A DNA stretch of 63,203 nucleotides, filler included, from Pelomyxa schiedti (GCA_020536535.1; 12 parts of 12 records of this genome joined end to end with filler, not necessarily neighbours in it); one strand, 5' to 3'. Numbered from the whole stretch's first letter, positions 1 to 63,203 are shown. The notes: a model not told the origin generated them from the sequence alone. Made by a program: numbers and translations.

Positions 1-1544
1 GTTGTTTGCACGAGCCGAGCTGCTGCTGAGGTTATATCTCGCCGCGGACTTTGCAGATTACAGAGTCTCAAGTATTCCATTCACCTTACTTTACCTCCAC
101 GCCTAATATTGATTTGCAGAGGATGGTATTGGGAAGTATTTCGCGACGATCATTTTCGCGGATCCTGCTGTGGATAAAAAAATCAACGGAACCCCATTAT
201 TCTCTTTACAAAGCGAAGGCGTTTCTTTTATTATGCCAAGGTGTAGTGGTGTTTGGTGCTGGAAACGAAAGTTTCTGGGCGAACGAACATTCTGGGTCAC
301 ACTTTAGTGGAAACGGTGAAAGGGGGTTATGTGGTGTAAAGGGATTTCTTGATGGGGTAATTGCGAAGTGTTGGTTATATGGTGGTGATGCGATTTTCAT
401 GGAGGTTCAACGCTCCGGTAATTGCAGACTTCGAGGCAGGTACTGAAACGTCCAGTTGCATGTGTGATAAAGTCAAAAAGTCATCTCTACAAGATACAAA
501 GAAGATAATGAGTTGAAAATGCCATCTTTTCATTGAGAAGATTGAAGCCAGAAACAGTCCATTCTTGCCCTAAATGCAACACAACATGTCAATGGATCTT
601 CTTTAATAAAAAATGGATGATAGAAAGTGCACGTCGGCCCATTCTTCGTCGTAGACCTGATGAGACAGGACAGAGTGAGCAATCAGAGGAGCAGGTACCT
701 TTCTCTCCTTTACCCCATTCCAAGCAAACAAGGACACTTCATTACGCCACATCGAAGGAAAGAAGAGGGACCAAGATATCGCGGAGGCTTGTCGTTTTGC
801 TTCGTGATACGACGCGGCAAACCAGTGCTTGCTGTGATGTCACCAAATTTTTTCATTTCTCCAAACACCTTAATGCAAACTGTAAGCTGAGATCGGAACT
901 TCGATGGGTACCTGTGGAGACACGCCGAGACCATTGACATTCTCATATCAATTTCGTATTTGACAAGTGCGGACAGTGTTTCGGTTGGAATATAGGCACA
1001 AAAAACAAGAAATCAAGTATGGATTCAACAGCCAGAGGATTGGCGCCATAGCGTTACAGCTGGGGATCGACAGCATCAGGTGTACATCGACGGCGAGATC
1101 AGGTCACCCGTCGTTGTTCTTCCACGTCGTCAAGGTGTCGTGTCACCTTGGAGGAAATTCGTTGTGACCAGGCCTCAAACAGATCGATCTGGAGAACCCA
1201 ATGCCGTGAGCAATGACCGTTGTACAAGGGACACGCGGCACCCATCCTCTACGCGGTATGCTGAGGGAAATGTGGGGGGAGTGTGCTGTGTTTGTTTCTT
1301 CTGCGACTACTGCGATAGGAGATCAATGTCAGAGTCCAGAACGCCAAGATCGAACGGTTGCCTCCTCTGAATCATTTGATTCGGCGAATCTGGATATCGC
1401 GGGCTGTGGACTGGCTACTTTTTCTAGACGAAGCGATGACGTCTTTGTGGGTGTTGGAGGAAAAAAGAAAAAAAAGCCAACAAAAGAGCGGTTTGGTGAA
1501 TGGTTGGTTCCGTGGCGTTTGGTTTGGTATTTGTGGTGTTGGCA

Positions 1545-1644
1545 NNNNNNNNNNNNNNNNNNNNNNNNNNNNNNNNNNNNNNNNNNNNTTAATTAATTAA
1601 NNNNNNNNNNNNNNNNNNNNNNNNNNNNNNNNNNNNNNNNNNNN
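1545..1644. other. Artificial contig linker N44-TTAATTAATTAA-N44 (also at 5218, 7260, 11444, 22840, 27112, 29924, 53823, 55301, 60589, 62049)
   Basis: Identical 100-nt blocks carrying a six-frame stop cassette. Sequences on either side are not adjacent in the genome. Confidence 0.98.
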
Positions 1645-2049
1645 ACTGAACTTGTTGTTTTCTTGTGATTAATTAGTATAACGTTGTTTGTAATTCATAT
1701 GGTACAATACAGCATAGAGAGCACCTGACAATTCGTGGTTTCATTTATATTGATTCCATAGAATCTGAGGAGCCATTATTTCTGTTTCTCAACTTGTCCC
1801 TGTGATGCAGCTGAAATTTGCGGTGAGCAGTTTTTAGTTTACCAACTCAAACAGCGTGTCCAGAGTTCGAGTGCAATTATCGTACGTTTGCTGGAGTGTG
1901 GTGTCGAAAGCAAAACAGTGATCAGATAAAATATATATATATATATATATATATAAAAGGACTGATGTTGCTACAAGCCATAGTACCGGAGTACAGCAAG
2001 GAAAAATTGAGAGGTTCGGCTGCCGGGTTTTTTTTTTTGTTTTTTACGT

Positions 2050-2380
2050 CTACGCAGAGGTGTTTGTGGCACTGAAGCACGTCTCTCGTGTGACGGTGTG
2101 CGTTTCGCTGAATGGCGTCGATGTGCTCGCCAGAGGAGTTCTTGGTGCCGTTGCTTTCCTGCCCATCGTACGTTGGTTTGTTTTTGTTTGTTTTCGTACT
2201 GTGCCTCATCATCAATCTGACTTCGCGGCACAGGTACCATTCTTCGACTGTGCACACCTACCTTGAGCGTCCCCCGTACGTCTGCTTTGACATCGACCAC
2301 TGTGACGTGATGGACTCGATCCAGAGCCACACTGGAGTAAGTCTCCTCAACTTCCTGGGGGGGGGGACTAATCAACTACC
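2050..2380 (+). CDS. Spliced coding fragment, possibly SMP (lipid-transfer) domain-like
   Basis: AG/GT-bounded exons read VFVALKHVSRVTVCVSLNG..AFLPIVR and YLERPPYVCFDIDHCDVMDSI. Resemblance to the SMP C-terminal ExPxxDF motif is weak. Confidence 0.25.
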
Positions 2381-2716
2381 TACAGGAACTTCGTGTCGTA
2401 TTGGAGTTGCCACTTGTAAGAGTGGTGGTCTAGGAGAGGGACGTTGTGGAACTATTCAGAATAGTGTTGCTGTTCTCATATGTTTGTGTTTGCTGAGATA
2501 ACAACTTTGTCTTAACTATTTACAATACAGAGGGGTTAATAAGGTGGGTCGGTTGGCTGGGGTCTGTTAGCTTGAACTCGCTGGTTCCCGTGAATGGCCA
2601 TAATTAGTTGGCCAACTTGGCGCCCACCCAAGGACACCAAGATTCCCTTAATCCTTCGCCCATCACTCCTCACACACTTCCAAGGCTCCTCGCTGTTGCA
2701 CAACAAAAGAGGAATC

Positions 2717-2918
2717 TGTAGTAGTTGACGGTCTTCTAAGGAATAAAGTGGGATAACTTTGGGTATCTATTATTCTTCATTTACTCTGGTTATCGTTTGC
2801 GTTGCAGGTGCTAACTGACGTCACGGCTATCGTGCTATTCTGGATGTTGGATCTCTTGACTCTTGAGCCAGGTTGGGTCCTCAGTCTAGAGTCCAGTCGT
2901 AGTGGGTGTGCCCACACA
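2717..2918 (-). repeat. 3' LTR (202 bp, TGT...ACA) preceded by PPT AAGAGGGGGAA (2919-2929)
   Basis: Homology to 56334-56537 ends exactly at ...TACTACA. The purine tract abuts the TG start. Confidence 0.9.
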
Positions 2919-5217
2919 TTCCCCCTCTTAGAGCTACCAGCCGTAGCCGCTGATGATTCCCTCAGTGTCTCCCATTCAATCGCTCTTCCCACCTCTGATC
3001 CCTGAACTTCTTAATCAGTGGGGTGCAGCCTGCACAGTCGTCCTCATACTGCCACGTGTTGTACTTTTCGTCCTGACCTTTCCACTTTATTAGGTATTGC
3101 TTCCCATCGCTCTTCCATCTCTCCCACCACAACCTCAACTTCAGGCTTTATTTTTTTTTTTTGCTTGGCTTCCCTCGGTATCTGTGCCTGCTCTGGCCTC
3201 TTTTGTGCTTGTGTGTTGGGTGTTATTTGTTGGTGGGGCCTCCTTTACAAGGTCCCTGCTGTCCCTTTGCCCCTTCTCCCCCCTCCTAGGATTGGGGCTG
3301 TGTTCCCGAGGTGCTTGCAGAGTTGCCCAAGGTTTACAAGCTTGTGTGACACTTCCCCTTCCAAGGATTCCAGTCTCGCAGCTCCCTTTACTGGGGTGTC
3401 TGTGATGCGGTATGGTCCCTTCCACTTATCTGCCAGTTTCCCTAGTTCCCGGTCCTTGTTTCCCCCATTCCGAAGCACATACACAAGGTCACCCACGTGG
3501 TACTTCTCCAGTGCCTCAATGTGCGGTTTGCGGCTGGAGTCCCATGTCTGCTTCGTCAACTCTGTTGTCCGTTGGGCCAATTTCCAGGCCTCGCGCACCC
3601 TCCTTGTCAGTTTTCCACGTGCCCGTGGGCCTCTCCAGCCCCGCCATGGTCGAGCAACGCACCTGCGTCCTGGCATCCCGTCCATGTTCCAAATAGAAGG
3701 GGAAGAACCCCGTCGTTCGACTGATCGCCGTTCGGTGCGCGAACGCCAGCATCGGTAGTAGCTCATCCCAATCGTCCTTATCCTCGTTTGCGTAGATGCG
3801 GAGCATCTCCACGAGTGTGTGGTTGTACCGCTCGGTCTTACCGTGGTAAGGCGTTGTCATCCTCTGCTCGATCCGCAGCATTTTGCATAGCCCAGTCATG
3901 ATCTTATTGGTGAAGTGGGTGCCTCGATCGCTAATCATCACCCTCCTTTCCGGCACACCCAGCTGTGCACCAGAGCCCACAGCGGACTCCGCATCTGGGT
4001 GTCTGGTGGCCTTGAGCTCAACATCCCTGGTGAGGTGGTCGATCATCACGAGAATATAAGAGTTCCCTCGCCTGGTGGCCCTAAGGGGCCCCACAAAGTC
4101 CAAACTCATGGTGTCCCCAGGTTGGTTGGGGACTGGTAGTGGATATCCTAGTGCCGAGTCCTTCCTTGCTGGTACTTTCGCGACTGTGCACTGGTGACCT
4201 CCCTGGCAGAAGCCCTCTATGTCCGCCCTCATTCGTGGCTACCAAAAGTGGTGCCGTATCCTGTGTATGGTGCTGACATGTGTCCTGCGAAAATGCTGTT
4301 GTGTTGTCAACCATGATTTGTTGGCGTAGTTCTTTGGGCACCACCACAGCCTTTGTTGCCCTAGTCTTCAAGGGATCTGCCTGCACCCGGTGTAAGACGC
4401 CGCTCTCTGTGACGAAATCGTGGCGATTGAGCCCGGTCCTCAGCCTCTCAGGTAGGCTCTTGCCCCCTATCCATGCCGACAGCGCCTGGCAGTCCTTGTC
4501 CTTAGCTTGGGCCTCCCTCCACCATACGAGCCTATCCTCCAAGGCCACTATCATGAGCCCTCTCGGGAATTCTGCTGAGCGCATCGACGTTCCCCGACTT
4601 CTTTCCAGGCCTGAATTCCACTATTGCCCCATAGTCGTCTAGTAGCATCTGCCAGCGTGCAACTTTCCTGTGGGTTGCTCCTGGTCTTGCATCCATGTTA
4701 ATGCCTTGTGGTCTGTTTTGACGGTGCACCCTATCCCGTGGATGTAGCTCTTGAATTTCTTAAGAGCCCATACCACTGCTGCTGCCTCCAGTTCCCAAAT
4801 AGGGTAGTTCTTCTCCCTTGGGTCAGTGACTCTGCTGGCAAGTTCAATAATGTGTTCTACGCCTTCATTGTCCTGCTGGACCAAGGCTGCTCCCATCCCC
4901 ATCTGGCAGGCGTCCGTGTGTATCTCCAGCCTGAACTCTGATTTGTAGTCAGGGTACTCCAGAAGTAGCTTTCCCGCAATGAGTTCCTTTCTGCGCCTAA
5001 AGGCACTCTCCTTTTGGGCATCCCATTGCCACATGGCTCCCCGCACTCCCAGTCCCCGTAGTGGTGCCGCCTCTATGGTGAAATTGCGGATGAATGGGCT
5101 GTAGTAGTTTGCAATATTGGGGAAAGTTTCGAGGTCTCCCTTCCACCCTTTGGGGCTCGGCCACTCGGTTAGGAGCTTTATCCTCCCTGGCTCCATTTGG
5201 ATTCCCTTCTCCGACAC
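2717..5217 (-). mobile_element. Ty3/gypsy chromovirus, degenerate copy (RT end-RNaseH-integrase-chromodomain-PPT-3'LTR)
   Basis: Closely similar to 56334-59879 but with frameshifts and small deletions. Motifs EIHTDACQMGMGAAL, ELEAAAVVWAL, SLDFVGPL, ISDRGTHF and KWKGPY. Cut by the contig end at 5217. Confidence 0.95.
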
Positions 5218-6192
5218 NNNNNNNNNNNNNNNNNNNNNNNNNNNNNNNNNNNNNNNNNNNNTTAATTAATTAANNNNNNNNNNNNNNNNNNNNNNNNNNN
5301 NNNNNNNNNNNNNNNNNTTGTGAACAACTCTTCCACCCAGTGCTGCTGTCTGGAGACAACCCAAGTTAGGTGCCAGGTGGGATGTTTTGGATTTTTGTGT
5401 GAAATTACGCTGTTGGGCAGAGAGATAGCGGAAAAAATTCGCAAAAACTTTGTATTGTTGTTGTTGCTTTTTTGAGCCAAATAAAGGTCAAGAGTCATTG
5501 AGACATTGTTTGAATGCCAAATAAGTGGTCTTATATCAGAACGATGCAATGTTCATTGAAACCTTTAGTTGGGCTTGGTAGGCGATTTCTAGCGGGTGAA
5601 ACTGGCTTAAAAATGGTGGGTTTTTTTTTGAGTAATACTTATGGGCCATCAGCGTTCATTCGATTCGGTTTTGTTGCGAAAATCCGTCATCGTGAAACAG
5701 TAGAAAAGATCCGTTTGTTACCGTGCATTGGAAACCATGGTGCCAACGGCAGCAACTCTATGGGTATAGGGTGGAAAAGTGCGCTTGACCTTGTGGGGAG
5801 ATGAGTGCGTGGAGTGGAGGAGTTATTGGATGCTTTGCCAGCCCTCCTGGTTCCTGTCTACTCCACAATGTCCACCACACCACCTGGTGAAAAAGTGTGA
5901 GAACTCAAAAAAGAAAAACGGAGAAGGAAAATGCAGTTCCGGCTTGGTTTGTTGATGTATGACTGAGTTACTGCATGAATGGCCCGAGGTGGGGTGAGGC
6001 AGACTTGAACCACGAATTTAAACATACTGCTGAGTCAGTCTCTTCCTGTCTACTGTTATAATAAAACAAGTAAACAAAACAAATGAAACGGAACATAACA
6101 AAACAAAACAAAAAAAATAATTAAATAAGACCTTAATACATACAATTTTGGTCAGATCGACAGGCACTTGGACAAGAGGACAAAACTTGTTA

Positions 6193-7259
6193 TTAGACCA
6201 AGGCTCCTAGCACCCTTAAAGATAGAGCAAGTATCTGTGAGCTGCAGTCAGCATCTATAGCCATCATAATCTGTTGTGAGAAGTTAGTAGGAATGCTGAG
6301 CCTTTTCTTGCTTGGAGAACTTACATTGTGCTTCCTGGGTGCATGTGTTTCTCGTATCATGACCAGCAGGAAAGCCATTGGACACTGCATAGGCAAACCC
6401 GAAATGGATGCGGAACCTTGGTCATAGAGGTGATTGGTTGTGAAGAAGGTGACCAAGACAGGGGAGCCAAAAAGAACAGTGCCGCGAAAATTGAAGCCAA
6501 ATTACGCAGATGAGAGTGGATATGTGAAGCAGTGTTGGAGAGTAGGAAGTCCAATCTGAGTGTGTCCTCTGTAGAGTCAACTAAATCTTGTAGTTGTTTC
6601 AAGTGGCTACAAAAGGGCACTCATTTTACTGCGGGGTTTCCATATTCCAAGAAAATATTGCCGATAAATACTGAAACCCCGCTGCTTCAGTTGTGCAATT
6701 TCCGCCTCCATTTCGGCTGCATGAGAGGTTTGTTTTACAATTTTATCTCCTAGAAAAGCTCTGACCTCTTTCTGATGATCCAATTCAGTGGTGAGGAGAT
6801 TCAATCTTTTCTTCCATTCTTGCTCACCAGCTTGGTGTTCAGTACTCTATTTGGTAACTTCAGGTTGTCGCATTGGGTTTGCAGTCTATGTTTCCAGATT
6901 CAAGTGCTTGCATTTCCAGAACGTTATTGTCAAGGGACTTGTTCTTTCATCTTCTCCTGAAGCACAGTGATTGGATTTACAACCGGCGATCTGGCTTTCC
7001 AGGGAGCGAATTCATCTCCAGTTCACTTTTTGGGTGACATAGGAGCCAAATTTCTTTGTGGTCTCTTGCAAGGGAATCTCTAGGTTTTCTATGTAAAGAG
7101 GGACCTCTTTCTCTTCTGGGTACTTGTCAGTTGACCACAGTGGTTGTTATACAATTATTATCGTGATTTAGAGCTATACTTTCAACCAATTCACTCTTGT
7201 CAATCTAGGTGGCTCCTCTTTTGTTCTGTCAGTCTTTTGTACTCCTTACTTGAGCCATT
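6193..7259 (-). pseudogene. Degenerate coiled-coil coding remnant, unknown product
   Basis: Short ORFs with heptad-like sequence (LTTELDHQKEVRAFL, AEMEAEIAQLKQ) interrupted by stops. Confidence 0.25.
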
Positions 7260-7472
7260 NNNNNNNNNNNNNNNNNNNNNNNNNNNNNNNNNNNNNNNNN
7301 NNNTTAATTAATTAANNNNNNNNNNNNNNNNNNNNNNNNNNNNNNNNNNNNNNNNNNNNCTGGGCGGCTTTTTTTACAGGAAAGTGATAGGGAAAAAAAC
7401 AGCCGCCCGGTGGCTGTTTTAATAAGGAAAAAAAATAAAACAGCCACCCGGGCGGCTGTTTTACCAATGGGG

Positions 7473-7689
7473 AAAAGCCAGATCAAAATAAATAGACAGT
7501 TTTGTTACCAGTTTATCTCACTACACACATCACCTACACACTGGCACTTCACCAGTTGTGTTTTCTTCATGCTCTTGGATTAACCAAGGGCTCTGTTGCT
7601 GTTCTGGTTTGATTTGGCCAGTGTGTAGGTGATGTGTGTAGTGAGATAAACTGGTAACAAAACTGTCTATTTATTTTGATCTGGCTTTT
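7473..7689. repeat. Perfect 73-bp inverted repeat (7473-7545 / 7617-7689) with 71-nt loop
   Basis: Arms are exact reverse complements (aaaagccagatcaaaataaatag...cacactggc). Confidence 0.95.
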
Positions 7690-7905
7690 TCCAGCCGCCT
7701 GCTGCGCCTAGCCCCACGTCATGCAGTAACGTCCACCCCCGCCTTGGCTTCGCGGATGCCCCTCGCCCCCGGCTTGCGCCTCCGCTGCGCTTTGGTGCCC
7801 TTTGGGCTTTCCCCTCTGTGGGCTTGCAACCCGCGACACTTTCGGTTTTTGGCCGCCAAGCCCCTGGCTTTTTCCAGCCGCCTGCTGCGCCTAGCCCCAC
7901 GTCAT

Positions 7906-9273
7906 CATATCTGGGTCAAAGGGGGCGGCTGGGCGGCTTTTTTTACAGGAAAGTGATAGGGAAAAAAACAGCCGCCCGGTGGCTGTTTTAATAAGGAAAA
8001 AAAATAAAACAGCCACCCGGGCGGCTGTTTTACCAATGGGGAAAAGCCATGTTTTTTCACTGTTTTTAACAGGTTTGAGTCTGCAAATTGTAGACAAGGT
8101 GGACAGTTGGTATTTCTAAGGGGAAAATTTTTTTTGTTTTGTGAAGAACATATGTGGACCCTTGTGAAAAAACAGCTGCCACCTCACACCAAACAAGTGC
8201 AAGGTAAATTTTTGTTTTGTTACAGTGCATTATCCTTGTGCAACCTTTCCTTTCTCTTTGATTACTTATCTCCAATTAGTTGTTTGTGTTTTTGGTTTGT
8301 TGGTGCAGGAGATGGGGGGTGAGTGGAGGGGAGGGAGGAGAAGAAAGGTTGGTCTGAGCATCTTGGATGACATTAATGTTGGGAGAGTTTGTGTGCTAGT
8401 TCAGTGTGGGTTCTGTTTCTTGTTTCTTGTTTCTTGTTGTGTGTTGTGTGTTGTGTGTTGTGTTGTGTGTTGTGTGTTGTGTGTTGTGTGTTGTGTGTTG
8501 TGTGTTGTGTGTTCTTCAGTGTGTTTGTGTCAGTGTTGGGCAAGTTATTCTGAGGGTGTTGGTGTGGGTTTGTGTTGGCCTCAGTGCAGGCAAGGCGTTG
8601 GTGTTGGTGGTGTTGGCGTAGGTGTAGGCGGTGTAGGCGTCGTCGGTGTCGTTGGTGGTGTTGGTGGTGTCGGTGGCGTCTTCGGCGTCAGTGTCGTAGG
8701 TGCAGGTCTATTACGTGGAGTCCGGTCAGCCCTGGTGGTGAGGGGCTGGCGTCGTTGTAGGCCTCAGTGGCACAACTGATGGCATGGGCGCCGGCGCTGT
8801 TGGGTAAACCTTCACCCCTTCACTCGGTATGTTCCCAACACCGCCGCTTGACGCCTACACATACGTGGGTGCCGACACCCACAGCTACACCAACAACCTT
8901 TCCTGATCGTTTTCGAAAAAACGGAGACTGGACAAATCTGTTGCTGTAGACTGAGGCAGAGTACTGTTGTTGTTGCCGCCCCTTTTTACTTCCCCCTATT
9001 GTTGTACTACACTGTTGTTTGGTTTCCCGTGACTTTCCAGCCAGAACAAACACCCTTCGATTAATCACGCTCCTGTGCTGTTTTGATAGTCTAGCCCACA
9101 AGGGGACACATTTTCCTTTCGTGCCCACCACTTCCTGAAGTACTTCAGACAGCCACCCCTTGGGGCGGCTGTTTTGCACATGGTTTTGATAGGACAGCTG
9201 CCCAAAAAAAGGGGTGGCTGTTTTTACAGGAATTTGACAGGCCAAAAAACAGCCGCCCTTTGATCCAGATATG
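7906..9273. mobile_element. Putative non-autonomous TIR DNA transposon (about 1.37 kb) with subterminal CAGCCRCCC repeats
   Basis: TIRs catatctgggtcaaagggggcggctg (7906-7931) and cagccgccctttgatccagatatg (9250-9273). Palindromically paired aaaCAGCC(G/A)CCC motifs lie near both ends. No transposase inside. Confidence 0.6.
8437..8512 (+). repeat. (TGTGTTG)n microsatellite
   Basis: Tandem 7-mer; the same unit occurs at 27030-27111. Confidence 0.9.
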
Positions 9274-9699
9274 CCATGCAGTAATGTCCACATTTCAAAA
9301 TTTTGAGGGGTTCTGAAGAAAACAACCAAACACCACCATCCAATGCCACTGTGCGAAGGAACAGATGGAATGTGGGGCTCTGTGTGAAAAGGCAACTCTG
9401 TGTACAGAAATTGTTACCTTCTCAAAAAAACACTAATAAAAACCCAGTACCTTGTTTGTTATGTTTTTGGAGCCAAATAAGGTCAAGAGTCATTGAGACA
9501 TTGTTAGAAAGCCAAGAGAGGTCTTACATCACTCCAATGCAATGTAGTTGAAACCCATTTGGGGGGAGCCCAGTTTGGAATATCAGCTTTTATCTTAAGA
9601 ACCTCCTTTTTTTTTTCCCCACCAGAATTATGGGATGTGAATTGGTACTGGAAAGCTGGCAATGTGGGTACTCTAGAGAACTTGGGCAAAGATGGTGGA

Positions 9700-11290
9700 C
9701 AGGGATACAAAGAACTATATTTGTTGTGTATTTGCTTTTCACATTTCTGAACCCGAGGTGGAAATCAAATACTCTTGGGTAATCAGGGTTAAGAGTTCCT
9801 TAGCTAAGGAGTTACCTGCTTGAAGAAGAGCCCTGCATGACCAGCATGTGACATAGAAATCAGAGACTATCCAGCAGGAAGAATGGCAGAGATGATGACT
9901 AAGGTTTGCTGTAAAATGTAGAGTTAGTACTGCATTAACGACATGGGGTATTGTAAATATACCGAACATATTACAGATTCAACAAGGAATACTGTTTCAC
10001 TAAAACCATCTCCTGAGTGGGGCACAAAAAGAGAAAGCCACTGCATGCACAAGTATTTTCATATTTAGGGAAATGTGAAAATGCCAGCAAGATAGCTGCA
10101 ATACATCAAGACAAGAAGATACACAGCTTTGCATAAGTTCACCAAGTAGAGGAAATTACAAAGCGTTTTCAAATTGGGCCTTGCTGGAGTTAGAAGCAAA
10201 CTATGAGGAAGTAAAATAGACCTGCAGTTGCCAAGCATCTTCAGCTCAGCAATCAGAGCAATCCAGAACTTCTGCTAGGACAGCCATAAGCAAAGAATAC
10301 TGAGAGGTGGGGCCAGGCATCATTTCCAATTATCTGTACACACTCTCAACCCTGCAATGCACAAGTTAGACCAATGTATATGTATATGCCTTTCAATTGC
10401 ACATACTGGGGAAAAGCCAAATATACAGCTCAACTAAATACACTGACAAGGCAATGGCAAATGATGGGCATCACAAAGGGATACCCCGAAGTTGAGCTTT
10501 GATATTAATACAAGAGGGAAACACCTAAAAATCAGCTTAGAAGGATACAGTGTACCCTATTCAGCATACTTGCTGTAAGAAGCCAAAGCCCAAAGTAAGA
10601 GAAGCGGCGATAGTGTAATCCCACAGGGAGGCACAGTCCATAGCAAGAAGAGCGAGAGAGAATTTTTCAGGGAGTTTTCAGCATAACAAGCACTTTGTCC
10701 CATGATGCTGGGCCACTGGAGTCCAGAAAACGAATCCGGCATTAAAGGCACCAAGGGAGCTTCAGGTACAGGAACGAGAGGCAAACATAAGGAAAATTGT
10801 GAGTTGGGAAAATAATCACCTTGTTTTCTGTTCCCAAATGCCAAGTTGGCAGGTTCCAAAAGGTGAAGAGAGGGGGGAATTGGGCAAGTGGAAGGAACAG
10901 TGAACCACTAGTAGTACGCACATGGAAGCGTCCCCTTCCTTATCCAAATTTTTCGTTTGGTGGATCTCTGGCGGTTTCGGTAGCCCCCGCCACAAGTCAC
11001 TTCCCCCCTCACTCTTTCTGGTTCAGGCCCACAACCTGGCCTGTTTTTTTTTTTTTTTTTTTGTTAAGGTGAGTAATATTATATTATTATGATCATCATA
11101 TTATTTGCATTGCTGGTGGCCAAAGTAGGCAATGCGCACATATACAATTATTCAAAGTCTGCAGAAGAGTAAACCTTACCAAAAAGAAAGGAAACAGCCA
11201 TGGTTTTTCTCTTTGTTGCCAGTTCTTCTCGAATACTGTCTGGGTCTTTTTTCTTCCATCAAGTGCAATTTTTGGTGGATCTATGTACAT
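9700..11290 (-). pseudogene. Probable decayed hAT (ZMYM1/ZNF862-like) transposase
   Basis: In order on the minus strand: RKKTQTVFEKNWQQREKPWL..CAHC (TTF zinc-finger-like), LAMDCASL (TDGAS-like), LCDAHHL (CxxH), YFGFSP, KFWIALIAEL. Many stops and frameshifts. Confidence 0.45.
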
Positions 11291-11644
11291 TTTAGGTTTT
11301 GTATTAAAGAAGGCAAAACCTTAGGAAGGATGATTTCGTAAAATGTGGAGTCAGTGGCTGAGGACTCCCGATGTTTTCGACTCACCGACGTTTCTAATTC
11401 ATTATCGCTTCCGATGTGTCACCGCGTTGCATCCCCTGTCACCNNNNNNNNNNNNNNNNNNNNNNNNNNNNNNNNNNNNNNNNNNNNTTAATTAATTAAN
11501 NNNNNNNNNNNNNNNNNNNNNNNNNNNNNNNNNNNNNNNNNNNAGGCTTTTTTTTTTTTTTTTGTATTTTTCTCCCTTTCATTTTCTATTCAGTAATTTC
11601 ATAAGTTATTCTTTGTTCCGTGTATTCTTATCGTGTTTATACAG

Positions 11645-12740
11645 CCAACCACGCTTCTGGAAATTTCTGGTTCTGTCTGCAATTGACCACCAGCTTGCCA
11701 GCAGACTGTGCTGTGCTCCTTATCTACGAAACGTGCGCTGCCTTGTTGCTGTGACGTCTTCTGCAAAACTGACAGAACTCACTCATCACCTTACAGCACT
11801 GCATGAGATCACATTGATTGGAGTGCCTTTTGATCAGGAAACAGCTGGTGCAATCTCCCGTTGCCCAGCTCTGTCCCACGTTATATTAAACGCAAGTGAC
11901 TGTGGAGATGAAGCATGCATTGCCTTGGCAGCCTGTATCTCCCTCAAGTCTTTTTCATGCGACTCTGAGAAAATTACTGACACCGGAGCTTCGTCCATGT
12001 TGCAAGGAATGCACTCTTTGGAGACTCTCGACTTGCCGCGCTCTGTTGTAGGTGATTTTACACTGAAGAGCATTGCGCGGTCATGCCCACTTCTAAAGCG
12101 TTTGACTTTGACAGTTCAATGCACTTCCGGTGCCATAGCCGAGATGGTCACAAGCTGTCCACAGCTCATTGCCCTGAGCCTAACACACTCCGTTACCCCC
12201 GCCGAATCCCCCAAAGGAATTGACGACGCCGCACTGGCACACATAGGGCGGCACTGCACGTCCCTCAACGTCCTCTCACTCACTCACACATCAATCGGCA
12301 ACACCGGCGCCATGGCCCTGGCCTCATCCCATATGCTACGCAAGCTGGCCTATCTGCAATTGTGCGACTGCCCGGATTTGGACGATGCCTGCGCCGCATT
12401 CCTTGTTTCCAATTGTACTTTTCTCAGAGGACTCGGGCTGCAGAGCACCGCCGTAGGCAATGCAACTGCATTGGCTATAGGTCAGAAATGTTCGAACTTG
12501 GAGACTCTTCTGCTCGGAAATACAAGGGTCAGTGATCCCGGTGTGGAGGCTTTACTGCAAAGAGGGACCTTTAAAAAGCAGGTAAACGTCAAACAAGCAA
12601 ACGCATTCAAACTAATGAGGGAATAGGTATACATTGAACTTCCTTCCTCCCCCACAATATCACCGGCAGTCCTCAACAAATTTAAAGACCCCAAGCTTCT
12701 TGGAGCAATTTGGTGCTGCAAACTACCTCCTAAGCAATAA
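11645..12740 (+). CDS. Leucine-rich-repeat (cysteine-containing, FBXL-type) exons 2-3 of an F-box/LRR protein
   Basis: Repeats such as LKSIARSCPLLKRLTL and IGRHCTSLNVLSL. Acceptor AG at 11643-44, intron 12582-12626, stop 12738-40. No ATG exon on this strand. Confidence 0.85.
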
Positions 12741-12845
12741 CACAAAAACTCAGTGCTGGGATACCCTCCCCTGGCACACAAATTTTTGTTTACTGGAAAC
12801 GAGTTTTTTCAGAGAAAAAGCACCACAAAAAAAGCCTACTCCTAC

Positions 12846-13153
12846 CTGGCTACTGAGCACCAAAGCTGACACACAAGACGACAGGCGCACAACGACCTGT
12901 TATCGAGATAACCAAATATGAACCAAAGGATGTGCACTCCCATAATCTCGCACTGCTGCCTCACGTGCCGTGGACTGTCCGCACAAACTGCGTGCGCGTC
13001 CTGTTGTTGATGAAGACTAACACTCACGCACGGCGGCGCCGTAGGCGTGGACACCGAGGCCGACGATGCCGATGCCGACGACGTGGTGAACACAAGGGGC
13101 CGCAGGACGCACCTCCTTGCGTTTGTGCGCGAACGCTTGCGTGTCGGTTCCAT
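12846..13153 (-). CDS. F-box-encoding first exon (partner of the LRR exons at 11645-12740)
   Basis: MEPTRKRS...EIMGVHILWFIFGYLDNRSLCACRLVCQLWCSVA is an F-box consensus. Ends AG|GTAGG. Confidence 0.85.
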
Positions 13154-13346
13154 CACAGGCGGGCACTCGAAATTTCTTGTCTTGCCGTTTCCTGAAACCA
13201 GGTTGGGGGATCCTTGGGAGAGCCACCAACCTGTGATCCTTACTGCAACACGAGTGTCGCTCAGTGAGGACCATTCAGGGGAACAAGAGAGCAAGATTCC
13301 TCGAGGAAAAAACACAGAAGCTGGAATTCCAACTTCGTTTTTTCGA

Positions 13347-13999
13347 ATGAACTCTTCGGTTACAGCACGCCCCACGGTTATCGCCACTACGGCTACATCA
13401 AGTGCTGCAGCGTCGGACACCCTGGTCAAACTAAACATTGGGGGCAGGCTCTTCACCACCACGAAGAGCACGCTTCTTCAACGCGGTGCAAATGGCGGTT
13501 CGTCGTTCTTTGATCCCCTCCTGTTGGGAAAACTCCCATCAACAAGGTAGCAATTTGATGAGACGCGACTGACTGGTTGTTCGGCAGGGATGAGACTGGG
13601 GCATATTTCGTTGACAGGAACGGCGACTACTTCGCACTGATATTGGATTTCTTGAGAACGGGAAAACTCAGGGTACCTGATGGTGTGGACTTCCGGGCTG
13701 TCGTTGAAGAAGCCCAGTTCTACCAAATAGCCCTTCCTGCTGAACTTTCTGGAGGCTTGCACGACTTCTTCTCTTTCTTGGTCCAATGGGGTCCTCGAAT
13801 TACGGTTCTCAACAGACCCCTTGACCCTGAGATCGACAAAGTTGTCGAGAGCCTGGAGATGGCGCCTGGTAACGGTCGACCTCCCTTGGCTTACTTTGTG
13901 AACTATGTTGCCGAGCGCATATCATGGAAGGTGAAGCTCTGGACAGTGCGGGCTGGTTCTTCCGGGGAGATTGTAGAAGTGTACCTTGTGAGAAGTTAG
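13347..13999 (+). CDS. BTB/POZ (KCTD/T1-type) domain protein
   Basis: VKLNIGGRLFTTTKSTL...YFVDRNGDYFALILDFLRTG...EEAQFYQI. 41-nt GT-AG intron at 13547-13587. Confidence 0.92.
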
Positions 14000-14071
14000 C
14001 CCTATTTTTTTCCATCGCTGTCAGCTTTTCCGCTTACCGGATACAAAAACAACAACAAACAAGAAAAACCG

Positions 14072-17000
14072 ATGTGGGGCTGGATACACAAGGTGACAGC
14101 GGGAACAGCGTCGGGAGGAGCCCAAACGTCCACCACGCCGGGGGACAGGGAGGCGTCAGTTGCCTGCGCCATGTTGGTCGAGTACGCCAGGAAAGGCGAC
14201 CTCGCGGGCGTCAACGACACCCTCTCGGGCCCCCAGTCCTCCCTCATCACCCCCCATTGCATGGCCGAGTCCCTTTTCCGCGCCACCGACTCCAACCGCG
14301 CCCAAGTCGTCCGCGCCCTGGTCGAGCATTGTGGGACCGAGTCCGTCGCCAAGTGGCGCAAGCCCGACGGCGGCACGCTGCTGTTCCGGGCGTGCTACCA
14401 GGGCCACTGCGAGGTCGCCAGGCTGCTGCTGCTCGAGTGCGGCGACGACGGCCGCAGTTGCATCGACGTCAGCCGCACCACCGACGGCAGCACGCCGCTC
14501 TACGTCGCGTGCGCGAGCGGCTACACCGACGTCGCGCGGCTCCTCGTGGGCCAGGGCGCCGACGTCAACGCCGTCACCAGAGAGAACGTGACGCCCGTCC
14601 TCGCCGCGGTCCTCAAGCGCGACCTCAGGATCGTCCAGATCCTCACTTCGGCGAAATCCATACGCGCGGCAGCCGACGCCGAGGCGAAATCCGCTGAATC
14701 CGCATCTACGCCGACTACAGCAACTGCGTCGGCGCCGCTGTCTTCGTCGTCTGCTGCGGCCGCGGCCGAAAGTGGGGCGACCGCCGTCGACGCGAGGATC
14801 GCCCGCTTGGCCGACGGCGTCGCGCCGATCCACGTGGCGGCGAGCAACGGCGACGCCGACATTGTCGATCTGCTGTGCCGATGCACCAAAGTCGACTTGG
14901 ACGCGGTCACTAATTCCGGGGAGAGTGCCATGTTCGCCGCCGTCAAGGCGAATCACAGCGCCGTGGTCGACATTATGCTCGAGGGCGCCTGCACCGCGGC
15001 CAATCCCGTCAAGTCATATCCCGTGTCTGGGATCATGCCCTTGCACGCGGGAGTGATGCGGGGGAGCGCCGGGGCTGTGCTTTCGTTGGTGGAGCGGCAC
15101 TTCATCCCGCCGGCCACGCGCACATTGTGGGACGGGGTCACGCCCCTGCACTTTGCGGCTGTGAGGGGCGACGTGAAGATGACAAGGATTCTTGTTGAGA
15201 GCACACTTCGCAAGAATGGGACGATTGACCTTAAACTTCCTGAGGGGGGCCAGACTCCCCTCTTTACTGCATGCCAGTTTGCACAATCCCGTGTGGTTAA
15301 AGTTCTTTTGGAAGAGGGCAAGGCCGATGTGGCTCAGGAGTGCGAGATTGATACCTGCTCCTCTGAGATGAGAGGGAAAACACCTCTCGTCACTGTTCTC
15401 CTTGACAGATACAAGGTATCCCTTCTCGTATTGCGCTCATTAAAATCTATGCTTGTAGTAAGTGGAAAACTAAATTCTCTTCTCAGTGCTTGTGTATGAA
15501 GGGACACCCCTTGACTACAATAGAACCTACACAATGGGCCACGAGGACAGACCAGAAAGGTGTCATATGGATGTGTGTTGGCTGCGGTTCTGACCTGCAA
15601 TATTCCCCAACGGAGAGAGTTTTAATGTGTGGCATCTGCAAGTCGTTTTTCTTGTGCCCAACCTGCACAGAGAGGTGGTTGACAGAGCAAACTTACCGCA
15701 ACCAGCAACTTGAACAGCACAAAAGTCTACTCGATGATGAAGAAGTCCATGCAACAGCGGTAATGCTGGTAAAAGCAGGAGCGACAATACCCAGCAATTG
15801 GATTGAACCCGTTTTGAGTGCTGTGGGAGAAACTAAAATGTCTGAGCTTCTCCATTTGCACCACCTCTGTGGCTCAGTCATGTTTCCTGTGGATGTGTGG
15901 ACACCCTTTGATTGCATTGTGTCAACAGTTGACCAGCTTTCGCTTGTGCTCTGCGAGAAGCTGGGAATTTCAAGAGGAGACAGCCTGCGCGCAAAGTTGC
16001 GAGTGTATGCCCAAACGCAGAATGTCTATGTTGATCTGACTGGTTTGCTTCTTTCCTCTTGTTAAGCTACAATTGAAATAACTTTGACTCGTTAAGACAC
16101 TCACTTCGGGAAGAAAATGATTTTGTATCTGCAGATAATTGGTGCATCGGCTTTTGACCCACAAGCTGGAAGTGATTATGAAAGTTAGCCTTATTTTTTT
16201 TGAGGTTTTTTTTTCTTTTCTAGTGACCCGCTTTAAAGGAACAGTAAAGCACTTAACGGCTGCAGAACAGCAAATACAACACTTTTCCCAATGTACATAA
16301 GGTACCTCATTCAAGCCAACTCTAACAATTCAAGTGCTCTCTACAAGAGAGGGTGAACTGGCAACCTCTTTAACCAGAAGTCAAGAACAATTATCGACAA
16401 TATCCAAGTTGCAAGCCAACTGCCAGGAACTGGAGCTAAAACTTGGACTCCAGCGAGGTTCCACCATCAGGTAGTACCTCAATTTATAACTTCTGTGCAG
16501 GACCATTTTGTGAACATATTCTATCGCACATCACTCAAGGGCACTGGGTAAACTCCCTCACATCGGACCATCAAACAATGCTTGTAAACTTTGAGACTCC
16601 AAGCAAGAACTTCACCTCCAATATCTGTGTGAAGTGTCCTCTGGAGAAGGTTTGTACAATTTCCTTTTATTTTGAAATGAAAAATCGAATTGACCTCTTC
16701 ATTGCATCCAAAATTAGCGAGTGGAATTACTGGTTTATTATTCTTAAACCTCCCCCCAATTTTAGGTGGCAAGGATGGAAATCCAACGAGAAATTGGAAT
16801 TGACGAAAATGAACAATTGTTACTGTTCAATGGGCAACCCAGCACAGACCCATTTCTCACCCTTGAACAACTTCTCAATCAACTGCAAGACACAACTCCA
16901 AAGCTAGGCATTTCCAATGCCATCACACCCCTTCCAGGTGATCCCCCCACCGCAGCAACTGCTTCATCCTCAACGTCGACATCGCAAGTGGAAACGTTAG

Positions 17001-18489
17001 CAGTTAGCCAACGTGAGGGAAAAAGAGAGAAGATTATTGTGACAATCGCAGCTAAACTCCGACCAGTGCCACTGATCGAGGAAAGCGCTTTACACCACCA
17101 AAAAACATTTGGAATGGGTCAATATGGTACTGTGTACAAGTGCACTCTGAGTCCACAAGGTATAGATGTAGCAGTCAAGCGAATGCATGCAAACATACAA
17201 TCTGAGTATAATGATTCATTGTTTACAAGAGAGGCTTCAGTGTGTCTCTTTTGCTTCGAAATAAAAAACCAAACCAGGCAAAAAGATTGTGAGCAGTCTG
17301 AGACATCCCAATGTTGTAAGGTGCCTTGGACTTTGTTATGTTGACGGCACTGTTTCCATTATTTCGGAATTGCTCTCATGCAGTTTGAGAGAACTTCTGC
17401 CGGTTTCATATTCCCTATTTACTCCTGTTATGCTTGTTAATGTCCAGTATGCAGGCAAAGCGTTTACAACTCCCAGAGGTGATGTGCTTGTCACTTGGAA
17501 TCTCCAAGGGAATGGAAGCCATTCACAAGTACTTCTTTTTTTGTTTCTCGTTTTTCTCTTGTTCCCTCAATTTCATTGATTCTTTGAAAATCACAAGAAA
17601 TAATCCATCCTTCCCTTTCCATTATTGAATACCAATAAGGCAAGGGATCATGCACCGGGATTTGAACAGTGGCAATGTTCTTCTGGATCGGAATGGCATT
17701 CCCAAAATCTGTGATTTTGGTTCGTTTCTATTCCTTTTATTTCCCTTTACAACCAAATTGTACAGGGATGTCACGACTAGCTAACCATGCCCTTGCTGCT
17801 GGGTGCACCAAGAATGCCGGTGCACCTGCTTATCTTCCACCACAGATGTTCACAGCACAGTACGATGGACTCAAAGGTAAGTGGTGTTACTGATCGCGTG
17901 CATCCTGCTCATTTAATCACAGGTGATGCGTGGCAGTTCGGAATCCTTGTATCCGAGATGCTAGCAGGTGACTTATTTGACCCAGAGACCCCAAATAAGT
18001 CAGCTCTCTGGCCATCTTTCATTGAGCAACAACTGGATGGAACCTCACCCATGTCTCACAAAGGTATTCTCCGCTCTATCTGAAGTACAAATATACCCGA
18101 ATATCACATCCAAGCACAAATACAAAGAGGTGGAGAGATTGCAGAGCATGGAGGGTTTCAGTGATCTCACGTTGGTCAGCACACTAGCGAGGCGCCGCTG
18201 GTGCCTTTCCACACTGAAAGCTCACGTTTTTGAAGCGCCGATGTTCTATCAGGTCATTGCTATGTGTTTGTCAATTTCCGGTAAGTGATTGATTCTCTAG
18301 TATATTCCATACTCACCCCGTACTTACACGACCCACACAGAGGAGGAGAGGCCGTTATTCACGGCAGTTGTTACACTACTATCTGGCTGTTGTCAGCTCA
18401 GTCTTGGTACTTCCTCCACAGCAGCTTGTGCTGTTGAAACTACACTTCTTGGACTGAGGGACGCCATTGCATCTTTACATAAGAACTGA
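14072..18489 (+). CDS. Multi-exon ankyrin repeat + Zn finger + ubiquitin-like + TKL-type protein kinase (may be two genes)
   Basis: Ankyrin [10 protein letters not shown] and [10 protein letters not shown]. Zn finger CMKGH..CVGC..CGIC..CPTC. UBL-like [15 protein letters not shown]. Kinase [35 protein letters not shown] and DAWQFG across short introns. Confidence 0.75.
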
Positions 18490-19139
18490 TACTAGTTTAG
18501 TGGTTGTTGTTTGTCCCATAATGTAGTGTGCACTTTGTCCCGCATCACGCATCACCACAGTAACAGACGTGGCGGGGCCACTCTCTGTTACCCTTCCGTC
18601 AGCTCCCACCGCAGGTAGTACGGTTACAGGCACCACATTAACTCCGCAGGGAGGATTTTAATTGGCAAAATAATCGACCCACAATTTAGGCTTCCGGAAA
18701 AACGGAGACAATTTAACTCGCAGCCGGCAGTGGTACAATTGGAGTTGGTGGGGATGGAGTGAGGCTGGTAGTGACCTGTAGTTGTCCCTGGCTGTGTTCG
18801 ATCCCTGTCAATGTCCAATAAAAAAAAACACAAATTTTTTTTTCGCTTGCCAACTAGTTGTTGTGGAAGAAAAACCAGGAAACACGAGAATTGGAGCTGA
18901 AAAGAGTCTCAAACCAGCCAGAGAAAGAGTCCATAGGTGATTCTCTAGTAAACCATACTCTGTAGTAACTGTACGGTACGACAACATATAGTCGATGTTA
19001 AAAATTGTGTTGATTTGGATGGAGCTCCAGGTCAATTGATAGAGCTTTGCAGATGGCATACAGGGCATTGTCAGTGCGAGTGGCACAATGGCAATGGTAT
19101 GAATTGTTGTGTTTGTCAACACAAGAATGTCAAACTGAA

Positions 19140-19730
19140 TTAAATAAACACTTGTGCCATTTGGAGTGTGACAATGAATGGCATGAAGAAAATTCGGGTT
19201 AAGAAATAAAACATCACCCCAAATCCAATGGATATTGGCAGGGCTGGCAGGGCTTTTCGGAAAATTGCTAGTAATACAAGTGTACAAAACAAACCCTGGT
19301 TTGTATTGAATAAGACAAAGAAGCGAAAAAAGGGAGAGGTTACAGTTATGATTGCTACAAAACATGTGAAGACTGTAAGCATGTCAAAGAGAGCAGCACG
19401 CCCTATCAGGACACTGTAGAACACAAAATCCCCAAGGCCAAGTTTCAAACCTTTTGCTATGGTTAACTCAAAAATACCTTGAATATCATTGAACCCCTGT
19501 AATAAAAGGGAGTGCAGCACAACGACAACCCATTATTCCTTTTATCCACTAATATTTGTTTAAAAAAAAAAAAAAAAAAGAGGGAAAGTGCAGGGAGGAG
19601 GAGCTGGTACATTGCGCTGCTCAAGTCTTTCAGATTGAGGCCCCTCACCACGACCACCACCATCGCCATCGTAACGGCCACGGGCCAACGCACCCCAACC
19701 ACAGCCTCTTCAGTGGTTCGTTCCACTCAG
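19140..19730 (-). pseudogene. PSEN: Presenilin homolog, internally deleted (TM1 + TM7-9 only)
   Basis: [24 protein letters not shown] and C-terminal QVFI*. TM1-like VRWPVAVTMAMVVVV lies only about 150 nt upstream, with an in-frame TGA just before it. Confidence 0.8.
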
Positions 19731-19988
19731 TGCCACTCCTGGGGAGGGATGTTGATGCCAAGTGAGAGTAAAGGCGTGTGGGGTGAAGGGGGTGTGGGGT
19801 TTAGTGATGGGAAGTGGCATTGCCATTGCACCTCTTCTAAATTCCCCTATATCTTCTTTCTTTCTCCTCTTCCTTCTTCTCTTCCTCTATCACCACACAG
19901 CACACGATCGCTGTTGGAACTGCTGAGGCATTGTATATACAAACACTAGGCATTGTACGATTTGACATTGCAATCACAGCAACTATAC

Positions 19989-20756
19989 ATGGGACTACAT
20001 GGCCACAAACACAACGAGCACGGCGGCACGGCCTCCGGTAGGTGTTGTTGTGATGAGCGCGTCGGATCTCTCGCTGAGTTTGAGCGGCTGTGCGAGCGGC
20101 CGTACTGGAACACCTTCACTTCAAGAATTGGTCTGGATCCTACTGGCTTCGTTCATGTAATGTTACACACTATGTAGTACCTTCTCTATAATTTTCAAAA
20201 GGAAATTGGTTCAGTATTTGGTTCATAAAATGATTGAAACAAAAAAAATGATTGGATAAAGGCACAACACGTCTTCTGTCGGCTTCTGGCAATTTTGAAG
20301 GTCCTACCATACCTTTTTTACCCATCTTTTAACTTGAAAACAAGACTAATTATCAGTTACAAGCACTCATAGCTGCAGAGGGTTGGCAAGATTGGTTGAA
20401 ATTGGTTGCTGATTTCACCTTGAAATCTCTAAAGGCCTGGCAGGTAGCGAAATCATCTCTGCCATCTTACAAAAACTCTAGCTTATATGACATTGCAATT
20501 GGAACGTGTGTCAGCTTTCCTGAGTGGTCAAGTGGAAGGTTTCGTTCTTCGGATATCCTTCACTCTAAATACATTTATAGATGCTCTGTCAAATGAGGAT
20601 GCAGTCGCGGAAATGTTGGAGTTCGTAGCACCCCTGGATTCTACAACTGCTTATTCTACAGTGCAAAAGGGGGCAGTGGACTTGAGGAAAGCAAAAATCC
20701 ATAACACCAAAAATTACCGGACTTTTGTTGGAATCGAACGTATTCTTAAAAAATAA
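19989..20756 (+). pseudogene. XPO7: Exportin-7/RanBP16-like internal fragment
   Basis: Spliced FCRLLAILK|TNYQL..WLKLVADFTLKSLKAWQ matches the XPO7 block FCRLLARLKSNYQL..LIANFTVTSL..W. Only about 200 aa are present. Confidence 0.65.
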
Positions 20757-22718
20757 GCACTCTGGAAAGAAAATATCCAACAATGCCGTGCATGATGATG
20801 TAAGGCCACAAGATAAACGGTGTTATCAGGGAATAAATGGAGCCTCGTAGTCTGTGCCTTATGCCCAGAACTCCTCCCCATTTCTCAACAATAGTGGAGT
20901 TACAGAGCCCGCATTTGTGCAGTAATGAAGAGAACAGCTGCACAATCACGACCAATAGAAGCAGAGGCAAGAGTCCACATTCCACCAGAATGCACAAAGG
21001 TAGAGTGGACAGAAGGAACATGCACAGGGTGATGTACCCAATCCGGCCGGAAATGAGGTGTATGTAGGCGTGGGTGGAGACTGGGTTGCAGGCCCCGATG
21101 GTGAAACACCACCAAGGAGCGGCGTAGAATAGATGCGAGACCCAGAGAGCAACTGTCAAACTGGGCATTAGCTGTTGCCTGACCCTCTTGGAGTACTTGG
21201 GGCCAACCATCTGTTCTGGATTCTTCTTGGTTGTATGCACGATGTGGGTTGGCAGAATCGTTTGAGAAGCTTGCGCGTGGGTGTGTGAGAGTTCGGAGCA
21301 TGCTTCGATTATTGCTGATGCTGCCATTTTGCCGGATTGAATTGCGAGTCTGATTCCTTCCCCTGTGAGAGGATCCACAAGTCCGGCTGCATCTCCTGCC
21401 TGTTGTGATTTTTAAGAAAACAAAAAGAAGGAAGGGACATTATAAGTACTACCATATAGTACATATAGGAAAAGGACAAGTACCAATAAAATGCGGTCTG
21501 TTGCAACAGGGCGTGCACTGTTAAATACGGGTATTACCCTAACCTTGCACTTCCCTTGTTCAAGTACAATCCCATGTCGGTCTGCTAGTTTCCTCAATAC
21601 ACGCCACAATTCGCCTGGTGATGGTTGTGATGTGGCTACACCAATGCACACATTTGGAAAAGGCCTAAAACAGGTGAGTTTATGTTCTTGAGATTTTTGT
21701 CAACAACCTTGGGAATATCCATGCATAGCCGTACCTGGTTGATCATTAAAGAAAGACTTAAATCCCCAAATTACCTAAAATAGCCAAACCCAAACAGAGC
21801 AGATGACGAGAACTGCTTGTGCACCTGGGATTAAGTCACAAGATGTTACTTCAAATGAACTGGATAGCTCTGTTACGTTACCTCTGGGCTCACGGGGACC
21901 TCTGCAACCATAGCAGGAGCATAGTCGATTGGCAGTGTTACGCCTAGAATCATATTCACAATTTTTGCAACCCTCGAGGTGGAACCATCTGCTCCAATCA
22001 GGAATCTGTATGACTGGGGTGAGTTACAAGTACGATAAGGTTAGAGGGTGGAAACGAGCCTTCCTCTGAGAATCTTGCCATCCATTGTTTCCACCTGCAC
22101 CATTTCATTGTTCTCAACCACTTTCGAGACCTGTGTATTCTCCAGCACAACTGCACCTTTAGCATTCTGTCCATATATAAATAGGGCAACAGCACAAAAG
22201 AATCAAACGCATAAAACAATAAACATAACAAAACAATACAAAAAAAAAGAAAAGAACATAAAAATCCAAGCCAAGGCACGCCCAAGTAGAAAAACAAAAA
22301 CCCAAAAAAAAAAAACAAACACAAAAAAAAAAAAAACCTTGAGGATTGTGCAGTCGAATTTAGCCCTGTCAACAGTAAAAACCCGGTCGCCGGGGATGTC
22401 GACGGCGGTCTCCGACCTGCCCCCCAGCGAGTACCGCACCGACGTGACCGGCACGCACGAGCACTCCGAGTCCAGCGCGAAGGGGAAGCACCGCAGCGTC
22501 GTCGCCGCGACGCCGCCGCCGCACGCCTTGGCGCGGTCGAGGGGCGACTTGTCCAGCACCGCGACGCGGAGCCCGCGCGAGGTGAGGTAGTAGGCCGCCG
22601 TGGCCCCCGCGGGGCCGGCTCCCGCTATGATTACCTGGTCGTGGCGGTGGGTCGGGATTGTGGGAGCGTGGGCGCCGCGGGTCGGCGGTGCGTTGCTTTT
22701 TGCGTTTGTAACGCGCAT
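20746..22718 (-). CDS. Geranylgeranyl reductase-family FAD oxidoreductase with C-terminal hydrophobic segments
   Basis: VIIAGAGPAGATAAY, RAKACGGG, VDRAKFD, IGADG, GYAWIFP and GDAAGLVDPLTGEGI across several introns. Confidence 0.9.
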
Positions 22719-23121
22719 TGTTGGGACTGCCCAAACTTTTTCGGTGTGCACACGATCAAAAAACGAGCGTTTTTCTGGGAAAACAGTGTGCACACAGTTT
22801 GCAGCACGCCAACGGCCAACAGACACACCAATGTGCTTCNNNNNNNNNNNNNNNNNNNNNNNNNNNNNNNNNNNNNNNNNNNNTTAATTAATTAANNNNN
22901 NNNNNNNNNNNNNNNNNNNNNNNNNNNNNNNNNNNNNNNACCACAACAACTTCATCCTCATCATCCTAACATAAACACACCCAAACATTCAATATATCAC
23001 ACACCATCATCACCATTTATTCAATGAGAAAAACAAAGCCTTTTTTTTTTTGTGACGAAAAAGGCCCGTTACGCTAAGACCAGTTTGATCGAAAAAACGA
23101 AAAAACAACCAAAGGACAGGC

Positions 23122-25711
23122 ATGCTTGAGACGTACGAGGACAACGACGAGGGCGCGAGTAGCGGTGCTGCAGCGTCGACATCGACCGGGGTTCTTGGTG
23201 CCGGGGGTTTCACTTCCCTCGACACGTCGTTCGAGCGCACCACGTCCGTGACCACGACGGCCTCGACGTCGGCGTCGTCGTCGGTCAACGCGATCAGCCC
23301 GTACTACTACACCGCGTCGTCGTCCTCGACTACGTCGACGTCGCCGATGGGCGTCCCATCATTGTCATCTGGGGGCGGTGGCGGGGACGACGACGACGTG
23401 GGCGGGGGAGGGAGCATATTTGTGGGGAGCGGCGGCGCTGGGAATGATGGGAACGAAGACGACGGGGACCTCAGCGAGTCCGAGTTTATAAGCAACACAG
23501 GCGGGGGCGGCGGGAGGACAGGCCCCGGCGGGATTATGGGAATGGGCGCCGCGATCGAGGGCATGAGTGCGACTGACGCACTTTTGGCCTCGGCTGAGCT
23601 GCAGAGGCACGCCACTTCGTTGGTCTTCGCTACTGATGTATGTGTCAAATTCCCCACATTTCTCATTATGGGAATTTATTCCCCACCTCGCAATATTCTG
23701 GTAATGTGTCTGGGTCTATATATGTAACTGTTTGCTCAGGTATCGAAGTTTCATTCATGTGGGTATTCCATATCTGTGAGCGTTGCATCGGCTTCGTGCA
23801 GTAGCGACATCAAGTATGCACTTCAACTAGTTAGAATTTTCGAAGTCTAAACTACTAAAATTACGAGGATAAATTGGGTTAAACATAACTTCCATTTAGA
23901 CTGGCAGCAGCTTCGCCCAGTACCATAGCGTCAGTGGGAGGGCTTTACACAATTTCTTCCAAAGTACAGATCCTCATTACTTAGGCTTCCTAATTCCCTC
24001 TAGCATGTTGCCTCCGGAGACCAATTTCATGTAGTAAGAAGCTACATAGATTTTCTGTCTCTTCACGAGCAGTTTAAGTATATGCACGGTTCCTTTGTAT
24101 TGCCCCCACTTCCAGAGGTCATTGCTTGTGTGTCTTTTTAAATTTAATTTCTGTCTTTTGGGCATAACAATAATTTTTTCAAGTACAGCACGGTTCTCCT
24201 CCCATCACATAGAATACCGTACACATATATTGCAGCAATACCTATACCGTTTGGCGTCTCATCCTGTTCTTCTTGCGGAAGATATTTTCATGGCGTTTCT
24301 CAAAGCAAAGGCATCTCTAATTCCGTACGACTCCATTTATTAACTTCCCTCCAGAAATTACCTCCAATTCCACCAGCACGGCAACCAGTACTGCCGATCT
24401 CCATCAAAGTCCCAGCCCTTGGGAAAGGGAAAGACTCTGACAAAGTAACATAACTTCCAATACGTCTCATAACTCTGGGGAAAATTAGGACCCGTTCTTC
24501 AATGGTCTATACAGTAAACTGGATTCTATGCAGGCCACCTTAGCCCCAGCCGTTTCTGCCGGGATGAAATTGGGGAAGCATTGGACAGGTACCAAGAAAC
24601 TGGGTATTCCTGGCTCACGTTGCCAGAAATGAAGGATGCATATATTCAGGTCTCGAACGGAATTCATAAAACGGGAGAAATCCATGAAACTACATCCCCC
24701 ACCATTTCCCAGTGCTGTAAACACATCTGCTCTGCCTCAGAGACTGTTGTGGCATTACTACAAAAGGAACTTATTGTGTGTTTTCCGTACACAAAGCCAA
24801 ATAAGGATTTACCAAAACAAGGGCCCTTCTTTACCCGACAGCTTTGAAGAACAGCTGAGGGATCACTCAAGGATGGTTCAGGAGATGAAGGTTTCTTGAA
24901 ATTTTTCTTACAGGATATTTACTTGACTTAGAATCTTGTGAACCGCAGACATGAAGTGAAAGAACACTATCTCGCGTTTAATAGGGCCGTAGCAGTCCGG
25001 CGGGAGAAAGTTACTAAACTTAAGGGTACTTCCAGTGAAGAGATAGCAAGAAGGGAATTCTTGGAGGTACGACGGATATTTCCGGGTTACAACTTCAGCG
25101 ATCCAACTCCTATTTTCAGGTAGAAAAACTCTGCAACAGGGCCAAAGAGGAATTTGATGACTTTACAGTTAGTGCTAAGCAAGAGGTTGAAAGGGCGAAT
25201 TCCGTCCTGCACTCCCAGATGTTCCACAGCCTGAGATTATTTGTTTCCCGCAACGCCGATTTCCATTCACAAGTAACCCCAAAACTAATGATAGTAATAG
25301 TATAATAACACCAGACCTTGCTACAACTACAATCACCCAACTCACCCACCCCAACATCCCCTAATTCCAAACTCGCAGATGAGTTCCACCTGGGCATCCA
25401 CCGCCACCGCGTGTGAGTCAGTTTCCTTCATTGAATCACCACCCCCTTCATCAACAACAACATCCGCATCAACAACAACAACAACAACCCACAGCCTCAG
25501 TCCCACAGGCATGATCACACCACCATCAACATCATCAGCTGCAGATTCGACGGCAACAACAAGCAGCAGTGCCACATTCACAACCACACCAATAACCACA
25601 GCCACAATGGACATGCTCACACAGCAGCCTACTGATGATACTGCTGTAGGTGCTGGGACCACACAAGACACCACCCCGTTTGACCCTCCCTCATCCTCGT
25701 CGTCATCGTGA
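23122..25711 (+). CDS. Sorting nexin-like (divergent PX + BAR/Vps5 helices)
   Basis: RTHILQQYLYRLASHPVL..FMAFL (PX C-terminus), DPFFNGLYSKLD and coiled-coil helices with ..AKQEVER. Many short introns. Confidence 0.6.
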
Positions 25712-26431
25712 GGTGCCAAATCCACGTGGTACGGTGCTAAGAATACACTGCTGAACAAAATAAACTACTACAAGTCAATAGATAATATTCATTTCATTTG
25801 TTTTGTCTCTTGAGTGGGGTGTGATTACGGCAATTGTGCCACCGTCGGTGGGTGGTTGTGGGACTCGAAAAATAAAACGAAAATATGTCGTGAGCTAGTT
25901 CTGCAGGGTGGAAAAGGCTGTATGTGATTCCAGCAATGGAGTTGGGAGATTTTGAAGTATAAGGGTAGGGTGTCTCGCACCATGTCAGCATCACGACTAA
26001 TGTTGCCGTGTGTTGATTTCTGGTAAGAGTTTAGTCTAGTAGCAGTGATTGGTGGTCAGGATGACCTGGATAATTGAGGGCTCCGTGCAGGGGCATCATA
26101 CTTTCGATGATGCGGAGGTTGTTCTGAGGTGGGGGTGGTGCCAGTGATCTATCAGGATGCAGATTCTCACGTTGTGCAACTGTGGTTTTTTGGTTTTTTG
26201 ATTTAAAAGGTCAAATTTTGAAAGAGACGAACCACTTTTGCTTTTTTCTCGAGTTTGGGTTTTCTTGCATACCGTATTACCGCTCATACAAGCGACAATG
26301 TTTGCATTAGGAAGCGTGTTCGTTACGATCGCTGTTTTGGGTATTGCCGTCCTCGTACGGTGAGCATCTCTCCATCAATTTTTGCGGTGTTTCCATCGTC
26401 TCGAGACTAACGTTTTTTTTGCAGCCGGGCC

Positions 26432-27029
26432 ATGCCCGCGAGTGCTAGTGCCGCGACCACCAGACGCGCCAGCTACACCCCCGCGAGCCTCCCAGTTGCC
26501 CGCGCCTTCGCCGCTCCGACCAGCAGCTTCGCAGCCGAGCCACGCGTCCCCTCCTCGTACATCGGTGCTCCTCGTCGCGATCCGCTCGGCGGCTGGCCCA
26601 TGCATCCCCTCCTGGGCTTGCACGACCACGACGACCACGACCAGCACCCCCTCGTGCTCGACACTCCCCGCCCCCGCCCCCGCTCCTCCTCGGCGCCGAC
26701 GTGCTCCCCCCTCTCTGCTGGCTTCTCCTCCTCCTCGTGGTCATCCTCGTCGCCCTCCTCTCCCTCGTCGTCGTTGTCTTCGCCTTCCCCGTCATCCTCA
26801 TCATCGTCATGGGCCGCTGTGCCGCACCCGTTTGGATCTGTGGGCAGCGGGGCGGGCACTGGGTGGTGGCGAGCCCTCCCAGAGGAGTGCTACTGGGTCG
26901 CCGCCTACAACGATTCGTTCTGCGCCCCGGGGCGTGACGTTGACTACGTGCCGCCGTGGCTGGCCGACACTCTGTTCTTGGTTGCAGCCCAGTCGGTTGC
27001 TGGCGCAGTGGCTGACGTGCTTTACGAGG
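26432..27029 (+). CDS. Hypothetical protein, 5' exon (Ser-rich), truncated by contig end
   Basis: GC-rich ORF ending at a GT donor followed by a TGTGTTG satellite intron. Confidence 0.4.
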
Positions 27030-27379
27030 TGTGTGTTGTGTGTGTGTGTGTGTTGTGTGTTGTGTATTGTGTGTTGTGTGTTGTGTGTTGTGTGTTGTGT
27101 GTTGTGTGTTGNNNNNNNNNNNNNNNNNNNNNNNNNNNNNNNNNNNNNNNNNNNNTTAATTAATTAANNNNNNNNNNNNNNNNNNNNNNNNNNNNNNNNN
27201 NNNNNNNNNNNTCCTGCAGTTTCGTTTCCCTCTTTGCCTTTCTTCCCGTTTTAATTAAAGCTGCAGGCCTTTTTCGCTATTGTACATTTTGATGTGTTTT
27301 GGTTCAACTCCTTCCTGAACGATGTTGTGCCCCGGATTGATTATGGCCGCCGTGGCGAAGCCACAGATTTCAACAGCCG

Positions 27380-28484
27380 ATGCTGTTTTGCTCTATTTTA
27401 TGTGTCTATCAAATGGTTCCTCTGTGTACAAAACTGCAGCTCTCCAGCAGCTCTCTGGGAATCCAGGAAACGTGTGCAAATGATAAGGAGGGCTCTGTTT
27501 CAGTTGTGAAGTGGTTGTCAGAAAGAGCACCAACACCAACGAGTTGGGAGCATTACGGTATGTTATGCAAGGCATTGAAAAGAGGTGACCTGTGCACTGC
27601 ATCGTGGTTGGAAGATACCTTTCACATCATGAGCCATATCAATTCAGATAGTGAGAGACTGTGTTCAACACTGTCCCTTTTATGCTCCTACTCACAAAAT
27701 GAGAATGGGATAAAGTGGTTCCTTCATCACTCGGCCCTCAACCTCATCCCAGAACCAGTGATTGTGAAAGGCATCAAGCAAACAAAATCACTGAAAACTG
27801 CCATCGTTTTGCTTGAGTCATTTCACATCAATGCATTGAAGTATGAATGGAAGCTGAAATGGTTGACAAGCATGCTGCACAGCGCAGTGTCCATGGGAAT
27901 CAACGCAGTCAAGAACTTGGTTTCATTGATGGGAAAGGATCTCTTCACCAAAGAGGTTGTGGTAAGCGTTCTCACAGGCTTACAGGATAAGTTTGGGTAT
28001 GTTGAGTTTTCCAAGGAGATGATTCGTGAGTTTGACCTTGGGAGCTCACAAGTGAAAGAGAGCTCCAACTTTCTGCTGTTCAATGTGCTTGCCTATGGCA
28101 ACAATTCCACTGCTGACTGGATAGTTCGCTCCTTTGGTGTCACTCTGGAAGAGGTAAATCCGTTTACCCCCCACAACAGACCTTCCATGTCTCACAATCA
28201 GACAGTTCATCACCATGGTATCCGAGTCGTCACATTTTTGTTCAGGCGCAAGAGTTGACCTCGGAACATGGAAGGTGATTGTTGGCCACTTCCCGGGACT
28301 GACAGCATACCACGTTCGGAAGCACATGATGGCAATGGCACTGTCATCACCAGTCACTGCCCAGTTTGTGATGGACACCTTCCCATCAATCACAAAAGGC
28401 GAGTTCACCGAGTGTGCTATCCATGAAGTGGTTTGTCGCATTGAGACCAGAATGTGGCTTGGTCTTTTCCGTAAGAGTACGTAA
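27380..28484 (+). CDS. Divergent ankyrin-like helical repeat protein (partial)
   Basis: VVKWL, KALKRGDLCTASWLEDTFHI, NVLAYGNNSTADWIVRSFGV. Two overlapping ORFs are probably joined by splicing near 28154-28245; the exact phase is unresolved. Confidence 0.5.
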
Positions 28485-28729
28485 TGCTGGGACTCCATTA
28501 CAATCAACTTGGGTCTGTCTTTTTTTGGCTTTGATTTCGCTCTCCTTTTTTGGATTGTTGCTCCGAGCAACTTTATCGAACAACTTTCGAGCGAACACAA
28601 AACTTGCAGTGATGGGGAGACGCAGTGTTGTGTCACTAATTTCGGCCTCTTTTAAGCCCAATCGCCTGCTGGATTTGCATCAAATACAATAACAAAGCAA
28701 AACAAATAAAGAACAACATCCTACCACAA

Positions 28730-29500
28730 ATGCAAGTGGTAATGACCCTCTCTCATTAATTAATTTCCTTATTCTATTCTCATTTTTTACCAACAACAAA
28801 AACCAACAACCAATAGCCAACAGTCAGTGACGAGTGCATCGACGCATTCAAGACACCAAACACACTGGGCGTCATATTCCGAGTGTCATCATCCAGTGAT
28901 GACAATGTGAAGAGAGTCAAGCCCACAGAAGTGATGCCAATTACAACGACGTGGGGCCAGTTCATCAATTCACTCCCTCGTGATGATGTGGCTTGGGCAA
29001 TCATCAACGTTAGATATGGTATCCTACCGATAATCACCCTTTCCTATCCTTCTTGTCATTATGTAGAAATACAAATATACACATACTGGCATAATTATCC
29101 TACTTACTCACTTACCACAGTTACAAGCAATGGTGGGAAAAGGATGAAGCAACTGTGGCTGTCGTGGATTCCAGAGGGATTCCGAAGGGGAAGCACCAAA
29201 GAAACAGTTGCTGTTAAATTCATGACTCCAATGGTGCTCTCAAGCCTCAGGCTCACTTGTGCCGGTATATCCCTTTGACCTTTTTCATACAAACCCAATA
29301 GTAAATCAATTAGTTTTCATTTTCAACTAACTTGCGAATCAACAGGCCACAATCAGCATGGGTTCCACCACCACGCCGGGACCGCTGAGGGTCTCAATGT
29401 CACAGATATTGTGGAGCGTGTGAGCAGGTTTGAAAGGGACCCAATTGACCAGGCTAGTGTCACAGCCTTCGTGAATGGAACCCCTTCATTCACTTCCTGA
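28730..29500 (+). CDS. ADF/cofilin-family actin-binding protein
   Basis: Spliced VSDECIDAF..VIFRV..WGQFINSLPRDDVAWAIINVRY..GKRMKQLWLSWIPE is an ADF-H domain. Confidence 0.8.
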
Positions 29501-30023
29501 ACCAACCCACCCACCAATCATTTTGTAGATAAACAATAACAATGAAGCTTCTTTTGTCCAGAAGCTGTTTGTGCTTTGAGAATGGGACTAAGTGAAAGAA
29601 TTCCTGATTTTTAACTTGAGTGCCTTAACAAAAGACACTTACTGTACTTTTTGTAGTTGCATGACTACACATGAATAATCGAAAACTAAATTATCCCTTT
29701 GGTGTTAAGTGTGTGTTGGTTGTGGTCACCAACACTATGTTGGGTCATAAGCAGGGTGGAAATTGTTGCTATTCGGTGGTGGACGCAATTGGCGTGGGGA
29801 AGTCAAGTCAATTTGCCTGCCGAGTCACAGTTGTCACCCAACATCTTTGCATCAAACTAGTTACTTCGAGTAGCTTAGATTTCTGGTAAGTGATTAGCTG
29901 TGGTTGGTAGGTCCGAATTACCTNNNNNNNNNNNNNNNNNNNNNNNNNNNNNNNNNNNNNNNNNNNNTTAATTAATTAANNNNNNNNNNNNNNNNNNNNN
30001 NNNNNNNNNNNNNNNNNNNNNNN

Positions 30024-30658
30024 TGAAGGCCCCAGTGGTTTCTTCAACCATGAGAACTTCCCCACTAAATGACAAAATGAACACATTGATGCCATTTTTC
30101 CTCCTCATACAGAGATGTGCACACAAGCCATTAGAGACTGGAATGGTGAGGTTTGTGGAGCTCACAATTACTGGTGCCTTTGTTTCAAAAGTGAGTGGGA
30201 GATTGATGACCTGGATCAGAAATGATACTTGGTTGCCACCTACAGACAGAGATTTGGACGCTTTGGAGGATTGAACAGACAAAAGTTGTTCAGCATTTGA
30301 GTGGTTTAAACTAATACACCAAGTCTTGAATGCAGAGGAAAACCGCATTATAACACTCCTCGTGGGCATCTCTCTCATGTTTGACACACTTAATAGCGGA
30401 TCCTGCCCGGAGTAGTAATCAGTGGAAACCAACCACCGATCATTCACATCGCACTGGATAACTCTCCTCCCCAACTTTGTCACTCCCCCAGTGACCAAGT
30501 TCATTACTCTGCAGTGGTCCTTGTCCAAGTAGTGGTTCTCGTCCAGCATGTGTTTTTCCCATTCCACGTGAAATTTGCTGGTGACGTCACCAATGACGCC
30601 AGATGTCAGGGGTGAGACGCCAAACGCCAGAACGTGGGAGCACTCTCCAAAATCAAAA
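30024..30658 (-). other. Misplaced scaffold piece: middle of the family gene at 34539-35430
   Basis: 30024-30144 is identical to 34904-35024, and 30538-30658 is identical to 35125-35245. Confidence 0.9.
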
Positions 30659-30771
30659 NNNNNNNNNNNNNNNNNNNNNNNNNNNNNNNNNNNNNNNNNN
30701 NNNNNNNNNNNNNNNNNNNNNNNNNNNNNNNNNNNNNNNNNNNNNNNNNNNNNNNNNNTCTTTTTCTTAGG

Positions 30772-31260
30772 TGCTAAACTAAAGTGGAAAGAATTTGTCT
30801 CTAAATTGCCATCGATTGGGCCAAAGACCAGGCATACCTCTATCTAGTCTTCTTAAATGTAATTCCCATTCAGCCCAGGGGCTGCAACCCCAACAAGAAC
30901 TGCAGCACCATTAAGTTCTGCGGCATCGTCTCGAATTACCACAGCAGCAGCATCAGCATCAGCAGCTCCGGCGCCGCTACCTCCCACCGACACATCCTCA
31001 TCAACTACAAAGCCAACTGATACTGAGGAAGTTGTTGTATTTGATAGCTCTCTAACCAAAAGAGCCGTTGACACAAAGCATGGAAATTCCGCAGCAACTC
31101 TTGATTCTCCACCACCGCTTCCCCCGCCCTCCGCAGCCAGTGCCTTTATGGATAGTGATGATGAGGACACGGGAACTGAACACTCAAACCTAAGTATGGC
31201 AAAGCTCTCCGCACATTGTTGACTTACCAAATACAATAGTTGACAGAACAAAATACCCCA
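30772..31260 (+). CDS. 3' exons of an unknown low-complexity protein
   Basis: AKLKWKEFVSKLP..KT|SPGAATPT..DSDDED, joined by a GC-AG intron at 30832-30873. Confidence 0.4.
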
Positions 31261-31374
31261 AGTCTGAAACAAAGAAAGACTTATAAACTGTAATTGATAT
31301 AGAAAATGAAGGTTTTCATGTACATTTGTTGCATTCTAGAACGCCTTTTTTTTGTTTGTATTTGCCAAGTATTT

Positions 31375-33308
31375 TTATAAAAAGAACACAATGAACAGTA
31401 TGATAAATAGCACCAATACGGAAAACACCTTTACAGCGAGCCATTTATTGCTGGAGACTCTTTTTTCCGCTTTGACAATTTCCCTATGAGCCACATCAAC
31501 GTTGTGGCTCGCCTCGTCCACCCGCTCATCAATCCTTAATATGAAAAGGTTATTATCACCAATAACACAAACACAAATTAATTTATAAAGCATAGACACA
31601 CCTTTTCACATATTCGTCCTGTTCAGCAACCAGCTGAGCCACTTGATGGAACATGGACTGAAGCTGAACAAGTGTGGTTTCTATCTGCCTAACAGCTTGT
31701 GTGCGTGATTCTAGGTAAGTGTCCCTATGTCTAACCATTGCCTGAACAGCAAGGCCCCCTCCCTCAACGTCCACAGAAGTTGGTGTAGCTGTTGTTGATC
31801 CAGTGGCCAGGTTCTCTATGTCCTCAGGTGCAGTGGATCCTCGGGAGAGTGATGATGGAATTGGTCTTTTAGGGGCACGGGATACTTCGGGCTGTATTGT
31901 GATTGCAACAGAATCTCTACTGAATGAGTGAGATGAATGGGGGATGGAAATTAGGTTCAAACCCGGTGGTGGGTGTTGTGGTGTCTGAAGTTCTGTATAA
32001 AAGAGAGTCGGCTGGATGGAAGAGTAATTAATTTTTGGAACTGCATCATTGAGTGCACACCGCGGTTCTCAAAAGTTGGGGTGGAGCCGAGCAATTTATG
32101 TTTCCGTTCTTGCTGTTGCTGAATGTTCTGGGTAAAGGTAAGTTTAATGTGGGAGTGAAGAGAGAAGGGCACCTTAGTCCGTGCATTAAGTACTTCTTTG
32201 AATTCATTAGTCGCCTTTTGTAAAGCTAGCTGGAAGAAGGCAACAATTTTGTCCGAGTGCTCTTGGGCAGTGTATTTTGAGAGAGGTTGAGGAGAGGTTT
32301 TCGGTTCCATGTTGCGTTTTTGTCTGTTGAGTTCCGCCTCTTTTTTTAGAAGGTCCAATTCTTGGCTTAATCTCATAACATCCTTCGTGATCACGATATT
32401 AGCATTAACATGAGGAGGAAAAAAGAATACTTCATTGACTTCAGCAGTGAGCCGACTGATTTGCGGAGCGAGTGTGGATTCATCAAATAGAGATTTGGAC
32501 TTGGCCGCTTGCATACATTAGATGGAATAGAACAAGAGTGAAGGTCAGTAACACCTTCAGTGAGTTGACACAGCTTCTGTGACGTGATATGAATGTCACG
32601 CCCCATTTGAGCAGCGATAATTGCAAATCGTGATTTTGCAGTGGGGCCGGATTCCTCAACAATGACCACTCCTGTTCACACCAAAGGTTAATTAATGTCA
32701 ATGCTTACGAGTAAGTGTTTTTGACTTGTATTTCCTATTATTAGTCGTAGTTGTACTGGCCAATAACGGCGGAGGGGTAGGTGGGTGGATAGTGTTGGTA
32801 TACTTTTTGGGGCAGCAGCACTCCTCGCCGCCGCAGCCGCCGCCGCCCGCACAGCCTGGCTGAAGTCACCTGTCCTGTCCACGCACGCCACAACCCCGAC
32901 ACCCCCACCACCACCAGCACCACCCATCATCGACGAGGCGCCCACTGTCGCCCCCCATGCCCATGCACCACCATTCCCTGTGCTCCCCCCCAACCCCATG
33001 CCCAGGCCCATCGCACCACTGCTCCCCGTCCCCGTCCCCGACCCCGACCCCGTCCCTGTTACTACTGTACCCGACGACGACGACGACGACGACGAGGCTG
33101 TGCGCTGGTGGCGCGGCTGGCTACTGCTCGTCGTGCCCGTGGTGGTGGCGGCGGCGGCGGGGGGCAGCGCGTTGTCGTCCCCGTAGTAGTAGCACACAAC
33201 GCCCCCTCCATCGTCGTAGCCTGCGCCAACCCCCGCAGACGACGACGACGACGCGTACTGTGTAGTTGTAGTGGCTGTAACCGTGGTGGTGGTGGTGGTG
33301 GATGACAT
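31375..33308 (-). CDS. STX5: Syntaxin-5 (Sed5) Qa-SNARE
   Basis: VDRTGDF (RDRTxEF-like), KSKSLFDE, HSDKIV..FKEVL..RT, SNARE motif IETTLVQLQSMFHQVAQLVAEQ..RID, and SSNKWLAVKVF + TM. Confidence 0.93.
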
Positions 33309-33535
33309 GTACTAGAAGTAGTGACTGGGCGTTTATTATTATTAAATCGAAAAGAGTGATGGCTTCGCTCCACTAGATCCAGTCTTTTAGGTTTTCGTTC
33401 GAACGAGTGTTTGTTGGATCGTTGTTCCTTGCCGTAGAGCTTGGGGTGTACGGGTGTTGATCGTGGACCACAGGAGATTGTTGTGGTGCTGTCACACCGC
33501 TTTGTGCCACAGCATGCGGGAGAATAGAATTCTAT

Positions 33536-34486
33536 CTACAGAACGTCGTGGTAGTAGGCATCCTCCAGGACCCTGAGGGCGTCGCCGACGTCGCAGCGCA
33601 GGGCCGCGAGGCCGCCGAGGGCCCCGCCCCTGGCTTTCTCGAACTCGCGCCTGGCGGCCTCGTTGCTGGCTGCCAGCGCCCCGTAGTCCCGCATCAGCGC
33701 CGCGTGCCGCAGCTCGAACACCACGCGCAGCAGCGACTGCGACGCGGTGGCGATGGACGACGCGGCGCGGTGCAGCTGCAGGGCGTCGCGGGCCGTGGCC
33801 ACGTCCGCCCCCGACGGCAGCAGCTCGTTCTGCGCCGCCGCCCGGATGCTCGCGTAGTCCATCAGCGAAGACGACGACGCGGAGCTAGGGGGGTCCAGCG
33901 ACGAAGAGGCCGCGCCCCCGGGGGAGAGGGAGAGGGACTGGGACATGGATGCGGTGGAAGGGGGAGCGAGAGGGGCCTGAGTGCTGCTGGCGGAAGGCGG
34001 CCCCCTTGGCTCCTCTATGACCTGGACGTCCGGGTCCTCGTCCGCGTCTACATCCACCACGGAGGAGGAGGTAGGGGGCACAACGGACGAGACTGTGGCT
34101 TGTTGCGAGTCCATGGCGTCGCCCGTACTTGTTGTCGTAGTCGTCGTGGCATCCCCGCTTGCCGCCGATGTAGTTGCCGCCGAGGAGGAGGAAGAGGAAG
34201 AGGGGGCAGGGGGGGGCGGGCCGCAGGGGGGGAGCTCGGGGCCGTAGGCGGAGCGGATGGGGAGGGCGTCGAGGACGTCGACGTAGGCGGAGACCAGGCG
34301 CTTGCACTCGGCGTCCACGCGGCGGCGCCAGTCCATGACCGACGAGGACGTGGCGGCGGGGGCGACCGCGGGCGGCGCGGCCCTGGGCACCCCCGCGACG
34401 CCGTGGTAGTGCTGCGGCTGCTGCTGCTGCTGTTGCTGCTGTGTCGGGGCGGGGCCCCCAACGCGTGTCATGCCGCCCGGGCGCAT
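33536..34486 (-). CDS. MED22: Mediator subunit Med22 with a long Ser/Pro/Thr insertion
   Basis: RRVDAECKRLVSAYVDVL ... HRAASSIATASQSLLRVVFELR..LMRDY ... LEDAYY match the Med22 blocks. Confidence 0.85.
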   Translation of the reverse strand: MRPGGMTRVGGPAPTQQQQQQQQPQHYHGVAGVPRAAPPAVAPAATSSSVMDWRRRVDAECKRLVSAYVDVLDALPIRSAYGPELPPCGPPPPAPSSSSSSSAATTSAASGDATTTTTTSTGDAMDSQQATVSSVVPPTSSSVVDVDADEDPDVQVIEEPRGPPSASSTQAPLAPPSTASMSQSLSLSPGGAASSSLDPPSSASSSSLMDYASIRAAAQNELLPSGADVATARDALQLHRAASSIATASQSLLRVVFELRHAALMRDYGALAASNEAARREFEKARGGALGGLAALRCDVGDALRVLEDAYYHDVL

Positions 34487-34538
34487 CGTTCTGCTTTATG
34501 GGAAACAGAAAGAGGATGATCAAGGTCGGTTTTTCTTC

Positions 34539-35430
34539 TCAGGAGAGAGATGTGGAGTGGAGGCTCTTGAAAAGAACTTTGGTGGATCCTGGTGCAAATT
34601 GGAGTGAGATAACAACAGTCCCTGTTGTTGCCTCTTCTACTGTGGTCCTTATGATAACTCCCTTTTTCCAACCACCCAAGTTGAAGTGCTTGAAGAAGAA
34701 ACCTGATTCGGCCTTCCACTGATAGATTCCATCATTCTGTTGCACCACTCTCAGTGGCTTATCCACCTTGTTGCAGTCCCAGAACTCAACACTGACCTGA
34801 ACTCGCTCGGGTTTGACAATTGTGGATGACACCAGGAAAATACTACAGTCTTGCTGTAATAGGAATACAAAAGTACCGTGGTCCTGATGCAAGCACAAAG
34901 GAGTGAAGGCCCCAGTGGTTTCTTCAACCATGAGAACTTCCCCACTAAATGACAAAATGAACACATTGATGCCATTTTTCCTCCTCATACAGAGATGTGC
35001 ACACAAGCCATTAGAGACTGGAATNNNNNNNNNNNNNNNNNNNNNNNNNNNNNNNNNNNNNNNNNNNNNNNNNNNNNNNNNNNNNNNNNNNNNNNNNNNN
35101 NNNNNNNNNNNNNNNNNNNNNNNNCTCGTCCAGCATGTGTTTTTCCCATTCCACGTGAAATTTGCTGGTGACGTCACCAATGACGCCAGATGTCAGGGGT
35201 GAGACGCCAAACGCCAGAACGTGGGAGCACTCTCCAAAATCAAAAGTGTGCAGGGTGGACACAACCGCGTAGCGGCGCGGCGTGGTCGTGATGTCCCATA
35301 ATTGCCTCGCGAGGGACGGGTTGCGGCACAATGGATGTGCGGGGCTCTCGTGCCCGCACCGAACTTGCCCTGACATCAAGAAGGCAAGGAACTGATCCGA
35401 AACTCTAAGCAACACCCCGACCGTTGCCAT
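34539..35430 (-). CDS. RCGxxSP-family protein, member 1 (gap filled by 30145-30537)
   Basis: DQFLAFLMSGQVRCGHESPAHPL..LW, FGVSPLT, VEETTG, FWDCNKVDKPLR. Intronless. Confidence 0.8.
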
Positions 35431-35499
35431 CACAGAAAAAAAAAAAGGCAAGACTTTTGATTGATTAGCGGAAAGATCATTGTTTCAGAGGACGGTTTC

Positions 35500-36890
35500 T
35501 CAGGGTGCATACGAAAAGAGCTTGGTTATTTTGATGCACTCAGACGGAGGAAACTGGATGGAGAGCACATTATGACCTTCTGGAATTGCATCAGACACAG
35601 TGATTCTTCTGATTCCCTCTTCTGGTCCTGACAGTTTGGACACCTTGAAGGAAAAGCCAGAATCAGAAATCCATTGGCACAGATCCCGCTTCATCACAGT
35701 CCTCAGTGGCTTGGCTGTATTGTTGCAGTCCCAGAATTCGGCACAGAAAATTACCGTGTTGTAAGAGATCAAGAAAATCCTGCTATCTTGCTGCGACAAC
35801 AGTGGTGATGCTTCCTTGGATACACAGGCGCATTTCCCAGTGGTTTCTTCTGCCACCAGCACTCTACTGCCAGTAGCAAAGGAAGATACAAAAACGATCA
35901 CATTTGTGCCGTTTTCCTTTCTCATGCAAATAACACAATCCACTGAGCGAGGACGTCCAATGTGAGTTTTGACTCTTGTGGAGCTCACAATTGCTGGCTG
36001 TTTCGTTTCCAACGTCGTCCTGAGGTCGAGGACTTGAATCACAAATACAGGTTGGTAACCATCACGAAGGCCAACAACCACGGCCTGCTCCTCTGGGTCC
36101 AAGCTATTGAACCCAATCCAGGATATACCCTCAACTGAGAGTCTAATCAGTGGTGCCTTGAGTGAAATTTCTCCCACCTTCATAACAACAAAAGCTGAGC
36201 CTGTACTGGGTCCACACAGGTTGGCATGTCCCGCCGCAATCAGCCACTTGTTGTTTGCCAAACACTTTCCAATTATCATGGTCCATAAAAAATTGGCCCC
36301 TTGACCAGTTTCCAAATCGGTGATCGTTGACCGCCGCCGATCGAAGCAGTGCCTTTCGTCGAGCATGGCTATTGGCCTGCAGTTGCCTGTGACCTCACCA
36401 ACCGTGCTCAGCACAAGGGGCGACACGGCAAAAGTAAACGTGAAATAATGGGATGTGTCTGTGCCGTCGCACGCCGATAGCACCATCACGAATTTGCGTG
36501 GGGTGAAGGTGCACAACTCCCACAATTGGCAAGGGAGGGAGGCGTTGCGGCCACAAAGGGTGCGCGCTGGGCTCCGCTGCCCACACCGCTCGTGGCTAGA
36601 CATCATGAAAGCGTGAAATTGATCACGGGCACGCAAAGGNNNNNNNNNNNNNNNNNNNNNNNNNNNNNNNNNNNNNNNNNNNNNNNNNNNNNNNNNNNNN
36701 NNNNNNNNNNNNNNNNNNNNNNNNNNNNNNNNNNNNNNNCCCACAATTGGCAAGGGAGGGAGGCGTTGCGGCCACAAAGGGTGCGCGCTGGGCTCCGCTG
36801 CCCACACCGCTCGTGGCTAGACATCATGAAAGCGTGAAATTGATCACGGGCACGCAAAGGCGACAGCGAAAACAAAGGTCCCTGGCTCAT
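35500..36890 (-). CDS. RCGxxSP-family protein, member 2 (false gap; 36519-36639 = 36740-36860)
   Basis: ARDQFHAFMMSSHERCGQRSPARTL..LW, FAVSPLV, NNKWLI, FWDCNNTAKPLR. Confidence 0.85.
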
Positions 36891-37260
36891 TGAACAACGA
36901 CCGTTGAACTTCCCAGTCCTTCCTTTTGTGTGCGATTCGTTGAACCGTTGAAATCAAGATGAGGCTGATGGAATTCGGTGATGATCTGGAACACTGAATA
37001 TATTCTTGCACACGTGCAACCCCATGCACAATAACAACAAGAGAACCTTTCTTCATTTCCCTTCGTTCTTTTCACTTAACTTTCAATCCCACACAAGTAA
37101 GATGATGTGTCTGCCTTTGGGATGGACCTGAGAGAAAGGAGTAGCATCGCCGGACAAGTCCCAATAGCAAGAGGACTCCCTCTGTTGGAGCTTCAGTGTC
37201 TGGCCTTGGATTCCCGCCCAGAACATACTCCAACATCTCAAGTACAACAAAGAAACAAAT

Positions 37261-38460
37261 TTATGACACGTTACATGGTGAGTGTGGCTCTTTTCTCTCA
37301 CAGTGGGAGGAATGACTCCTGTGAGTTCCAGACGATAATAGCCTCTCTATTCTGATGTAGTCATTTGGGGGAAACTTCAGTGAGAGAACATGAGTCCCAG
37401 AGGTTCCCTCCTCAACATCCAGGCATGTGCCCAAAACCTTGAAGAAAAAGCCACCGGCAGCAATCCATTCATAAACACCTCGTTGTTGCACGACTCTGAG
37501 TGGTTTTGATGTGTTGTTGCAGTCCCAGAACTGAGCACAGCAAGTATCTGGAGTGTTCGGGATGGAGAAAGAAACCAAGAACACCCGGTCATCTTGCTGT
37601 GACAATGAAGACATCCTTGCCTTTGATACACAGGTGGCAGTGCCAGTGGTTTCTTCCACCAGGAGGATTTCATTGCCACTAGAAAAAGAAAATGGCACAA
37701 CGAACACATTGGTGCCATTTTCCCTCCTCATGCATAGAAGGGGGGATTCCAGGAAGCGAGAAGGGTGATCTCTGAGAAATGACACCGGTGTGGAGCTCAC
37801 AATTTCCATGCTCTTCATTTCAAAAGTGAGCGCCATGTTGACCAGTTGAATAAGTACCGCGATTCCATAATCGCCATACTCAAGAGTCTCCACCACCACA
37901 GCCTCTTCCTCTGGATTTGAGCTGTTGAATCCCATCCAATAGATATGATGCGACAAACGAATAGGAGGTATCTCCAGTGGAAGTTGTCCCACCTTGGCCA
38001 CAACAAACGAACTATCACTGCACCCACAAGCAACCAGCCACTTGCGATTGGCCACACAGTTTTGGATTGCAAAGGGAACTTTACAAGCCTTGCCAGTAAC
38101 AACGTCCGTGATAATAGAGTTGAACCTCAAGTGTCTACCATCAACGGTGACGTCCTCCCGCCTGCAGCAGTTGCTAGTTACGTCACCCACAACTCCGAGT
38201 GTCAGTCCTGAGACGCCAAACGCGACTGAGCGGTATTCAGACACACAGCCCCACTCAGTTCCTGTGCGGGGTGTGCCATGTTCGGTGACGACCACCACAA
38301 ACTTATGGGTGGTGAGCGCGACCATGTCCCATAATTGCCTGACGAGGGACGGCCCGGCGCACATGACGCGTGCGGGGCTCCGCCGACCGCATCGGCAGTG
38401 GCCCGACAGCAGAAATGCGTGGAATTGATCTCTAGCAAGCAGAGGAACGACCGCTTTCAT
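37261..38460 (-). CDS. RCGxxSP-family protein, member 3 (399 aa, intronless)
   Basis: ARDQFHAFLLSGHCRCGRRSPARVM..LW, NRKWLV, VEETTG, FWDCNNTSKPLR. Confidence 0.88.
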   Translation of the reverse strand: MKAVVPLLARDQFHAFLLSGHCRCGRRSPARVMCAGPSLVRQLWDMVALTTHKFVVVVTEHGTPRTGTEWGCVSEYRSVAFGVSGLTLGVVGDVTSNCCRREDVTVDGRHLRFNSIITDVVTGKACKVPFAIQNCVANRKWLVACGCSDSSFVVAKVGQLPLEIPPIRLSHHIYWMGFNSSNPEEEAVVVETLEYGDYGIAVLIQLVNMALTFEMKSMEIVSSTPVSFLRDHPSRFLESPLLCMRRENGTNVFVVPFSFSSGNEILLVEETTGTATCVSKARMSSLSQQDDRVFLVSFSIPNTPDTCCAQFWDCNNTSKPLRVVQQRGVYEWIAAGGFFFKVLGTCLDVEEGTSGTHVLSLKFPPNDYIRIERLLSSGTHRSHSSHCERKEPHSPCNVS

Positions 38461-38768
38461 TTTTCAACGAAATAGACAACAGATTTGTTTTCTCTGGTGA
38501 CAAAAACTGTACAGGGGTTGGTCATGCATGAAAGGTCCAGCAATAAAATTACGAGAGCAAGTTAGAGGCCCAGCCCAGTACTGAGAGGTAGGGGTTGGCT
38601 TGAAACAGGTTGACTTGGAATGGGTTTTGGCCTTGCCCAAAGAGAATGGTTGCATAAGTTACTGTGATGGACTCTTTGAGCCCTGGACATACATCTATCA
38701 TGGCAAGGCAGCCCCCTTTTGGTGTGTAGTGTTAGGTGGGACTGCTACATAGGTGAGGATGCTGTGGA

Positions 38769-39590
38769 TTACCTGGAAGAAGAAAACCAAAACAGGCAAC
38801 TCCTCCGGACTGGACAATCAAGTTCCGGTATATCGGGAATATTTGTTGCGGGTATGGTGTACTCAAGAAGATAATACCAACCACAGGTCCTGGGTGTTTG
38901 GTGAGTCTTAAGAAACGGAGAGAGTAGAGCACTTTTTTTTTCCTGAAACGGCCAGGATAACACCATTGAAGATGGTGCAACTGAGAGGGTGGAAGGAGGA
39001 AGGCGGCTGTGCTGGCTGTATAATATAGATTGTTGAATGTAAAATGGTGTTTGCAGTGACATCTCCGCTAGTGTCGGATCACATATTTGAGTGATATCAA
39101 GTACTTGCTTCTGAGTGAGTTTTTTGCGTCCTCTGAGACCGCGGGAGAATAGGGAGACTGGATTTGAAACGATACGTTGGGTTCCGGGTATCCCATCGAT
39201 AACGAGGACGATTTGAGATTTCAAATGTACCCTTTAGCTTGTTAAAAGGAATAAACTCATAAAGCTCTCACCGACTCGAGGAACACTTGGGTTTAACGGA
39301 AAATTCTATAACATTGGCGCTCTTTGGCAAAGGAGCCATATTCATCTGCACTGTGGTTCCATTTTCGGGATTGCACTGAAGGCACAAAGCCTCTTCTGGA
39401 AATCCGGTTATTGACGAGGGAAAAAGATTTATTCTAACCTAGGGTTGGTCCTACTTTACACCACTTAGCTCTCTTCAGTGCCAACAGTGCCAGGGACATC
39501 CTGTAAATTTGTTACTTTGGTTTTTTACGCAAAAGTACTGAAAAGGAACACCTGTCCAAAGCGCAACCGCGCCACCAAGACTCATTTACA
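38769..39590 (-). CDS. Spliced hypothetical protein, possible DNA-binding domain
   Basis: LCLQC..FSVKPKCSSS|HLKSQIVLVID..VSNPVSLFSRGLRGRKK (basic tail). Family not recognised with certainty. Confidence 0.35.
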
Positions 39591-40108
39591 ATAACCAAGC
39601 GAACCTAAAACACATTTAACAACGAGAGAAGCTCACACTGTTCGGAACTAATTTGAAAAAAAAAGAAAAAAACCGCAAACTTGGTGTGACTTGTGCTTGA
39701 TGAGTACAGTATCGTCGATCTCCAACCTCATGCTCTCACACTCACAAGCACTGTTGCTGTCGAAGATCCGGCGCGGTGCCCCCACCTGCCGCTCTGTACA
39801 ACACGTTCCAATCATTTTTTTTCTTTTGTTACCTTCCCAACGTTTGATTTTGCTGTTGCACCAAAACCAGTATTTCCTTTGAAGAACAAAGATTCATCAT
39901 CAATCGCCAGGCGATGGTGAGATGCTACTGAGCTCCTTGTCAACCATCCACAGCATCTGATCAGCCAATTCACCTAACAGAACGGTCATTTCCATCTCTT
40001 GTAAGGTGTGTTGAAAGTTCACAGTAACGAAAAACTGTCGTTCCGATAACAGCCCTAAACGGCAACCAACAATAACAATTAACAAAATAAAAAAAAATAA
40101 AACTGACG

Positions 40109-43100
40109 ATGCGCGGCGACGAATACGCCCGGCGCGACACCCCCTCGTCGTCCTCGTCCGACGACTACGACGACGAGGGAACGACGCAGCCGCCTCCGGG
40201 GGTTGCTGCGGCGTCCGTGCAGCGCCCCAACAGATCCCGCCGAGCCTCCCGGCGCTACGACGACGCGTCCGGGGCACCGACGACGACGACTGCGACGACG
40301 GCGTCTACGTCGCCGAGCGGGGCGTCGTCGGCCAGCAGCAGCGGGGGCGACTACGACGCCTCGATGCTGCTCCTGGGCCTGCGGAACATACCCACAATTA
40401 CTACTACGGCAACGGCGGCGGCGGCTACTGGGGGCAGCGGGGCGGTGGCGGACGGCGATGTGTATGGCGGCGGTGGCGGTGGCGCCGGTGCTGAGGGAGG
40501 CGATTATCGGAGTGCTGCTGCGGAGGCCAATTGTGCGGCGCGGGGGGTGCACAAGGGGACCGGCAGGAATCACGGTCATAACCACTCCCATAATCGTAGC
40601 CATAGGCAGCAGGGTGAGAGGGAGGAGACCGGCAACGCGAGGCCCGGCGGCGGCGGCGGCTCGACTGGGAGCAGTAGCGGCACCGGCAGTAGCAGTGCGG
40701 GCGCCGGCGCCACGGGGGGGAATGATGGGATAGAGAAGGTGAGGACTTGCTACATCCAGGACCTGATGCACCAGTCCATTGCAGACCAAGAAGGACTGAG
40801 AGGGCACGTGAGAGGCAGAGGCACTGGGCACCAAGCGCAATCTTCTCCGCACCCAACGAGGCAGCACAGGTACCACCATCACCAGCAACAGCAGAAGCAA
40901 AGGACATGGCCAGCGCAAGAGGCCACTGAGGATGATAATGATCAATCAAATCGCGATGCGGAGATAGGACCGAGCCCTAAGAAGTTGTGCAATAACTCGA
41001 GGAGCCCCTCTCCCTCCCCATCTCCATCTCCCACGCCGAATGCAAGGACTCGTAGCACTGAAGCTGGTGATGGTTCCTCCTCGGACGGATATGACTCGCA
41101 GCCATCACCTTCTCAATCACCCTCTCTTTCTCCGTCTCTATCCCCGCGCCGTTCTGTATCCCCGGGACTGGCAGGGTTACTGGGAAATGGCGGCCTATCA
41201 CTCAGTTCTCTCTCTCTAGGAAGCTCTGCTCCTCTTACTTCTATTCCTATTACTAGCGGAAATTTGCCTCTACGCCGTTCTGGATCTCCTTCTCCATGTA
41301 GAAAGAAAGCCTCTCCTGGGCCGGGTGTACGCCGCTCTGCTTCGGCTCAGATGATAAGTAGTATCGTAGAGAGTGTTGGCGGTGGTACTGTTGGCGGGGG
41401 TAATGCAGCAACGACTAATTCGAGTGCTCTTCCACCGACAGTTGCCGCAGTTGCTGCAGCCTTAATTTCCCAGACACCACACACAGATAAGTTCACTATT
41501 CAAAACCAATTACTGCAACAGCACTTTATGCAATATGCGGCACAGCAACAGTCACAGCAACCGCAACCTCAGGCCCAACCTACACCGTTGCAACAACAAA
41601 TACTAGAACTTATCCTTCAGGAAAGTAACGCTAACATGAATTCCTCCCAAAAACAAATTCAACAGCTTCAGCTCCAACAACTTCTGCAGCAACCAAGTGA
41701 CTTAGCAAGCGCGACAATGGGAGCATTGTTCCCGTGTCACTCTGCCCCTTCTTTAAGTCCTATGCCTCTATCCTCTGTCTCTAAAGCTGAGAACTCACAC
41801 ACCCCCAATCCCAGCTGCGGCGGGCAAACATCTCCCTCCAAAGATCCGCCAAGTTCCGGCATCTCATCCACAAGCTCCCTCCCTAACCAACCCGTAACTC
41901 CCTCGGCACCAGGCGCTCTGTTTTCCTCGCGGTCCGCCCCAGCCCTCGGAATCTCTCCCTCTTCACCTATTTCTTCAGGTCTCATCTCCCACCTTATTGG
42001 AATTACCCAATCCGCAAGCGGAAGTGGGAACTCCACTCCAGCAAGCGCTGTTGCTGCTGCAACGGCCGCATTTTTGAGTAATCAGACCCTTGGCCCAAAG
42101 TGGCCAACATGTCCTTCTGTGTTTTCCCCACCTCCAACATCTAGTCCTCCTACCTCTGCTTCCAATGCCAGTTCTAACTCTCCAACTCGCATCAATGTCA
42201 TGCTACCTTCTTCGCAGCAGCCTTCCCTCCTTCTCCCACACTCGTCTCCCAATTCACATGGATCTCCTCACTCAACAGGTTCCCCTCACTCCCCAGGTAG
42301 TTCTCCTCTTGTATCTGCACATTCACCATCACAAAGCTCCTCGGATGCCAATGATCCGTCATATAGTCATCACACACTCTCCCCCATTGACTCTGTGGAA
42401 ACAGCAAGTGACTCAGTTGAGGATGCTCCTGCGCATCCCCTTACACAATCAGAGCAGTCTATAACTATCAAGTGCAGTCATGGACTTGAAAGTGTAACGA
42501 TCACCGTACCTCATGTTACTCCACAGACGACTGTTGGGGAATTTATGTACATAGCACAAGCACTACTACAAGAAAATGTGAGAATGCTGAAACCGGATAT
42601 CACTATGTTCATCCCACTAACGGACAGTGAGTCAGTAAAGCTTGGCGATCCAATTCTTCAGTTTTTAGGGTTTCTTCTGTCACCTCCCGTTTGATACAGC
42701 TAATACACAAACAGGGAAGATACATTCTTTGAATTGCTTACTCAAGATGAAATGGAGAAAGATTCCTCTCTTTCACCCAGAATAGCTGCCACACAACCTC
42801 ATCCGTCTTCTGATTCAGTTCCTCTCCCGACTCTCAATTCTCCATCTCAACCCATCGCAAACGAACCTGAACCCAAACCCTCACCCCCTCCTCCCCCTTC
42901 CACTGTTCCCGTTAGTGCTTCTACAGTCGTTACTTCCGATCCCGCAGTACCTGCTGCCAAGCCCTCAGCAGCACCGGCACCTACACGTTCCCCAACTAAA
43001 TCAACCCCAGTCACACTCACAGTCAGCAATGGTACTTCCCAACCAAGAGGACGCAAGAAAGCTGCCCGACAACCCTTCATGTTTGAGTACACTATGCTCG

Positions 43101-43407
43101 AAATGGCAGACGGTGGACGCAGAGTTGCACCCAATACAAGCTGCCACAGATGCAAGACAAGGAAACCACAGGTATTGCCCCGGTTATGAATATACAATAG
43201 CCAACCTTTCTTCACAGTGCCTTGTCTGCCCGCAGAATGATAAACACAAAGTACAATTTCCCTCCTCCCTCACCCTTTTTTGCTTAATTTTACTAGTTTT
43301 GCCTGGTTTGCCTAGAGAGACATCACAATACCGTTACAATTCCGGCGACTGGTTGCCCTTTATGCACACAATCATGCACATGTGCTATGTGCAGAAAGAA
43401 GTACTAA
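40109..43407 (+). CDS. Large disordered protein with C-terminal zf-4CXXC_R1 (CDCA7/JMJ-type) zinc finger
   Basis: SCHRCKTRK|CLVC..|FCLVCL..GCPLCTQSCTCAMCRKKY* across short introns. 861-aa S/Q/P-rich first ORF. Confidence 0.8.
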
Positions 43408-43505
43408 ACCGCATTATAAGTAGTGAACAAACTGTAACAGTATTCCAGTAGTTCAAAAACAAAATTTTTGCTATACTATAAGTGTTTGTGTATACATTCC
43501 AAAAA

Positions 43506-46500
43506 TCATAGTGCCTGTGAGAGCCTTGCTTTTAATGCAGCAATAACTCTTTCATGGCATGGGGGACATAAGTATTTATCCTTCAGCTTAATAAATAGCT
43601 GGTTGTCAAAAGGTAACTGTGTTGGAAATTAGAATTCTTCCACCACAAACGGTGTAATAATACCTTGCATAAATTACAACAAAAACATTGTAAGTGCCAA
43701 TTCTTCTGGTCTGCTGTTTTTCCGGGGGCAGAGCCGGAAATAGGCAGACCGCAGGCGTGGCACATCAATGTAGCTACTTCTTTTCTCGAATTGATAAAGC
43801 AGGATTCACAATAGAACCGGCCGTTTCGCTGCAAATGCGAAATTAGTTATCTCCCAGATAATAGACAAGGAGAAAAACCATGCCAAATCGTCCTGATATA
43901 ACGTTGCAGCAAGTAGCACAGGTCAAGCACTCGTTATGAACCCGTTTATTCAAGCCCGGTACCTGTGAATTTGTTAGTTGGTGATGAAGACCCGGAACTG
44001 AATTTTAAAACAACAGGAAATTACCAGCTTGAACGGTGTGGTGGAATTGATCATCTTAGTGCAAATAAAGCAGGTTTCATCACCCCCAAAACCTTGGTGG
44101 GTATAAGAAATAAATTCTTGCACAGGAAGCATACCGCCGGAACTGGAAAGTGCTGATTGATGCCGTAATTCCTGCCTCATTTGCTGGAACTCTTTCTGGG
44201 CAGCCTGAAAGGAGTTTTCTTCAGACCTTTGTTGTCTCAACCTTTCTTCTTGCACTCGTAGTTCATTTCCCTCCCGCAGTTTTTGCTCTGATAACTTTTG
44301 TTGTGCCTCCCGTTCATTTGCTCTGCTGCTTCTAGTAGGTTCCCCAGAGGTGTCAGCACTGGACACGATTTTTTGGTATTGCCGGTTCCTTTCCTGTTGG
44401 AGTTTCCTTAAGTTCAAGTACTCCTGCATTGCCAGTTGTGCAGAACTGCCGGTTGGGGATTGAGTTGATGGGGTTTGTCTCCGCAAGGACTGTTGTTGAA
44501 GCATTCTAGCTTCTTTCATCTTTTGGTATTCTTGTAGAGCTTGTTGGTACTGTTGATCCTGGGTCAGGGCTTGAGGTTCAACACAGATATTTGTTTCATT
44601 CCGCGCTGTGGGTGAGCTGGCTGGTGTTGGTTGTGGTGGTGGCTGTTCAAGAGGTGCCTTTGGGTGGATAGAAGGGGGAGGGCGAGCCGGTTCAGGTACG
44701 AAAGAGATAGACTTCAACTGATCTGGGGGAAGTCTCTTTGTGGGAGGAGGTGCTTGAAGATCGGGCTCCGACATTGTGAATACCATTATTGGGGACAACA
44801 GGGGACGGGAAATGAGAAGGATCTTTGGTGGATTTTCTGGAGTCATTTCTGGAAGAATGGGACACTTAACAGCCGGTCTGGCTCTTGATAGTGGTGGCAG
44901 TGGAGGTTGTGGAAATGAAAAAGCGGAGTGAGGAGATGCATGGAGGCCTGAATTGTAAGCGGATTCCAATTTGAGGAAAGGAGGAAGTGCGGAAAGAGAA
45001 GGCCTTGGACGCGAACTTGAGGTAGGTTGGGGTGGCGTGGGACTGGATGCAAGTTCTCTGAGAAGGTGCGGTCTGGAAACATGTAGTTTCTTGTGAGAAG
45101 TAAGCAGTCCTGAATCACTTGGTGCCAAGGGATCGATGTCATGTGTAGGGGGAATTGGAACTGTAACACTAGGGCGAGCCATGGTAAACAACACACTGAA
45201 GCGATTGCTACGAGACAAAGGTCCCCTGCTTCCGGTAGAAGGAGCAGGTTTTATTGGAGTTTTTCGGGGAACAAGATGATCAACAAGTTCGCATGTGCAA
45301 CCTTCCTCATCCCTTGAGAATGTAAGCAAAGGAATTCTGTGGAATATTCCATACCCATAAACACAGGAGCACACTGGCTTAAGAGCCACTTCTTCTAACA
45401 TGCAGCGTGGTTGAATCAAGATAGCTGTGAGACGCGGCACCGAGTGAAGGGATACCGTAGGCAGTGGCAGGATTGCTTCAAATGCCGGTAATCGTGGAGT
45501 TGAAACAAAAGGCCGCCTTCGTGAATTGCAGCTCAGAGTTACTGTAGGTCGTTGAATATATTGCCATTTAGGGGCAAAGGGGGGCCTTGGGCGGGGTCGA
45601 TTGTGGAGGGACTCAGAGCTTAGCCCTTTGAGGAATAAGAAAAGAAAAGTAAGCTCCTGAAGTACTTGAGGTAATTTCGAAGGTGGCTTCTTTTCCACTC
45701 TCTGGAAAGTGTGCTTTGCAATAAAGACACATTTCATCACCGTTGAATTTAAAGTCCTGCCGAGAGTGAACGGGAGAGCTTCACGGGCAAAAAAGAAATA
45801 CTGTTTTAGAAAGTAGCTCCTGTGGTGCAGTGGGTGGGCATATCCGGCATTGAAAGCAACACTGGTGCCAAAATAGCTTTCCAATTAGACCTGTTACTCT
45901 CCTTACAATATAACTGGAATCGTCGATTCTCTGGTCGCAAGCCATGCAACTGGGTGCAATATCTTCAGATGCCTGATGGAGTTATTTGAAGAAAAAAAAA
46001 AACAATTAATGGAATACCATTGACTCACTCAAAGAGAGGAGTGACAAATTGAACATCTATTTCAAATAAGAAGGAAAAGGAATAGGGTAAAAGCAACCTC
46101 GCAGGCAGAACAGCAAGGATAGGTTGTTGTATAATTATCTGAGAACATGGGTGTATCGCAATGGATGCAGGTTATGCACGCAGTATGCCTTGTTGAAGTG
46201 TAAAAAAAAGAGAATGAGTGAAACGACATACCAAATTGAACCCTTTACAATGCAAACATTAGAATCACCAGGGAGCAGTTCGTTTTGACATTTACCGCAA
46301 ACCTTTTGCTGTTCAGCAACAGGAGCGGAATATGAACCACTGTTTGAGGTTGTTTGGAGTGCTGGAACTTCGATTGGAGGGAGTGGTGTTTGAGGTGGGC
46401 ATGGTTCTATCGATGGGGAAGATGCTGATACGACCGATTGGGAATGCGAGGGCAATGGTTGTTCCTTCTGGAGAGTTTTATAAGCTGGGGAGACAATAAA

Positions 46501-48017
46501 ATGTGGGAAAGAGTCTTCAGGAAAAAAAAAGAGTTGGTGGACGAATAAAATGTTGGGACCAAAACCTGACTCCATCATCTTCTTCATCTCCTCCTGAGCT
46601 GTGTCATATATATCTACTGGATATTCCCCTTTTGTTTAAAAAAAGAAAATAAGCAACAACTGAAACTGTATCTCTGCTACAAACTGGCAGCGATGTGAGT
46701 ATTGATGGAATTAAAAATAGTCCCGGGTAGGTTCACTTGAGTCATAGAATCGTCACTTATGAAATGGGTGTGAACATCCAGCACCATTTCAGCCCAAACT
46801 TGGAAGCCACCTGTTTATCTCTTAGTAGTTTTAGCAAAGATGACATTGTATGTAACTAGAGTCATTTGAATTCCCCAGGAGCAATGATGCATTTGCCTTC
46901 AATAAATCCACAGCTTCATAGAAGTCTAAAACTTCCCCACAGTGTCTTTTTTGAAGGAATATGTAAAAAGCATCTTTATAAGATTGATTTGCAAGAACCT
47001 AAAAGATACAAGTTACAACTGGGGGAAAAAAAGAAAACGAGTTACTTGAGTCAGAGTGGCATGTTGAGGTGTCTGCACGACACTTTGAGATGGAGAGGGG
47101 TTTTCAGCTGAAGGGGTTGGTGCAGAGCTTGCGGAAATGGCATGCGTTGCACGAGCAGTACCGAGGGATAGAACTGCGGACTTATTCACATTGACCACTG
47201 CAGTCGATACAGCCGCCGGAGTGCTTGTCGACTGAGGCGGAGTTACAGAAGCCGGGACAGGATTGACTTGAGGTGGTACAGCTTCAGGAAGCCTCGTCGA
47301 CTGATGTGGTACAACAGCAGGAGGGGGTGGAGGAGGAACATCAGGGTGGAGTATCATAGGGGGTGGGTTCAGTTGTGGAGGTGGGGTCATATTAGGAGGT
47401 GGGCTACAAGGTGGCGTGGTACTAGGTACATTAGTACTACTACTACCACAACTACTACTATTGCTACTTGTATCCCCAGTCCCACCACTAGTACTTGGTT
47501 TATTAGTTGCCAGGTTCCTCATGGTACCAATGGAGGCGGTTCTCATCCCAATGGGATGCGCCGGCCTGTGCGTGACAGGGACCACCCCCCCCGTCGTCGG
47601 CGGCGTCGGCGCCAGCGTGGGCGACATGGGAGAGGGCGAGGGCGAGGGGCAGGGAGCAGGGAGGGTGGGGGACGGGGAAGGGGAAGGGGTCGCGGCCCGG
47701 GGCGCGGGAGTCGTGGCGGCGGTGGCGGCGGCGGTGGGGGTGGTGGGGGCGCCCGGGGGTGGGGGCGCACCACCGAGGGAGTCGAGGGAGGACAGCAAGT
47801 CGTCGATGGTGTGGATGGCCAGCACCGCAGCCGCCGACGGGGGCTTGCTGTTGGCGTTGGTGTTGGTCGCGGCGCCGCCCCATCCCGAGGCCGACACGGA
47901 CCCCGACCCCGACCAGGGGGATGGGGGAGGGGGGACGAAGGTGTTTTGTTGGATCAGCGACCTGGACGTTGCGAGCAGCTGGCGCCTGCCCCACGTCTGT
48001 GTCTGTGTGTTGCTCAT
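43506..48017 (-). CDS. Paxillin-like LD-motif/LIM-domain protein (possibly two genes)
   Basis: N-terminal IDDLLSSL LD motif and Pro-rich region. LIM units CGKC..WHTACITCIHC, CFIC..VHNECLTCATC, YCESC and CHAC..WHLQCFCCNLC..LCPPCH. Confidence 0.75.
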
Positions 48018-48343
48018 AATTGGTGGGGGGGGTGGCCTTGTCGCTATTGGTTACTGTGATGGGTGGTTTTCGGCTTTCGCCTTTTCTCTCGGTGCGAATG
48101 AACGAAAGGAGAAGTTCCTTTCTTTGGTCTTTCGTTCATGGAAAAAGGTGCAGTGTACCAAACGCAACCTGAGTCTCGCCACAGGAACAACGACGGGAAT
48201 AACATGATCGCATCATACTGTCAACATTGAAGAAAGATTGGGTTTTTTTGGGTAACACAAAATCCGACTTGAAGCATTGTTACCACAAACGGACTTGTCG
48301 TATGAAAACGAAGTTACTTGAAAACGTCTTGACTTAAATACTG

Positions 48344-49338
48344 TCAGAAGAACGACGGGTGCAATGACATAGTGAAATTGAGGGCGAAACCAGGACTGTG
48401 ACACAGCACAGCACCAGTGGCCACGTCGTACAGATCGTATCCATTATTCCACGTCATGATGAAGCCATTCCCTGATGTGGTCCATTGGCAGCCCTTTGGT
48501 GACAGAGGAATGAGGCAACATGGCCGGGTGAGGTCGCTGGTGCTGAACACTGACAGCTGCGTGTTGGTGCTGTTGACCACTGCGAAGTGTGTGTCATCAA
48601 CCTTTTGGAGCGGTGAGGTCCACTGGTTTGGTACCTCAGTCTTTGATGTGAACTTGTTGTCAATTCGCACAAACGAGAAGCGGCCGTTTTGGCTTTGAAC
48701 AGGCAGAAGGAACCCTCCAGTTTCGCCAGAGCCATACTTGAGAATCCCGCTCTGAAGCCTCGGAATCTTGATGCTGCCGGTTGGTTGTTGCGTCCTTCCT
48801 GAGACAAATCTCGATGCGTACACTGGTTCAAGATCAAGGTGCATCAGGGACATCACTGCTGCTGATGGGTCCTCCAGTGTGGGCAGCGTCCCGTAGGTAG
48901 AAAGCTCATCAAGGCTTGGGATTGAGTCCATCATTTTCGTGAATTCTACCCACAGGAACTTCCTCACAGATAAATTGAGCAAGCCGCCTTCGTGCAGTCC
49001 ACATGGCCAAATAACAAGCTCCCCGCGATCTTCAATATGACCCTGGTTTCTGCAGTACAACACAGCCCACTTCTCATTGCTGATAAACCCATCAAACGGC
49101 GCATCTGAGTTGACCAGAAGGGCCACCCTCGTTGCAGGATCCAGCACGTAAAACTCACCACTTGTTGCTCTGATCACAGCAGTGTTTCCAGCCATTCCAA
49201 AAACAGTCATGCCCTCTGGTACCGTATGTTGGGAAACCTTCGTTCCAGAAAACTTTCGTTGCCCAAAACTTTCGTTGTCAAAAACTTTTGTTGCCGAAAA
49301 TGATTCGTGGCCAAAATGATCGTACCCTTCGAAGGCCG
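48344..49338 (-). CDS. RCGxxSP-family protein, member 4 (5' end lost in gap)
   Basis: Beta-rich ORF with SNEKWAV and VFSTSDLTRPCC. Close paralog of 49439-50448. Confidence 0.7.
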
Positions 49339-49438
49339 NNNNNNNNNNNNNNNNNNNNNNNNNNNNNNNNNNNNNNNNNNNNNNNNNNNNNNNNNNNNNN
49401 NNNNNNNNNNNNNNNNNNNNNNNNNNNNNNNNNNNNNN

Positions 49439-50448
49439 TGAGGCAACATGGCCGGGTGAGGTCGCTGGTGCTGAACACTGACAGCTGCGTGTTGGTGCTG
49501 TTGACCACTGCGAAGTGTGTGTCATCAACCTTTTGGAGCGGTGAGGTCCACTGGTTTGGCACCTCAGTCTTTGTTGTGAACTTGTTGTCAATTCGCACAA
49601 ACGAGAAGCGTCCGTTTTGGCTTTGAACAGGCAGAAGGAACCCTCCAGTTTCGCCAGAGCCATACTTGAGAATCCCGCTCTGAAGCCTCGGCATCCTGAT
49701 GCTGCCGGTTGGTTGCCGCATCTTTCCAGAGGCAAACCTTGCTGAGTACACTGGTTCCAGATCAATGTGCATCAGGCAGAGCACTGCTTCGGATGGGTTC
49801 TCCAGTGTGGGCAGCGTCCCGTAGGTAGAAAGCTCATCAAGGCTTGGGATTGAGTCCCTCATTGTCGTGAATTCTACCCACAGGAACTTCCTCACAGAGA
49901 TCTGGTAAATTGAGCAAGCCGCCGTCTTGCAGTCCACATGGCCAAATAACAAGCTCCCCACGGTCATCAAGATGCCCCTGGTTTCTGCAATAGAGGATCG
50001 CCCACTTCTCATTGCTGATAAACCCATCAAACTGCACAGCCGAGTTGACCAGAAGACCAACCTTCGTTGCAGAATCCAGCACGTAAAACTCACCACTTGT
50101 TGCTCTGATCACAGCAGTGTTTCCAGCCATTCCAAAAACAGTCATTCCCGCTGGTATATGACACTGAAGCCTGAATGACAATGAACCACCAGTGTAAGAT
50201 CGCACAGTCCGAGTCACGTGAGCACCTCCCCCGGCGTTGTTCTGGATGACCCATAATGCCGCCTTCTCCTTGGCCATCACCCAGCGCTTCCCGACCCAAC
50301 GGACAATGAGATACAGCGGGAGAATACGAACAGGGCTGTCTACGCCGCAGCGAGGGTGCACGCCAAGTGCCAACGCAATGAACTGTGTGTCCCCATCAAT
50401 GGTGTAAGTCTTGGATTGATCTCGACCCGTGTGTGATCCCTTGGGCAT
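49439..50448 (-). pseudogene. RCGxxSP-family member 5, frameshifted near 49900
   Basis: TQFIALALGVHPRCGVDSPVRILP..W. Seven extra nt (CCAGATC) relative to member 4 shift the frame. Confidence 0.7.
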
Positions 50449-51034
50449 GGGTTTGTTCTTTTTTGTGTTTTGTTTTAACTTTGCAACAAAAAAAAAAAAA
50501 GGACTACGAAATTGTTGGGGGAAATACTGCCGTTTTGGCATTTACCTGTGGTTTTTGCTTCTCGTTCTTTCTCGCCCCTCCGCGCTGCATTGATGTTGTG
50601 GGTAATAAAAATGAAGCAAAAGTAAAAGGAACAGGTAAGTTCAACGTTTTTAAATGCCGCTGCCCAGTCCCATCACATCATGACTATTCGGTGCGGGGGA
50701 AGCGCCCATTTTTGCCGTTGATCACACCAACATCAACCCTTGCGAAAACATGTTTCGCCAGACCCATACTTGATAATCCGAAGCCTCAGCACCTCGTATG
50801 CTGTCTGCTGTCTGTTACGTAGTTCCAGTGATCCCAAGGTAGAAAAGGCATGGCACAGCTTCCTCTTGTGGGCATTGTGGAGTTCCAAAGATGAAGTATT
50901 CCGGACTTCTTTTTCTGACAACTATGTTGGTTCCTGCAGGCACACACCACAATGTTGAAACACTGTCTGCCACTGGTTTTGTGGTATTTACTTCTGCTTT
51001 TTGTTCCCATAAGGAACGAAATAAGCTCTCGCAT

Positions 51035-51348
51035 TTAGTTAATGGTGTGTGTGGTGGTGTGGGTGTGCCTCACAGGGACATTGGCATGGACATAGACATA
51101 CTTTGCTGTGGCTGTTCCGGTGTTTTGCACCATGTGGGGTGTGCTGTGTGGTATGTAGATGGAATGGTACTGTGAAAGCGTGTGCTGCTCAAAATGAGAA
51201 CCCCGGTCTATCATTACTTGTATGGTTCCTTCTATGCAATTGACCATTTCTGAACTGTGATCAGTGGAGTGCAGGTCCATAATGCCTCCCGGTTCCAGAA
51301 CAACTAACCCGGCTCCCATCCCTGTGTGGAATCTTTGTGAGTACATTG
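51035..51348 (-). CDS. Cupin_2-like domain
   Basis: VVLEPGGIMDLHSTDH..EM...EG..IYIPHSTPHMVQNTG gives cupin motifs 1 and 2. Confidence 0.75.
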
Positions 51349-51399
51349 CGATTGATAGTTGTTCGGTATTGCGGTGTTGGTGAGTGGGAGAATTCTGGA

Positions 51400-52078
51400 A
51401 TTGAATTAGAAATACCGTCGCCATACAAACTGCCCTGCTCCAAGTCCCCTTCTATCGGGATATTTTTCCAGCTTTCGCATACAGCCTTTTCCGCGGACAG
51501 AGTCACAGCGGATGCATACAGGCGAAGTGTATAAGGGTCGGCGGCATCGAATAAAGCCTCAACAACGGCAGTGGCAGCCGTGCAGTCCACAGGGAATGTA
51601 AACATGTCACTCTCACCACGAACGTGCAACGTGGTGCCCACGGGCTCCTCTCCATCAGCCTCACCCAGTTCAATAGCTACAAACAAAAACACATTCAACC
51701 ACGTTAGAGCAAATACTTTGTATTTGAAAAAAAAAAAAATTAAAAAAAAAAATACAATCGCAAAGTAGCCGGCCCTCCCTCACAACAAAACGCATTGCGA
51801 CACACAAAAACTGCGTGGCAGGCAGACAAAGGGGAGCACATACTTGAGAAGGTGTCGAGGTTGGTCAGGGCCGCCACGCGCCCCTTCACGTAAACTCGCT
51901 GTCCCGCGTATGACGACGGGTCGCCAACAAGGTCGCCGACGGTGACCCCAACTTGGGTGGTGTTGTAAGTCCCAGACGTTCCGAGAACGCACGGCGACGA
52001 TGAAGACGAAGGAGGTGACCAGCAGGCAACGGACGCCACACAGCACAACCAAACGAACAAAATCACAGTCGGAGCCAT
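51400..52078 (-). CDS. Secreted Cys-rich protein (signal peptide, OB-fold-like start), possibly spliced to the cupin
   Basis: Hydrophobic N-terminus; VGDLVGDPSSYAGQRVYVKGRV; intron about 51679-51757. Confidence 0.5.
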
Positions 52079-52154
52079 CAACAAGTATTCCGTGAAATCA
52101 ATTTCTCTCGGTTACTGACTATCTGGAGTATCATGCAACACACGGTACTTTTTA

Positions 52155-53486
52155 TTATAATTGCACTCTCTTCATTTCACAGTTCACACACAGAACACCA
52201 ATTTTCAAACCAGTGACAACATCAAATAGGCCATACGACACTGACACATTGTGCACATCAGTCTCAGTGTGGAGCAGGTCTGACATTGTAAGGAATGTTG
52301 CTGCTGGAGTTGCAGGAACAGAAGGCACAGATACGATTCCTGTTCTGAAACCCACATGCGGGTTGGATTCCAAAACACCAAAGGAAGGGAACGACATGCA
52401 CGGGTTCACTAGATCCCTCACGTGATAAATACTGAGAGTTGACTCCCTGTGAACACAAATGTGTTCGTTGCTGGCAACCTCAAGGAAGCATGGCCGGTTG
52501 AATATCTGGGTGATTCCCGTGGTTAGGTTGCAGATAATATATTGGGTTTCTGAGCAGCTGATTGTGAACAAATCATCACCCACACACATGCACCTGCTCA
52601 CACCAAATTTGTCTGCAACACCGCAGCTTGGAACATCGACCTCCCTGACAACAGTGAACTTGTAATCAAAGGTTCTCTCCAAGTCCACAAATATCACACA
52701 GTGTGACCTACAGGCATGCAGTGCGGGTATAGCAACCACGCTGCTCCTTGTGTGATCCTCCCCCGCAAACGAACCGCCAAAATGCATCCTGTAATCCAAG
52801 CCGTTTTTCTGCGCTTTCGCAACCAGTTCGCCCCCAACCACCCTCCACAGCAGCATTTCCCAGTAGCCAATTATCACAACCCACCTGGTGTTGCCCACGG
52901 CCCTGACGCCCCCGCCCTGTTCCTCGTGGAATCCGCGCCAGGCCCGGATCCAATCCCCCACGCCGCGGCCCTCCTGGTCCAAGACAAAGAACCTCTCGCA
53001 GTCGGGCAGGTGTGACACGGCCAGGAACCTCCCGCGGCCCAGGGACCCGCTGATGTACGGGCCCCGCTCCCACACCCACGACTCGGAGGGGCCCACCAGG
53101 CAGCGGGGGGGCCCGGCCAGGCCGCCCGTGGCGGACACCCCCGCGAACACGTGGACCAGCGCCTCGATGTGGGCGGGCTGGGGGAGCCCAACCAGCAGGG
53201 TGAAGGCCAGGTCTCGGGATACGGGCAGGATCCAGCGGGTGGCGAGGTCCGCCAGCAGCACCGGGAGGGGGAGGTGCCTCGCGGGGCTGCAGGAGCCGCA
53301 GCGGGGGACGAGGACGGCAGCGGCGAGGGCGAGGAACTGGTCCCGGGCCAATGGAGCCACCTTATCGCTGCTGAGTGTGGTTGTTGCAGCTGCTGTTGTT
53401 GTCGTTGTTCTGTGTGGTAATGAGGCTGTGGTCGTACGCCTCATGAAGCAGCGCAACGGTGTGCGTTGGTTGTTGCCTTCAGTCAT
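52155..53486 (-). CDS. RCGxxSP-family protein, member 6 (intronless)
   Basis: ARDQFLALAAAVLVPRCGSCSPARHL..RW, GNTRWVV, FVDLERTF, IYHVRDLVNPC. Confidence 0.85.
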   Translation of the reverse strand: MTEGNNQRTPLRCFMRRTTTASLPHRTTTTTAAATTTLSSDKVAPLARDQFLALAAAVLVPRCGSCSPARHLPLPVLLADLATRWILPVSRDLAFTLLVGLPQPAHIEALVHVFAGVSATGGLAGPPRCLVGPSESWVWERGPYISGSLGRGRFLAVSHLPDCERFFVLDQEGRGVGDWIRAWRGFHEEQGGGVRAVGNTRWVVIIGYWEMLLWRVVGGELVAKAQKNGLDYRMHFGGSFAGEDHTRSSVVAIPALHACRSHCVIFVDLERTFDYKFTVVREVDVPSCGVADKFGVSRCMCVGDDLFTISCSETQYIICNLTTGITQIFNRPCFLEVASNEHICVHRESTLSIYHVRDLVNPCMSFPSFGVLESNPHVGFRTGIVSVPSVPATPAATFLTMSDLLHTETDVHNVSVSYGLFDVVTGLKIGVLCVNCEMKRVQL

Positions 53487-53922
53487 TTTGGGGTCAGGGA
53501 TTGGCAACTGCCCTTTTGCTACAGCGTAGATGGTGAAGTGAATGACCGCGGGAACACAGTGCGGTACAACAAAAGTAGTGAGGGGTCGCTCCACAACAGT
53601 TTCACGGAAGCTGTGGCGAGGTGACTTCGCGTCGCTGTAGTTCTAAGTACGGTTCTAATCACTAATGGATTTCTGGGAAAACTACTGCGAATCTGTTGGG
53701 GCCCTGAGGGAGATCCAGGCGACACCTAGAACTGATTCTAGCGCCTTTATAAGGCGGGAACAACACCATCGTAGTTATAGCAAGCAAAAGCTAAAGTAAT
53801 AAACAATAAACTCTTGTGTTTGNNNNNNNNNNNNNNNNNNNNNNNNNNNNNNNNNNNNNNNNNNNNTTAATTAATTAANNNNNNNNNNNNNNNNNNNNNN
53901 NNNNNNNNNNNNNNNNNNNNNN

Positions 53923-54431
53923 TGGTTTCTTCAGCCCCATTTTCAGTCAAAGGTTTCCTACCTGATTATACACGTTATTGCAAGATACACAAGCTTCTCT
54001 CCCTCGTTATGAAGAACGGGAACCACTGCTTCGTTGTGAAAAGTTACGAATCCATCAGGCTGGTCTCTGAGAGTTTCTCGTCCATACCGATTCCCACCAA
54101 TCAGGTTGCATGGCACAACCAGTACGAGAGACACTGCGACGTGTCGCAGCTGAGCGAGTCTCTGTTTTGCATCTCAGGGGAGTTTGCTGAGATCTGGGAC
54201 TGCAACAACGTCGCGAAGCCACTCAGGGCCATCACGTTCGCTGATCTTGGCGACGTGCAGGAGCGAGATAACTTTGGCTGGAAGGGTGTGAACCAAGTTG
54301 TTGCCAGGTCGGGGTTCCTGCTGCAGCGTGAAAAGAACAAGCTGAGTGTCATTCACGGGTCGAGCAATGCGCATTGCCTCAGTGTGGTCATCAGTGGCCT
54401 CATCAGCATCACTTCAATCTATGCCTTCTAG
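53923..54431 (+). CDS. RCGxxSP-family member 7, C-terminal part
   Basis: MKNGNHCFVV, SQLSESLFCI, EIWDCNNVAKPLRAI, ARSGFLL. Confidence 0.75.
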
Positions 54432-54605
54432 AAGCGTCTTTCTATGTGGCTATGAACTACTCCGTAATCATCTCTGAAGGGGAGTGACGGACACGTTTCA
54501 TGACGTTTGTCGCTAAGTGGTGTCGCTTACTCTGAGGGTGCCTTGTGTGATGAAGTCATCACACACCTGTGGAAACTTAATTTCCAAGAAGGAAAGACTT
54601 TCGTG

Positions 54606-55300
54606 ATGTCGACTTTACCACTGAGCGCGTTCACGGCGGTCGAGGGATACTCTGGCGTGAGTGCGGTGTCACAAATGGTGGCAGTTGCAATGGCGTCCCA
54701 CAATCGCTGCGGCGCCCGCTCCTTCGTTTTCTCCCCTTCACCATCGTCGTTTCAATCGTCGTCAGCGTGGATTGCGTTCCTTCGCGTTCTGTGGGAGGAA
54801 TTCGTTGTTCCAACCTCTGTTGAATTCATTGCCAATGTTGGGGTGAGTGTGAGTGATGGCACACAAAAGTACCAGGAGGAACGACCTGTTTACTTCAGCG
54901 TTTCACCGCTTCTGCTGGGGTTCATGCACCCGCTTTCCTATCACCCTTATAAGTGGGGACCATACAAGTGGGTGGGACCCAGTATGTTCCTGGAGCTCCA
55001 CGAATATACTGGAGCTCCTTACATTGCCGAAACTGTCCTCCTGGACACATCCAGCAATGATGCCACTACGATGAAGTTAGTTGGACTGGCGGATGGTGTT
55101 CGAGCAGACTGCAAGAGTGACGCCAACAGCAGGTGGCTTGTGACAGCATGGTCACTGCGGGAGGCATCAACCATTGTTGGCGGACCCTCAGATGGCTTTG
55201 CCCTTTCGTTTGTTCATTTGGAAACACCATGTGCAGATTCAACTCTTGGTGGTGTGCATTGCATGAGCCACGTACCTGATGATCCCACCTTTTCCAGGGT
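54606..55300 (+). CDS. RCGxxSP-family member 8, N-terminal part
   Basis: SQMVAVAMASHNRCGARS..VLWEEFV, FSVSPLLLG, ANSRWLV. Confidence 0.75.
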
Positions 55301-55400
55301 NNNNNNNNNNNNNNNNNNNNNNNNNNNNNNNNNNNNNNNNNNNNTTAATTAATTAANNNNNNNNNNNNNNNNNNNNNNNNNNNNNNNNNNNNNNNNNNNN

Positions 55401-56253
55401 CACCTGTCATTGCCCCCCGGAATTCTGCAAGTGCCCTCTTGTTTTCTATTCTCTTGTTTTCAATGAGGCTCTCCAGGTCTGCCAGCCACTGTAGAATTTT
55501 GCCTGTGTCTGCTCGGCGGATATTGAGTGGCTTGAGGGTTACCTTGTTAATGCACACTTGACCCCCCTCCTCTTTGTATGTTGGGCTCGGTTCTGTGGTG
55601 TGAACATATCTCTTCCAGCTGGCGTCGAACCAGTCCTCATCCCGGTGCCGATTGCTATGTGCCTCTTGGTCCTCCTCGTCATCCGCCTGTGGTGCCTCAC
55701 CCTTTGGGTCCTCCCTAGGTGGGTCCTCTCCAAGTAAGTCCTCTCCCATTGGGGTTCTAGTGGGAGAGTTGCGTACACTGTATTGCGTATCCTTTAGACT
55801 TGGTGGTGTTCGTTTTTGTATGATGTTCCCTGCCTGCCTAGGTATGCTCTGTGGGGTGCCTCTCAGTGGGGTTGCCACGCGCGTGTTCGCCTGGGTCACT
55901 GGTATTGCTAGGTACTGCCTGGTGCTCATCCTTGCTGGTGCCCTGATGTTAGGTTGTGAGTTTCCAATTTGAGGTGCTTCACCCTGGGTGTGCACCTCAC
56001 GCTCCCTTGCAGGTGGTATGGGGGTGGTGTTGAAATGGAGTCTTTTGGTTGTGTTGAAACGCGTCGCGCCGCGGTTGTTGTTCGGTGCTGTGTCTCCGCC
56101 GTTCTCTTCTCTATCTCTGAACACGACGCTGTCGTCCGCGCCGGGAATCGCCCCCTCCTCCTCGCTCTCGCCATCGCCGTCGCCGGCGTCGCCTTCAACG
56201 CCTGGCAATATAGGGCCTTCGGGTCGTAATTTCCCATCGTGCGCACTGTCCAT
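55401..56253 (-). CDS. Chromovirus gag (N-terminal part)
   Basis: ORF starts 66 nt after the PBS. Low-complexity N-terminus followed by capsid-like ILQWLADLESLIE. Confidence 0.7.
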
Positions 56254-56319
56254 ACTTGGCTGCCGATCTCTTGTCTCGTGGTTCTTTCAATTCTGTTCGG
56301 GGTAGTAGTATGTGTTTTA

Positions 56320-56331
56320 GCACCTCCACCA
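56320..56331 (-). promoter_or_regulatory. Primer-binding site TGGTGGAGGTGC (tRNA-Ala 3' end)
   Basis: Lies 2 nt after the LTR end. Complementary to GCACCUCCACCA, a eukaryotic tRNA-Ala 3' end. Confidence 0.8.
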
Positions 56332-56333
56332 CA

Positions 56334-56537
56334 TGTAGTAGTCGGCGGTCTTCTAAGGAAGAAAGTGGGATAACTTTGGGGGTATCTATTATTCTTCGTT
56401 TACTCTGGTTATCATTCGCGTTGCAGGTGCTAGCTGACGTCACGGCTATCGTGCTATTCCAGATGTTAGATCTCTTGACTCTTGGGCCAGGTTGGGTCCT
56501 CAGTCTAGAGTCTAGTCATAGTGGGTACGCCCACACA
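56334..56537 (-). repeat. LTR (204 bp, TGT...ACA), PPT at 56538-56548
   Basis: Bounded by the PPT and the PBS; homologous to 2717-2918. Confidence 0.92.
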
Positions 56538-56580
56538 TTCCCCCTCTTAGAGCTACCAGCCATAGCCGCTGATGATTCCC

Positions 56581-57371
56581 TCAGTGTCTCCCATTCAGTC
56601 GCTCTTCCCGCCTCTGATCCCTGAACTTCTTAATCAGTGCTGTGCAGCCTGCACAGTCGTCCTCGTACTGCCACGTGTTATGCTTCTCGTCCTGATCTTT
56701 CCACTTTATTAGGTATTGCTTCCCATCACTCTTCCATCTCTCTCCCACCACAGCTTCAACTTCAGGCTTTGTCTTTGCTTGGCTTCCCTTGGTGTCTGGC
56801 TCTGTGCTGGCTCTGGCCTCTTTTGTGCTTGTGTGTCGGTTGTTGTCTGTTGGTGGGGCCTCCTTCACGAGGTCCCTGCTTTCCCTTCGCCCCTTCTCCC
56901 CCTCCTAGGGTTGGGGCTGTGTCCCCACGGTGCTTGCAGAGTTGCCCAAGGTTTACAAGCTTGTGTGACACCTCCCCTTCCAAGGATTCCAATCTCGCGG
57001 CTCCCTTTACTGGGATGTCTGTGATGCGATATGGTCCCTTCCACTTGTCTGCCAGTTTCCCTAGTTCGCGGTCCTTGTTTCCCCCATTCCGAAGCACGTA
57101 CACGAGGTCACCCACGTGATACTTCTCCTCCAGTGCCTCAATGTGCGGTTTGCGGCTGGAGTCCCATGTCTGCTTTGTCAGCTCCGCTGTCCGTTGCGCC
57201 AATTTCCAAGCCTCGCGCACCCTCCTTGTCAGTTTTTCTGCCTGTCCGTGAGCCTCTCCCGCTCCACCGTGGTCGAGCAACGCACCTGGCGTCCTGGCAT
57301 CCCGTCCATGTTCCAGGTAGAAGGGGGAGAACCCCGTCGTTCGACTGATTGCCGTTCGGTGCGCGAACGCA
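56581..57371 (-). mobile_element. Chromovirus integrase C-terminus/GPY/chromodomain, 5'-truncated, 1-nt frameshift
   Basis: Near-identical to 57591-58360. Homology stops abruptly at about 57371. Confidence 0.9.
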
Positions 57372-57590
57372 CCCTAACTCCAAAAATTTCCCAATTTAAG
57401 CGTCAAATCGGAACCAAAGTGAGCCTCCAAATTGCTTAACTAGTGCACACTTTGGACAAAGTGGAGGGATTTCAAAGTGGCACCGCTTCGNNNNNNNNNN
57501 NNNNNNNNNNNNNNNNNNNNNNNNNNNNNNNNNNNNNNNNNNNNNNNNNNNNNNNNNNNNNNNNNNNNNNNNNNNNNNNNNNNNNNNNNN

Positions 57591-60588
57591 CTTCCCGCCT
57601 CTGATCCCTGAACTTCTTAATCAGTGCTGTGCAGCCTGCACAGTCGTCCTCGTACTGCCACGTGTTATGCTTCTCGTCCTGATCTTTCCACTTTATTAGG
57701 TATTGCTTCCCGTCACTCTTCCATCTCTCTCCCACCACAGCTTCAACTTCAGGCTTTGTTTTTGCTTGGCTTCCCTCGGTGTCTGGCTCTGTGCTGGCTC
57801 TGGCCTCCTTTGTGCTCGTGTGTTGGTTGTTGTCCGTTGGTGGGGCCTCCTTCACGAGGTCCCTGCTTTCCCTTCGCCCCTTCTCCCCCCCTCCTAGGGT
57901 TGGGGCTGTGTCCCCACGGTGCTTGCAGAGTTGCCCAAGGTTGACAAGCTTGTGTGACACCTCCCCTTCCAAGGATTCCAATCTCGCGGCTCCCTTTACT
58001 GGGATGTCTGTGATGCGATATGGTCCCTTCCACTTATCTGCCAGTTTCCCTAGTTCGCGGTCCTTGTTTCCCCCGTTCCGAAGCACGTACACAAGGTCAC
58101 CCACGTGATACTTCTCCTCCAGTGCCTCAATGTGCGGTTTGCGGCTGGAGTCCCATGTCTGCTTTGTCAACTCCGCTGTCCGTTGGGCCAATTTCCAAGC
58201 CTCGCGCACCCTCCTTGTCAGTTTTTCTGCCTGTCCGTGGGCCTCTCCCGCTCCACCGTGGTCGAGCAACGCACCTGGCGTCCTGGCATCCCGTCCATGT
58301 TCCAGGTAGAAGGGGGAGAACCCCGTCGTTCGACTGATTGCCGTTCGGTGCGCGAACGCCAGCATCGGTAGTAGCTCGTCCCAATCGTCCTTGTCCTCGT
58401 TTGCATAGATGCGGAGCATCTCCACGAGTATGCGGTTGTACCGCTCGGTCTTACCATCGGCCTGAGGGTGGTAAGGCGTTGTCATCCTCTGCTCGATCCC
58501 CAGCATTTTGCACAACCCAGTCATGATCTTGTTGGTGAAGTGGGTGCCTCGGTCGCTAATCATCACCCTCGGTATTCCTTTCCGGCACACCCAGCTGCGC
58601 ACCAGAGCCCTAACAGCAGACTCTGCATCTGGGTGCCTGGTAGCCTTGAGCTCGACATCCCCAGTGAGGTGGTCGATCATCACGAGGATATAAGAGTTCC
58701 CTCGCCTTGTGGCCCTAAGGGGCCCCACAAAGTCCAAGCTCATGGTGTCCCCAGGTTGGTTGGGGACTGGTAGTGGGTATCCTAGTGCCGAGTCCTTCCT
58801 TGCTGGCGCTTTCGCAACTGTGCACTGGTGACATCCCTGGCAAAACCCCTCCACGTCTGCCCTCATCCCTGGCCACCAGAAGTGGTGCCGTATCCTCTCC
58901 AGTGTATATGGTGCTGACATGTGTCCTGCGAAAATGCTGTTGTGGTTGTCAACCATGATTTGTTGGCGTAGTTCTTTGGGCACCACCACAGCCTTCGTTG
59001 CCCTAGTCTTCAAGGGATCTGCCTGCACCCGGTGTAATACGTCGCTCTCTGTGACGAAATCGTGGCGATTGAGCCCAGTCCTCAGCCTCTCAGGTAGGCT
59101 CTTGCCCCCTATCCATGCCAACAGCGCCTGGCAGTCCTTGTCCTTAGCCTGGGCCTCCCTCCACCATACGAGCCTATCCTCCAGGGCCACTATCATGAGA
59201 GCCCTCTCGGGTATTCTGCTGAGTGCATCCACGTTCCCCGACTCCTTTCCGGGCCTGAATTCCACTATTGCCCCATAGTCGTCCAGTAGCATCTGCCAGC
59301 GTGCAACTTTCCCTGTGGGTTGCTCCTGGTTTTGCATCCATGTTAATGCCTTGTGGTCTGTTTTGACGGTGCACCCTATCCCATGGATGTAGCTCTTGAA
59401 TTTCTTAAGAGCCCACACCACTGCCGCTGCCTCCAGTTCCCAAATAGGGTAGTTCTTCTCCCTTGGGTCGGTGACTCGGCTGGCAAGTTCGATAATGTGT
59501 TCTACCCCTTCGTTGTCCTGCTGGACCAAGGCTGCTCCCATCCCCAACTGGCAGGCGTCTGTGTGTATCTCTAGCCTGAACTCTGATTTGTAGTCAGGGT
59601 ACTCCAGAAGTAGCTTTCCCGCAATGAGTTCCTTTATGCGCCTAAAGGCACTCTCCTTTTGGGCATCCCATTGCCACATAGCTCCCCGTACTCCCAGTCC
59701 CCGCAGTGGTGCCGCCTCTATAGCGAAATTGCGGATGAATCGGCCGTAGTAGTTTGCAATATTGAGGAAAGTTTCGAGGTCTCCCTTCCACCCTTTGGGG
59801 CTTGGCCACTCAGTTAGGAGCTTTATCCTCCCTGGCTCCATTTGGATTCCCTTCTCCGACACAGAATGCCCAAGGTAGCTTACTGTGTGGTGCAGGAACT
59901 TGCACTTGACTGCCCGTGCCTTCAGGTTGGCAGCCCGAAGCCGCTCGTATACCAGCCTCAAGTTCTGGAGGTGTTCCTCGAAAGTGCGCCCCATGATGAT
60001 AATGTCGTCGATGTAAACACAGCAGGCCTGTCCAATCAGCTCACCCAGACAACGGTCCATTAGTCTTTGGAATGTTTGGGAGGCATTGATCATCCCAAAC
60101 TGCATCACGTTGAATAGAAATTGGCCTTTGTGGCATGTAAACCCAGTTTTATGCACATCCTCCTCTGCCACAGGTACTTGCCAGAATCCACTCATGAGAT
60201 AATGATAAGGGTGCAACCCATTCGCTCTTTCCCTCCTTGATGACGTTGATGCGGAGCATCTCCGTAATTTCCTTGCCCACAATCACCTTGTCCTTGGGGG
60301 ACATCCCCTTCTCCGGCCGACACACTGGCCGACATGCCCTCGTCGGTATACGATGCCGTTCGAGGTTTGTCCTCCCTAGCTTTGCTCGGTCGTTGGTGAA
60401 GATGTCGCTGAACGCTGCCTGGAGTGCAGAGAACGCCTTCCTCTGCCCCTCTGTTGCGTTTTCCCACGCTATTGCTGCTGTCTCCCAGTCATTGTCTCCC
60501 ATTTCCGCGGTCAGTAGTGCACACACTGCGTCGTCCACCTCGCGGCTGATCGCCACTGCAGCTCGCTTTCCAATCCTCTGTAGTATAG
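57591..60588 (-). mobile_element. Chromovirus pol (RT-RNaseH-integrase-chromodomain)
   Basis: SGFWQV, VYIDDII, TDAC, H-H-C-C zinc motif, DDE core (LDFVGP, SDRGTHF, GKTER), GPY, and EVEAVV..YLIKWK..NTW. Confidence 0.97.
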
Positions 60589-60688
60589 NNNNNNNNNNNN
60601 NNNNNNNNNNNNNNNNNNNNNNNNNNNNNNNNTTAATTAATTAANNNNNNNNNNNNNNNNNNNNNNNNNNNNNNNNNNNNNNNNNNNN

Positions 60689-61508
60689 GGTTCTTGAGGA
60701 TGCCAACAAAACGCAGTTTGCTGATACATGTCTACATAAAAATGTGGTGTGCGCCCACCTGTGACCGGGCCTGCGTGCATGACCACCCTCGCGGTGTTGG
60801 CCATCAGAGAAGAGCCGCTGTTCTCTGTCGTTGTTGTTGAAATCGCAACCGATAGGGAAACGACGCAACAATAACATACTCTTTTTTCTCCCACAACACT
60901 CGGTGATGGCAACCTGGAGCTGTGAGATACCTCCTCTTGTGAAGGCATCATTGAATGACATACTTCCCACAACAACAGCTGTTGGGGCAGTGCAGTGACA
61001 TTTGTTGATGTTCACGGTCTCGTCCAGTACCGAGTACCCGGCAGTTGTAGTGGCCCTCCCGGTTGATGTGGTTGATGAGAGCCTGTTGCGCATCAGCCTT
61101 GACAAATCTGCAGACAGAGAGGCAGTGGTAATTGTCCAGCTCATGGTGGAGGGGGGTCCTCATTCTGCAATCATTTATGTTTTTGACATGGAGCAGACCT
61201 ACAATTGCAAGAGCCTGGCTCTGCTGAGCACAACGAGGGGCAATTTGCCCATTTCCCACACCCTCAGGTCTGCATTTGTGATGAGGAACTGCAATTCCTG
61301 TTCTCCTTCATTTGGAAAACGTATTTTCATTGTGCAGATGGTGGAACGATTGGAGTTCTGTTCGGTCTTGTCAGCAGAGTCAGGTTTTATCTTCAGGATT
61401 TTTGACAACAAGATGGAGGTTTTGGATCCAATGTCAGAGCTGGTTGTTCTTGCTGTGGAATTTCCACATTTGACTCAGATCACTGTGGCTGTTGCTTCTG
61501 GAATCTAA
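60689..61508 (+). pseudogene. RCGxxSP-family member 9, C-terminal part, frameshifted and internally shortened
   Basis: FDMEQTY..LLSTTR, AFVMRN..IFIV, AESGFIF, VLDPMSELVVLAVEF. The WDCNN block is absent. Confidence 0.55.
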
Positions 61509-61758
61509 TCAAAGAATGCAGAGGGTCTTTGAGGCAAAATTAAACATAAAGTCAAGCTTTCTCAAATTGGATAGTTTAAAACTCAAATTGGGTGCTTTCC
61601 TTTCCTTCCAAAGCCCCGTTGTTGTTCATCACACAGCACAGCAGAGGGTGATGATTGTTACTGATGTTGTAATTGAAATAAACTTGGTGGTGGAGAAGAA
61701 CGCGAAATACAGCGAGGATGATGGACGGAACAAGCAAACGTTTTTTCTACTACTAAAC

Positions 61759-62048
61759 TCAGGAGGAGGAGTAGCTGAGGAAAGCCAGAAGAGTGTCGGT
61801 CTCAGCATCAGTGATTACATACCTGCCTGGTTGTGACACACAACCCCACAAAAGAACTCCACCCACAAACTGGACCTGTGGGCTCCCCAGAATCTTCATT
61901 CGGGAACCATCTTGTGCATGTGGTATAACTCTCTCACAGTGGACGGTGCAGCATGGTGTTGAGAGGTTTCTGGTGTGGAACACCTGGAAAACATCATCTG
62001 ATGGTGCTGCACCAAAAAGGGTGCAACTGATTTGCCACGGCAAGCCAT
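61759..62048 (-). pseudogene. Probable RCGxxSP-family member 10, C-terminal remnant
   Basis: FQVFHTRNLSTPCC resembles VFSTSDLTRPCC; also ITDAETDTLLA. Confidence 0.45.
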
Positions 62049-62953
62049 NNNNNNNNNNNNNNNNNNNNNNNNNNNNNNNNNNNNNNNNNNNNTTAATTAA
62101 TTAANNNNNNNNNNNNNNNNNNNNNNNNNNNNNNNNNNNNNNNNNNNNCCGCAGATATTCACAAACAACTACACAATTGAGGGTGTGGCATTTCTTCCTT
62201 CTTTATTACTGACTCCTGAGTACAACAACAGGGGATTTGTGGGGCTTTGGAATGGCAGAGATGATCAGTAGTTATATTGTCATTGACTCCCCACTTGACA
62301 AGCTTCCTCTTAGTTCACAAGCAAATTTCTTTGGTGAACAAATGCGGACACTTCCACCTCACGTTTCTGGTTTTCTTGTGTCTCTTTATTTCGAATATTA
62401 ATTTAATTAATTAGTTACTAGTATAATAACTATTTATTATATAGTATATAGTATTAATAATATTATTATGATACTATTACTTAATAATAAGTTACAGTGT
62501 ATAATTTAATTCTTACACCACAAAAGAGCTGAAGAGGCTGTGCCGAATCCGGCGAGTCGGCGATTGCACACTGTCTCAGCAGAAGGAATGCGGGTCTTGC
62601 TGCCGTGAACTATTTCACACACTCTCCTGAATCGCTGCTCTTGGCATCGTTGTGGAACAACAACAACAGCATTGCGAACTATTTCGCACTGCAGATATAT
62701 TCCCCAAATGAGGTCACCAATTAAATTTATAATTATTATCACCCCACTCAACAATAGTAGTTCCCACTCGATTCCAGAGAGACTGACGAATTAAGTACCT
62801 CTCCATTCCACATTCCGCTCCCCTCCGACATTTTCTGAGTCTCTGAAGGGGATTCTAAACGCCACGTCACTTTTATGGTAAAAAACGACTTGGTCAGTCC
62901 TTCAGTACACCAACTTCCTGTGTGTCTGTCCAACACATAAACAAAAAAAAAGA

Positions 62954-63203
62954 ATGTGGGGGTGGTTGGCCAGCTCACAAAAAAAAGAAACAACAACACC
63001 CACAGCTGATGCACCAACGGCGACAAGCAAAACACCAACGCCAACAAACAAAGTAGTGGGCTACAATGGCGACATGAAGGATGGCGTGAAGCACGGCCGA
63101 GGGTTCATGAGGGGAGCCGACGGCGGCGACACCTACGAGGGCGACTGGCACAAGAACAAGTGCGACGGGTGGGGTGTGTACCGCTGGGCAAACGGCAATT
63201 GGT
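62954..63203 (+). CDS. MORN-repeat protein, 5' part
   Basis: YNGDMKDGVKHGRG and YEGDWHKNKCDGWGVY, in frame with the ATG at 62954 (MWGW...). Confidence 0.88.
   Translation, partial: MWGWLASSQKKETTTPTADAPTATSKTPTPTNKVVGYNGDMKDGVKHGRGFMRGADGGDTYEGDWHKNKCDGWGVYRWANGNW

Follow-up and report, generated by a model that had tools for sequence, protein, structure and literature searches.

In the anaerobic giant amoeba Pelomyxa schiedti we identified a gene family whose members join a short, conserved N-terminal module to a variable C-terminal region of about 300 amino acids that is predicted to form a divergent beta-propeller. The best explanation for this architecture, to which we give a probability of roughly 40%, is that the proteins act as interchangeable cytosolic recognition adaptors. 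The propeller would bind varied targets, while the constant N-module would attach every member to a single common partner, for which an adaptor of the Skp1 family in a cullin-RING ubiquitin ligase is the likeliest candidate. The family and its module are apparently undescribed: we found no description in the openly searchable literature, where supplements of papers may list the family as orthogroups.

The window analysed here is a stretch of 63,203 nucleotides in which twelve scaffolds are joined by linkers. It contains all six N-terminal motifs from which an earlier, sequence-only reading had recognised a shared N-terminal module. A unit HMM built from 75 proteins on non-window scaffolds and run over the 1506 stop-to-stop frames of the whole window matched solely the loci M1-M9 (E 2e-77 to 1e-13, with one M4 piece at 0.003; Table 1). 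These loci are one real gene family, six of them (M1-M4, M6 and M8) carrying the N-module. About ten members on three scaffolds had been counted before; the three scaffolds stand (30024-53822, 53923-55300 and 60689-62048), but the distinct loci number nine, since the two other apparent copies arise from 121-bp overlaps in the assembly. Complete, uninterrupted single-exon ORFs are found at four of the nine loci (M1, M2, M3 and M6), and the remainder carry frameshifts, are truncated or run into the end of a scaffold.

Table 1. Members of the family and associated features in the window.
Feature	Position	Strand	Description
M1	34539..35430	-	Complete, 394 aa with the assembly gap 35025-35124 accounted for; length by frame arithmetic
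Misplaced middle of M1, no separate gene	30024..30658	-	Shares 121 bp exactly with 34904-35024 and with 35125-35245; same frame
M2	35500..36890	-	Complete, 389 aa (frame arithmetic); 36519-36739 consists of a repeated copy of a 121-mer and an N gap
M3	37261..38460	-	Complete single-exon, 399 aa; N-module at residues ~9-49, then propeller
M3 N-module	38314..38442	-	QFxAF..H.RCG..SP...L..LW; predicted helices 9-18, 31-34, 37-49
M5	48344..49258	-	Propeller part only, no N-module; unrelated sequence upstream; 92% nucleotide identity to M4
M4	49439..50448	-	Frameshifted by 7 inserted nt near 49899; a gap removes the 3' end
M6	52155..53486	-	Complete single-exon, 443 aa; E 9e-22; divergent subfamily shared with M4/M5
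M7	53923..54431	+	C-terminal part, cut by scaffold start; E 1e-26
M8	54606..55300	+	N-terminal part, including the N-module; truncated by the end of the scaffold; E 9e-25
M9	60999..61508	+	C-terminal part; in-frame stop just upstream; internal deletion versus profile; E 1e-21

Two of the complete members were recovered by correcting the assembly. Contigs from three DNA runs of one sample (X1, X2 and X3) bridge the gap in M1 in frame, with 387 nt in X1 and X2 and 393 nt in X3, and connect 36518 to 36740 in M2, so that M1 and M2 are single intact genes. The stretches 36740-36860 and 30024-30658 were rejected as extra members, because exact 121-bp overlaps tie both to the flanks of the 100-N gaps. 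The M2 stop lies 69 nt from the M1 start (35431-35499) and the M1 stop 52 nt from the next gene, spacers that leave little room for a promoter and a 3' end. The spacer between M3 and M2 (36960-37216) is polymorphic: all three DNA runs contain a form that lacks 37018-37123, as well as several substitutions.

The previously described head-to-tail clusters and pseudogenes were recovered as well: M7 is followed head-to-tail by M8 after 174 nt, M4 is frameshifted, and M9, which has no recognisable N-terminal half, is judged from its sequence to be a probable pseudogene. M4 and M5 could be alleles placed in tandem. In place of the 5' part of M5 stands a short repetitive sequence (49225-49338), possibly a mobile-element end or a scaffolding join. 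Inside the span 34539-62048 given earlier for the family, the scaffold at 55401-60588 is an unrelated LTR retrotransposon with reverse transcriptase, RNase H, integrase and chromodomain, of which a second copy, ~91-92% identical, lies at 2717-5217. A high-copy element (53556-53822) sits just upstream of M6, with a summed contig depth of ~1750-3660 versus 18-74 on M6 itself. The contrast drawn earlier between intronless members and intron-dense neighbours holds in part: the complete members are single-exon and RNA joints at 38714-38772 and 51320-51415 show neighbours to be spliced, but intron-free long ORFs occur outside the family too, such as an ankyrin ORF of 475 aa at 14072-15499. For comparison, the available text of PMC8887013 gives an average of 7.43 introns per gene for P. 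schiedti.

The N-module, preceded by a leader of ~21 residues, spans ~40 amino acids with the consensus AR[DS]Q[FL]xALxxxSHPRCGxxSPARxL...LxxLWxW, and is present in 133 of 151 proteins. When 74 sequences were used to model it with AlphaFold2, helices were predicted at residues 9-18, 31-34 and 37-49 (pLDDT 82). Median pairwise identity was 40% in the module versus 22% in the rest of the protein, measured on 75 single-unit proteins whose selection for having the module favours the module in this comparison. No named domain had been recognised here by eye, and in agreement with this the N-module matched no known Pfam family; DUF7419 was rejected as its identity (E 0.015, in 1 of 21 modules).

Beyond the module, an AlphaFold2 model from 12 sequences (mean pLDDT 64, pTM 0.62) is all-beta, with a confident region at residues ~114-362 (blocks mostly at pLDDT 70-94) and a poor one at residues 25-113. 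Beta-propellers headed the matches of this model in Foldseek and VIA, where the highest Z was 15.4 (rmsd 3.5 with 226 aligned) and many structures tied. Because propellers of many kinds match equally well, the fold is supported without pointing to a parent family or a blade count. The KIB1-4 propeller domain (PF03478) is associated with F-boxes in plants, and one of 159 proteins scanned, the two-unit model P0157, passed its Pfam cut-off (37.5 versus 27.4 bits, summed over two units); two more matched below the cut-off and none of the window members matched. This may be a generic propeller likeness. PDB sequence matches to EMC1 (E 0.67) and TetR (E 0.037) were set aside as chance. Strong membrane segments (KD19>=2.3) were found in none of 75 proteins and a signal-like leader in 2 of 75, and CaaX ends were lacking; with no signal or membrane segments, the proteins are probably cytosolic. 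The earlier proposal of a single family with a conserved short N-module and a variable, predicted beta-propeller is thereby supported.

That the family is expanded well beyond the window, as first suggested, was supported by a profile search of 1.84 billion representatives of 50% identity clusters. It matched 433 clusters at E<=0.001, of which 267 reached E<=1e-10 and 47 reached E<=1e-30, far more than the window displays. Word-indexed searches gave one match each and therefore understate the family. Taxonomy was looked up among the best 150 of the 433 clusters: 19 of 20 proteins were named P. schiedti, and the twentieth, a Logan protein without a name, shares a cluster with a protein of P. 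schiedti (9/10 and 10/10 in the two sets). In a module-only search 24 of 25 matches were likewise named P. schiedti. In Pelomyxa the family is very large, probably numbering hundreds, and consists mostly of single-exon genes. Public gene models were seen to fuse family genes with their neighbours: P0003 (33536-38460) combines M3, M2, M1 and a Med22-like gene, P0002 (48344-50448) combines M4 and M5, and P0004 (~50700-53486) combines M6 and a cupin gene. Many long profile matches are such fusions of tandem neighbours, and we rejected domain fusions to Macro, eIF4E, UBC, Sel1, RasGAP and cupin as probable artefacts of the same kind.

The birth-and-death evolution proposed for the family was borne out. 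In a FastTree phylogeny of 168 units and 6 window pieces, M1-M3 and P0001 formed one clade (support 1.0), and M5 and M6 fell in a separate clade of 15 (support 0.999). Units within one gene model shared a median identity of 52% (n=27) versus 22% for random pairs, which shows birth by tandem duplication. Death is frequent: one contig of run X3 has a 1-nt deletion at 38207 in M3, one contig of run X1 has a 1-nt deletion in M4, and the 7 nt inserted in M4 are absent from one X3 contig, which may be of the M5 type. These polymorphic frameshifts, each seen in a single contig, differ between runs and mark gene death. Of the per-domain dN/dS analysis that had been envisaged, a single pair provided the sole estimate, M4 versus M5, with a value of 0.49 over 233 codons (18 synonymous and 29 non-synonymous differences) and no signal of positive selection. 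As for expression, an RNA-library contig corresponds to 350 nt of M4 (49440-49789) with one difference; the run it comes from contains spliced contigs from adjacent genes too, although DNA carry-over is possible. Contigs of the RNA run X4 covered M1-M3 and M6 with nothing more than short pieces of paralogue motifs, a result that can speak for presence but not for absence.

We then asked how the module relates to known cullin-adaptor boxes. The label ‘F-box-like’ in the sequence-only reading could not be sustained. F-box profiles (PF00646/PF12937) matched none of 21 modules and none of 159 whole proteins (148 + 11), and SOCS and BC-box profiles matched nothing in the same sets, while a canonical F-box at 12845-12970 that served as positive control was found by Pfam and matched F-box chains in the PDB. 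(This F-box motif lies in 12842-13438 on the minus strand, opposite an LRR ORF at 11997-12626 on the plus strand.) Alignment of the module to eight F-boxes with hhalign gave a probability of 0.06. An F-box-helix score of -5.2 for the module compares with -7.1 (sd 0.35) for shuffles, -5.6 for an unrelated helix of the module and 14-34 for real F-boxes, and thus reflects little more than helix periodicity. Many members do show the spacing of F-box helix 1 in the last helix, with tryptophan at F-box position +9 in 65 of 138 modules; together with the KIB1-4 matches this offers a weak link to F-box systems. In the AlphaFold2 model the last helix is followed by a strand, so that helices 2-3 of an F-box do not come where they normally would. 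The strict BC-box pattern, [STP]LxxxCxxx[VILF], occurred in 0 of 122 modules. A fold search with a 55-residue module returned nothing at E<=0.001 in PDB or BFVD, and VIA gave a best Z of 3.8, with F-box and SOCS chains lacking among the 50 matches listed; since a helical model of this size is too small to be placed by fold, these negatives carry no information. Complex prediction of the M3 module with a stand-in metagenome Skp1 (L042), made without alignments and with the module fold itself uncertain, scored 0.02, which speaks neither for nor against docking. By its sequence, the module belongs to none of three canonical types: F-box, BC-box and the WDxR element of DCAFs.

A role as an adaptor repertoire is suggested instead by architecture and evolutionary pattern. 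A constant module placed before a variable propeller, in a cytosolic family with tandem turnover, resembles the receptor repertoires of cullin ligases, which points to adaptors assembled on a shared partner. Plant expansions that combine an F-box with KIB1-4 (DUF295), Kelch or FBA domains likewise pair a short N-terminal helical module with a variable propeller in large tandem families, and one Pelomyxa member exceeds the PF03478 cut-off; the Pelomyxa module differs in having its own H.RCG..SP signature and in showing neither an F-box match nor the succeeding helices 2-3. In nematode F-box genes the docking domain is conserved and the substrate domain variable, and the Caenorhabditis FBXA family (F-box + FTH) shares with ours this division of parts and a large lineage-specific expansion, as far as the accessible part of PMC12062965 describes them. 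No sequence homology to FBXA was found, and positive selection and SCF binding have been shown for FBXA. The lineage-specific cullin receptors of trypanosomes (kelch or LRR, with no F-box or BTB) offer a precedent for box-free propeller receptors; these are small sets found by proteomics (PMC12816148, in the text available). The C-terminal region of the Pelomyxa proteins would, on the predicted fold, be a substrate-type domain like that of F-box proteins, and the family may function like an F-box repertoire while not being assigned to the F-box family.

Of the other explanations, a possible though doubtful one is that the N-module docks outside the ubiquitin system, self-assembles or attaches to membranes, for example by acylation of its near-invariant cysteine, so that the recognition repertoire would serve a different output. 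In favour, the module is unnamed yet conserved and has no sequence link to known cullin boxes, and the cysteine of RCG is present in 143 of 168 units. Against it, leucine takes this position in a weakly related giant-virus protein whose motif is similar, and CaaX ends and membrane segments are lacking. Somewhat less probable is that the module merely caps and closes the propeller, the family having grown mostly by drift through unequal crossing-over. Many copies are broken or polymorphic, core positions of the propeller (W164 99%, S96 89%) are as conserved as those of the module, and the M4/M5 dN/dS would fit, but the module is predicted to fold confidently without the propeller, both parts are retained across hundreds of clusters that share less than 50% identity, and, as a weak indication, a related motif occurs in the same viral protein without one.

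It is unlikely that the proteins are DCAF-like, with a helix-loop-helix before a WD40-like propeller binding DDB1/CUL4. The order of parts is that of DCAF receptors of CRL4-DDB1, in which a helical H-box directly precedes a WD40 propeller (PMC6821201, in the portion accessible), and the final blades bear a faint likeness to WD40 (E 0.065-0.96). The family nevertheless has no WD40 Pfam match above cut-off. Of 133 units with the conserved WD, 101 have N at position +3 after it and 2 have R, and WDxR occurs anywhere in 4 of 168 units. We know of no DCAF set that forms a hundreds-strong tandem family.

Just as unlikely, in our estimate, is the far-reaching proposal that H.R[CL]G..SP marks a new kind of cullin-adaptor box that is also found in giant viruses and might be an F-box in permuted order, its first helix standing in for helices 2-3. 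Hundreds of box-propeller receptors (~1-2% of genes) would then form a surveillance system in the cytosol that polices the bacterial and archaeal endosymbionts living free there. The viral lead is L127, a 138-aa protein from a giant-virus MAG (990-1403, minus strand) whose first half is similar to the module (hhalign probability 29, a weak match), with leucine in place of cysteine, followed by LPxDVxxI and a C-terminus that is weakly NAC-like. Its relatives were not found in the viral contigs scanned, where the Pelomyxa-type pattern had 0 matches and RLG-type patterns, for which ~1 chance match is expected and one of which retrieved L127, had 1 and 3, of which 2 were off-frame chance matches. 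The RLG-type motif of L127 occurs without a propeller, and its tail is NAC/UBA-like; the adjoining ORF (L128:3-1268, minus strand) may resemble a U-box + vWA protein. Lastly, a transposon-derived or spurious origin of the ORFs, which single-exon genes in an intron-rich species, the high-copy element upstream of M6 and the LTR retrotransposons might suggest, is very improbable and largely refuted by the lack of matches to transposon, phage or prokaryotic families (mobile-element and phage domains were scanned), the coherent predicted fold, the maintenance of ORFs at ~22% identity and the RNA-library contig of M4.

If the family is indeed a repertoire of adaptors on a shared partner, its identification bears on how this amoeba deals with its residents. 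Both bacteria and a methanogen live unenclosed in the cytosol of P. schiedti, according to the accessible text of PMC10579272. A cytosolic, fast-turnover family with a constant, unnamed tag would suit the task of recognising and controlling such endosymbionts, which makes them attractive candidate targets, although the partner and any targets among symbionts or other invaders are a matter of speculation. Should all 267-433 clusters belong to Pelomyxa, the family would make up ~1.3-2.2% of its 19,876 predicted proteins. Even if no ligase partner is found, the module and propeller are a new domain pair for annotation, and a single partner of the 40-residue module would offer a directly testable handle on the role of the repertoire.
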